Shown here: positions 1-64,000 of the stretch, piece by piece
Numbering within the stretch: the stretch's first letter is position 1
Layout of the letters: the number at the start of each line of letters is the position of its first letter
From: Leucoraja ocellata
Taxonomy: Eukaryota
Direction of reading: 5' to 3'
Assembly (NCBI GenBank): GCA_036785375.1
Contig: JAWMAR010000148.1
Coordinates: 62,001-126,000 of the forward strand
Length of the DNA stretch: 64,000 nucleotides
The notes under the pieces: model-generated
Told to the model about the DNA's origin: nothing
Databases searched by the model: none
Seen by the model: the letters and a program-made list of their open reading frames with translations, nothing else
Position numbers and translations under genes: made by a program

Positions 1-205
1 TGCCAATATCAACAATTGTTATAGATAAGAAATATATAGCAAAATTCTCATCTAAAATAATGATGATATTAGTATGTGACTAAAGTAGGCACGTTTGCAT
101 GTTTACCATTTGTTAAGTGAACAGTATTGTTGCCTGTTAAATGTTGCACGGTATAATTGTACATTTGTTCTATTTTGGAACTTGATTATGTTTTTTGTTA
201 ATGGA

Positions 206-397
206 GACATAAGAGACTGGAGATGTTAAACATGAGCAGTCAACCAACCACTGGAGAAACTCAGCGGGTCAGGCATCTCTGGGAGCAAAGGGATAATTGA
301 CATTTTGGGTTGAAAGTCTATGTCAAGACTTTTTCTGATGTTGCTTGACCTGCTGAGTTCTGATGTTGTTTGACCAGATTAGTTTTATGTTGCTCCA
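206..397. mobile_element. Degenerate fold-back Penelope-like terminal-repeat element
   Basis: ctggagaaactcagcgggtcaggcatct... followed by its approximate reverse complement gatgttgcttgacctgctgagttc; same motif family as 30682-31565. Confidence 0.5.
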
Positions 398-1599
398 TAT
401 TTTTTATAAAGGAATGAAAACTATTATTGATGCTTTTGTCAGAATGTACCCTGAGCAATATCGGTGCGTAGATTGCTATTGGGGCTGAGTTTAACATTGA
501 ATTAGATTTTTAGATGGAATATCTTCTACTATCTTTCACAATGTATAGAAGTGTTTATTATGAAATTTACTTGAACTAAATAGGCAAAGATATATTTTGA
601 CAAATGTTTAATGATGCTTTAAAAAATACTACTAAAACTGGATTAATTTTCAATCCCTTTACTGTTTTTGTGGGGTTGTGCTATGTGCAAAATCTTTCTT
701 CCCACCAAGTGGTTGTTGCTTTGCATTTGTTCAAGTGAAATTGTTTGAGAAATGTTGTGATATTATATGGTGGTCTTATGTTTACTCCTATTAGTTTCAA
801 TCCCTGCCAAAAAATAGATTTTTAATAGTCTCTATTTGTTTTAATTTTTAAAATTGTAATTATGTACTAAAAATAGATTTAATAAATGCTCAAAAATATG
901 CGGCCGAATGGATTCAAAATATATCTGTTGAATTAGCCTATATAGTCAACAACAAATTTCACAGTCCAGTGCACTAATGTTAGTTTTGAAAGCAGTCTTG
1001 TTATATGTAAATTAATAATATGGGATTAACATCAACACATGCATGTAACAAAATAGTATTAGAATGTATCTTGGAGGAAGACAAATAAAATGTAAACATT
1101 CAGTCCAGAATGTATGTCAAATTTAGTTATTAAAATAAAAAAATAAATAGAAAAGTGTGTAGTGCAAGAGGAGAGTATATTTGTCAATATATTTGTAAAA
1201 TTGATGTATGTTATGCAAAATTATGAAAATCAATAATTATTTGCTTTTTTAAATTATGTTGTTTACATGCTTCATTTATATAGGGAATTAGGCATTATGA
1301 AGTAAGTACAATATGAATAAGAAATACAGCAATGTTATTTTAGAATGCATTAATAATTTGAAATTTAGTTACACAATTTTATGAAGTATTTTTCATGTTG
1401 GAGCAAAACAAATTAATGACCTGTCACAAATTTCAGAGCTATCATAGATGTTCTCACAGGTTCATTGCACTTTACTTTTGTTGTTGTGGGTAGGCCTTGC
1501 ACCATTTATATTCTGCAGTTAACTTGTACGACTATAAGTATAATGTCGGATAAAACAGGGAGCTGGACCGAGGGCTCAGAATCTACTGAGCCTGCTCAG

Positions 1600-2410
1600 A
1601 GTCTGCTGCCTGGAATCATAGCAAACATGAATCTTCCTGCATTATATTTACCTGATCCGGTTCTGGTGGATTTACCTTGCTGGTTCAAAGTATTCTGAAC
1701 TCCACTAGCATGGCGTGGAATCAATGGTATCTTTATCCTGCACCAAGTTTAAATTGGCAAGGGATCCCGGAAACCATTTCAGAGCATACACCAAGCATCC
1801 AACCTGAACAGCATTTACAACAATTTTGTTTCTTTCATCTCTCAGTGGGTGAAATTAATGAAGCTTTAGGTATAGCGGATGATAAATTAAGAAACTGGTT
1901 TATTCTGCAGGATTTAGTCTGACTGAACAAAACTAGCAATTTAAGATCCTTTTATGAAACAACTGAAACCCTTCCTGCAATAGACCAAAATAAAGAAAAT
2001 GATTGAGATATCCCAAAGAGCAAAGGGAATCTTTATTTTATGTCTATGCATCAAATTCCAAATTGGAAAACTCTCTGACTGAAATTCCATTGGCAGACCA
2101 AGATCTGCTTTCTTTCACTAAGTATAAAGCCTGCCCTACAGTGTGTTTCTAGTTAATTTCTGATCCAAGGGAGCAAATTTTCACCATGTCACCCCATCAA
2201 CAATCTGTTGAACTCCAGTGAATTGAGATGTCTCAACTCGGATTGGAATGAATAATGACTGAAATGTCAGACAAATTGGCTGAAACAAACTGTTAGAGAC
2301 ATCTTGTCTGAATTCTAATCGATATTTTGAAGACTTGATGTCCTCTTCATTTAACTTTTTGCAACTCTTAATCGTTAGCATTTTTAACTTTACACACAAC
2401 CTTCCCACTG
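1600..2410 (-). mobile_element. Possible highly decayed Gypsy-like gag/protease relic
   Basis: Minus-strand frames give GIPCQFKLGAG (cf. aspartic protease FKLDTG) and weak gag-like stretches; many stops. Weak motif recognition only. Confidence 0.25.
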
Positions 2411-2550
2411 GTGTGGTAGGAAATCTTAAACTATGTTTGGCTTACAGAGATTAATTTAAAGGCAATTGTAACTGAATTGTTTTATTTTTTCATTTTCTTT
2501 TATTTTCTTTTATAATTTATCAATACTATTAATATTGTTCAAATCCACAG

Positions 2551-2764
2551 AGAGAATCACAGTGAAATTGAAAGAAGACGTCGAAACAAGATGACTGCTT
2601 ATATCACAGAGTTGTCTGACATGGTACCAACATGTAGTGCTTTAGCACGCAAACCTGATAAACTGACGATCCTTCGCATGGCTGTCTCTCATATGAAGTC
2701 TTTAAGGGGAACAGGAAATACTTCGACTGACGGTGCCTATAAGCCTTCGTTCCTAACAGAGAAG
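2551..2764 (+). CDS. ARNT2: ARNT2 internal coding exon (bHLH domain), 214 nt
   Basis: Acceptor ccacag|A, donor AAG|gttggt; translates [71 protein letters not shown], the ARNT-family bHLH. Paralog call rests on downstream exons. Confidence 0.95.
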
Positions 2765-3009
2765 GTTGGTTAGGATTGGGATTGTTATTAAATGTTAAGC
2801 AGTGACTCTTGAAGGAAGTTACTTTTTTTTAACGCATATTTGATTCTAATCATCTGCATCTGCCAAGTTAATATATTTTCCAGCTTGCATAACCGTCTTG
2901 TATAATTCATAAGTTGCAGCCAAAAATGTTTACTTTCTATTTCTGATTTGTGATGAATTGATAATATGATTCAGGACCTTGAAGTATGAAGAAACCAATG
3001 TGATCAGTG

Positions 3010-3550
3010 TTTCAGAAAGATTAAGATGGGTTAACCTACAGTTCTGGTCATCACCAATTGTTCCTCAAACCAAAATCTCCACTAAACCAGTGCAAGATGT
3101 ATTGAACTGGAGAGGATGTAATAAGATTCATGAGGATGTTGCCAAGAATGGGGAGTTTTGGCTTTGAGAAATAATTGGATAAGCTGGGGTTGTTTTCTTT
3201 TGAAAAGAAAAGGTCAGGTTGAGACTTGTTGGAGATGTGTAAAATTATGAAGGATCCCAAGAGAAGAAATTAAAAAAGAGTAACTAGCAGAGGCGTGAAA
3301 AACCAGAATTTGTGGATTTAAAGTGATTAGTGGAAGGATTAAAGAAGAGATGAGACAACAAAATATCTGGAGAATGGTAGGGATCTGATCTCACTTCCTT
3401 AAAGGTGGTAGTGATTAAAGATTTTGAAATTACTTGGATAAGTATTTGAAGAGCTGAGCTTCAAGGCAGATGGATTGGATTGAGAAGCTCTCTTTCAACC
3501 AACAGAGACACTTTGGGCCAATTGATTTCCTTTGATCTGAACTTTATATG
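3010..3550 (+). mobile_element. Old CR1 LINE 3' fragment
   Basis: Decayed version of the CR1 ORF2 C-terminus/3' end seen intact at 3706-4188. Confidence 0.6.
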
Positions 3551-3705
3551 TGGCCATATAATTTCTGTTTCCACAATGAATGAACCAGTCACATCATATA
3601 TTTTCAGCATGATATTGGAAGAGTTGCTATGATACTATGGAAATAGCAGACATTGGGATGCAGGGTTTTCATCCTTCGAGAGGTTGTTGCAGAGCTGTAA
3701 GGACT

Positions 3706-4188
3706 GACTGATTCCTGGGATGTCAGGACTTTCATATGAAGAAAGACTGGATAGACTTGGCTTGTACTCGCTAGAATTTAGAAGATTGAGGGGGGATCTT
3801 ATAGAAAATTACAAAATTCTTAAGGGGTTGGACAGGCTAGATGCAGGAAGATTGTTCCCGATGTTGGGGAAGTCCAGAACAAGGGGTCGCAGTTTAAGGA
3901 TAAGGGGGAAATCTTTTAGGACCGAGATGAGAAAAACATTTTTCACACAGAGTGGTGAATCTCTGGAATTCTCTGCCACAGAAGGTAGTTGAGGCCAGTT
4001 CATTGGCTATATTTAAGAGGTAATTAGATGTGGCCCTTGTGGCTAAAGGGATCAGGGGGTACGGAGAGAAAGCAGGTACAGGATACTGAGTTGGATGATC
4101 AGCCATGATCATATTGAATGACGGTGCAGGCTCGAAGGGCCGAATGGCCTCCTCCTGCACCTATTTTCTATGTTTCTATGTTTCTATG
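3706..4188 (+). mobile_element. Young 5'-truncated CR1 LINE (ORF2 C-terminus and 3' UTR)
   Basis: MSGLSYEERLDRLGLYSLEFRRLRGDLIE.YKILKGLDRLDAGRLFP...RTRG.SLRI; 3' gaagggccgaatggcct motif and (tttctatg)n tail. Confidence 0.92.
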
Positions 4189-5940
4189 ACATGGTCAGAT
4201 TCTTCCCTGTACGCACTACTATGAACCATGGTCATAGTATTCCAGTAAAGTGTAGTAAAAAAATGTGTATAGAGCGATTAAATCAGAGTCTTGTAGTCGT
4301 CCTCAATACTGGGGGAAGCCAGCTGCAGGCTCGTGGAACTGACCTGAAAATAGCTTTTCCCTGTTGATAGCCATTTATATTCCATCTTGATTTTTGTGGT
4401 TTTCTGAAGTTCAAATGTTCTGTATTCTTATCATGAATGAGAACTACAGAATAAAAATGCTTTTCCTCCTGGAAGGTTATGCCCTTAACTGTTTTAGCGT
4501 GTGGGAAAGTTTGGAGAAAATAATTTCTGGGAGTGCCTAATAACAGATTTTTCTAATTAGTACTCTGATGCCTTACATCAGAATCCGACAAATCAAACTA
4601 GGGTGATTGATGTGACACTGTGCTCATTTACCTGCCTTTATAGTACCCCAGGGAACCCTAATATCAGGTTGATATCACCTTGATCATGATTTATGCAGCT
4701 ACCCAAACAGCAGGGCATTTGTTCTTTATGAAAATACTGAGAATTAAGCAATTACAGTATCTTGCATTTGTCTGTCCAGTTAAATAGGACCCTTCATGAG
4801 GGTGACCTTTGTTAATCATATCCCATAGTGAGATTTCATTTGTCGTACCTTTCTTAAATTGGATGATTATGAATTGTTTCTTGTGGAAATAAACACAAAT
4901 TCAAAGATGTTGTAAAATGTGTCATAGTTGTTGATTTTATGTTTTAATACAAAGGAAAGAGCAGTAAAATATTGGAGAAAGGTATTGATCAATATTAGTT
5001 ATAAGAAAAAAGCTGTGATCAAATTGAGGAGCCACTAGTAATGATCCTGGTATCCCAAAGGATGAATGCTGTGTTAAGAAACATCCATAGCCCGGCAACA
5101 GGCTAATGCTGAATAAAATTAACTTCCATTATGCTGTTATTAAATGCAGTAATTTATTTAATAGTGAAATCAATTTCTTTAATGCGATCACGAAGAGATA
5201 ACTTTGATGTGCTCTCGCAATCACATAGAAAATGTTGAACATGCCTAACAAGTCAGACAACATCTGTGACGAGAAGGAAAGTTAACACTGTTGTGAATGA
5301 AGTTGTGGTCTATTTGGAAACAACGATTTAAATGATTAAGGCCCTGCAGTTGAGAGTTTTACAACTTTAAAAAGGGCCACTAAGTCGGTAATTGCTGGAT
5401 TTGACCCATTAGCTTAATTGGGTTATGGTAAAATACTAATGTTGAGTGAAAAATGATACGGAAGGAATCCTCCGATTAGAGGGGCACTGGGACTTTTCGG
5501 AGTATTTCAACCATGAAAGTTGAGACCAATACCCATGGGGGAAGTTAATTGGTATTATTAGAAAGAAATATGCCTAATTGAGCAGGTGTTAGGTGATATT
5601 TAACAAAGGAAATATAAACACAATGCCCCCAGACATGATCAGGATTATAGTAGTAATTTGTAATAGGAATAGTCATGGCTCGTCTATTTGTGACTATTCT
5701 CGATTATCCAAGGGAACCTTTTATTGTTGGAATTTATCTCTCCACATCTTCGCTCATACTGAAGGGGGGTCTCGACCCAAAATGTCACCGAATCCTTTTG
5801 TAGTTTTGTAATCAAGAATAAGTTATTGGTAGTTCTCTGATGGGTCACCATAGAAATGCTGGAAATGTGATATCACCAATTATCGTGGAATATGTTATTT
5901 TGCCATCTTAATATTTATATTGCTTTCATTCTCTTTCAAG

Positions 5941-6154
5941 GAATTGAAACATCTTATTTTGGAGGCAGCCGATGGATTCCTTTTTGTAGCTGCATCTGAG
6001 ACCGGAAGAGTCATCTATGTATCGGACTCTGTTACACCCGTTTTAAACTATCCACAGGCTGAATGGTTTGGAAGCACTTTGTATGAACAAGTTCATCCAG
6101 ATGATATTGACAAGCTCAGGGAGCAATTGTCTACATCAGAAAGTTCAATGACTG
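5941..6154 (+). CDS. ARNT2: ARNT2 internal coding exon (PAS-A N-terminal part), 214 nt
   Basis: ctctttcaag|GAA...ACTG|gtaagc; [71 protein letters not shown]; GRVIY, LYEQ and SMTG are ARNT2-type. Confidence 0.96.
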
Positions 6155-6820
6155 GTAAGCAGTTTGTCTGGGTAAAATTTTTTTGATAATTAGTAAATAA
6201 CTATTAAAACATTCTTATGTCCCAGCAAGTATCAGTGTCAGCCTTCGTTCAGCCAAAAAAAATAGCTTAACAATATAGATAATGCTGGTATTTTGTTCCT
6301 GCTGTTGATTTGGCTTTCCAATCTAATTTAATAAATGTCCAAAACTAAGAATGACATTGTTTGCATTTTAATTATCCATCCCTTATTTCACATGGTCTTT
6401 CAGTAATGATTTTAATGACGAGGTTTTAAATGGTGGATCCTCTTGATAGGATTTGCAAAATGGACATCAACTTGTTAACATAAATATATTCTTCCTGGGT
6501 TTGATATGGCAAAATTGGAACAGCTACTGGCATATCCAACTTGCTGGTTTCCCCAACCCTGGTCATACGTACATGCCGTAAATAAGTCTAGTAATCGAAA
6601 ACGGGTGATTACTGTATTGAAATCCAGATGTCACATAGGCTTTTTAAGGCTGCAAATGTCCATTTGTAAGAGCGCCAGCAGATGGCGCCCTGCAATAACA
6701 GATGAGATTCTGGATTTTTTGTATTCATCACAAGCAAGGTCATTTATTTTCCCACAAAGATATTTTGCGTAAAATACGTTGCCATAGCAACATTGCCAGG
6801 CAAGACCTGTATAGCATATA

Positions 6821-7290
6821 GAGTAACTCAACAGGACAGGCAGCATCTCTGGTGAGAAGGAATGGGTGACGTTTCGAGTCGAGACCCTTCTTCAGACTGG
6901 TTAGGCATAAGGGAAACGAGAGATATAGTCAGTGATGTGGAGAGATAAAGAACAATGAATGAAAGATATGCAAAAAACTAACGATGATAAAGGAAACGGG
7001 TTGTAGGGTGAAAATGAGAAGCTAGTGCGACTTGGGTGTGGGAGGGATAGAGAGAGAGGGAATGCCGGGGCTACCTGAAGTGAGAGAAATCAATATTCAT
7101 ACCACTGGGCTGTAAGCTGCCCAAGCGAAATATGAGATGCTGTTCCTCCAATTTGCGTTTTGTGTCACTCTGACAATGGAAGAGACAGAGGTCAGAAAGG
7201 TCTGTGTAGGAATAGGTAGGAGAATAAAAGAGTCCAGCAACCTGGAGATCAGGTTGGTTCGGGTGAGCTGAGCGAAGGCGATCCGCGAAA
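6821..7290 (-). mobile_element. Penelope-like element 3' fragment: GIY-YIG C-terminus plus terminal repeat
   Basis: Minus ORF 7071-7397 ends DLSDLCLFHCQSDTKRKLEEQHLIFRLGSLQPSGMNIDFSHFR, matching the endonuclease at 30892-31240; followed by the hammerhead-like core and shared repeat. Confidence 0.85.
6868..6895 (-). ncRNA. Minimal hammerhead-ribozyme-like core in PLE repeat
   Basis: Minus strand CUGAAGA-A-GGGU-CUCG-ACUC-GAAA-C-GUC; core boxes and helix II present, helices I/III minimal. Confidence 0.6.
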
Positions 7291-8049
7291 CTACACTCGC
7301 ATAAATTGTTGTTGTTGTGCAGCAAGATTTGATGGAAAAATTGGCAAATAGGCCACAATATCAGTCTTAACAATTGGGAAATGGGTTTGCGAGACATTTT
7401 CTCATTAAAATGTGATGAGTTAATTGATGTACAGTTACTATAGTCAATACCTTAAAATTCTGTCATAGTGTAGGAATTAATATTTTTGCATATTAATGAG
7501 ATTCCTTTTTGTTTCTTGTTTTGTAATGCACTCTAATGTAGGAATCAATTTTCAAGCAAGATCATTTTTGTCTAGATCATTATTCTTTCATTGGTAAAAG
7601 TGAGCATTAAATTATGCGTAACAAATTGGACAGATGTGACTAATGCTTTGAAATTACACGAGAAATTGGTATTTGCATGATCTGAATGGCTTAATTTTTT
7701 TCAAACTTTATGTTTGCAAGAGGTTATATGCATACATTTTACTAAAGTAATTGTTTTGATGTGGTAGACTGACGTGAAAGATTTTTTGGCACATTTGCAC
7801 AGTTTGACCTTGATGCTTAGATTTGAACTGGGTGAGAGAAGGAGAGTCCTTTCATATCCTTAATCTCTTCGCTAGGATTGCTGTGCCCCATTTTCTCTTC
7901 TGAAAGAGCAAGTGGCTGAGTTTTTCTTGGTGATATCAGGCCAGTGAACTCGACAGTGGAGCTTAAACTGTGGGGCATTTCCTCGTTTGTTGACGAGCTG
8001 CAAGTTAACTTCCTCATGAATGGACATGAATTAATATGAATTGGCAACA

Positions 8050-8877
8050 ACACCTCCTCCTCTATGACAAACACATCAACGCTCTGTGTTTAGTCCCCTA
8101 TTCTATTCTCTATACTCATGAATGTATAGCCAGACACAACTCCAATGCCATCTTTAAATTCACTGATGTTACCACCATTGTTGGATAAATAATGGGTAAC
8201 GATGAGTCAAGAGTATATCAAGGATCCATGAGCCTGTCTTCATTGAAGGGATGGCAGTGGAGAGAGTTATCAGCTTCTCCGGGGCATGCATTCCACTGAA
8301 GATCTATCTTGGACCCGGCACCTTGATGCAATCACAAAGCACGCTCATCAAAACCTCTACTTCTTTAAAAGATTGAGGAGATTCTGATTGTCGCCAAATG
8401 CCCTATCTTCAGTTTACTGACTGGTTGCATCATGGTCTGGTTTGGTAATTCGACCGAAGGAGACTGCAGAAATTGCCCAATCTATCAAATTTATTCCCCT
8501 CTACTCCTTCGAAGAGACTCACAGAAGACTGCTCAGAAAGACAGCTAATATCATCAAAAGCCACACCACACTAGCTACGCTCTCATCTGACTGCTGGCAC
8601 GGAGGTACGGAGCGTGAGAACTGTGACGTCCAGGTTCAGAAACAACTTCTTCCCAGTAACCATCAGGTTCTTGAACTACAACCCTACCTCGGCAACAATT
8701 TATTATAAACTTTGGTTTGGTTGCACTACATACTCCGGTTTTACACTATTATGGTCAGGTTACCAAGTATTACTGCTAACTTATTGTATTATTGATGTGT
8801 TATTGTTTTAATGGGCCTGTAAAGCTGTAGTAGGAATTTAATTGTTCCACTGACAATTCCATCGGAGTTTTATCTTG
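8050..8877 (+). mobile_element. Decayed Rex1/Babar-like LINE (RT to 3' end), interrupted by a hAT element; tail resumes ~9736-9875
   Basis: Reads CVFSPLFYSLYTHECIARHNSNAIFKFTDVTTIVG (cf. FKFADDTT) and later SRFRNNFFPVTIRFLN. Confidence 0.7.
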
Positions 8878-8885
8878 CACTAAAT

Positions 8886-9727
8886 CAGGGGTCAGCAACC
8901 TACGGCACTCGGGCCGAATGCTGTCCGTAACCCAAAATGATCCAGCCCGCAGGCGTATTTTTTTTCCCGTATTTATCAGGCCCGCCAACTTCCTTCATCT
9001 CCGGTACCTCCTGGGCCCGAGGCCGCGGCGCCCATGCGCGGTGACGCAAGGAAGCCCGTGCTGGCGGCCGCAAGGGCGGAGAGGTGAGGTGCGGTGAGCA
9101 GCCGAGGAGCGCCAAGCTCTGGCTGTACCGCATCCTGCACAAAGCCACCAGCATGGCCGCACACATTCTGTGTCTGGGCTTCACTGTCAGGATCGGAGGT
9201 AGATGAAAAAGCTGGAGAAACTCAATGGGTGAGGCAGCATCTACGGAGTGAAGGAATGCGATGTTTTGGGTCGGGACCCTTCTTCAGAAGTGCTTTGAGA
9301 CCCGTCTGAAGAAGGGTTTCGACCCGAAAGGTCGCCTATTCCTTCGCTCCACAGATGCTGCCTCACCCGATGAGTTTATCCAGCTTTTTGTCTACCTTCG
9401 ATTTTTCCAGCATCTTCTGTTCTTTCTTAAACACACTGTTGGGATCGGGGTTGTCAATAGGTTGGGGACGAGTGAGTGTGAGTATTTGAGCCACCGCCTT
9501 TAGGACAGAGCCAAGGCAATGGTCCGTAGGTGCGCCATGTTCGTGACGCCCGTAACTAGGGGGCAGTGCTCCGGGTGGCATCCTCGAAGGGTCGGGGTCT
9601 ATGTGAAACACGATTTGATGCCTGCCAGGGTGGGGGTGGGATCCATGTGTACACGTAATAGATGTGGCCCGCCAACCGCTCACAGACGTGTCCCGGCCCC
9701 TATGCAGAACAAGGTTGCCGACCCCTG
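8886..9727. mobile_element. Non-autonomous hAT (Charlie-like) DNA transposon
   Basis: TIRs caggggtcagcaacct / aggttgccgacccctg (15/16); perfect 8-bp TSD cactaaat at 8878-8885 and 9728-9735; GC-rich interior. Confidence 0.9.
9197..9433. mobile_element. Miniature fold-back Penelope-like element nested in the hAT element
   Basis: Inverted arms about a short spacer, hammerhead-like core at 9306-9333 (+) with a decayed antisense copy, extra 3' tail on right arm, TSD cactgtcaggatcgg (9182-9196) / cactgttgggatcgg (9434-9448). Confidence 0.85.
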
Positions 9728-9904
9728 CACTAAATAATATACACTTTATCTGTACAATGTGGACAGTTTGATTGTAATCATTCATATATAGTCTTTTCAT
9801 TGACTGGATAGCAGGAAACAAAAAGGTTTTTCTCTGTACCTTGGTCCACGTAAAAGTAATAAACAAAACTAAACTAATTAAGCACTCTTGACTTTTAGTA
9901 TAGT

Positions 9905-10480
9905 GCATCCACCACCGATCCCAACAGTATGTTCCAGATTCCCACCACCCTCTGGGTGGAAAAAGTAAAATCTCAAATCTCTTAAACCTTTTACCTCTTA
10001 CAGAACCCTACAATATACACTATGTAATTTTGTATACCTCCAGCCGGTTCCTCCTCAGCTTCCTTCACCTCACGAAACAACAACGCTAGTCTATCGGCCT
10101 CTTCTCATAACTGAAAGGCTCTATCACTGAAAACATTCTGGTGAATCTCCTCTGCACGCATTCTTGTGCAATTACAACCTTCCTATCATGTGGCAATCAC
10201 AAATGCACACAGTACTTCACCTGTGATCTAATCAGTATTTTATAATTTTACTCCATGACCTATGTATTCTTGCTTTTATGTCCCAAGTAATGAAGTTGGT
10301 GAAAATGTATGCCATTTTCACAACCGTCTCTTCCTGTGCTGTTACCATCAGGGACGTTTGCACTTGTACATAAAGGTCCTGTTCCTCAATACTTCCGAAA
10401 GCCCTCCCATTCGTTGTATATGCTTGAATAAATGTAAGCCACAGTTTTGCATTTGATATCTTACTTTGCAAAGAATTGCA
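9905..10480 (-). mobile_element. Old CR1 LINE fragment
   Basis: Antisense CR1 3' motifs (ttccagattcccaccaccctctgggtg...); minus ORF has YTTNGRAFGSIEEQDL.VQV..SL. Confidence 0.65.
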
Positions 10481-11356
10481 GGGCATCTTTCTTCTGACAA
10501 GTAATATGATTTTAATGGCCTTTAAAAGTGGAAAAGTAAATAGCTTTCTCAGATTACTATATTTTATTTTGTTCATGACCAATGTATTTTCAAAAATATT
10601 CACTCTTTCAATTCAAATAATATATATCCTAAGATCTTTATCAGAATACTCTGTGTCTGCCAGAATTGTGTTCATTGCAGTTCAGGCCAAAGACTTCTCT
10701 ATATATGAATTATTTTACTTTACTTTGCACATTTTCTCTACCTCATCTGGTACTGCCAAAGTTGTGTTTCCCTTTGTCTGCTGAGAAGGCCGCTGGTTTA
10801 TTTTCAAGTTAATGCTTATTGATAACATCTATGATTTATGTTGCAACTTCAGGCGCTCTTTTATGGTCAACAAATTCAAGTGTTTTTTTAGCTGACGCGT
10901 AAATTCTTCCATCATAAATGATTCAACAAAGAAGAAGCTGTTTTGATATTGTGTTTCTGAACCATCAACCGCAGCTTCGAGACTTGAGCATTCAATCTGT
11001 ATGATTCTTTGGTATTGCGGAATGGGTTCATGCCCAAAGCAGTCTTGGGAGATCATGATTCCAGTTCTAGCAGTCTTGATGATATTTGTGAATGGGAAGA
11101 TTCGGCATTTGAATTGTTTATATGAATTGTTTCTCTGTGTATTGCTGCATGCTGTCTGATGGAGGGCGAAATCATTTTTGGAAGGACTTGTCGAGTCATA
11201 GAGACCTACAGTATGGAAACAAAAATGTGGGCAACAGTGAGGACATGAGCTATTGACAGATGGTGATGTTCACAGGGACCTTGAGTTTTCCTATTTATGA
11301 ATCACTGATAATTAATGTGCACGTTGAGTAACTAATTAGGAAGGCAAAGTGTATGT

Positions 11357-11473
11357 TTGAGAAATGTTTGCAGAACTGCTGGTAAATCGAAGGTAGACAC
11401 AAAATGCTGGAGTAACTCAGCGGGTGAGGCAGCATCAATGGAGAGAAGGAATTGGTGATGTTTTGGGTCGAGA
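11357..11473 (-). mobile_element. Penelope-like terminal-repeat fragment
   Basis: aaatcgaaggtagacacaaaatgctggagtaactcagcgggtgaggcagcatc...ttttgggtcgaga. Confidence 0.75.
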
Positions 11474-11479
11474 AAGAAG

Positions 11480-11825
11480 ATTTGAGTATGCGTGCAGAGA
11501 CACCTTGCACCAATTATTTAGAGCCCTGGTGAGATTGCATCTGAAATATTGGGTTTAAGTCTAGTCTCCCCACTCAATGAAGGATGTATCTGCGGTGGGA
11601 AGAAAGGTTCAACAGTTTGATTCTTGGCATAAGAGAGATTAAGCAACCTAGGCCTATACTCCTTTGTGTTTAGGAAAATAAGATGTCATTGTCGCATAGT
11701 CATATTGTAACATCTACAGGATAAGATAGACACAGGTTTGATGTTTTCCTTGCTAGGGTGTACAGCAACGGGGGCCTCTGTCTTCGAAAAAGGGTTAGAC
11801 ATTCAGTTGAAGGTGGTGAACACAG
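11480..11825 (+). mobile_element. Old CR1 LINE fragment
   Basis: tatttagagccctggtgagattgcatctgaaatatt (LY.ALVR.HLEY-like) and downstream CR1 motifs. Confidence 0.6.
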
Positions 11826-12644
11826 CTTGTCAGTGGCTCTCTGGTCTTAAAGAAATAATCTTCCTTTTGATTTCACATTAAGTTGTTGAAAAGTGAATTG
11901 AAAACAACTTCTTAGAACTCTCCAGTGGATCCTTGCAATGCTCCTGACTTGGCAGTAAAATATCACACAAGATTTGGTGCATGTTTTGACACTTGTTCTG
12001 TGTGCTTTCTGACCAATCTTCGTGCAAATGAAGGCCCTAATATTTGTGCAGAGTGACTTTAGTTTAGGTTGGCTACCAATCTTTATACGTGGCTTAAATT
12101 GTTGAAGTCGTCAAGTTACAAACAAATCTACAACTTAGAAAGTTCCTCAAAACTAAACGTGGGAGAAAAATATTGATGGTATGAGCAATATTTACCATTC
12201 AATGCCGAGAAAGAAATTGAGGTTCAGTATATTGACATGTGTCCTGGCATTATAGATTTGTTAGTGTGGTGCAGACATGGTAAACCTTCAGCTGTGCTGC
12301 CTTGTGGCCTTTAATTCAACGTTATGCGCATAAGGTGTTTCCAGGAGGTTCTGGAGTTCAGCATGCTTGAGTGGGTGGTGGAAGTATCTAGACGAGCAGT
12401 CGATTGCCAAGGTATAGAACTGCTGATGTATGGGATTAGTGTAGATGGGTTATTGACATGTTTCTATGCAGCATGACTCAGTGTTTGGCGAAGCAATGTC
12501 ATATACCGCAAGCTTCAGACTGCACTATTCCAGGAACTTTTCTAGTCAAGTTTTCAATCAGCTGCTCTATTGTATTTGTAAAAGTCTTATGTTAGAAATG
12601 ATGATAAGATTTGCTTAGATATGCAAGAAGGAACACTTTTTAAA

Positions 12645-12730
12645 ATCAATCGGTAGACACAAAATGCTGGAGTAACTCAGCGCAACAGGCAGCAGGAATG
12701 GTTGACATTTTTGCTTGAGACCCTTCTTTA
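12645..12730 (-). mobile_element. Penelope-like terminal-repeat fragment
   Basis: ggtagacacaaaatgctggagtaactcagcg...gagacccttct. Confidence 0.7.
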
Positions 12731-13842
12731 AGATCTATAGTTTTGTGTGGGGAGGAGAAAAGTATTTTACCTTCCATAAGCTGTTATTCTGGAAAGTGAA
12801 ACAATTTATAAGGCTATTATGTGATTTCAAGTGTTGTATACAGGAGTTCCTATTACTATAAATTATTTTATGCATTTGTTTGATTTGAAAGATTAACTTT
12901 GGCATTAAGTTAATCTTTTTTATAAATGATGACACTTCTGTTTCCTGTAGATATGAACAGTAGGTCCAAGTATATTTTCAGGTGTTATTAAATTGAAAAG
13001 CTTGAGGTTTTCTACGAGAGCAAAAAGTATCTAAAATGTTTTTTTATTATCAGTTGGATTAGCTGATTAATCCATTTTTTGCCCATAAGCAGAGCCTTAA
13101 AAACAACATTTTGTGGTTTATCTTTGGTTTGCTGTGCATGCACATCTTTGGTTTGCCTTTGGATTCTTTTAATCTATTTTGTGTGGTGAGTCATAGCATG
13201 TGTCCAACATTATGGTTTAATCTTCTTTTAATTGTTCACAGATGGCTGTTTTGAAATCGGGCATTGCTTTCAATAAGCAGGTGTTTATTTTGTACGCCTA
13301 ATTTTTTCCAGTGATATTTAGAGTTTTGAGTGTATAATGCAATATACAAAGCAAATTGTAAAACCTGTTCCACACTAAGCTTTGTCAGTGCTCTGAATCT
13401 TCTTGATTAGTTTCTTATCCTCTGAGCAGAAGCTGTTCATCTTCTATTCCGTATGGTCTCTCTATTTTAATTTAAATTAAAGTCTATTGAGAGTTTCAAT
13501 AGACTCGAAGCAGAAGAAACTTTATCAATCATCAGATTCCTTGTATGTTTTGTTTGGAGTCCAAAATATTTATTTTGCATTGCTGTGCAGCCTATTGGAG
13601 ATTATTGTTTGAACCAGCCAACTGTTCATTTATAAGTTTCAACTGAACTTCCTGTTTTGACTTAATATTTGGCCTTTTGTGGGTCAAAGAATTTGAGATG
13701 GAGACATCCTGTTCTTAGCAATTCATCTTCTAAATAATGTGTTCTAATTCATTCTTTGAATTGAATTTGAAAGTTTTTTTTCAGAAGTTGACTACTTTAA
13801 TAAACTTGCTTTGCACATCTCATCAAAAAGTCAATGTTTTGA

Positions 13843-14210
13843 CTACTCCCTGTTTGAACTGTTGCCGTCAGGCAGACGGTACAGATCCACAAGGACAAGG
13901 ACAAATAGACTACAAAACAGTTTTTACCCCACTGCTATAAAAGCACTAAATGTGGCCGCCAAGGAACGCAGGGGCGATACAGACTAAGGGACTGTGGTAA
14001 CGGTGAAATCGACAGAAGGATGGAGGGTTGGGTGTGTATGCGTGCTTTGTCTGTGTTTTTTATTTATTTGCTTATCTTTATTATTTTACCGTGGATGTTT
14101 CGTTAGCTTTAGAAATGTTTGAATGCTGCACTGACTGGCTGACATTTTAAATTTCGTTGTACATGGCCCATGTTACAATGACAATAAAGAAACTATTCTA
14201 TTCTATATTC
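13843..14210 (+). mobile_element. Rex1/Babar-like LINE 3' end
   Basis: SLFELLPSGRRYRSTRTRTNRLQNSFYPTAIKALN, then 3' UTR ending caatgacaataaag and (ctatt)n. Confidence 0.8.
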
Positions 14211-15169
14211 TTTAGTTAAAAAAAAAGCCTACTAAATGCAAACAGAAATGTAAGCGAGACAAGCACAACCACTCAGGACAGTGCAGCACAGAAACGGGCC
14301 CTTCAACCTACAATGTCTGTGTCAAACATCATGCCAAAATAACCTAATCTCATCTGTCTACATACGATCTATTTCCCTCCATTCCCTGCCTATCTAAAAG
14401 CTGTATAATTGCCACCATCACATCTGCCTCCAACCCTGGCAGTACTTTCCAGGCACCAACTGCCCTCTGTGTAAAAAAACAAACTTGCTTTGCACATCTC
14501 ATCAAAAAGTCAATGTTTTGATTATTTTTTCAGGGGAGATGACTGAATTTCTATTCACTGACAAAATTGGGGCATGTTTTTTTAATTTCAAAAATAAATT
14601 TTATTCATAATATATAAATATATATGAAGCAATACAATTAGCACATCTTTCTTTAGATCCTTAGTGTTTAAAGTCAATGCATTCAGTGCCATCAAGTTAA
14701 TAAATTCAATTTACAAAGTCTGATTGCCATTCATGGCCTCTGAACAATATACTTTCAAATCTTTAAGAGGTCAATATACTGAACACATCCCCTCAAAGTC
14801 CTGTGGCAACAAGACCTATGATGTCTTTGCTTTGGCTTTGCTTTGTACCGCGTATCAGTGTATTCCTTTACACATATCCCTGCAGCTTGGAATGTGCCAG
14901 TTAGCAGCATTCACTTACAGATAATTTGTTACACTGAATAATCTGCACGTTTTGAGCAGACCAAAGTGCATCTTTCTTTGAATTTATGATCCTCTAGTAG
15001 GACCTAAGGTTTGATCCGATGCTTTCTCTGGGGACAGCCCCTAACTCAGACAGCCAGCTCAGAGAGATTGTCTGTCTTCTCATCCACATCTCAGCTGTAT
15101 TGTGAGAAGCATACGTTGGAAGCGAGACTCGGCCGTGCATGAATATTCTGGCAGGAAGATGTGGGTTTA

Positions 15170-15310
15170 CTAAGAAAGAGACAAGGTGTTGGAATCTCGG
15201 CGGGTTAGGGAGCATCTATGGAGAGCTTGGATAGGTGGTGTTTTAGATTGGGACCCATCTTCAGCCTGAATAATGTTGGGAATGCTTTATCACCCATTCT
15301 CTGGAGACAG
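15170..15310. mobile_element. Decayed Penelope-like terminal-repeat element
   Basis: gcatctatggagagcttggataggtggtgttttagattgggacccatcttcag resembles the antisense repeat and core. Confidence 0.5.
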
Positions 15311-15494
15311 GTGTATAACGATCTTGGATCTCCAGATAAAATGGAAGATGGCTCTAGCAACTGCCAAGGCACAGGAGTGGGGTATGAGTCATACCTGTGC
15401 ATGTACAGCAACACCAGGAGTACCTCGCAACTGATCACTATGTTCCCGCAGTCCCAAATGTTGTTTGACCTTTTGGCTGCTGCCAATTCTTTGA

Positions 15495-16100
15495 GGTTTT
15501 GGGAGAAGGGATCTGCTTGGATTTGAAAAGGTAAGGACAGATTAGGGAAAGTCAGCATAGCTTTGTGCGTGGAAAATTGTGTCTCACCAAATAGTTTTTT
15601 AAAGAGGTGAACAAGAACATTGAAGAGGACTGTGGAGTAGATATTGTCTATATAGACTTTAGCAAGACCTTTGGCAAGTTACTGCAAGATAGCTGGACTG
15701 GAAGGCTATCATATCACATCAGATCCATGACAAACTAGCCATTTGGAATCAAAATTGGCTTGAATTTAGAAAGACAAGTAGCGGTAGAGGATTGTTTTCA
15801 GACTGGAGTCTGTAACAAATTATGTACAACGGGGATTGGTGCTGGATCCACTGCTGTTTGTTATTATTTACATTAATGATTTGGATTTGAATGTAGTTGG
15901 CTTGGGTAATGCGTTTTGCATCACACAAAAATTGGTGATATGGTGGACAGTGAAGAAGATTATCTCTGATCACAACGGGATCTGGCCCAACTGAGCCACT
16001 GGGCTGAGGAATGGCGGACGTAGATAAATTAAAAGTGTTGCATTATGGTAGAACAAACCAGGGCTGGACTTGCACAGTAAATGATAGGGACCTGGGGAGC
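15495..16100 (+). mobile_element. Old CR1 LINE RT fragment
   Basis: SQHSFVRGKLCLT, VDIVYIDFSKTFGK, GLVLDPLLFVIIYINDLD motifs with frameshifts. Confidence 0.8.
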
Positions 16101-16483
16101 TTGCATCATGAATCATGGACCACATAATAATTCAGCCCAGATTTTTTCATTGAAATCATTCCTGCTGAGTCTTTGTGTTTAATTTCTCCATTTCCAAATT
16201 TGAGTAAATTTGAAGGAAGCACTCTCTCAGATGGATCGCTTACCAAATTCCCTTACATATTAATTTCCAAGTGCAATTGTTTAACATTTTTCTTTATCTA
16301 GGATGCTTTAACACAGCTTTCAATTAATCTGTATTAGTACCTCATGGAATTACTGGTAGAGTTTGATGAATATCTCCCAGCCAGAATTATCTGTAATTGT
16401 GTCTAAGGTCTTGCAGTGTTCGATCTCATACTTCTGTGAGAGCTTTGTGAGTCACTACATTCATCTCTGACAAATATCTTTAC

Positions 16484-17008
16484 CGGAGCCGTGGTTTGCG
16501 GAGCTCACAACGCGGGCGGCGCTGATGGACAGCGCGGAGTCCTGCGACTCTGCCCGGCTCAGCCTGCGGACTCAGGAGCTGCAGACTCCGGCAGCGGGAG
16601 GCGGCTGTTCAGGATGTCCAGGACGCTGAGGAGGAGGATGCTCACCGTCGGGGTTCGGCGTCGGCGTTCCACCAGCCCGGCGTGAGGGCCTGAACATCGG
16701 GCCACCCGGGGCGGCGACTGCGGGTGCTTGGAAGGCCCCGACCGCGGATGAACACGGAGGAGAGGCTGGCTGGACTATGGTGCCATCCTCACCTTGGTGC
16801 CATTTATGTTATGTTGTGTCGTGGACTTTCTGTGTTTGTGCTTTTTTTTAAATTCAATTTCAATTTTATTTTTAATATGTTTTATTATTTATTTATTATT
16901 TATTTATTTTTTTGTGATTTTTTTTTTATGATACTGCTTGTAAGGGAAATTCATTTTGTTGTCTCAAATTGAGACAATGACAATAAATTTGAATACAATA
17001 CAATACAA
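16484..17008 (+). mobile_element. Non-coding retroposon with CpG-rich 5' part and LINE-type tail
   Basis: 12-bp TSD aaatatctttac (16472-16483, 17009-17020); tail with gtctca-aat-tgagac hairpin, caatgacaataaa and (aatac)n. Confidence 0.8.
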
Positions 17009-18861
17009 AAATATCTTTACAATATTTTAGACTTGATTCCTTTTTCAGTTCCATGACCAACGTTACATATTGGAGTCTCTACTTTTGGCAAATTTAAAAG
17101 GAGTATAAATGTCAAATTTGCTCTGTCCCCCTCCCGTCAAAAGAGGTGTTCAAGTGATGAACGCCTGATAATGTCATGACCAGAGCAATAATGTTTTGTC
17201 TTTAAACTTTAGCTTGATTTGTCAACATTGCTCTATCAGCCTATTACTGTGTGATTGGGTAGTTTTCATACCCAAGACCATTTTACAACAAATTCCAATG
17301 TAGAGCAACAGTCATTTGAGCACAGTTATTTTTGCACGTGTGAAGATATCGTTCGGATTGAAATTCTTAAGCATTATTGGTGGCATTTATTTAATTATGG
17401 GATTAATTTTTTATGCTGTTTTTCAAATTGGGCCAGAGACTGTGTGAGTTTATATGAATCTTACTGTGTTACTCAATTTAATTATGCCATTATAAATCTC
17501 TTCCACTTTATGAAAGGAGAATCATTTTTTTATTGTCATCCTGTTTTTTTTTAAATCTTTTTTTTCCACTTGATTTTCCTCCGTCATTACTAGCCATTTT
17601 CATTCAGTTCAGGAAATTGTTAATTTTTATCTACCCATTATTAGTCAGTTTTCAGTCCATGATTATGCTCGCCTTCATCTCCCCCAGTAGTCTCCTGTGT
17701 GGTTCCCTTCTTAATTGCTCCCTTAAACTCTGTATACACCATAATACATATATAGCATTTCATCCATTCATTATATTGTTGCCTCATATCAGTAGAAACA
17801 GGTACTTAATGGAGCACTAAAGGGTCTGAATCTGTGCTGTGTGATCCTTCAACTCCATAATTCTGAAGTTCGTTGATCGTTTTAAAAAATATCAGGATTG
17901 TCCATTTTTGGTCATATTTTCTTTACTTAAAAGGTAATGCAGACTCATTCAAAAAGCACAAAATGTAGAAATGAAGGTGTATGGGGTTTTTCTGCATAGC
18001 TGGATTAAGAGGGCAGTTAAATTATCTATCTTAATCTTGAGTGTATTTTTAATGTAACTTATTTATATTTATGGATCTATTGTGATAGTTTTACCATAGT
18101 CTGTAAAATATCTTACACCAGAATTGCTGTCACGGCAAGCTTAATATTAGGCAGTGATATTGATCTGTAAATTGACCAAGAATTCATTGAAAGAAAAAAA
18201 TAATGCTATAGATTATGAATTGCCAGAAGTTTTTGGATGATCTGTGTTGTTTAACATATGTATGGTATTTCTCTCTTTAGCAATTCTTCGTGGAAATTTA
18301 CTTTGCTAAATGTTTTAGTTTTTTCCCCTTGCTCTTCCTTTTCTCTTTTCCGGTTCTTCCTAATCCATGTTTTTCCCCCATTATTTTTCTTTTTGGATTT
18401 GATTTAAATCTAATTCATCTAATTTCCTTCTCTATTGTTCTACTTCCTCCTTAACCTCTATATCTAATTGGTTCAGGAAATAAACACGGTTCAATCTTTG
18501 GCCAGGGTTCCTGATGTAGCATTGTCCTTTTTGCAGTACTACCGGTTCCAGAAAGTTACAGAACTAGATTGTTTGAGTCAAAAGGTGAAGGAAGTTGTCC
18601 AAGAACTGGGCACACCACAAGTTGCTCCATTGCAGCAAATTCTGGCCTACATGTCTTGTTTTTATTGGTATCCATTGATAATTCACCATCCAATCAGATG
18701 CTACTAAGATAAACTTCATAAACTTGGAATGCTGCTAAGATAAATTAGCAAACTACAGGGCATTGTAATATTGGTGGAAGGATATTCTGCAAACAACACC
18801 AAGGTGTTCTGATGAAACTAATTCATGAAGAATTCACAAGTACCAGATGCTCCCCTAATTG

Positions 18862-19392
18862 CAGAGATACAGATGCAGAGGTACAGCGCTGAAACAGGCC
18901 CTTCAGCCCACCCCATACACTAACACTATCCTACACACAAGGGACAATTTTTTACAATTTTAGTTTAGTTTTTGTTTTGAGATAGAGCAAGGAAACCGGC
19001 CCGTCTGCCCACCAAATGCACGCTGGCCAGTTATCCCAATAAACTAACATTATCCTACACACACAAGAACCAATTTAGCAAAAACAATTAACCTACAAAT
19101 CCGTATGTCTTTCGCATGTGGGAGGAAACCGGAGCACTCGGAGAAAACCCACGCGATCACGGGGAGAAGAATCAAATTCCATACAGACAGCACCGTTCAT
19201 AACGATTAAACCCAGGTCTCTGAAGTTCTAAGGCAGCAACTCTACTGCTGCACCTTTGTGGGAGGAAACTGGAGCATAACCATTGGAGGAAATCCACACC
19301 GTTACTGGGAGGATATATTAACTCCGTACAGACTGGATCAAATCCTGGTCTCTGACACTGTAAGGTAGCAACTTACTGCTTCGCCACTGTGC
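18862..19392 (-). mobile_element. Cluster of HE1/V-SINE-like SINE copies
   Basis: Repeated tgtgggaggaaaccggagcactcggagaaaacccacgc (V-domain antisense) and tRNA-head antisense ...ggcagcaactctactgctgc. Confidence 0.8.
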
Positions 19393-19804
19393 CACACTTG
19401 TGTAAGGGTTATGTCCCATGGACTCTACATAAGTCAGATGTTACATTAGTCTGAAACTGATGTGCAACTGTGTGCATGTAAATTTACTATTCGTACTGTG
19501 TAGACCACCTAGGAACTCCGACGCGAAAACCATGTGGGAGATCTGAAGCAGAGGCCACGTGGGAACATCCACAAGAACAGCCGACTGGCTTGCGGAAATG
19601 GCCGCATATGCAATAGCGCACTGCTACCTAGATGCTCAATTCGGAAATAAAACAGTGGGCTTTGTAATTGCGAGCGAGTTTATCTAAGTGGCCTATTACA
19701 TGTGGGGGTGTGTCTGTATGGATTTTTACAGCAGAACTGATACTGATGCGAAGATGAGGAAGATGTTTTTAATCATGTGAGGGCAAGGCTACTTTCAGGA
19801 CAGA

Positions 19805-20410
19805 GAATTAAGAATGTTTAATTGTTATATGTACCGAAACAGAACAATGTCAGCATGACAGATCTGTAAACACAATACTCAATATATACCATTATGAACA
19901 AAAAAAAGTTAAATCAATTTTTAAAAAAAAAGCCCCAAACTAATAGCCCAAAACAAATAATAGGCCAAAACAAAACAAAAGCCCAGTGCCTACTGCAACC
20001 AAGACAGTTCGTAGTTCTAAGTTTAGTTGCTCTTTGTAGTGTTCAATAGCGTGATGGTTATTGGGAAGAAGCTGTTTCTAAACTAGGAGATTACAGTTTT
20101 CAGACTCCTATACCTCCTTCCCCATGGCAGGAATGAAATGAGAACATAGCCAGGGTTGTGTGGATCCTTGATAATGCTGGCTGACATTTTGAAGAAGCAC
20201 CCCCTGTACACACCTTAGGTGGAGGAGAGGTTAGTACCCAAGATGGAACGGTCATTGTTTACCACTTTTTGTAATCTCCTTAGTCTTGGCCGTTCGAGTT
20301 GCTGAACCAGGCTGTGATGCAACCAGTCAATATGCTCTCTAGTGTACACCTGTTAACATTCAAGAGAATCGTTGATCGGCTTTCTTTATGATTTCAGTAA
20401 TGTGCTGGGT
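19805..20410 (-). mobile_element. Rex1/Babar-like LINE 3' fragment
   Basis: Antisense motifs gatggttattgggaagaagctgttt, ctcctatacctccttccccatggcag, aaccaggctgtgatgcaaccagtcaatatgctctc. Confidence 0.7.
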
Positions 20411-20855
20411 CCAGGAGTTCTAAAGTGCAGAACTCTTTATAAACTTGGCCAATATTACTTGGTAAAATTACACTTATTTTGAAAAACCACAGGTAATGAA
20501 GAAATTGATATGGAAGCACATGCATTGACAAAAAAAACTATTTATCCTGTTTATTGTTTTCATTTTTACCATTTTTAATTAATTACTGTTTATGAATGCA
20601 TCAGTGAATAAAAGTATTTTAATCACACGTGTTTTCGTATAAATATATACCTGTCTCTGTTTTTCTGAATTTAAAGAGCACTTTGCATTAAGTTACTTAT
20701 CATTCTGTTTTTAACCTCACGCAAGGTTTTGAAAATCTTGGTCCATACAGTAAGTAAATCAACTCATAGGTTCAAAGGTCTGTTTATTGAATAAACAAGT
20801 TGGTGAATCTGTTCTAACTTGTAGCAGTTTGTACCAGATACCACTGAAAAGTTAA

Positions 20856-21118
20856 ATCCCGATTACGGGTGATGCATGTACAGAGTTTGTATGTTCTCTC
20901 CGTAAGCCTGCGTGGGTTTTCTCCGAGATCTTCGGTTTCCTCCCACACACCAAAGGCATACGGGTTTGTAGGTTAGTTGGCTTGGTAAATATAAAAATTG
21001 TCCCTAGTGTGTGTAGGATAGCATTAATGTGCAGGGATCGCTGGTCGGCGCGGACGCGGTGGCACGAAAGGCCTGTTTCCACGCTGTATCTCTAAACTAA
21101 AAAAATAAACTAAAAAAT
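20856..21118 (+). mobile_element. HE1/V-SINE-like SINE (5'-truncated, well preserved)
   Basis: gagtttgtatgttctctccgt...gcgtgggttttctccgagatcttcggtttcctcccacac V-domain; CR1-like tail ggcctgtttccacgctgtatctc(taaac)n. Confidence 0.85.
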
Positions 21119-22588
21119 AAACAGATAAGGGGAGTTTTGGATTATGGAGCATGGGGAGTTTTGGACTATTGGAGTTTGAACATGGCAGAAGGCAAAGATG
21201 ACGATTTCAACACCAGATGAGATTGAGTTGGGGAGGAGCTGAATGGAAATGTAATTGGAATTGAGAGATTAATGGGTTGATTTTTTTTCTCAATCATGAG
21301 AAAACAGCAATGTGCAGTTTTGTTTTTAACTAGTATAACAACATTTAATTGACTGGGTTTATTATTCTTGAAAAGAGAGTGATCATTTACTTATTAGATG
21401 CCCTTAGAATTACTTAGCTTTAATATGGTGAATGTGGGATGTATGTGGTGTGACTGTGACTAATCCACTGGAGACTGAAGCTTGTAGATGCAAAAGGTCT
21501 TTATTGGTGGAACTACAATCTTTCATCATTCTGCTGTTTTGCACTCATCGTTGTATTTATTATTGCATTTGTCATTGCTCAGTAAGCTTAATGTGAACAA
21601 GGAATTTCATTGCATATGACAATAAACTAATCTCAATCTCAACACAAAGAGGTCTTCTGGAGAATCTAATTATCCCCTCCTGACACTACAGTGATGTTTT
21701 ATACTTTCTGAAGACGACAATAAATGATTAGCTATAGTTTCAATGACTATAATTACCTACTTTAATATTGAACGTAGACAGGTAATTTTGCAGAATTGCA
21801 TATTTACAATGGGATCACATCCCAACTGATGGTGGCTGGTCTGAGGAATTCTGAGCATCATATACCAGACACCCAAAACACATTCTTCTTATTACAGTGC
21901 TGAAGGATGACTCCCTGATTATGCTAACAGACAGAGTATTAATCGACTAAACAGACATGCCCTGAACTGAGTGTTAAATGACTGATGTGTCAACACAAGA
22001 GATTGCCATTAAAGGCCTTCTCTGATTCCATCATGGGGTTTCAAGAAGGGCCGATTAACAGAAACATTCATTTATTGTCTTCCCCAACGTGCTTACAAAG
22101 GTACAGAGCTATAATGTCCCATAACTGAGTGGGTTTTGTTGGCTAGTGTGGGCAAGTTGGGCCGAAGACCCTGTTTCCACCCTGTATCAGAATAGACAGG
22201 TAAAGCTACAAAAAATGAGTTAAGAGGAGGTTGACACTGGCAATATTGGGACTAACACCCAGCATCTAAAAAAACTAAGAAAATTACTTCAAATTGCTAA
22301 ATGCAATATTAATCCAGATTAATGTAAAATTCCAATCCAATTAGGCCCATCTTGTCCTTAAATCGTTCCTTTATCTTGTTATTGTTTCTGATAAAAGCCT
22401 GTGACAAAACCTTGGGACATGTTACAATCTTAATGGTTCTACATGAATGCAAATTATTGCAATTATTGTTGATGCATCTGCACCATTTGTTGTGTGTAAC
22501 CTTATCTCAGCCCATAGTCTGGGCTTCCAGAATCAACAGCTCTGGAAGTAATTTTCCATAATCTATTTTGTTTCCTCTTCAAACATAG

Positions 22589-22691
22589 GTCGTATTCTGG
22601 ATCTCAAAACTGGGACAGTTAAAAAGGAAGGGCAGCAATCTTCCATGAGAATGTGCATGGGATCTAGGCGTTCCTTTATTTGTAGAATGAG
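22589..22691 (+). CDS. ARNT2: ARNT2 internal coding exon (PAS-A), 103 nt
   Basis: aacatag|GT CGT...ATG AG|gtaagg; (G)[33 protein letters not shown](R). Not in the ORF track; found by reading. Confidence 0.96.
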
Positions 22692-22949
22692 GTAAGGACA
22701 ATGTTAAATGGCATAAACGGTGCTTTCCTGCCACAAGCTGATTACATGGCAGAACATTAAAAGATGTTATCATTGGCAGTCTTTTATTCAATATGAAAAG
22801 TTCAGTTGTAAGATTTTTTTAATGAATCATAGCTCAGATGTCTATCTGACTGATGTGAGTGCTTATCATTCTAAAAAAAAAAAAAAAATCTATAGGTGCT
22901 GGATATTGGAAATAAAAACTAAATAGGTCAGGCAGCAGCTGGGAGAGAC

Positions 22950-23460
22950 ATGGATGCAATGACCATCTCCAACAAGGACGAGCGTAGCCATCCACCCTTA
23001 ACATTCAATTGCAGTCCCCTCACTTCATTGCCCACTATCAACATCTTGGTGGTCCATCTTAATCAGAAACCGAATTGGATGGATCATATAAATACAGTGG
23101 CTACAAGACTTGGCTAGGGGCTTGGGTATGTTGTTGCAAGTGCTTCTTCTCAGACACCAGAAGCATTTACACTGCCTATACAAGGGCTAGTGGTAGAATA
23201 TGGTCCACTCATTTGAATGTTGAGCTCCAACAGCTCTCAAGGAGCTCATCATCATAAAGGACAAAGCTTTATCAGCATCTTATTAACATTCTGAAAACTT
23301 ATTCTCTCCACTGGTGCACTGTGACTGCTTTGTGTATCATACACAAAATGCACTGCAGTTACACACGCAGGCTACTTCAATAGCTTCTCTCAATCCTATG
23401 AACTCAACCATTAAGGAAGACGCCAACTAGTGCATGGGAGCACCAGCACTAATATGTTCT
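22950..23460 (+). mobile_element. Ancient CR1/L2-class LINE fragment
   Basis: Related decayed copies at ~41650-41880, 47560-47970, 48650-49035, 61960-62410 and antisense 29070-29640 share motifs (accatctccaacaag, actatcaacatcttgg, gtggaatactccccac). Confidence 0.5.
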
Positions 23461-23480
23461 CCTCCAACCAAATATTAACT

Positions 23481-23782
23481 TAGAAACATAGAAAATAGGT
23501 GCAGCAGTAGGCCATTCGGCCCTTCGAGCCAGCACTACATTCAATATGATCATTTAAAATCAGTACCCCATTCCTGCTTTTCCTCAATTACCCCTTGATT
23601 ATTTAACCCTAAGAGCTAAATCTAACTCTCTCTTGTAAACATCCAATGAATTGGCCTCCACTGCCTTCTGTGGCAGAGAATTCCACAGGTTCACAACTCT
23701 CTGGATGAAAAGGTTTTTCCTCATCTCAGTCATAAATGGCCTACCCCTTATTCTTAAACTGTGATCCCTGGTTCTGGACTCC
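23481..23782 (-). mobile_element. Young CR1 LINE 3' fragment
   Basis: Minus ORF ESRTRDHSLRIRGRPFMTEMRKNLFIQRVVNLWNSLPQKAVEA; tail tagaaacatagaaaatagg is the reverse complement of 4160-4188. Confidence 0.9.
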
Positions 23783-24129
23783 ACAAATTGTCACTGTTCA
23801 AAATCCTAGAACTCTTCACCAGAATGATGGTAGAGTTTAAGAAGGCGGCTCACAACCACCTCCTTGAGGGAAGTCCTTAGCGGAAATGGGGTAGGACGTA
23901 GTGTTGTCAAAGAGCTTGTGCGATTCTCTGGGTTTGAGGTAGACATTGCCACCTTGAAGGATGTTTTCAGTGACCAATTTTGTGGCCTTTTCAACCATTC
24001 ACACATCCCAGAAAGTGAATGAATGAAGAAATACATCTATGTAAATGTAAATCTTTTGTTCATTCCATAATTAATATTTGTCAAGTCAGATTTTTTGCAA
24101 CTAGAAAAAATATAAGCTTGCATTTATAT

Positions 24130-24500
24130 GCTGCCTTTCATACACAAAATACATCTTGTCACACTTCACGGTAAAATTAAGTACTTACCTGAAACTTGGT
24201 TACTATTATTCAGCAGCCAAGTTCCCATGGACATCAATGTGTATATTAGTGGAGGGATAAATGTTGGACCGGACACAGGAAGAGCTTCCTGGTCTTTGAT
24301 TAATGTGGTTTTCTTCTGTCCAGCTAAATAAATAGCTTAATGTTCCATCTGATACATGGCACACCCAGTAGAGGTGCACTTTCCCAGCACTGCATGGATA
24401 GTCATCCAGGATTATGTGCGGAAGTCATGCAGTGGGGCTTGATCCCCTGACCTTCTGGCTGATACAAGAGTGCTACTGCCATCATTTCCACTGAGCCATG
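24130..24500 (-). mobile_element. Ancient DeuSINE/SacSINE-like SINE relic
   Basis: Antisense tRNA-like head (gtggggcttgatcccctgaccttctg...agagtgctac...cactgagcca) with central-domain-like body. Confidence 0.5.
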
Positions 24501-25697
24501 CTGGCATAATGAAGGCATCCATTTTATATAAAATCTTTGGACAAAAAAATTAGTCATGCAGTTAATATTTCCAAATCCCTCCTGTTGAGAAATGTGGAAA
24601 TGCAAACAAATTAACCACATCCCAGACTTCCTCTAACCAGTGCATGTTTGACATTATGGAATTTGCTTGGCTCTCAGACCAAGCTAAAAGAGGTCTACTT
24701 TATTCACTATAATGCCACTTAACCTTTTGTTTGGGCTCCAATTTATAATTTAATAAACTATTCTATTAGTCCCTTTAAGCATACATAGAGTTCATTAATG
24801 TGGAAAAAAAGAAGAATGAAGTTATTCAAACTTTTTCCTTCTGTTTCATGCATGCTAAGGAGTTCATTCCACTCCTAGACCGGCATGGGTTTGGTTGTCC
24901 TGGTGTCCCACTTGGAGGTGCACCCTCTGCTCGAGTCTGGTTCGGCTCCAGGTGAAGACGGGGCACTTTCCTATTGACCGGGATATTCTTTTGTTTCTTG
25001 TAACTTTATTCTAGAAGATAAAATGCAACAATCACATTTGTTGTCTTGTAATTACTTTTTGTGTCTCTGTCTCTGGTGTGGGTGTGAACTGGCTTTCTTT
25101 GGAAGAGATAATTTGCCATTGTCCTCTCTTGCATCCTGCAGTTCTCTAGCTCTAGTCTAGCCTCCAATGCATTCATTTTAATCTCAGTATGGTCAAGGAC
25201 ATTGATTTCATGGTTGGACCTCCGGTAGATCTCTACTGCTAGTCTACTGGTTAAAGCTCCCTCATGTATAATTTCCTTACAAAACAATATACTACTTTTA
25301 GATTTCCTTCTTGTCTTGATATGTGGATGAATCACAGGTTGGTGAAGCTCTTTGTTAAGAGTTCTGTATCATGCTGCTTGTTGATTGAAAGTGTTCTGGA
25401 GAACATATTGACTATTCTGGTAGATTTCCATTGAAGAACTAGTAGTACATTTTAGTATCGACCCTGTTGTATATGATTACACATCTTTTTTTACATTTGC
25501 TTATATTTCATGACATTGGAAGCATTAGCTTGCTCATGGGAATTTTCATTTTGCCCACATAAAAATGGCTGGTAAGAAATCTGATCTACAAAAGTGATAT
25601 TGCTGTTAAATTGGCTATAGTTATTCAGACAGCTGAACATATAAAAGTACTGTTTACATGTTAGCAACGATTAACTATGAATGACATTTTAATGCAG

Positions 25698-25763
25698 GTA
25701 TGGAACAGCTCCTCTGGAACACCTTTCATTAAGTCGACTGACTGTTCTTCGAAAAAGATACAG
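25698..25763 (+). CDS. ARNT2: ARNT2 internal coding exon (PAS-A variable loop), 66 nt
   Basis: aatgcag|G TAT...TAC AG|gtaatt; YGTAPLEHLSLSRLTVLRKRY(R), resembling ARNT2 CGNAPLDHLPLNRITTMRKRFR rather than the ARNT1 loop; phase 2-2 fits neighbours. Confidence 0.9.
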
Positions 25764-25990
25764 GTAATTCATACCTATTTATTAATCGTACATATTTGAA
25801 CATCAAGTATAAACAACCATGCATACGAAAATCTACTGATTCTGTACATTCCTTTATTTCATAATTTAAATAACAGTTATGCTGGTGCAAGTAAGAATTT
25901 CATTGTCGGTACATATGACAATTAAACACTAATGACTGACTAAATGTTCATCTAGTTAAATGAAACTGTTATCCATTCTTGTATTTACAG

Positions 25991-26076
25991 GAATGGTTTG
26001 GGACCTGTGAAGGAAGGAGAGTCGCAGTACTCAGTGGTACATTGCACTGGATATATCAAGGCCTGGCCACCTGCAG
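25991..26076 (+). CDS. ARNT2: ARNT2 internal coding exon (PAS-A C-terminal part), 86 nt
   Basis: tttacag|G AAT...GCA G|gtaaat; [28 protein letters not shown] (ARNT2-type GPVKEGE.QY). Confidence 0.96.
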
Positions 26077-26912
26077 GTAAATGAAGTGTTATTTTTTTTA
26101 TATAGACTCAAAAGCCACCTTTTATTTTCCCCACATTCCTATCAGTTGGTCAGGCACCATTTGTGGAAAGAAGAGAATAGCATGGGTGGAGCTATACTAA
26201 GTAAAAGGGAGCAGATAAATAAAGGATGCATGTTGCACCATGCAAACCAAAAGGGATTATAGATAGAACAAGTAGTAAGGTGCAAGGAGAAGAAGAAGCC
26301 AACAGTTTCTGTCTTTATTTCACAATCCAATATCTGCACCTTTTTACTTTGCACATTGAACTTTTGCAAATTTTGCAAAGTACATTGAAGTGCCTTCAAA
26401 TGTTCCTAATATTAAATTATGTTTGATTAAAAAGCTTGAAACAAGTGTTTCAAGTTTGCATTGCTTTGGAAACCCAGCTGTAGAGCTTCCATTCAACCAT
26501 TTTCAGCGCAACAACAACCTAACTCAATCAAACAGTTAGATTGTTTCCTGAAAGTACCATCTTGTACTGTCTTAATCACTTGAATGCAGTTGGTTTCCAG
26601 GCTATCCACTGGGCTGCACTGTTGTACAAGGAGCAATTATCCAACTGGAAGTACCCAGACCACATGTAAGAAGCAGTATGGTTCAAGTTAGGTGGTTGTT
26701 GAGCTTCAACGGTTTACTGCTCAGTGGAATATCGGACTCCTTACAGTGTAATACGTTCTGATAACTTGTCCTTAATGATAGTTTATAGGACTTGGCAGAT
26801 AATTGTTGTCAGGTTAAACGGTTCATAATTTCATATTTTCTTTCACTCTCTTAAGTAGCATTGTTATATTCATTATCTTTGAATCTGTTGAGATTAATTT
26901 CCAGAATGTAAC

Positions 26913-27035
26913 AGATCAAGGGGCTCGACCTGAAACATCACCAATTCCTTCTCTCCAGAGATGCTGCCTGTCCCACTGAATCACTCCAGCATTTTGTGTC
27001 TCCCACTAATACATCTGTTTAAATCTGCAGTCTAT
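26913..27035 (+). mobile_element. Penelope-like terminal-repeat fragment
   Basis: aaggggctcgacctgaaacatcaccaattccttctctccagagatgctgcctgtcccactgaatcactccagcattttgtgtc. Confidence 0.75.
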
Positions 27036-27063
27036 TCCTTTAGATCAATGGGGGGCACACTAA

Positions 27064-27279
27064 TGCCCCTGTCCCACTTAGGAAACCTGAATGGAAACCT
27101 CTGGAGACTTTGCGCCCCACCCAAGATTTCCGTGCGGTTCCCGGAGGTTTTTGCCAGTCTCCCTACCTGCTTCCACTACCTGCAACCACCTGCAACCTCC
27201 GGGAACCGCACGGAAACCTTGGGTGGGGCGCAAAGTCTCCAGAGGTTTCCGTTCAGGATTCCTATGTGGGACAGGGGCA
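27064..27279. mobile_element. PIF/Harbinger-type palindromic MITE (216 bp)
   Basis: TIR tgcccctgtcccac.../...gtgggacaggggca, arms extend ~85 bp; perfect TAA TSD at 27061-27063 and 27280-27282. Confidence 0.88.
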
Positions 27280-27514
27280 TAACAGGTCTGGGGATTGGTC
27301 AGGTTTTAGTCCTCTTAATTTCTGGAAATATGAAATAAAATCTGAAAATGCTTGGAAAGCTCAGCAGGTCAGGCAGCATCTGTGCAAATTGAAACTGATT
27401 TAACATTCATTCTTTACCTTTCCATATATGCAATCTGACATACTAAATGTTTATTGTATTTTCTATTTTTATTTAATCTGATTTTTATTATTCAATTCAA
27501 CTATAGCTAGGACT

Positions 27515-27950
27515 AGAGGGTCAGCTATAGGGAGAGGTTGAGTTGGCTAGGACTCTATTCCTTGGAGCACAGGAGGATGAGGGTGACCTTATAGAGGTGT
27601 ATAAAATCCTGAGATGAATAGATTGGGTAGATCTATTCTTGCCCAGATGAGGGGAATCGAGGACTCGAGGAAATAGGTTTAAGGTGAAGGGGAAAAGATG
27701 TAGTAGGAATCTGCGGGGTAACCTTTTCACACAAAGAGTGGTGGGTGTATGGACAAGCTGCCAGAGGAGGTAATTGAGACGGGGACTATCCTAACATTTA
27801 AGAAATAGTTAGACAGGTACATGGATAGGACAGGTTTGGAGGTATATGGACCAAACGCAGGCTGGTGGGATTAGTGTAGCTGGGACATGTTGGCTGGTGT
27901 GGGCAAATTGGGCCCAAGTGCCTGTTTCCACACTGTATCACTCTATGACT
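27515..27950 (+). mobile_element. CR1 LINE 3' fragment
   Basis: SYRERLSWLGLYSLEHRRMRVTL..VYKIL; ends cctgtttccacactgtatcactctatgact. Confidence 0.85.
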
Positions 27951-29667
27951 ATCTCTCACTCATTGCCTCACCAACCCATTAGTCACTCACCCACAATTGT
28001 TCTCTGTCAGTGATTGTTCAAACCTGTCATGCATATGCTTCACTTCACCCACACCTGCAAGCCATCTTAATTTGTACTTGCTACCAGTTGTTTAACCATT
28101 GTTGGTCAGTCAATCAAACACATCACACAACACTATAATATACTTGCCTTCCTCTTGTTGGGCAAGGTAGACAGCGGTTGTTTGCCACTGCATGCAACAG
28201 GTTGGTAACAGGCCCAGCTTACTCCCATTGAAGTGATGGTTCTGTCCAGAAATAGTGCTCCCAAGATTGAGATTATGTTCTGTGAAGGACCTGAAAACTT
28301 AGATGATTAGGTCCTTGTGGCTAATCCTTCTCCTTGCATCATACTACTTGTTCTATCTATAATCTCTTGGTTTGTGAGGATCTTGAGGTTAATAGTTTAT
28401 TTGCTAATCTTACTAATTTCTGGTGAATAATAGTCAACGTGTCTGTAGCATTCAATATTTGAATTAACCAAAAGATTGTTTTCAAATTCTTGGGAGTAAT
28501 AATTTACAAAAACACTTTAGTTCTGTTTCTCCATGTTGGCCTTATCTTCTGAACTTAAAATAAACCACATTTAAAAATGAATGCTCTGAAGCCTCCCTTT
28601 AAACTTCTGTAATTCATCTTCCAACATGTTAATCATGTGGAAAAAAAACAAACTGATTATGTTGCCTTCAAATATGTCTTTCAGTGACCAAAACATGTAT
28701 TTTTTGTCAACTGTGAACTTTTTGCAATTTAATATGTTTTAAAAAAACTGCATGACTGCATTCTTTCTCAAGTGCAGGCATAAATTGCACGAAGCAGAAA
28801 AACAAGATATAAAATTTTGCCTGGAAGGCTTGGCTGTTATCACCTCCAGCTTTTGCTGAGATGTCAGGTGTGAGAAATGGCTGACCTTCATCGTGTTCCT
28901 GGCCTTCAGAACTCAAAGTAGATGTCTGTCATTGAATAGACAACATGAATGAAAAGCCTGGTGTTTTGATTTTATTTTTTAATGGCTTGGTTAAAATTAA
29001 CTTAAACTAAACACAAGCATTTGTTATGTTTAGATCTTTAATTTAAATTTAATTTTACTTTTGTCCATTCAAGTGATGCAGGCTGAGTCACCTTAGTTGC
29101 GCTTGAGTAGTTGGTAGTGGGCTGCCTTCTTGAACCTCTGTGGTCCTTGAGGTATGGGTATGCCCACAATGCTGTTATGCAGGGATTTTTATTCATTGGA
29201 GGTGATGGAACAGCGATATATTTCCAAGTTGGCAGATGTGTGGCTTGAAGCGTAACTTAGAGGTGAATAATAGTCAGCGTTCTAATGCTTTTGCCTCCCT
29301 TGGCTTTCTATCTAGTAAAGATCATGCCTTTGGAAGATATTATCTCAGGAGTCTTGGTGGGCTGCTGTGGTACATCCAGTAGATGGTGTAACCAGCTACT
29401 GTTGTTCATCAGTGTTATTGACTGTGGATGGGTGCCTATCAAGTGGACTGCCATGTCATATATGGTGTTGAGCTTCTTAATGGCCTGTCCCAACACAGGC
29501 CAAGTGTTGAAATTGCACTCGGGCAAGTGGAGAGTTTTTTGTCACATTCCTAATTGAGCCCTGTAGATGATGGACAGGCTTCAAGCAGTTAGAAGTGCAG
29601 TTACTTGCTACAGGAAACAGAATTTTCTCTTGATGGATATAGTCAAGTCCTCCTTGTGGAAAATCAA

Positions 29668-30510
29668 AAGAAAAACTGCAGATGCTGCTAAGCTGAAATA
29701 AAAACAAAATCCTGGATGAGGCAGCAACTAAAGAAAGAAAAACAAAGTTACTATTTAAGATCTGACCCTTTGCCAAAACTGGGAACGAGAACTAACTAAT
29801 GTTTGATGTTTTGGAGGAAGTGGTGGGATAGATTGAGGCCAGCATGTATTCACCAGGTCCGTCAACCAGAAAGCCAATATCCCAGAGGCGTGACAGAGCA
29901 GAAATAATCAGTTCCAATACAGACATGAACGCAAGTGACCTATAGATGAAGAATTTGGTGTTAAGTCCAGAAGACTGCAATGTGCTCAGAAGGAATATGA
30001 AGATGAATTATTGTTGCTCAAAGTTGTGTTAGACTGTGTTGTGACAGTACAGGATGCCACAGTCTGAGGGTTAGTGTGGGTGTGGGCTGGAGAAATATAA
30101 TTGTGAACAATAGGAAGCTCAGGTTCACTCCTGCATCCTGAGTGCAGGTGCTCTGCAAAGTGATAGCTCAATTTGAATTTACCTTATTCATCGCAAATGA
30201 GAGCAAATTGCAATAATTGGAAGAGCAAGTAATATGTTATATACTGTTTGGGTCCCTTGATGTTGGGAAGAGTTAAGTTGGACAGGTCTCCCATCTCCAG
30301 TTGCACAATTGCATGAGAATTGCTGCCATTAACTCATTTGACCAAAGCAACCCAGACTTCACATTCACTAAATTTGTCATTTCCATCCTTAACAAATTAA
30401 ACAATCTCTTTTGTTTCAGTTACTCAGTTTTAATGAAACATTAGCTCGGATTCTCTTTTCATACATTCTGCCTGACCTGCTGAATGTTTGTAGCATTTTC
30501 TGTTTTTAAT
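29668..30510 (-). mobile_element. Old Penelope-like element with inverted ends
   Basis: Left aaactgcagatgctgctaagctgaaataaaaac, right ctgcctgacctgctgaatgtttgtagcattttctgttttta; minus ORF YHFAEHLHSGCRSEPELPIVHNYISPAHT is a decayed GIY-YIG segment (cf. RFAEHLRSVRNNQADLPVAQHFNSPSHS). Confidence 0.65.
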
Positions 30511-30747
30511 CGCTCAGTGTGTGGATCCAAGATAATTTCCCAGATGGATTTTAAAAAGATTTTTAACAAGAAGCCATGTTAGAGTAAAGATGTATGAATT
30601 GATGTATGAGACAACTCATATCGTGGATAAAACAAAATCTGGGACATGGAAAACAGATGAACAGGATAGCTTGATTACAAAGGTTACACAGAAAAGCTGG
30701 AGAAACTCAGCGGGTGCAGCAGCATCTATGGAGCGAAGGAAATAGGC

Positions 30748-30775
30748 AACGTTTCGGGCCGAAACCCTTCTTCAG
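30748..30775 (-). ncRNA. Minimal hammerhead-ribozyme-like core (left arm)
   Basis: Reverse complement of 31437-31464. Confidence 0.6.
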
Positions 30776-30891
30776 ACTGATCGGGGGTGGGGGTGGGTGG
30801 GGACAAGAAAGGGAAAAGGAGGAGTAGCCAGAAGGCTGGAGGGTGGGAGGAGACAGCAGGGGAGCTGAGGAAGGGGAGGAGACAGCAAGGA

Positions 30892-31240
30892 CTAACAGAA
30901 TTGGGAGAATTCGATGTTCATGCCCCTGGGGTGCAGACTCCCCAAACGGAATATGAGGTGCTGTTCCTCCAATTTCCGGTGCTGCTCGCTGTGGCCATGG
31001 AGGAGACCCAGGACAGAGAGGTCGGAGGCGGAGTGGGAGGGGGAGTTGAAGTGCTGAGCCACCGGGAGGTCAGCTTGGTTATTGCGGACCGAGCGGAGGT
31101 GTTCGGCGAAACGATCGCCCAACCTCCGCTTGGTCTCACCGATATAGATCTGCTGACATCTAGAGCAGCGGACGCAATAGATGAGGTTGGAAGAGATGCA
31201 GGTAAACCTCTGTCGCACCTGGAACGATTGCTTGGGTCCT
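30892..31240 (-). pseudogene. GIY-YIG endonuclease domain of a Penelope-like element (open frame, no RT, no native start)
   Basis: GPKQSFQVRQRFTCISSNLIYCVRCSRCQQIYIGETKRRLGDRFAEHLRSVRNN...VAQHFNSPSH...RKLEEQHLIFRLGSLHPRGMN: LIY...YIG, R..EH, E and GMN motifs with CxxC zinc ligands. Confidence 0.9.
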
Positions 31241-31436
31241 TGGAGGAACAGCACCTCATATTCCGTTTGGGGAGTCTGCACCCCGGGGGCATGAACATCG
31301 AATTCTCCCAATTCTGTTAGTCCTTGCTGTCTCCTCCCCTTCCTCAGCTCCCCTGCTGTCTCCTCCCACCCTCCAGCCTTCTGGCTACTCCTCCTTTTCC
31401 CTTTCTTGTCCCCACCCACCCCCACCCCCGATCAGT

Positions 31437-31464
31437 CTGAAGAAGGGTTTCGGCCCGAAACGTT
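31437..31464 (+). ncRNA. Minimal hammerhead-ribozyme-like core (right arm, sense to ARNT2 pre-mRNA)
   Basis: CUGAAGA-A-GGGU-UUCG-GCCC-GAAA-C-GUU; palindromic AACGUU in place of helix III. Confidence 0.6.
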
Positions 31465-32889
31465 GCCTATTTCCTTCGCTCCATAGATGCTGCTGCACCC
31501 GCTGAGTTTCTCCAGCTTTTCTGTGTAACCTTCGATTCTCCAGCATCTGCAGTTCCCTCTTAAACATAGCTTGATTACAAATCCTGGTTCGCAGGAAATA
31601 ACATTATATTTTCCCATAACGTATGTCTCACTGCAATATAACTCCTTGCATAATAATGAAACTGGGGATTGACAATTGTGTGCCTTTGTGATGTGATTCC
31701 CCAGTTATACATGCCATTTCTATGTGTACTTCATCATTCTGTTCAAAAACAGACTGAGCAAATAACTGGATGAGATGAAACGAGGTATGAGTCACACTGC
31801 CTCAATTCAATGAAGAAAATACTGCATTATGAGAGCAAACACCATTTATTAAATTGCAAGAATCGTGTTCACCTGGAAGAAATTCACACTCCAATGACAA
31901 AGAAGTAGAAATTGGGCATTTGGTGGGATTGAAGAAATGAGGAGAGATCAAGCTGCAAACAGAGCTTTGAAAAGATTATGTATTTATTCTCAGCAATTCG
32001 CTCTTCACAGGTCCTACAGAGAACTAAGCAGGGCTGGTAACATTGATCAAAAAGCAGATTGTCAGGATTCCATGGTGCAGGTTGGAATGAAATAATGGAA
32101 ATATAATGTATTTGCCAAATCTTTTCACGATGATATCCAGGTAGTTACTAGTTTTGGAACAAAAAGAAAAACAACTATTCCTCCAGAGGTTTAATACAAA
32201 TAGCAGTTTGACTGAATACTTGTTTCTGTTCTTGACATTTCATTATAAAAAAAAAACAAGGCTTTTTGTTTGGAAAGACAGATTTCATGAAATTCTGACC
32301 CTCGTGCATGCTCTTTTTTATTTTATTTTAAGGTGATAAGTTTATCTCAAGTGCTAAATCATCATGCACTGAGATATGGTTTCATTAATTATACTAATTC
32401 AAATTTCTGTGTTACATAAGGATTGTGAATATTATTTTTTCATAACTACATTCAGTTATATGTTGGCTCATTCACACATGGAATAAAAGCCAATTGCAAG
32501 CAGTATGCACTAACCTGGTTGCTTTGTAAATTATAGAGCTGTCAAGTAATTTTAAGCATTAATTGTGATTAATCTTACTTTTAAAAATAGTTCCCTCGGG
32601 TCATTTTAGTTTTAATCATATGTAATGGAAACAATTACTGCACCAACTTATTTGTGTATGCTTTAGAATGCTGAGAATGTATAGAATTGTGGGGGTGGGA
32701 GGAGGTGATTTAATTCAAATGGAACTGTTTATGGTGAAGAATACTAAGAATAATATTGGCTTTCAGTTTAAATGGATGCCATTCCCCTGCAGTCTACCCA
32801 ACAAATCACCAATAAGTTTAAAATACATTAATTTCCTGTATTCTGCCTTTGTTCACTCAACAGCTGTTTTCATATTCTATTTAAGTGCG

Positions 32890-33262
32890 TAAGAATTAGG
32901 AACAAGAGTAAGCCATGTGGCTCTGTGCCTGCTCTGCCATATATCAAGATTATGGCAGGTCTTCTACGGATCATCACCACAGTATTCAGAAATCTTTTGG
33001 TCTATGGATAGGACACGGCCACTGAGTCTCTATAGGTCTCCATGGAATAGAATTCCAGATTATGTCCCTGTGAGTCAAGACATTTTTCCTCATCTCAGTC
33101 GTAAACAGACAACCACTTATTCTGAAACTCTGACCCCTGGTTTTAAACTCGGTCAGGGAAAACATGTCAAACCCTTTAACAATTTTGTGGGTTTCAAGGA
33201 CTGACCTTATTCTTCTTGACTTCAGCAAAAATAGACCAATCCCTTCAATCTCTCCTGATGCA
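32890..33262 (-). mobile_element. CR1 LINE 3' fragment
   Basis: Minus ORF LETHKIVKGFDMFSLTEFKTRGQSFRISGCLFTTEMRKN...IWNSIP. Confidence 0.75.
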
Positions 33263-33293
33263 GCAAAACTTCCAACATTGGAACATAGCAAAC

Positions 33294-33740
33294 AGGATAA
33301 CAATTTTTAGTTAACCCCTATTTATTCACAAACCCCTATTTATTTATCTTCAGCTCAGCCAACGCTGGTCACATTATCCGGACAGGCAGCGGGGAATCAG
33401 GAGCAGATGCGAGGCATCGCTGATGCTCTGGAATCCTAGCCGGCCGCCATCGAGCAGCGGGGTCGAGGATGCAGTGCCCGACTCGGGAAGTAGAGGTGCC
33501 AGTTCTTCCAGCGGCGTGTGGAGGAGTAACAGCTACCACGGGTCGCTCACCTGTCGGGGCTGCCTCCTCGACCCCGCTGCTCGGCAACGGCCGGCTAGGA
33601 TTCCAGAGCATCGTCGATGGCTCGCAACGGCTCCTGATCCCCCGCTGCCTTGCCGGATAATGTGACCGACGTTGGCTGAGCTGAAGATAAATAAATTGGG
33701 GTTTGTGAATAAATAGGGGTTATCTAAAAATTGTTATCCT
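33294..33740. mobile_element. Fold-back element / MITE with ~190-bp inverted arms, superfamily unresolved
   Basis: aggataacaatttttagttaacccctatttattcacaaacccc... / ...ggggtttgtgaataaataggggttatctaaaaattgttatcct; AT-rich ends, CpG-rich interior; no clear TSD. Confidence 0.8.
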
Positions 33741-34662
33741 CACTGTTAAGTCTAGAGGATTGTAACGTGCCTAATTGGAAAATTATCCACCCAATGGTTG
33801 GAATCCAAGATGGTGGAAAGCAATGGGGCAAAAGGGCAGGTGTTACCTGGGAAGGTGCCGTAAGGTGGAGATAGAAGAGTGGCCTAGAGTGTGTTCAATA
33901 CATTATGTTTGGTCTCTTCTAAGACATGAATGAAGATTGTAAATAGTCAGGCCACAGCACTGGTGCATTCTATAGGTTGCAGTTTACTCACTTGCAAATT
34001 ACCATTTTATCCCTATTATTCTGTGCTTAATGACCAGTTGTCTGTTCATAGTAATATATCGCCCTTATCCTCATGTTTCACACAGGGGATGGTGCATACA
34101 TGGAAAGATCTAAGTGGTAGAGGCAGGTACAATTACAACTTGGGGTGTTACATCAATGGGAAAGGTTTGGAGGGTTATTGGCCAGTAGACAAGTGGAACA
34201 AGCTCAATTAGGCAACTTGTTCGACATGGACAAGTTGAACTAAAAGGTCTGTTTCTGTTTGTGTTGCTCTATGACTCTGAATCTGTTCCTTTTATGTGGC
34301 ACAGTAAGTGCTTTTTAGAATTCAAACCAATACACCCACTGGTTCCTCTATATATCCTGCTGATTCAAATGCTCAAATAAATATACTAAACATGATTTCT
34401 TTTGCAATAAAATCATTTTATGCTTTCCCAAGTGCTCTGTTGTTGCCTCTTTAGTAATGAATTACCATATTTTCCCAGCAACAGATGTTAGGCTCATTGC
34501 GCTGTGGTTCCCTGTTTTTTTTTTCTCTCTCCTTCCATTGAATACCAATGCTGCATTTCTTTTCTGTTTTACAAAATGTGCTCAATCCTAAACCTTCTTA
34601 CTTTGATAAACCTTTTGTTTTAATCTCATTCTGTCTCTTTCACATGCTGGATACTGCATAGA

Positions 34663-34664
<2 letters not shown>

Positions 34665-34694
<30 letters not shown>
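34665..34694 (+). repeat. Poly-G run (~30 nt)
   Basis: Direct reading. Confidence 0.9.
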
Positions 34695-34695
<1 letters not shown>

Positions 34696-34699
34696 GAGG

Positions 34700-34942
34700 G
34701 GAATTAAAAAATATAACAGAATATGCTGTAAATAGTGAAAACAGTAATAAAGTTGATGTTTCAGCTCGATGAGATTTTGCCAGAACTGGGACAAGTTAGG
34801 AGCAAAAGAAAGTTTGAGTTGCAGAGAACGAGAGAAGAAACAGCCTGAAGAAGGTTCTCGACCTGAAACATCGCTCAGCGGGACAGGCCGCATCTCAGGA
34901 GAGAAGGAATGGCTGATGTTTTGGGTCTATTTTGTGTCTATC
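34700..34942. mobile_element. Rearranged Penelope-like terminal-repeat fragments
   Basis: cctgaagaaggttctcgacctgaaacatcg (+ core, ~34844-34873) abutting antisense ctcagcgggacaggccgcatctcaggagagaaggaatgg. Confidence 0.65.
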
Positions 34943-36194
34943 TTTGGTGAAAAATAGCATTATTACAGCAGGTGCATGGGGATGGAGAAACAGGAAGAAC
35001 AGATTCCTTACCGAAGGCAAGATAAGAGAAAGTTAGTCAAGTTGTTCGCAGTAATAAAGTTAGCTGTGGAAGCCCAATGATATATAGTTGGATCTTAACT
35101 TATCTTATCTGTTATCAGGCTTTTTGAAAGGTCCTTCCATGCGCTAGGGTACTGTCCCATTCACCTCCACCCCATTGTGGGCATTGTACTTTGTCTATGG
35201 AACTGATGCACGACAATGCTGTGAACTGTATTCTGCACACTGTATCTTCTCCTTTAACTATTGGACGTGCTTGGCTTGATGGTATTTATGTTTGGTATTA
35301 TCTGATTTGATTGAATACCATCCAAAAAGCTTTTCGCTGTGACTCGATACACGTGACAATAATAAACCTAACCTAAACACAGATGGATCTCCTGCCATCA
35401 ATAGAATGCAAATTTGTTAGAATTGCACTTGTGTCACTGGTTATTTGCCAGGCATTTTAACATAATTTCTCTTGCCAATTTTGTACTGCATACCTTTGTA
35501 AAGGAATTTTAATTTAAGATTCAAGTGTCAGACTTGAGTTTGTCACCCTGAAATCGATTGGAATACTTTTATCCAGTGAGGTCAATCGTGTGGTTGTAAT
35601 ACAGTGTAAGCAACGCTCGGGCTAATGTCTCTACTTCATTTTCTCGTCGATCAACTGGGTCACATCCCTGCTTCAGAAAAACTGTTCAAATTAGATTTGA
35701 TATTATGTACCCAATAATCCAGCCGTGTAATTGTTGGGACTTCATGCCGATCCACATAACTTACCTTGATCAGTCATACAATGCTCCAGAACTTTGACAC
35801 TTATTTATTTGTACTTCTGCAATAGCTTTGTAATGTTAATAACTATTTGGAAATTTTGCATTGTTATTTACATCCTTATCAATCTTTGGTTCAAATTTGC
35901 ATCCAGTGTATTTAACTAAAATCTATGTTTAATAATAGTTTAATTTTAAAAGCGTAAAATATAAAATTGGAATCCTGGATTATTTTTCATTGGAGCAAAC
36001 CTTAATCAATTACAATAAAGAGCCCATGCATTCTTGGGAATTTATTCTTATTGCAGTTTCTCAGTGTTTTCAATTCTTACTTTTCCCTGTCATTATTCCT
36101 GATGAATAATAAATAGTTTCAGATTGAAATGTGCTGCCCTATGTAAAGGAAACTAGAGTTATGGCAACTTTCTGCTTCTTATAGAGTGGTGGAG

Positions 36195-36505
36195 GGAAGC
36201 AGCACAGAAACATGCTCACGGATCCACAGTAACTATTGACCTCCCATTTTTACATTAATCCTAACCAAAGTTATTGTCTCACACACTCCCATCAAAGTTT
36301 CCTGGATTCCATAATTTACCTATAAATTTGGAGCAACAGTGGCTGATTACACCCGTGTGTTTTTGCACAGTGGGAGGAAATCTGAGCACCTTGAGGAAAC
36401 CCCGTGGTCACAGGGAGAACATGCAGATTTTACTCCGTCAGCATTGCAAGTCAGGTCCGAACCCAGTTCACTAGAGCAGTGAGCCAGCAGCTTGACGTGC
36501 TGCCC
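36195..36505 (-). mobile_element. HE1/V-SINE-like SINE, old
   Basis: gtgggaggaaatctgagcaccttgaggaaacccgtggtcacagggagaacatgcag. Confidence 0.7.
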
Positions 36506-38321
36506 TCAAATGGTTCTCTCCTCATATCATCTTTCCTGGCCCACTACATCTAATAGCTGGAAGTAAGCTTTAACAATTTAGATTTTTTTTTTTTAACTCC
36601 TTTAAAAGGAATTTATTTCTTTGAGCTATTGGAACTAAAAACAGTAAAGAATGTTGGCCAATTAAACTCAGCTGAGAGAAGTTTGTTTGTGGAGCCCTGA
36701 CCACAATGAAATAATAATCTGTGCATTTGGGTTTCTTTGAAGATCTTGGTGCTCAGAGAATTCTTTTTCTAATCCATTTGGGATTTTCAAGGAAATTTTT
36801 TATCCTTTCAGAAATGTTCCTAATTGGATTTGATTAGATATGAAATAAACATTATACTTCAATGATGGAGAGGCATGTTCTTATTCCCCTAGTACAAGTT
36901 GAATGTTTTGAAAATATTGTATTACATTCATGCTTAAGGAAATTAAAACTTGAAACCGACATATCTTTTTAAGAAGAGGATCAACATCAATATTTGTAGG
37001 ACCATTACTATTGAAAAGCAATTAAGGTTGGGCATTTAATAAAGTGCCAATTGGATTGCCTATTAAAGAGCACAAAGCAGCTGTTGGCATGTTGAATATT
37101 TCCCACATTCAGATATCCTGACTAAGGCACCAGAATTTGCCCACCATTTTGTGGAGTAGAGATGATGGAGGGAGTATTGGGAGTGAAAGGCAGAGTTTGA
37201 AGAGAGAAATGATGGAGGGGGCAGGGCATCAGGAGAGAAGATCAACAGTGAGATTTTGGTGGGTGGGAGGGTGACTAACAATCAGCGCATGGTTGGAAAG
37301 ATCAAAACCGTGCTCAAAACCATGCAACTTTCTGGGCAAATAATGGGACAAAACACAAGAACAGGCATTGGAGGTGTAGGGGTGGTGATTGGTGAGTGAG
37401 ATTAATTATTTAAGGGTGAAAAATTAAAGTTAAATGATTTTAGCTAAAGAAAAGTTATTATATATAAGATGAATTTGACTCATTGCAATGGTTCGGATAC
37501 GGTCAGAAGTTTAACAAACACTAAAAGAGGCCTCAGCTCTTGGTTTCACTGTTTGAGTTTTAGCATTGCAGAGGAAGTCTGGATAGTTGAATGCTCTACT
37601 GTCAGTGATGTGATGAAGGAACTGGCAGGTACATGAGAGGCCAAAGCTGGAGGAATGCAAGTTTTGTATGACTATAACTGCAGACAGAAATTCCCTTCAT
37701 TCCCCTAGAGTAAGGACCATAAAACAGTGGCGTTGGCCAAGTATGCTATACTGTACAGTTCATCAACAAATTGTTTTTGCATTTAGTGAATATCCATGAA
37801 TTTGCAAATAATATGCCACTTTTTGCTTAAATTTTGTGAATCCAGCAAAATACACAAACTGTTTTCATTTTGAAAGTATTTTACAGTGATTTCTCAATAA
37901 TTACAAACTTTTTAAAAATTGATAGGTATTGTTAGTTAAATAATGGTTCCAAAATTCCAGTCAGTTGGCCCCATCAATATATGCTTTTTGTCATTTGTCT
38001 GGTTCTCATCAAATGCTAAATTGAAAAATTGAGTCTATTTTGGGTTGAATTGAGTTTTTTAGGGTGACCTTCCTCTCATCTCATATTCATAATGATTGCA
38101 AAGAATGTGGTGTTCACACACTACAGAAATATGGAGAGTGAATTTGTAGACTGCAGGCTGAATTTGCAAAGCACATGTCTGACCTTTCACTGGACCATTC
38201 AGTCATTGAATGAATGGACTTTAGTCATTAGTTGCTGGACAATGATTGGGTCTAGATGTGTGAAGTGAGGCTGTCAATTTATTTTATGTTGGAAAGATTC
38301 TGCTTCATGCACAGATGTTTG

Positions 38322-38400
38322 CAAGACCCGAAATGTCACCTATCCTTTTTCTCCAGAGATGCTGCTTGACCCTCTGACTTTAGCATTTTATGTCTATCAT
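38322..38400 (+). mobile_element. Penelope-like terminal-repeat fragment
   Basis: agacccgaaatgtcacctatcctttttctccagagatgctgcttgacc...gcattttatgtcta. Confidence 0.65.
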
Positions 38401-39574
38401 TTGCAAGATTATTGGTGGTCACCACCCCCCCCACTCCCATCCTTGAAATTTCACACAGCCATTTTTACTGATGCACCAAATATTTAATTGTGCACATCCA
38501 GTTGTCCTTTCAGAGAGCTTTGCTGAAGGACTTGTCCATGACCTCACACTGCTTCACCTGGTTCTGCTGTATCCTTTACCCTAGCTCGGCCTGATAGCCA
38601 CCGATAAATCGCCAAGTGCAGATCCTGCCTTTATATTAACCGATAAAATATCTAAAATGTCTGTATTTAACTTGGTAAGTTTCAGAGTGAGTGGAACATA
38701 CTATGTTTATCACATGGCATCTATCACCTGACCAAGTGGGAACGTTTCGCTACCTGAAAAGAAAAATACACAAAGGGTAGGGTAATGGGGAGAGAAAATA
38801 CAAATTTAGCCTTGCATCATCTGCGGCTGGTAAAGCAGAAGAGGTTATTGGGAGAGGAGCAGAGGAGGAAGTGGGACGTGACAAGGAAGATAATTCCAAA
38901 TGGTCTGGGTTCTGTCCCATCACTGGCACTGGAGCCTGTCACGGCCATTGCTATAACAGTCAACATTTTCACTTCTGACTTGAGCTGGGTAGGTGGATTT
39001 GGTGACTGAGCTAGCTGAAGCTGTTCTTGTTCCTGGCCGGTTTATTGATGATAAGATTAATTATTTGCCACCTTCTGAAAGGGTGAGAGTGTTGTGTTTG
39101 GATGTTATCTCTGCCGTGATTGATATAGCTGACAGTGTAGGTAGTGAGATGTCAAGAGTACCAGTGAGTGTATGGCAGGCATTTTACTCTTGGCTTCTAG
39201 CTCTGATACATAGGTGGCTGATAGGATTTGATAACGTACTGCCTGACCTTGGCACGTGAAAGATCAGGAAACAATTTGCAGCATCATAGCCTGGTCCTTG
39301 AAGTTTGCCTCCTTCCACTTCCACTATGAACCTTACTATATGTAAGATTTCCAGCCTGTGCAGTGAAGGGTCTTTCTCTTCTCCACGGTCTTACACTTGA
39401 CGATGTAGAAGGATGTTCTGGAAAGCTTTGCAGCTCATATTTTCTATAATCTTTCCCATTGATCCTCCAAGACAGAAGGAAGGATTTCTGTATTCAATGA
39501 TACACTTCCTGTAAGACGTGCGGAGATGGTTTTAAGTAATGCTACCTAACTAGATCTGCCACTCGCTTCTCGCT

Positions 39575-39876
39575 ATTGGGAGAGTCCAGGACCAGAGACG
39601 ATAGCCTCAGAATAAAACTACATTTTTAGGAAGGAGATGAGGAGAAATTTCATTAGTCGGAGGATGGTGAATCGGTGGAATTCATTAGGCTGTGCAGGCC
39701 GTCAATGGATATTTTTAAGGCGGAGATTGATTGATTATTGAGTAGTAAAGGTGTTATGGGGAGAAGGCAGGAAAATGGGCTTCAGATGGCAAAATAGATC
39801 AGCCATGAATGAATGGCAGAGTAGACTTGATGGGCTGAATGGTTTAATTCTGTTCCTATCACTTATGAGCTTATGA
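39575..39876 (+). mobile_element. CR1 LINE 3' fragment
   Basis: gagagtccaggaccagagacgatagcctcagaataa...gatgggctgaatggtttaattctgttcctatc and (ttatgag)n tail. Confidence 0.8.
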
Positions 39877-40015
39877 GTAACAGGCCAGAAGTTGTGTGTT
39901 AAGGATCAGAAAACAACTTGATACATGTTAATGAGTTACCATCACAAATTGTGTGTGCATAATACATTGGGGCAAACAAGTACTTGCTTCCAGTTACTAT
40001 TTTCTAGCAAATGAA

Positions 40016-40345
40016 TGGCCCTGTCCCACGGTACGAGTTCATCCCAAGAGCTCTCCCGAGTTTGCCCTGATTCGAACTCGGAGATTTACGGCAATGGCCG
40101 CTCGTCGGTACTCGGGGCTCTCGTGGACATTTTTCAACATGTTGAAAAATCTTCACAAGTCTTCCCGAGCTTACCTGCCGTTAGCGAGTCTTCCCGAGAA
40201 CCTGCCGTTAGCGTTACGAGCCGTTAAGAGACGTTCCCGAGCTCCGACGTACCTGCTACGTTCATTCTCCGTGCTTACCACGAGTTTGAATTTTTTTTAA
40301 CTCGGGAGAGCTCTTGGAATGAACTCGTACCATGGGACAGGGCCA
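40016..40345. mobile_element. PIF/Harbinger-type MITE (330 bp)
   Basis: ~46-bp TIR tggccctgtcccacggtacgagttcatcccaagagctctcccgagtt; flanks gaa / taa; terminus shared with 27064-27279; internal repeats cttcccgag..acctgccgttagcg. Confidence 0.85.
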
Positions 40346-40347
40346 TA

Positions 40348-40460
40348 AGCCAGCCTGGAAACAGCCATTGCCACTTGTCCATGTTTCCAGTTTTAACTTA
40401 GTTCCCCAAACTGCATTGCCATTCGCAGGAAATGTTCTTTGCAGTGTATCATGTCCATCT
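40348..40460 (+). repeat. ~110-bp direct repeat, copy 1
   Basis: agccagcctggaaacagccattgccacttgtccatgtttccagttttaacttagttccccaaactgcattgccattc...; copy 2 at 42072-42185. Confidence 0.85.
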
Positions 40461-40651
40461 TAGCATTGCTTTATAAGAAACATATGATGTCTTCACATTA
40501 TTTGTTACTGCAGGGTGTGTACCAGTTATTTTGATATTTTGCAATTTTATTTGGCATTCGCAGTACAACCATAAAATTTTGCTGAAGGGTTCAGAAATAA
40601 TAGCAGTGGTATTTCTTGGTAATAACAGCATGACATATTCTTGTTTGGCAG

Positions 40652-40728
40652 GAATGACGATTCCAGAGGAGGACTCAGAAGGTGGACAAAGCAGTAAATT
40701 TTGCCTCGTTGCAATTGGACGCCTTCAG
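40652..40728 (+). CDS. ARNT2: ARNT2 internal coding exon, 77 nt
   Basis: tttggcag|GA ATG...CAG|gtactt; (G)[25 protein letters not shown]; GMTIPEED is ARNT2-type. Confidence 0.95.
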
Positions 40729-42071
40729 GTACTTGAATGTGAGAATTGAGGAAATCATATGGTTGGAACCTTTTATCAACGGGCTTTTTATCAATCCATC
40801 TTCAATCTGATCACTAATCTCTGTTGCTGAGAGGGAGGCCAATTTTGGGTAAAACTCTGTGCAGCCCTTCCCCCACCCCCTACTAAAACATCCAGATTTC
40901 AAAAGCAGTTGTGTTAAATGGGGTGGTTTTGGAATCTAGGTCCATCTTATTTCGACACGGCTCTCTACATCAGAAAATATTTTCCAAGAAGCCCTGTTTT
41001 GTCAAACTGAAACAATAAACTGAGATTTAATTTTTATAATTGTAACAATATATGAAAATCTATTTGTCTTTCATTATTTATCACATGATGGTGTTTTAGA
41101 AATATTAAAATGCAATTTCATCGTTACATGATTGTTTCAAGAGCTATTTAAATAAAAATAAGTTCATGAGTCAAAGGAACAGTATTAGGCCATTCAGCCC
41201 ACCGAGTGTACTTAACGATTCAATCAATGCTGCTCTATCTTTCCCACTCAACCCCAAGATCTCAATGTGGTTGATTGTAAATTAGAAACATCATAATGGC
41301 CAATTTTCTGATTAAAAATTGTTTTTTTTTAATTTTTTAGTAGGCAGTTGGTTAACATAATAAAATTCCATTACCCTTTAAGCTATGCATTTAAATCATG
41401 CCATAAATACGGGCTTCTCCTGTCAGTTGTAGCTGAGACTCGTGTACCTGTGTATACTATTCTGTTTGTTTGAAAAAACTATCCAATTTACCTAACTTCC
41501 CCCACTACATTTGGCTTCAATCCTTCAAGTTTCTCATTTTCAAGTGTGTATTCAGTACAGATTTTAATGTCACGGTTGAATGTTTCACATCATCATTTTA
41601 GCATTGCAAATTGCAACTCACTGTAGATGTCTCACCAGCTATATCATGAGGTCATCATTGATTCGAGTCTCATTTGGACCAGCCATGTAAATATTGTGGC
41701 TACAAGAATTGTCAGAGGCTGGGTAACATGTTCATATTTTCTTACAATGTAGAAGGAGGTTGTTCAGTCCACTGAGTTTCTGCTGTCTCCTGACAAGCCC
41801 ATGGCTTTTACACCATCCACAAGGCACGAATCAGGAGTGTGACGGAAGACTCTCCACTTCCCTGTTAGGACACAACACCAACTGTATAATTTGGATATTT
41901 TACTCTACTGGTACAGTTTAGAAGTAGCTTGTTAATTTTATTGATTTACTCTAAGAAAGCTTTTAGTTACTTTTTCATCATGCTTGTGTGCGAAAGTGAA
42001 TTCAGTATTTGCAAGCCATTAAAACCTGGCCTGGAGGACTGAAGATCACTGCAGTCTGATCAATGGATTTC

Positions 42072-42185
42072 AGCCAGGCTGGAAACAGCCATTGCCACTT
42101 GTCCATGATTCCAGTTTTAACTTAGTTCCCCAAACTGTATTGCCATTCACAGGATATATACTTTGCAGTGTATTATGTCACATTT
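42072..42185 (+). repeat. ~110-bp direct repeat, copy 2
   Basis: agccaggctggaaacagccattgccacttgtccatgattccagttttaacttagttccccaaactgtattgccattc... Confidence 0.85.
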
Positions 42186-43387
42186 ACTAGCTTGTCACCA
42201 TCCAGGGCAAAGCAGTCTGCACCTTAATCCAGCCATCCTCTGCATGCATGTTTATCCACACCAGAATACACAGACTGCAATGCTATCTACAAAAAGCACT
42301 CTCACTCCCTCCCTGATTTCACTCCAGCAACCTTGACATCACTGCACAGTTCAAATTCTCCTTATCTGCGCCTATTACCCCAACAAATATCATGCCTCTT
42401 CTCCATTTCCATCCTGGTGCTGTGCCTGGATTCTCAGCTCCCCACGTTGCTCTTCATCTTTATTTTACTGCTGGTATTTGAAGCAATTGATTCTGCAGAA
42501 TGGGAACAGGAATTTCCAACATTGTAAAAACTGCAGGACACAGTGCATAGCAATATGCGATAATTGAAACAGCAGGCGTTTGAGTGATAGAGGTATGGGA
42601 GTAGAGACTGGTTCATGTGGAGAGAGCCCAGAAGATGCTTGTTGCCCACATCTCGTGCACATAAGTAGCATATCTAAAATTATCCTTCACTTACTCTAAT
42701 CTCTTAAGGTTTGCTTTGGATGATTAGATTCTCGGTTATAGTGGGGTTTTTTGTTGTGCAAAGCAGTCTCCTGCTGTACAAAATCCAGCACTGCTAATGC
42801 TTTTCTTTTTAGAAAATATGTTGATACATATCTGTGCTTTCCACTGATAGTCTCATGTTTTTATGATGTTTTATATTTGGCATCCTTGCTCCCAATCTGT
42901 AACATTTTTCCTGTCATTCTGCTTGTTAGATGGTATTTTGATTTGATAGTTTACATTCTTCTATTTTAATTGGGGGGGAAAAGTCCAGTGTACTTTTGAT
43001 GTTTCTCCTAAGCCTTAAAGCGTGCGCAATTTATTTTCAAGTAGAAAATGTAGCCACAGAATGTGTTTTTAATATCAATTTTAAATACCTATTGATCCCA
43101 AAACAGCTGCCAGTTGAATTTTTTTGCACGTTATCGTGAGTCTATTATTGTACACGCATTGAAAAGGGATCCAACAAAACCTACATCAGATATTCATTAA
43201 CTTTGAATGTCCCCTAACACATGGTCATCCCCTTCTGGTATGTGAAGTTATGTTGTAAATATTTGTGGACAAAAATTATTTAGTTTCGTAAGAGGTTTTG
43301 TTGAACTTTACAATTAGGTTATTATCATTTATTTGTTCCCTTTCAAATAGTTCTAACACTGCACATTATTTTTAATTTAATACTTTT

Positions 43388-44040
43388 GAATCATAGAACT
43401 ATACAGCAGTGAAACAAACCATTCGGTCCAACTTGCCCATTTCGACCAGGATGTTCTATCTGCAGCAGTCTCACCTGCCTGTGTTTGTCCAACATCCCCC
43501 TAAAGCTTTCCTATCCATGTATCTCTCCAAATGTCTTTTCAGTGTTGTTATAGGAACTGCCTCAACTACCTCCTCTGCAGCTCATTCTGTATATCCACCC
43601 TAAAATTATCCTCTGTGTGAAAAAGTTGCCCTTCGGGTTCCTATTAAATCTTTCCCCTCCCACCTTATACCTATGTCCACTGGTTGTTGATACCCCTACT
43701 ATGGGTAAAATACACTGTGCATTCATCCTATCCTCACGCTCTTATACACCTCTATAAGATTGCATACACCTCATTCTCTCTCTAGTTACCCTCTTTCCCT
43801 TACTGTACATAAAATCTCTTTGGATTTTCCTTAATATTATCTGCTCTTGCTCCCTTTTTTTGCCCTCTTGATTTCATTCTTGAGTATGTTCCTGTTCCCG
43901 AACCTCCTCCAGGGATACACTTGATCTCAGCTGCCTATACCTGTCCCATGTCTCTTCCCTTTTCCTGACCAGCGCCTCAATTTCTCTCTTCATCCATGCT
44001 TCCTTATTCCCACCTGCCTTACCCTTCACAACTGCCTTGG
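43388..44040 (-). mobile_element. CR1 LINE fragments (3' end joined to an internal ORF2 piece)
   Basis: gaatcatagaactatacagc tail; minus ORF KGKAGGNKEAWMKREIEALVRKREETWDRYRQLRSS. Confidence 0.75.
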
Positions 44041-44864
44041 ACTTCACTTTAATGTTTTTGCGAATTATTTCCGAAAAATGGTCTCTCTGAGACACAACCT
44101 GAGGCAGTCTTAGACAATTATTGATTTGAAATTATACATCTTCCCAGCTATCTTGGTGAATAATCCTGTACGTGCACTTGGCAAGGCTAGTAAATATTAC
44201 CCATCCCTAATTGACTGTGTGAAGCTGATTATCTGTTATCATGAACAAAACTGTTATGAATGAATAGCACCTGTCCTACTCCAATATTTAGAGCCAGTAT
44301 CAATGAAGTTTCCAGTTGACATTTGTGTGCCTCTTAGAAGGGAACCTGTTGGCGGTGATTATCTCAGGCACCTTCTGATAACGTTTGTAAGCTTTGATAA
44401 TTTATCCAAGTTCCTGATTTTCATCTTTCAGTTCAGGCAACAAATACTAATAACCAAGCACAATCCTCTCATTCACATTCACAGGAAGACAATGTTTTAA
44501 TGGTATCACTGCAAAACAGAAAACCTGGTTAATATTTATCTCTTCCATAGCCCAACCTAACTGAAGTGAAGTACGGAACAGAGTATCATCTGTATCTAGT
44601 TGTTTCATTGTTGGGCAATCTTACAGCCTAGAAGATGTCGGGTCCTTTCAAGTCTATTAAATCTATGATGATTATCAAAAAAATACCCCCCCCCCCACAC
44701 ACACACATTTCCTTGTAATGCTTCTACTCTCACAGGCCCATCAGCCACATCCTGATCCTCCTTCCACTCATCTATACCGTGGTGTAAACGGCAGCGCCCA
44801 GGGAAAGCCTACAGATTCATTGGGAAAATGTGAAAACACCACAGAGACAGTCGCTACTGAGGCA

Positions 44865-44946
44865 GACACAACATGCTGGAGTAACTCAGCCGGACAGGCA
44901 GCATCTCTGGCGAGAAGGAATGGGTGACGTTTCGGGTCGAGACCAG
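44865..44946 (-). mobile_element. Penelope-like terminal-repeat fragment with duplicated flank
   Basis: gacacaacatgctggagtaactcagccggacaggcagcatctctggcgagaaggaatgggtgacgtttcgggtcgagacc; ctactgaggca precedes it and (ct)actgaggca occurs twice after. Confidence 0.75.
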
Positions 44947-45224
44947 ACTGAGGCATTTCCTACTGAGGCATTTGGGCTGAAAACTGGAGCAAGGTGGAAG
45001 AAGACATTGGACCCCAGCACTGATGGATAGTAAAGGATGGGATAGGATGAGGTAGTGGTCATGGGAGCCCAACAACAATAGGTGTTCAGATGGGATAGGG
45101 TAGGAGGATATAGGGACCCAGCAGTGATTAGTGGGAAAGGATGGGATGCGGGCTCTCATGGATGGAAGGTGGTGACATTGGCTTTGGGACCCTGTCCCTT
45201 TGGGGCCCAGCAGTAATGGATAGT

Positions 45225-45375
45225 TGAAATACAGAAGTCTGCTGCTGCTGGAAATCTGAAATAATAAAAGAAAATGCTAGAGATACTCAGTAGGGCAGGC
45301 AGTGTCTGTTGGAGGGGCAAATGTTAGCTCTTTTTCCTTCCAGAGGTGGCCTGCTGAATATTTCCAACATTTTAA
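45225..45375. mobile_element. Old fold-back Penelope-like terminal element
   Basis: gctgctggaaatctgaaataataaaagaaaatgctagagatactcagtagggcaggcag... / ...cctgctgaatatttccaacatttt; relatives at ~27320-27480, 54860-54955, 56670-56850, 61690-61830, 63270-63395. Confidence 0.55.
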
Positions 45376-45436
45376 GGAACTGAACTTCAGGAGGTAACGG
45401 GTTCCATGTAGTGGCATGGATAAAAGGTGGTGATGA

Positions 45437-45750
45437 GGCACAGTGTAGCAGTTGATGGAGCATTTACCTTACGGCACCAGAGACCTGGATTCAATCCTGA
45501 CCTTGGGTACTGTCTCTGTGGAGTTTGCACATTCTCCCTGTGACTGCATGGGCCTCCTCCCACATCCCAAAGGTGATCAGGTTGGTGGGTTAATTGCCGC
45601 TATAAAATGAGTGATCTAGTGGTAGCAACTGAACCCAGCTAATAGTATGCAGAGAATTAAAAATTGAATTAATGTAGGATTACTCTAAATGCATTGTCGA
45701 TGGTTGGTAAGACACAGAGGGTCTGTTTCTGTGTTGTATCTCTCTATGAC
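45437..45750 (+). mobile_element. Near full-length HE1/V-SINE-like SINE
   Basis: tRNA-like head ggcacagtgtagcag...gagacctggattcaatcctgacc (B box), V-domain, tail ctgtttctgtgttgtatctctctatgac. Confidence 0.8.
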
Positions 45751-45959
45751 TTTTCTTAGTTCTATGTCACTAAAAAACAATGTGCAGTTACATTTCTAGA
45801 CAATGATACTGACATTAGGGGAAAAAATGATGTTGCAAAAGAAAATTGTTGCTATGCTGCTGCTTTTCTGGAAATGTTTCTAAATTTATAACGCATTACG
45901 TAGAAGCTTAAATAGAAACCGTAAATAGGAGCATGAAGATGTCCCATAATTTTGCAGAC

Positions 45960-46660
45960 TAATCTTTAGCATGTGCCTTACCACAAGATTTCCAAAAATC
46001 CAAAATGCCGATTCTCTGGTTCTTTCTCATCTATTCTGCTAATTTCTTCCTCACAAAATTCGAATAGATATATGAAGTATGATTTTCCTTTCACAAATAC
46101 ATGTTGACCTTGTCCAATCCTGTCATTCTTCATCATGTTCTGGTATATCTTTTATAATGGACTCCACTATTATCATCACTTGTCAGGCTAACCACATTAT
46201 TTATCTCTAACCCCTTTTTTAATATATTATGGCTGCATTAGCTACCCTCCAATCCACTGGAACTGCTTCACAGACTAAAGAATCCATCTCTAATACCATC
46301 AATTTTCCTAACGCCATTTCCCTACTAATGCTGATTTCAATTAGTTTTTCCCAGTCACTAGACCCTTTGTTCTCCAACAATCTTGGGAGGTTAATTGTAT
46401 CTTACTTTGTGAAGGCAGAATCAAAATGTGTAATTAATTAGTCTGCTGTTTCTTTGTACCCCATTAAAAATCCCATATTTCTATCCATATGAGAGCTACA
46501 TTTGTCTTCACTAATGTTTTTTTTCTCTTCACATTATCTGTAGAAGCAATTATAGCTACTTTTTATGTTCTCTACAAGCTTACTCATATTCTAGTTTGCC
46601 TCTAATCCATTGGTCCACTTTTGCTGAATTCCAAATTGCTTCCAATCCTCAGGTTTGCTA
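45960..46660 (-). mobile_element. Old CR1 LINE internal fragment
   Basis: Antisense catgattttcctttcacaaatacatgttgac (SQHGF.KGKSC-like) and related ORF2 motifs. Confidence 0.6.
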
Positions 46661-47971
46661 GGTTTTCCTCTACTTCAGTTTCCCTGCTCAGGTTATTCCT
46701 ATAACATCGTCATTCTGGTTCAAATACTTCCCAATAACACCAGGAAACACCCTTGTGAGAATATTGATAGACTGAAAAAGGGTGCATTTAACTTAACTGA
46801 ACCATTATTCAGTTCAGATCTGCAAGAGAAAACCAAGGCTAATGGAACTATGAAATCATTGTTTTTGCTATATTTTTGGATGTGAAAATTGGCTTCTTAC
46901 TATTGGGCAAAATTGTTTACTCCACCCAACATGTATAAAAAAGACATTGACCTCATGTATTGCAACAGTTTGAAAAAACAAGTAACCATCAATCTTCCTA
47001 ATGTGAATAAGAGATGGCCAATAAATGTTGAGTTTGCCAATCTATCCCATATCCCATAAGTGAACTCTAATATTCTATGAATAGCATTGTTCAGAATAAA
47101 ATTCCACACAGTTGTGTGAATTATAATGAAGAGTAATTAGGTTGAGGGCACTCTATTTTCAGCAGTCTGTGGTTATGGCCATTTTGGGTAAATGGTGCAC
47201 TGTAATTTGTGGAATACCAGATCACAAAGCGGCTTTAGTACTGAGACTTGCATTGCAGAGCTTGCCGTGCCTTTTGCCAAGATGCTGCAGTTTAGCTACA
47301 ACATTGGCATCTACCCAACATTGGAAGATTTCCAAAGTATGCTCATTCACAAATATTAGGATCAATCCTACAAGGCTAAGTAATGTTCAATCAGTCAACT
47401 TTCAATTGTAAGCAGAATAATGTAAAATATAACTAAGAAATGGTACTTGGACATGCAGAACAAACTTATCAATGCCCAGTTCTGGTTTTGTTGTAATGCA
47501 TAGTTCCAAACTTCTTGGTCAAAATATAAACCAAAGAGTGGAATTTCAGTGTGAGATGAGATGACATCAACATCATATTTGACCAACTGTGGCATCAAGG
47601 TGCTTTGATAAAGCTGAAGTCAATGGGTATTAAGGGTTCGAGTCATACCTTGCTCAAAGGAAGATGTTTGTGGCTTTTCCAGCCATTCAATGCAGCTTGA
47701 GGATATGGCTGCAGGAGTTACTGGGGATAGTACCCTAGACCCACCACCAGTTTGTTTCACTCATGACCTTCCAGTATAAGGTCAGAAGTTGGGATGTTCA
47801 GTTATGATTTGCACAATGTTTAATTGCTTTCGCAACTACCCCTTAAATTATGTTACATGCCTGCGTGTAACAAAACTTGGACCATGTTTGGACATGGGAT
47901 GATAAGCGGCAAATAACATTTGCAACTCAAAACTACCATTGAGTATCTCCTGCAAGAGATCATCTAGCAAC

Positions 47972-48270
47972 CCAAGAGTCAAGAGAGTTTTATTGTCATG
48001 TGTCCCAGATAGGACAATAAAATTCTTGCTTGCTGCAGCACAACAGAATATGTAAACATAATACAGAACAGGAGATAAAAGTTCAGTGTGCCTATATACC
48101 ATAGACCATATATATACACAATAAATAAACAGATAAAGTGCAATAGGCTGTTATTGTTCAGAGTTTGTTTGATGGTGAGTTTAATAGCCTGATGGCTGTG
48201 GGGAAGAAGCTGTTCCAGAACCTGGATGTTCCTGATTTCAAGCTCCTATACCTTCTTCCCGATGGCAACT
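47972..48270 (-). mobile_element. Rex1/Babar-like LINE 3' end
   Basis: (caagagt)n tail, ttttattgtcatgtgtcc, and gatggctgtggggaagaagctgttccagaacctgg...ccttcttcccgatggc (antisense LPSGRRY...RF.NSFFP). Confidence 0.8.
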
Positions 48271-48315
48271 GAGAGACACCCTTGCAGTACTGTTGCCTAT
48301 CAACATCTACATCCA

Positions 48316-48634
48316 AAAAATTACTGTTTCAGGACTGGACGAGGGTTGGTCAAGATTATAAATAATGATCTCCTTTTCTTTTTTATTTTATTTTCTTTTC
48401 ACTATTTTCTCTCTCAACTTTCTTCATTTACTCGTTCTCTTTCTTCACACACTATATATTTCACATCTTTCTATCCTTTACTATCTAACTTCTTTTTCTT
48501 ATTCTCATCTTTTTTCAATGTAACAAAAAAAAAAAAAAGAAGTTGTACATAAAATGTATTATGAAAATATATATTAGGCACTTTGGTGCCATATATCTAA
48601 TAAAATAAAATATTTAAAAAAAAACAACAAAAAA
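48316..48634 (+). mobile_element. Poly(A)-tailed retro-insertion (L1/Tx1-type 3' end)
   Basis: 14-bp TSD aacatctacatcca (48302-48315, 48635-48648); aataaa followed by A-rich tail. Confidence 0.75.
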
Positions 48635-50110
48635 AACATCTACATCCATACCATCAACATCCGGAGGGGTCATCATGAGTGGATACTCTACTGAACCAGC
48701 CACAAAGTTTGTGGCTGCAAGAGAAGATCAGAGGCTGGGTATCTAACCTTCATCCCAAAATAAAGACGTGTGAGGAGTCTGATGAAACACTCTCCACTTG
48801 CCTGGTTGAGTGCAGCTCCAAAAAAACTAATTTTCTTGACAACATCCAGGTCAGAACAAGTGTTGTATTGGCACCTGATCAGCCACTCTATATATTAATT
48901 CCCCTTTCCACTGGCACACTGTTGCTTGGTGTATTCTCTACAAAATGCACTCTTGCAGCTCATCTAGGATACTCCAATGGCACTGCCCAAATCTGTGACC
49001 TCTTCCACTAATAAGGACATGGGCAGCAGACTTCCCACCTATTTTAATATCATTGACTTGGATATCTTACACTCTACCCCCTTCTCCAGCTCATTGCGAT
49101 AAATCCTAAATAATTGAGGTCCAAGTACTGATTGATGCCTGGGGTATTCTACCAGTTGCAGCCACATCCAGCCTGCAAAGCCAGCAGGTGGATTATTATC
49201 AAAGTGGAGAGAGACGGAAAGTGAATGAAGTACAGAGGGATTGACATCCATAGATGGCTGTTTTCAAGCATGATAGATGTTAATAGAACAGATTGTGAGG
49301 TAACCTGCAAATAATAAGATTCTCACAGACATTGGAATTGTTTGCATGTGTCATAAGAAAGTATTCAAAACAACGAACACTTGGACTCAGCATATGTTCA
49401 AATGGCAAAATCATGTATTCTGTAATGTTTTCAATAGTATAGATACATCAGCCTATTAAAGTGTCATAGGAATAGATTATCTTGATTTTATTTTCACATA
49501 AATATCTTTTTTACTGCTTCTACTGATCTTGACGGCTTTACTTCTATTTACCTCGTTTCTGCAAATCCGATTGTATTAAGGCTGCAGCAACAGGACAGGA
49601 AGACAGTTAGGAAGCTGATGAGCTACGATCTTATCAAGCGAGGTGATTTGAATGGCTATATTTCTATTTCCTATATTTCTATCTTAGCAGCCGGGTGCCG
49701 ATAATTGTGAGGCAATGAAAATATGCCCACTTAGAGTGCAATTTGTACAAAAGAACAACCCACTGTTTTCTGAATCACTTTCCCTCCACACAGTAGTGTA
49801 AGGAAGGGGAAAAGTTTAGGCAAGTACTTCACAAAGCTAAGCTTGGATTTCTGCCTTTTTTGAAGTATTAATTTAGCTATCATATAAAGATACTGTAAAA
49901 ATCAATCTTTTTTATGAAGATCTCACCTGATGACAGCTCAATTCTCATTAGGGTTATTGCGGTCTAACAAGGCAAGGCCTCGCCTTTTCTATTGAAAATG
50001 AGACAGTCTGCCCAACTGAATTTTTGCTTAAAACGTGAGAGGTAAATGAACACACTTTGAATGCAGGATTGCAACTCCATTTCTTTTAATTCTGATACAA
50101 TCTTTCTCAG

Positions 50111-50245
50111 GTTACCAGTTCACCGGTGTGCATGGATATGAATGGCCACGCCATCCCCACAGAGTTCTTGTCCAGACATAATTCCGATGGACTCTTCACG
50201 TTTGTGGATCACAGATGCATCACTGTCATTGGCTATCAACCGCAG
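50111..50245 (+). CDS. ARNT2: ARNT2 internal coding exon (PAS-B start), 135 nt
   Basis: tttctcag|GTT...CAG|gttagt; [45 protein letters not shown]; [12 protein letters not shown] and [11 protein letters not shown] are ARNT2-type. Confidence 0.96.
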
Positions 50246-50659
50246 GTTAGTTCCTCTGCTCATGTCTTTTACAAATATCTCTTTGTTGATTAATGCTCTT
50301 TTCCATAGCTTTAAAGTCTGAAATTTATCCTGATCTCCACAACTCTTTACAGTACTGAAGTACAGTATTAGCACTGCAGCAAGATATTTGAGGGCAAATA
50401 TTTATTTATATAGGATGGAGGCAGCATTAGAGAAGAATGGTCTGAATGCAGAGCCAGTTACATGGTTTTTATGGCTTTGCTGATGGTTGTAAATCATGAA
50501 AGTGCTGTGGGCTGTGGTAATCTTGTCTGTCAACCAAATACGTTCAGACCAAGCAAATGTCAATGTGTCAGTTTAAAGGAAGCACTGACAGGCTTATCCT
50601 ACTCCTAACAGCTAATTCCCATCCATCTACACATGGCAAGGGATTGTCTTTTGCTTAAG

Positions 50660-50732
50660 AAATGTCTTCACCCCTGTGGCACAGCTTGTAGATTCAGTTT
50701 TGACCATAAATACTGTTTGTGTTGAATTTGCA

Positions 50733-50770
<38 letters not shown>

Positions 50771-51080
50771 TGACTGCAGGTGTTTCCTTTGGATGTCCTG
50801 GTTTCCTTCCACATCCCAAAGACATGTGAAATACCCACAGCTGAGATGTGTGGTATAATCTGGGGATAGTTGATGGGAATGTGGAGAGAGTAAATTGGCA
50901 CAAGTGTAGGATTAGTGCACAGTAGAACACAAAGTGCTTGAGTAACTCAGCAGGTTAGGCAGCATCTTTGTAGAACACGGATCGGTAACGCTTCGAGTCG
51001 AGACCCTTCTTCAGAGTGGTGCAGATGGGTGCTTTATAACCACTTAGGCTGAAGGGCCTGTTTGTGCTGTGTGATTCTAT
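50660..51080 (+). mobile_element. HE1/V-SINE-like SINE containing a poly-C run (50737-50770) and a PLE-repeat insertion (~50925-51015, minus)
   Basis: SINE head/V-domain, then aacacaaagtgcttgagtaactcagcagg...cttcgagtcgagacccttcttcaga, then ggctgaagggcctgttt tail. Confidence 0.7.
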
Positions 51081-53063
51081 AATTCTAAAATATATGCACT
51101 GATTGTTGTCTGATTTTAGTCAATGGACAATAAGAACTGTAAAAATCGATTATTTTTTTTTACCAGTGTAAGGAAATTTCAAGCAGAGGTTTCCTGGAGT
51201 GTTGTAATCTCCTGATCATCTGCGATCTCTAAGCTTAGTGTGTATTTGTGAGATCAGTAATATATTCCATAAGCACTTTCTTTAAATTGTTGAGCCTGTT
51301 CAATGAAATTAACTAGTTTAAGGCCAAAAAATTTAAGAAAAATACTCTCTCTGAAATGAATCCTACATTTATTTAACTTTGTATATAATTATTTTTGCCT
51401 GATTTTACATTATTCAGTATATTTTAGTGCCCCTTAGGGTTGAGCGCTGGAAGAGGAGGGACAGCCGAAGGCATGGCAAATGCTTGGTGGATACAGGTGA
51501 TGAGGGTTTTGGATAGGCAGATGGTTGGACGAAGGCCAGAGATTAAAAGACTTAAGGTGTGAGAGAAGGATATAAATGTTGTGAATTGTGAAGCTGGAGG
51601 AAGGAGTGTAGGTGGAAGGGAAGGGGAATGGGAGAAGGGGAGGTGCAGCAAGACCTGGGAGTGCTTGTACATCAGTCACTGAAAGTAAGCATGCAGGTAC
51701 AGCAGGTATTGAATTTGAGTTTAGGAGCAAAAGAAGTCCTGCATTTGTACAGGGCCCTGGTGAGACCGCTGCACCACTATGCCGCCAATGTCTAGTTCCA
51801 AAAGCGGCACTTCTGGAGAGCAAGTCTGCTTCTTTCTGACAGTTAACACATTAATGTTCTCACTTTGATAATAACGTGTTGCTTGGTGATGCTCCACAAC
51901 AGTTTTTGTATGCTCTCTACATAACGCCATATTCATTGCCTTCTAGGAATCACTGGCCAAATATTCCATAGATGCAGTTGCCATCTGTACATGTGTTGAT
52001 TTTCCAATGTCCAAATGGTGACTAAGCATAGATTTTACATTATGGAATTAATCCTGCTCAAAATCATAAATAGTCTCCAGACCAAATGTTTAATTCTGCA
52101 CAGCCTAGTTGTTCGAACTGAAGCATGTGTGAACTTTGGAAGCTGTCCAGCACTCTAGTAATTGACAATGAATCTGAGTTAATAGTTGACCAACCAAAGG
52201 ACTTCACCAGTTTAATTTGATCCAGAATATGGTGGGACATTTTTCATTCCAAAAGTCATCGCTGAAAATTTCAGCAGATGTAGACAGTGTATGATCATTT
52301 TAGATCTGATGAAAGACTTTTGGCTGGTTTTAAATAGTACAAAGGACCAGGTGGACTCCACTTGGTTATATATCTAACTACTTGAGACTACTCCTTCATG
52401 TAAGTTATTTAGATTTTGAAAATTTAATCAAAGCTTTGCTGATTTTGTCTTTGAAAGTACTAACCACATGTTGATTGATAAACGACTATGGTAATGATGA
52501 TGGTGGGTCCAGACTTACCTGATTAGACCTTGACGTGTTGTTATACCAGGTTGTGTTATCTTGGTCTATTTTAGTTTGTGTGTAGTTCCAGCAGCAATGC
52601 CACTGTTTTTATGTGAAAACTACCAAGGCCTTCTGGCTAATCTAACTGCAGCTTGCAATTCACAGCTAAAGTTGATACAAGTTGAAGTATGTTGGGCATA
52701 CAGAGAAAGGGGGAAAGGAAGATGGGAATCTTACATCTACAAAGAGATAAGGGTAGCAAAGTCATTTATAGAAACACAGATGGATAGAAAAAAACATTCA
52801 AGGCAATTTGTTGTCTTCATTAAGAGTAAACACAAGACAGCATCTCTGGAGGACATGGATAGATGACGTTTGGGTTGGAACCATTCAGTTTTCATTCCCT
52901 TGGATTTCTATTTATTTAAGTATATCAGTTCTAATCTGTCATGATTAAAATTAAAATCAGGAAATATGCTGGATTACAAAACAGCCACCTCCTGCAAGAA
53001 TTGTTGTTGGGAATAATAAGCTGTTATGTTACTTAAGTGCATGACTTTTTTATTTCTCGTCAG

Positions 53064-53138
53064 GAGCTTCTGGGAAAGGATATCGTAGACTTTTGCCATC
53101 CTGAAGATCAAACCCATGTGCGGGACAGTTTTCAACAG
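53064..53138 (+). CDS. ARNT2: ARNT2 internal coding exon (PAS-B), 75 nt
   Basis: ctcgtcag|GAG...CAG|gtattt; [25 protein letters not shown]. Confidence 0.95.
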
Positions 53139-54329
53139 GTATTTATAGCATACGGTGATATACATGGACAACCCTGTGTAAGGTCAAATGTGCTTGCATC
53201 TAGCCTTCTGCATGCCGCTGACTTGACCTTTTTCAAAGCCCCAGCACAGAAGTCAAGTTGACCAACAAGGTGCATAGGGGCATAGGCGAGCCTGGTTATT
53301 ATCTCAATGCTGTTTGCAGGATCTTACTTTGTGCAAATAGGCTATCTATCATGTCCTGTATCCTGTGCAAAACATCTAAACTACCTATTGTTAGTAAACA
53401 ATCTTAAGCCCTCCTCTCCTGATATTTAAGTATAATTTATTTCAATTTTCCTATTTTCCCTTTTTTTTCCCATTTTTCAAGATGAAATAATGGCCTTGAA
53501 TGCTGTTTCAGCCAAAACAACCTTGACCAGCACCCTTGAATTCAACAGATTCCTTAACTACAAGTGTCTTTAATCAATCTATTTTGTAACATAATGCACC
53601 CGGCAATATATTCATGCACTTTATTATTGAGCATGCGTCTCATTCAATCTTTCCATTATATACCAATCTTATCAGTTAAAACACCGTGCTTAGTTTGGAG
53701 ACCAGCACTGTAGGCAATGTTGTTTCCACTGGCGTTACAATATAGCTGGAGAAAAATACAAATTTTATCCGAGCCCTTCATTCAACACTTTGTTCTTGCA
53801 TCCATAAAGTTATTTCTGACCTCGCCTGAGCTGCTGACATTATCAGAGATTTGATAACATGCAACGAGAAAGCGAGGAATGTGAAACGAATGGACATCTG
53901 GTTTTGAACCTGTAAGCATTGTGTTCACGTTTGTTTTCCTAGGAAAGAAAACGATATGAACTGCAGTGGGAAACTTGGACCTATGTGTTGCATACTTGGG
54001 GCCAAGAATAACATGGAACGGTATCATCAGATTTATCTGTTGCGAAATCGGAAGCCCTTGATCTGGGAACTCAGAAATCATGTGTCTTTTGTGATCCTGT
54101 GAAAGGGCGCAGTGCCTGTTTCTGTTCTTTCAAGGGTGTTGGTCAAGGGAAGTTTTTTCAAGCCTCTAATCGCAAGTTTTGAAAATCAAAAGACACTCTG
54201 TTTTGTAATCAATCTGGGAACAAAGACCACTTAAATATGACTGACAAGACAAGTAGAATTTTATCTTCCTTTTTAAAGGGGATAGTTTGGGGAGTTCATT
54301 CAGTTTATAATATATTCACTTTCAAATTC

Positions 54330-54690
54330 TGAGCAGCCTCACTTCGACCATCTCCAGCTCTATATCACTACATTCAACATTTGCTCACCTTACGGATCTG
54401 CTGTTTGTTTCCTTGCTGCACTCTACCTCTTCAGCCATTCAACCTTCAGAAAACCCTGACATTCCCAATTTTCATCACTATTTGCTGCTTTCCCTTCAAA
54501 TGCCTATCCCTTTAGCTCTTTTTCCTTCAGAAAAACCTTCCAAATATCTACCTCTCAATCTCTTATGAAACCACTCTTTCAAACCTGTTTCTTTGATAAA
54601 GCTTTTGGCCATTTCACCTACTATTGTTTTATATGGCTAGAATTGTATTCGATACGGCTTCTATGAAAGACCTTGGTATTTGATATTTTG
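54330..54690 (+). mobile_element. Ancient L2 LINE 3' end
   Basis: Pyrimidine-rich decayed match to L2 C-terminus and tail (aaacctgtttctttgataaagcttttggcc, ctatgaaagaccttgg). Confidence 0.4.
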
Positions 54691-55139
54691 ACATATATTA
54701 ATGCCCTGGACATGAGGATATAGATTAAAATGTTAGTTTCCATATGAAATGAAATAATGAGGATAATTTTAACAGACTTCAGAAGGGGATAAACTGATGG
54801 AAAGACATATGTGCTTCAAAATCTATCTGTCAATAATGCCAACCCAGCACTATAGTAATAACAACAGAAGGTGCTGAAAATACTCAGCAGGTCAAGCAAC
54901 TTCAATGGAAAAATAAATAGTTAACAGTTCAGATACTAGACCTTTCATCAGTCTTGTGGTGTCAGCATATTTTATTCTGCCTTTAATATTTATAATTATT
55001 TTAATTTGACTTCTCTCCTTGAAGCCCTTAACGTTGTCACCGTTATCCTAATCAAAAGTCTCCTCAGTCTATAACTTTAACCATAAATTTGCATCTCGTC
55101 AAACATTCCTACTGGACCTGCCTTTTATTCCTCCCTAAG

Positions 55140-55400
55140 GTATGGAGCATTTAATTTACCAGACGAGTAATCCGGAGGCCTGGAGTAACGATCCAGAGAC
55201 CCAAGTTCAAATCCCACCATCATAGCCATGGAATTTGAATTCTGTTAATAATCTGTTATCTGGAGATAAAGCACCAACCAGTCTTCATAATGATGGCTGT
55301 GAAAATTTGCCATCTTTCTGCGGTGACCCACCTATAACTCCAGGCCACCCCAAATGATTGCCTCTTAATACGCTCTGAACTGGTCTAACCCTGTTATATT
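55140..55400 (+). mobile_element. Old tRNA-derived SINE
   Basis: gtaatccggaggcctgg...gagacccaagttcaaatcccacca (B-box) head. Confidence 0.5.
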
Positions 55401-55769
55401 GTTGTTATTACTACATTGAAGCAAAAGGAATAAAACTGCTTGGAACATCAGGCATGTTGCTTAACTGGACCAGTCGCACTTACATCATGGCTGTAAGAGC
55501 AGATCAGACACTGTGTATCCTGTGGTTAGTGATTCACTTTTCTGGCACCCTAAAACACTTACACTGGCACCGAATGCAGACATCAAATTCACTCAAAACC
55601 CAGTTATTTTGCATTATCCTCACAAATAAGTAGAGTTAGCCAAGTTAGTCGGACCAGTCGAGCAAAAGCCTAACAAGGCATCGCTCATGCCCTGATTCCA
55701 CAGAGATAATCTACCGGACTCTTCAGTTACATTCCTTTGGTACATCCTGTCTTACCAACAAGACAAACA

Positions 55770-56315
55770 CACCAGATTTTCAGGAGATTCGGCAACTTAC
55801 CGAATATTCTATTGAACTTCCAAAGGTATATTGCGGAGACCATATTGACTGGTTGCATCATGGTTTGGTACAGAACTTTGAATGATGGAGGCTTTAGAAA
55901 CTGGTGGACATTGCCGAGAACATCACTGACCTTCCCACCATTGAAGGGGCCTACAGGAAGCGCTCCTTCAAGAAGAACGGTAATATTATCTCAAACCTGC
56001 ACCATCCTGTCCAATCTCTACCCACTGCTCCCATCGGGAGGAAGGTACAAAAGACAGAGAATCACAGTTATCTCCAGGTTTCAGGAGCTCCCATCAGGAG
56101 TTCCTCCCATCAACCAGCCTGAACAAACCTAACCACAACATTACTTCAGCACCAAACCATTGTGGACTTTGCCGTACTCTGGTTGCTCCGCGTACTAATA
56201 TGGTCTAGTTTACTTCGAATTATTGATAATTTACTGTATATTTTGTTGTTGAGTCTAAAGTGGCAGCAAGTAAGAATGTCAGTACATGTGACAAATAAAT
56301 ACGCTTCTGACTCTT
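55770..56315 (+). mobile_element. Rex1/Babar-like LINE 3' fragment
   Basis: RRFGNLPNILLNFQRYIAETILTGCIMVWY; PLLPSGGRY; tail gtacatgtgacaaataaa. Confidence 0.75.
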
Positions 56316-57129
56316 GAAGTAATTGACCTTTCATCAGGAATGAAAAAGTGAGAAAAACAACTATGTTTGAAGTGGCAGAGGAGGAAAGGGATAAGGAGAG
56401 CAAAAGTGAAAATCTGTGAGATATTGCTTTTATGCTGCCCAATGGGAATGAATGTTGGTTAATCATAACTGATCTGATTGGAAGAGATTAATAGAGGGAG
56501 TTGAATAAGGGCAGTTAGAGAAAGGAAAATTCACATGCCAGAAATGAGAGATGCACAATACACCATTTGATGGAAAACTGAAGTTAAAGTAATTTATGGA
56601 AACAGTTTGCGATCTATGTTGCTCAATGGAGAGGAAAAACTGAGTTAATGTTACAGGTACATGCAAATGAAAACCTGAATAAAAACTGCTGGAAATCCCA
56701 AATATAAATCGGTAAGACATGGATTACCAGATAATTGACCAGTGTTGATATATTCATCATCTGTGATATTGTCAGCTTTCTTTCTCTCCACAGAACCTGC
56801 CTGATGTGTTGAAAGTTTCCACATTCTCCTTGATTTCCCGTTTCTGGCATCTGCTGAGCTTAGCCTCTTATGTCCCGCATGTTGCCTTTATCTCTCTGTT
56901 ATCGCTCCTATTCATCTTCCTCTGTTTACACTGCTCCACATGGCTTAGCTATGATTTCTCTCTTAGTTGGCATCAAAACAAACGGGTGGCACCGGCAATG
57001 GCTGCCTCGCCAACAGTCTGTCTGTCCCTTCCTTTTGTTGTATGTTTGTATGTGTTAAATGTATGCTTTTAGTGTTCTTTAGCTTGTTTTATGTGCGGGT
57101 TGGTGGGTACAGTCTATTTTTCTTGGCTA

Positions 57130-57221
57130 ACAACCTTCCAACTTCGGCTTCCAAGACGCATGTAAATTTGTGTGCCTTATTTTTGGGTAAAAAATAGTGA
57201 CTTCATTGCCGGGAAATACGG
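57130..57221 (-). mobile_element. Tc2/pogo-like transposon terminus (single end)
   Basis: ...gccgggaaatacgg|ta = reverse complement of ta|ccgtatttcccggc; partner end not found. Confidence 0.45.
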
Positions 57222-57505
57222 TATTTATAAACATAGCACCAAGAAATCTACTTTCCACATCATTTGTGCACGAACTACATTCTTCTCTCTTTGTTTCTTA
57301 AGATATTCTTAAGATAATGGCAATCCATGTTTGAAAAACCCGCAAAGAAATTTGTGCTACGCGTGCGCAGTATGCTGCTGCACATGCACAGTACAGCAAA
57401 GGCAGAATTTCAGCTGCCTTTGGTCCCCTGGAAATTGACAGCTTGAAGCATCTTCGACGGCATGTGGGCTGCACAGACCTTCGTGTGTTACATGCACTGC
57501 GGATG

Positions 57506-57574
57506 AAAGGCACGGAGAATTATGCCTTCCTAAGAGATCGATCTCTTAGGTAGGCATTATTCTCCCGTGCCTTT
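57506..57574. repeat. Spacerless ~69-bp palindrome
   Basis: aaaggcacggagaattatgccttcctaagagatc|gatctcttaggtaggcattattctcccgtgccttt; perfect 22-bp core 57529-57550. Confidence 0.9.
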
Positions 57575-57896
57575 ACTATTTATATTTAATAATTACTATT
57601 TTATAATTTTAGCCAGGGTAGGCAGTGCCCACCTTGCCCATCCTGACGGCATGTGCCTGGCTGTATGGTAATTCGAATTTCACTGTACCTTAATTGGTAC
57701 ATGTGATAATAAACTAACCTTGACCTTGACCTTAAAAAACAACTTGCAGTGTTTCCTGTTTTAATTTCAGCTCTTGCTCATTGTGTTCTGCCATATTTGA
57801 GAAGAAGGATGTTCTTGGTCATGTTATAAGGCCATAAATGATAGCAGAATTAGGCCATTCGGCCCATCAAGTCGACTCCACCATTCAATCATGGCT

Positions 57897-58057
57897 AGAC
57901 ACAAAGTGCTGGAGTAACACAGCGGGACAGGCAGCATCGCAGAAGAGAAGGAATGGGTCAATCCTTCTCTCCAGAGATGCTGCCTTTCCCGCTGAGTTAC
58001 TCCAGCATTTTGTGTCTACCTTTGATTTAATCCAGCATCTGCAGTTCTTTCTTACAT
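57897..58057. mobile_element. Miniature fold-back Penelope-like element inserted in a CR1 3' end (CR1 ~57825-58115, minus)
   Basis: Inverted arms with hammerhead core deleted at the centre, 3' tail on right arm; perfect 14-bp TSD attcaatcatggct (57883-57896, 58058-58071). Confidence 0.88.
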
Positions 58058-58702
58058 ATTCAATCATGGCTGATCTATCTCCCCCTCCTAACCCCATTCT
58101 CCTGCCTTCTCTCCATAAATGTGCATGACCCACAGAGCTTTCTTTGATTTGTTCCTTTGTGGTTTTGATTAGCTCTGTCAGTTGCGTGTTGATTTTGAAG
58201 TTTAACGCACATGATATCCTGCCTTGCAACTTTGCCAGGTTGTTCATCATTCATTGGTGTTGCTTCCAACATGTCTGGCAGCTACATGTCTGAATAGGGA
58301 GCTCAAACATTTTTGGAATTGAAAAAAATCAGCACTAACAGATCAAATCAAATCAATGGCACAAATACATCCAGACATTCAGAAGCTAGAAACTGCCCTT
58401 TGGCCCACAGTGCCTGGTCCATACAATTATGACGACGTATGTTCCATAGCATAGACACTTCCTACTGCATCCACAACCATATGCTGTGCTGTGTAACCTG
58501 AGAGGTGTTTATCTGCAATTGGAGAATTCATTGTAAATTCCAGAGGGTTTCAAAGTACCTAGATAGAAGATAAAATATTTTTCACTTAGTTTATATTAGC
58601 CTCACCCTGTCAACGGTCACAGGCAGATGTCAGAATGGGAGTAGGATTGCAGATTAAAGTAGCATGCATCAAGAAGTTTAGGATCATCCCTGTGCATTAA
58701 AT

Positions 58703-59565
58703 CCTGGTATCACATCACTCCAGTCCTCAAACAACTTCACTGGCTTCCCATATCCCACCAGATCACCTACAAAGTCCTTATCCTCACCTACAAAGCCCTC
58801 CACCATCTGCCCCCCCATATCTCACTGACCTCCTCTCCCCCTACCAACCCTCACGGTCCCTCGATGAGTCAGCCTACAGGGATGAGATCCAGCACCTGAC
58901 CACCTGGTGTGCCGACAATAACCTCATCCTCAACTCCAAAAAGACGAAGGAGATTATTGTCGACTTCAGGCAGACCAGAGGAGGCAGTCATACCGCCATC
59001 CATATCAACGGGACTGAGGTGGAGCGCGTCTCCAGCTATAAATTCCTCGGAGTGCATATCTCGGAGGACTTGTCCTGGTCCCTCAACAGCTCCAACAGCT
59101 GAACTCGGAGTCCCGACGATAGATTTCTCTGGTCCCTCCGTCCCCCTTTGTTTAATCATTCTGTATTTCCTGATTATTCTGTATCTTCTCTCTTTCTATT
59201 TTTTTCTTGTTTTTTTTTCCTCTTTATGTACAACTACTACGGACTGACGCAAAACTGCATTTCGTTGTACTGATACTTGTATTTGTGCGATGACATTAAA
59301 GTTGAATTGAATTGAATTGAATTGAATTGAATCAGCTGGTCTCCTCTCCATCCACAAGTCCAACCTCCGCAGTTTTGGGGACAGAGCCTTCTCCAGGGCA
59401 GCTCCCAGGCTCTAGAACTCCCTCCCCCAACTGATCCGCAATTCCGTGTCCCTCACCATCTTCCAGTCCCGCCTCAAGACCCATCTCTTCACCCCTGCCT
59501 ATCCTTAGCCCCACGTCCCCCTCCCTTTTCATCTGTGCATTAATTGCCTCATATTGTGTTTTGAA
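58703..59565 (+). mobile_element. L2 LINE 3' end interrupted by a Rex1-like insert
   Basis: HITPVLKQLHWLPISHQITYKVLILTYKALHHL (58709-58810) resumes at 59333 as GLLSIHKSNLRSFGDRAFSRAAPRL*NSLPQLIRNSVSLTIFQSRLKTHLF. Confidence 0.85.
58863..59332 (+). mobile_element. Rex1/Babar-like LINE, internally deleted
   Basis: DESAYRDEIQHLTTWCADNNLILNSKKTKEIIVDFRQ...IHINGTEVERVSSYKFLGVHISEDLSW; (gaatt)n tail 59303-59332. Confidence 0.85.
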
Positions 59566-59567
59566 TT

Positions 59568-59790
59568 ATTAATAATAATAATAATAAATTTTATTTATGG
59601 GCGCCTTTCAAGAGTCTCAAGGACACCTTACAAAAATTTAGCAGGTAGAGGAAAAACATGTAAGGTGAATGAAATAAATAGTAGAGACATGACTAGTACA
59701 CAAAGTAAAGACAGAATTCAATACAAAACACAATATGAGGCAATTAATGCACAGATGAAAAGGGAGGGGGACGTGGGGCTAAAGATAGGA
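59568..59790 (-). mobile_element. Second L2 3' UTR copy, inverted, inside the first
   Basis: 59725-59790 is the reverse complement of 59498-59563; (aat)n tail at left; host UTR resumes at ~59812. Confidence 0.8.
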
Positions 59791-59886
59791 TAGGATTGTC
59801 CTTTGGACAAAATTGAATTCTGTCTTTACTTTGTGTACTAGTCATGTCTATTATTATTATTAAACTTCTTAATCTATCCCTACATA

Positions 59887-60690
59887 CAGTGCCCTCCATA
59901 ATGTTTGGGACAAAGACCTGTCATTTATTAATTTGCCTCTATACTCCACAATTTGAGATTTGTAATAGAAAAATTCACATGTGGTTAAATTGCACATTGT
60001 CAGATTTTAATAAAGGCCATTTTTTACAATTTAGTTTCACCATGTAGAAATTACAGCTGTGTTTATGCATAGCCCCCCATTTCAGGGCACCATAATGCTT
60101 AGGACACAGCAATGCCATGTAAGTGAAAGTAGTCATGTTTAGTACTTTGTTACATATCCTTTGCATGAAATGACTGCTTGGAGTCTGTGATTCATGGACA
60201 TCACCAGTTGCTAGGTGGCTTCTCTGGTGATGCTGTGCCAGGCATGTATTGCAGCCATATTTAGCTTATGTATGTTTTGGGGGCTAGTCCCCTTCAGTTT
60301 TCTCTTCAGTATATAAAAGGCATGCTCAATTGGGTTCAGATCAGGTGATTGACTTGGCCACACAAGAATTGACCAATTTTTAGCTTTGAAAAACTCCTTT
60401 GCTTTAGCAGTATGTTTGGGATCATTGTCTTGCTGTAGAATGAACTGCCGGCCAATGCGTTTTGAGGCATTTGTTTGAACTTGAGCAGATAGGATGTGTC
60501 TATACACTTCAGAATTCATGATGCTTCTCCCATCAGCAGTTGTATCATCAATGAAGATAAGTGAGCTAGTACCTTCAGCAGCCAAACATGCCCAGGCCAT
60601 AACACCCCCACCACTGTGTTTCACAGATGAGGTGGTATGCTTTGAATCTTGGGCTGTTCCTTCTCTCCTCCATAGTTTGTTCTTGGCTGT
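59887..60690 (-). mobile_element. Tc1-like DNA transposon, one-ended relic with transposase C-terminal half
   Basis: ta|cagtgccctccataatgtttgggac terminus; minus ORF 60211-60702 VKHSGGGVMAWAC...MNSEVYRHIL...FILQQDNDPKH...WPSQSPDLNPIE. Confidence 0.92.
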
Positions 60691-61086
60691 CTGCATTTGC
60701 ATGCTACTTCTTGTAAAATACCTTCAAGGATCTCCCTGAATAGCAACATTCACTCCATTTTAACCGTTCTATCTTTCCCTTCTTCCTACCAAAGTGGGTA
60801 ACAGTTATAATCCATCTGACAAATTTTTGTCCACTTGCTTAACCTAACCCTATATGTTAGTAAGTCTCCTAACTTGCTTTACCACATCAGCAAATTTAGA
60901 GAATGCAAGAGAATGTGGAAGAGAATGCAAGGAGATCAAATCTGTGCACAGCATTTAAAGCCAAGGTCATGTGCAAAGACAATCAAGTTTATTATAGTAA
61001 ATCTATACTATAAATCATCCATTAGTTTCATGTTCATTAATCATGAATGCCATATATCTAATAACTCTTTCTATTTTTTCATCAAG

Positions 61087-61238
61087 GTTGTGAAATTGAA
61101 AGGGCAAGTCCTATCAGTGATGTACCGTTTCCGAACAAAAGGCAGAGAATGGTTATGGATACGGACAAGCAGTTTTACTTTCCAGAATCCTTACTCGGAT
61201 GAAATTGAATATATAATCTGCACCAATACAAATGTAAA
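61087..61238 (+). CDS. ARNT2: ARNT2 internal coding exon (PAS-B/PAC), 152 nt
   Basis: catcaag|GTT...GTA AA|gtaagt; [50 protein letters not shown](K). Confidence 0.96.
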
Positions 61239-64000
61239 GTAAGTGTATGTAAAAGATGTATTCAGTCGTGATGTAGGAAAATGGACCAGTTAAAAGTGAA
61301 TTACAGGTATGGTTCACGTTTAAGGTGGTCACATGAGGTGGGTTTATTCATCAGGTATTTGGTTCATCTTCCTTTATTGAACAAGCCAGGGGGCAATAAA
61401 TCAAAATTTACAGAGCATGAAAGCTTGAGTCTTCTGATGTTAAGAGGGGATAAAGGAGTCCTTATCGGTGAAACTGCATGCAGAAACGGCAAGTAATCTT
61501 TAAGTTCCGTGAGCTTTCACCGAGCAAGTTAATGTCAGAAGTACAGACCAGGGTCCGTGTCAATGCAGGTCTGTATTCCATTGCAATCCCTGGTTCTGAA
61601 AGAAACACTGAGGGTTATGCCTGGAGCAGTGTCGAACATATCTAAGAATAAATGTGATCTGATCCCTTCTATCAAAGATAATCCTTTAGTTCTACTCTTG
61701 GCCAACAAAAACTAACTTGTTTTCTCTCTTTCCAGTTCTGCAGAGCGGTCAAGGATTTGAAACATTGACAATGTCTCTTTTCACAGATGCTGCCTGACCT
61801 GCTGAATGTTTCCAACATTTTCTGTTTTCATAGCTAAAAACGAGGTGCCATCCGTTGTGTTTCAGTCTCGACCATTTCAGAAGCTGGGATGAACCAGTTA
61901 CTGCATGAAAAGGTCAAAATGAAGATGCCCAGTCATAGTTGCACAAAGTTCAGTTTCATTTGCAGCTCTTCAGGAAATGGACTTGTCCAGGTCTGCATGC
62001 AGCAAGACCTGGAAAGTGTGCAGCCATGGGCTGCTAACATGGGCAAGTAATGTTACAGCCACAACAGTGCCAATTAAGGACATTTTCTAACAAGAGGGAG
62101 TCCAACCAGCTGCTTTTGATATTTCATGATGTTACCATGGACTACACCCAGTCTCATTAACATTACGCGAGTCATCATTCACCAGAGATCTCATAGCCAT
62201 GTAAGTACTATGGCTACCAGAGCATGTTAGCTGTTGGATACCCTGTGGTGAGAGACTCCTGACATGGTTTTTCCATCATGTGCACAAATTATGAGTGCAG
62301 TGGAATACTCCCCACATGCCTGGTTGAATGCAGCATTAATAATTCTAAAGACGTTCAACACCATCCAGATCAAACTAGCCCATTTGTATACAATGGATCC
62401 ATGCTTCCAGACTATGGCTTGTGTTATTCTATTCATGGTATTTCTTGATGTTGACAGCGGTTCTTCTCTCCCATATTGACTTTTTTTGCCTTTTTGTTTT
62501 TTAATATGGTTATATAACAAAAAAAACAAATAAAGTCAAAATGGGAGAAAATAAATATATTATGTGTATTGAAATGGTTCAAAGATTAACAAATCTGACT
62601 TGGATAAGAATATTTTTCACACCCTATTTGCTCAAAATAATTGTGGATTTGGATTGCTTTCTCATACAATAGATCGATGATATGCTCGAAAGGAATATTG
62701 TTATGGGTATAAATTTCTATTAATTTTCTACTTAGCTTGCAGAATGCATGTCTTGGGGAATAATAATCATCCTAATCATCATTTATTGTGTGCAAAAGGA
62801 TATTGTTACATCTTTCATGAGAATGGTATTTATCACCGGAGGTTTAACTAGGCTTTGAACTCCAATAGGTTAATATAATGTATTTTAAAATGTGCAGACC
62901 GTTACCTCTCAAAGCTGCCCCTTCTCTGTGATTAGAATGATATCTTGCAATAATAACTCAAGACACTGACACCCTGAATGTGAAGAGCCCAGTCATGAGC
63001 TGCATGCCTGATGTTTGAATGTGCCACATAGTAAAACAACATTATTATGATTTATGACAAATTTAATTTGCTGACCTATCGTTGCAACATTCTTGATCCT
63101 CCTTACTGCTTTATTGCAATGAAATTGTGTGGCCAGGTTAAAATTCCTAATTGCTGCAATCATTCACAGCAAACATGCCTTTTACTGATCATTTGCCTGC
63201 ATTTTGAATATGGTAATGGGTGAGCCTTGGCAAGAGAAAGCCATAAATATCATGATGAAGGAGAATCAAAAAAAACGATGGCAATCTGAAATAAAAATAG
63301 AAAATGCTGGAAACATTCAGCCGGTCAGATAGCATCTGTGGACAGAGACACAAAGTCAATGTTTCTGATCAAAAGCCCAGCATCAGAACTGAATAACATA
63401 TTTGGGTTATAGATAGTATCTCTCATCCTAATTTAAAAAGTATGTTTCATGTGGAAGAATTTATAATTTCACAAATATTTATCCATCTTGCAATCTATGT
63501 TGACAAGATAAGCGAATTAACTCATTTTGTACATCACAAAAGAAATTGCGTTCCTCCATGACCTGATTGTTATATGCTCTATCAAAACACTTACAAATGA
63601 ACAATGTGCTTAAAATAGCCATTGACTATATTATTCCTTTAAATCATTGGAGTAAACAGCAGTACGTTGGCCCCAGCCTCCTAAACTTTCTCTCCTGGTT
63701 TAACCACCAATAGTCATTACTGCTTGTACTTTGGACCATTTTTACAGAATAATCAGCTGTGAGCATTCCTCCTTGTTGCATGCGGTACCATTTTCATGAT
63801 AGCAGTATGATAGGGTTATTTTAATTGATTGCAGATAACTTTCTGACTCGTACGTGTAAAGTCTGAAAAGTTCAACGACTCGTCAGATTGACATTTCAAA
63901 TATGTTTAATCTTGGTTCCATGGTTCATTGACGTTGTGTCAGGCATGAAATGTTAAATGTATTTATATTTAACGTCAACATAGTTTTTTGAAGAAAACAG

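What the first reader, a model, noticed from the sequence alone, without database searches (positions are those of the whole stretch)
9197..58057. Family of miniature fold-back, hammerhead-bearing Penelope derivatives with one conserved insertion architecture
Seen: three independent insertions (9197-9433, 30682-31565, 57897-58057) share a layout of 14-16 bp TSD, antisense terminal repeat lacking the last ~33-40 nt, variable spacer (about 270 bp, about 15 bp, nearly 0), sense repeat with tail ...ccagcatct..(a/t)gttc..tctta(a)ac, TSD. More than a dozen further fragments of several ages occur in 64 kb. Several keep CUGAAGA-A-[GGGU-loop-RCCC]-GAAA-C-GUY. Established: PLE pseudo-LTRs carry minimal hammerheads thought to act as dimers and can be inverted with a short 3' tail. 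Inference: a high-copy non-autonomous hairpin class, or a stereotyped product of fold-back/twin priming by a PLE RT-GIY-YIG enzyme. This is the best candidate here for an under-described system. Caveat: helix I is only ~2 bp, so catalysis is unproven.
Basis: partly seen in the sequence, partly recalled or inferred. Interest (0 to 1): 0.7.

Follow-up and report, generated by a model that had tools for sequence, protein, structure and literature searches.

The report
Two-ended stubs of Penelope retrotransposons
These small hairpins are the cut-down ends of a very abundant Penelope-type jumping gene, likely laid down afresh at each insertion by two copying events that meet head to head; the layout is already known, but the copies stop unusually often at the edge of the element's small ribozyme motif, which gives a testable clue to how such elements insert.

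Summary
The three insertions are real as described: TSDs of 15, 16 and 14 bp, and a tail on one arm only. They are not a new hairpin family. They are the short end of a continuum of 5'-truncated copies of a Neptune-type Penelope-like element (PLE). An intact RT+GIY-YIG copy in the same genome has the same layout. The '270-bp spacer' is antisense endonuclease coding sequence, and the third copy has no hammerhead core. Inverted pLTR, one-sided tail and two RT start sites are published, and this scan noted the same thing on other DNA (24 notes, 10+ genomes). Measured here: (1) exactly one tail in 34 of 35 TSD-verified young pairs; (2) the tail-less arm is often the longer, and junction centres are mixed, which fits two annealed cDNAs rather than fold-back; (3) recurrent junctions at near-palindromes (634 and 2,312 exact loci) from several source subfamilies; (4) 5' ends pile up at the 5' edge of hammerhead helix I, 18-fold over controls, with no peak at the cleavage site. 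The cause of (4) is open. Verdict: new member of a known kind, useful as a dense mechanistic record.

The parts
9182..9196 (.). E1 left TSD (15 bp, 2 mismatches to the right copy)
9197..9288 (-). E1 tail-less arm; 5' end at position -1 of the hammerhead core; G12 mutated
9289..9303 (.). E1 15-bp junction filler
9304..9433 (+). E1 tailed arm; starts at G(-2), the 5' base of helix I; core 9306-9333; tail about 9398-9433
9434..9448 (.). E1 right TSD
30666..30681 (.). E2 left TSD (16 bp, exact)
30682..31242 (-). E2 tail-less, longer arm: endonuclease C-terminus, 3' UTR and pLTR end
30892..31242 (-).
   Evidence: PF01541, E=4e-4
30748..30775 (-). minimal hammerhead core, E2 left arm
31240..31565 (+). 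E2 tailed, shorter arm; 3-bp overlap with the left arm; tail about 31531-31565
31437..31464 (+). minimal hammerhead core, E2 right arm
31566..31581 (.). E2 right TSD
57883..57896 (.). E3 left TSD (14 bp, exact)
57897..57959 (-). E3 tail-less arm; begins about at the predicted cleavage site; no core
57960..58057 (+). E3 tailed arm; no core
58058..58071 (.). E3 right TSD
6819..7291 (-). older 5'-truncated copy of a related PLE family: endonuclease fragment, different UTR, intact core
44858..44945 (-). solo tail-less stub with an 11-bp exact TSD
214..63386 (.). span of the other terminal-repeat fragments: hits start at 214, 5755, 11369, 12625, 15157, 26911, 27344, 30435, 34841, 34874, 38325, 45239, 50905, 52835, 54864, 61738, 63295

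Best explanation
Each unit is a single insertion of a Neptune-type Penelope-like retrotransposon end, likely made by two-ended target-primed reverse transcription rather than by copying a pre-existing hairpin. Shown: an intact partner (RT, CX4CxxC linker, GIY-YIG) with the same layout; a length continuum from 113 bp to 5.5 kb; TSDs with mode 15 bp; one tailed and one tail-less arm; both arms from one source haplotype; junctions favouring near-palindromes. Inferred: the enzyme, probably a dimer, cuts both strands about 15 bp apart. Each 3' end pairs by 1-4 nt with one of two start sites about 35 nt apart, and the two active sites use different start sites. Both make cDNA in the same direction, probably on two RNAs from one source locus. 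The cDNA 3' ends then anneal at self-complementary words or are end-joined with filler. When only one cDNA is kept, a plain 5'-truncated copy results, tailed or tail-less. Copies are mostly tiny because cDNAs very often end at the 5' base of hammerhead helix I (shown); a defined RNA 5' end or a protein-bound boundary there is the likely cause (inferred, unresolved). The hammerhead motif is inherited cargo: a transcript through a hairpin unit carries one sense core, predicted to be paired with its own antisense arm.
For: Partner: L031, a 1,247-residue open frame with RT (PF00078, E=1.9e-6, below the curated cut-off) and inverted tailed arm + tail-less full copy + TSD. The E2 fragment gave 160,913 first-look candidates and 150 of 150 scored at 100% identity. 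Most young copies are plain 5'-truncated with either end type and different breakpoints. One-tail rule: 69 of 84 close random pairs vs 47% expected (p=3e-11), both-tail 2 of 84; 26 of 27 close and 6 of 6 mid-range TSD-supported random pairs; 34 of 35 TSD-verified young pairs. Tail-less arm longer in 13 pairs, tailed longer in 6, equal in 15. Junction centre A in 8 and T in 7 of 15, C in 5 and G in 3 of 8. Exact junction loci 634 and 2,312, controls 0, from several subfamilies. TSD/template overlap of 2 nt or more in 23 of 34 and 22 of 36 ends vs about 17% by chance. Arms share haplotype and private variants; mismatch 0.41% within pairs vs 0.76% between loci. In vitro precedent: both strands cut and extended, two start sites flanking the tail, predicted dimer (PMC11167929).
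Against: No biochemistry on this element. Private variants shared by both arms also fit one RNA, DNA copying or later gene conversion. The bias to longer tail-less arms is not significant by itself (p=0.17). One young pair has no tail (L167); 13 of 84 close random pairs have none and 2 have both. There is no stop where a tail-primed cDNA would meet the second start site (159 of 11,488, 1.4%), so the single-RNA version lacks support. PMC11167929 saw no strand preference of start site in vitro and no homology to the cut DNA, unlike the genomic pattern here. PMC3846280 explains palindromic junctions by self-priming on an antisense template.
Confidence: 0.75

Rival explanations
1. A self-propagating, non-autonomous hairpin family (MITE- or SINE-like) is transcribed and re-inserted whole by the PLE enzyme.
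For: Identical junctions recur at 634 and 2,312 exact loci. Short copies far outnumber long ones.
Against: The same junction occurs in different source subfamilies and with either central base. It falls on words that are self-complementary in the parent. Other breakpoints are scattered, and the same layout appears in copies up to 5.5 kb. The tail-less arm ends at the site where solo copies also end.
Confidence: 0.07
2. One cDNA folds back on itself at a palindrome and is extended (self-priming), on a sense or, as PMC3846280 proposes, an antisense template.
For: Junction palindromes, near-identical arms and shared private variants; published proposal.
Against: Fold-back from a tailed cDNA makes the tailed arm longer or equal, but the tail-less arm is longer in 13 of 19 unequal pairs, E2 included. 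A tail-less first cDNA has no template for the tail. The 9-nt junction would need a 1-nt loop and a fixed centre base, yet centres are 8:7. Many junctions have filler or no palindrome.
Confidence: 0.13
3. The short arms are run-off cDNAs from a short RNA whose 5' end lies at helix I, made from an internal promoter in the pLTR or from solo stubs that have become SINE-like templates.
For: 18-fold pile-up of 5' ends. TCAGT at -5..-1 resembles an initiator (recalled consensus), and Drosophila Penelope has an internal promoter (PMC2377424). An extra G at -3 in 16 of 25 informative copies. This concerns why the arms are short and is compatible with the best explanation.
Against: Only 1 of 15 independent loci that carry the pLTR-ORF junction and reach this region begins at -10..0, and 0 of 9 long ORF-bearing copies do (p=5e-4 against 50%). 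In a second list the extra base was G 18, C 14, T 6 (my count), and several G's come from short duplications of the element.
Confidence: 0.3
4. [quoted passage not shown]
For: The E3 left arm starts about at the predicted cleavage site. Helix I U-A/U-G and stem II pairs are kept across copies.
Against: No peak of 5' ends at +26..+30 (3, 2, 2, 4, 1 copies vs 30 and 22 at -3 and -2). The two cores lie on opposite strands and the units fold into one long hairpin. Intact cores in 122 of 603 random termini; core columns 0.914 vs 0.889 for comparable columns. In PMC11167929 cleavage was not needed for insertion in vitro.
Confidence: 0.05

Closest known systems
Insertion units of endonuclease-positive PLEs with inverted pLTR and one-sided tail (PMC8557442 passages; Adineta Pen2a/Pen2, PMC3846280 passages and Discussion; D. 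virilis Penelope, PMC2377424 passages)
   Same: 5' truncation, partial tandems, head-to-head inverted copy, 30-40 bp tail often at one end only, TSD, palindromes at the inverted junction.
   Different: TSD mode 15 bp vs 8-10 bp in the Adineta examples. Most units here are 110-250 bp without coding sequence, at about 500 termini per Mb. The one-tail pattern is close to a strict rule here.
Neptune/Nematis-type PLE protein (PMC8557442 passages)
   Same: Single ORF, RT then C-terminal GIY-YIG with two cysteines between LIY and YIG, and a CX4CxxC linker.
   Different: Longer, proline-rich N-terminal half. Neptune versus Nematis was not resolved by a tree.
Poseidon-Ac of Anolis, in vitro (PMC11167929, main text read)
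   Same: Hammerhead about 95-130 nt upstream of two end positions that delimit the tail; both strands cut and extended; predicted dimer.
   Different: Different clade. Genomic ends here show 1-4 nt primer-template overlap and a one-site-per-end rule, neither seen in that assay.
Minimal PLE hammerheads (PMC4209133, first half read)
   Same: CUGANGA, extra base, stem II, GAAA, palindromic ACGU, no helix III; mostly single motifs in truncated PLEs, some in pairs on opposite strands 100-700 bp apart; 2-bp helix I in D. virilis, whose intron ends at helix I.
   Different: A pile-up of 5' truncations at helix I is not described in the parts read.
Non-LTR retrozymes (bioRxiv 10.64898/2026.07.22.740005, part 1 and passages)
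   Same: Non-coding, pLTR-derived, hammerhead motif.
   Different: Retrozymes are head-to-tail arrays; these units are head-to-head with TSD and tail. Short head-to-tail arrays of this family do occur elsewhere in the genome.

Membership tests
EN+ Penelope-like element | Single ORF with RT and C-terminal GIY-YIG in a full-length partner | tested here: met
   L031 frame; Pfam RVT_1 E=1.9e-6 and GIY-YIG E=4e-4 on the E2 fragment, both below curated cut-offs; 1,042 homologues, the listed ones mostly with PF00078 and some with PF01541
EN+ Penelope-like element | pLTR formed by a partial tandem; 5' truncation; inverted copy at the 5' side | tested here: met
EN+ Penelope-like element | Optional 30-40 bp tail | tested here: met
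   Ends at +94 and +129 from C3; two-peaked 3' ends
EN+ Penelope-like element | Minimal hammerhead motif in the pLTR | tested here: met
   Motif and pairings; no Rfam model matched
Neptune/Nematis clades | CX2-5CxxC linker before GIY-YIG | tested here: met
   CGRRRCNTC in P0001; definition
Neptune clade | RT phylogeny | not tested
   No named reference sequences were at hand
Self-propagating MITE/SINE-like hairpin family | One shared junction and common descent of units | tested here: not met
   Mixed centres, several subfamilies, scattered breakpoints
Non-LTR retrozyme | Head-to-tail tandem units, each with a hammerhead on one strand | tested here: not met
   E1-E3 are head-to-head
Active hammerhead ribozyme | Self-cleavage | not testable with these tools
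   Helix I has 2 bp (third pair formed in 16% of copies); no breakpoint peak at the cleavage site
Existing Dfam/Repbase entry | Annotated consensus with this structure | not testable with these tools

The most novel reading that the evidence does not exclude
The PLE dimer assigns one start site to each target end, and the hammerhead fold works here as a template boundary rather than as scissors. Reverse transcription runs off, or is stopped at, the 5' base of helix I, giving strong-stop-like cDNAs that anneal head to head. The miniature hairpins would then be a fossil read-out of the whole PLE integration cycle and of a non-catalytic role for the ribozyme.
Probability: 0.3. Interest if true: 0.62.

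Novelty: new member of a known kind. Interest (0 to 1): 0.38.

Why it matters
How PLEs, the sister group of telomerase RT, make tandem and inverted insertions is stated as unresolved in PMC8557442 and PMC11167929. This genome holds roughly 1.7 million termini (extrapolated from 603 in 1.2 Mb), thousands of near-identical young copies and an intact source. That turns a qualitative layout into counted rules (one tail per insertion, 15-bp stagger, 1-4 nt priming overlap, palindrome joining, stop at helix I) that an existing in vitro assay can test. It also warns annotators that these hairpins are not MITEs, microRNA precursors or new ribozyme elements.

Tried and rejected
DNA search of the own genome with the terminal repeat returned nothing because common words are skipped; this is no evidence. 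Rfam gave only generic hairpin matches below gathering scores. PDB sequence search had no hit. Cleavage-defined 5' ends: no peak. Roadblock at the second start site, predicted by a one-RNA model: absent. Simple transcription-start model for the helix I pile-up: weakened by the ORF-junction loci. Splicing model: a pyrimidine tract plus CAG ends at -2 in the long copies, but I saw no shared upstream exon, no distant TSD implying a captured host exon in 30 loci, and no splice joint to this site among the listed joints. No RNA holder listed. Two lays of RNA runs, from what is probably a related species, showed no start or end pile-up at the ribozyme; they are fragmented or single-cell libraries dominated by read-through of stubs, so they are uninformative. 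Cap-derived G: enriched in one sample, weaker in another; left unresolved. Rows dropped: 11 of 44 TSD-scored pairs with gaps over 900 bp (7 from one tandem array, 4 matching neighbouring tails), 9 duplicate loci, 10 duplicate loci. One search ran with a one-column offset that lies inside its search window and was fixed.
Full report
Observation. TSDs are 15 bp with 2 mismatches, 16 bp exact and 14 bp exact. The left arm lacks the last 33-40 nt in each, and the unpaired middles are 15, 267 and 0-3 bp. A profile built from 103 natural copies finds 25 termini in the window and none in reversed controls. Two points need correction. The 267-bp middle of E2 is the extra length of the tail-less arm and encodes the GIY-YIG C-terminus in antisense. 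E3 has no hammerhead core, and only 4 of 24 aligned window hits keep the 11 core bases.

The parent. The window lies in a 3.44-Gb genome; that it is a cartilaginous fish is my recall plus earlier scan notes. The 116-aa E2 fragment gave 160,913 first-look candidates, and 150 of 150 scored were 100% identical. I fetched the surroundings of 20 matches chosen for long open frames. L031 holds a 1,247-residue open frame with RT, a CX4CxxC linker and GIY-YIG, which matches the Neptune/Nematis linker definition (PMC8557442 passages). Among 50 young loci most copies are plain 5'-truncated, end at one of two sites, and have different 5' breakpoints. The two end sites lie at +94 and +129 from hammerhead C3. 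Several families with different UTRs share the block from TCAGT to the tail.

Census. 120 stretches of 10 kb at arbitrary positions gave 603 termini, about 1.7 million genome-wide if representative. Neighbours within 60 bp were head-to-head 103 times, tail-to-tail 13 times and same-strand 41 times. Of 84 close pairs with both ends readable, 69 had one tail, 13 none and 2 both; independence predicts 47% with one. With a TSD score of 10 or more (0 of 400 in permuted controls), 26 of 27 close pairs and 6 of 6 pairs with gaps of 109-690 bp had one tail; 11 further pairs with gaps over 900 bp were artefacts and were dropped. Among young loci, chosen by protein or junction pattern and so not random, 34 of 35 pairs with an exact TSD had one tail, and TSD length peaked at 15. 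The exception, L167, has none. TSD and template overlap by 2 nt or more at 23 of 34 tailed and 22 of 36 tail-less ends, against about 17% by chance.

Self-propagating or made each time. Two junctions recur genome-wide: 634 exact loci at the 9-nt near-palindrome just before the core and 2,312 at the 13-nt near-palindrome in stem II, with 0 in controls. In 15 and 8 loci examined, relative to the tail side, the central base was A 8 / T 7 and C 5 / G 3, and the first set came from several subfamilies. Other junctions are scattered, with short overlaps or filler. This fits recurrent annealing of two same-sense cDNA ends with a central mismatch resolved either way; it does not fit one copied hairpin. 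Fold-back from a tailed cDNA predicts the tailed arm is never shorter, but the tail-less arm was longer in 13 pairs, the tailed in 6, and 15 were equal. The two arms share the subfamily haplotype and, in six loci, variants seen in no other copy, so they come from one source. A tail-primed cDNA shows no stop at the second start site (159 of 11,488), which fits two RNAs from one locus or easy strand displacement.

The stop at helix I. Among 344 random copies at least 85% identical to a reference, 101 of 145 that reach the ten bases before C3 end there, against about 0-0.1 per ten bases further upstream; for the youngest families it is 19 of 33. Genome-wide, a non-template base class ten bases upstream occurs in 9,383 of 35,564 copies at this site (26.4%, implying about half truncated), against 110 of 7,575 and 159 of 11,488 at two control sites. 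Of 30 such loci, 10 were inverted pairs, all with one tail, and 10 were solos (two of them duplicates of one insertion) with an exact TSD ending within 23 nt of the core, so the boundary is real. Both E1 arms end there. The commonest first base is G(-2), the 5' base of the 2-bp helix I. There is no peak at the cleavage site. Candidate causes are an internal start site, trimming to a protein-bound fold, or a block at the pyrimidine tract plus CAG. Against a plain start site, only 1 of 15 independent pLTR-ORF junction loci that reach this region begins there. The RNA lays did not help.

The ribozyme. Stem II and the two helix I pairs are kept in 80-89% of 221 copies, with a U-A / U-G alternation, and a third helix I pair forms in 16%. 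Core columns are only slightly more conserved than comparable columns (0.914 vs 0.889); 122 of 603 termini are intact. E1 and E3 fold into single long hairpins, and the two cores of a unit are on opposite strands, so a unit would not form the tandem dimer. Catalysis is untested.

Literature. PMC8557442 (passages) describes the inverted 5'-truncated copy and a 30-40 bp tail often at one end only. PMC3846280 (passages and Discussion) shows inverted pLTRs with tail, 8-10 bp TSDs and junction palindromes, and proposes self-priming on an antisense template. PMC11167929 (parts 1-2 of 4) shows two RT start sites bounding the tail, extension of both strands and a predicted dimer. PMC4209133 (outline and parts 1-2 of 4) reports minimal hammerheads in truncated PLEs, pairs on opposite strands, and a 2-bp helix I at an intron end in D. 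virilis. PMC2377424, PMC6155905 and PMC8969392 were seen as passages, and the 2026 retrozyme preprint as part 1 and passages. [quoted passage not shown] Nine searches listed no paper whose title or abstract states the strict one-tail rule, two-cDNA annealing or the helix I pile-up; subscription papers, Dfam, Repbase and supplements were not checked. The scan holds 24 similar notes from at least 10 genomes, one of which already remarks that copies tend to stop at the ribozyme; these are not independent evidence.

Verdict. This is a known PLE insertion architecture at its minimal size, from a new and very abundant Neptune-type member. Interest 0.38, resting on the counted rules and the unexplained boundary at helix I.

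Noticed in passing
L264-L293 (pLTR-ORF junction loci; 86 exact matches genome-wide): Many are composites in which a normal 3' piece is preceded by a piece ending 211-288 nt after C3, most often at about +266. This suggests a recurrent RNA end or template-jump entry about 100 nt into the ORF. Several form short head-to-tail arrays of 280-500 bp that resemble retrozymes.
   Followed up: partly
window 31395-31435 and long copies of all families: A pyrimidine tract plus CAG, like a 3' splice acceptor, ends exactly at G(-2) of helix I, echoing the D. virilis intron end described in PMC4209133.
   Followed up: partly
L246, L253, L258, L263: Filler between the TSD and the core repeats the first bases of the core, as if the cDNA end re-primed at the boundary.
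   Followed up: no
L261: Inverted unit whose left arm is the tail alone.
   Followed up: partly
L111, about 8967-9356: Head-to-tail run of three 130-bp units, each beginning at the helix I edge and ending at the tail.
   Followed up: no
window 27063-27280, 33283-33751, 59498-59789: Three unrelated long inverted repeats, MITE-like; the first is flanked by TA-like ends.
   Followed up: no
window 60214-60723, minus strand: Open frame resembling a Tc1/mariner transposase fragment (motif recalled, not searched).
   Followed up: no
window 34841-34960: Rearranged stub: a sense core, a short antisense segment, then a sense end.
   Followed up: no
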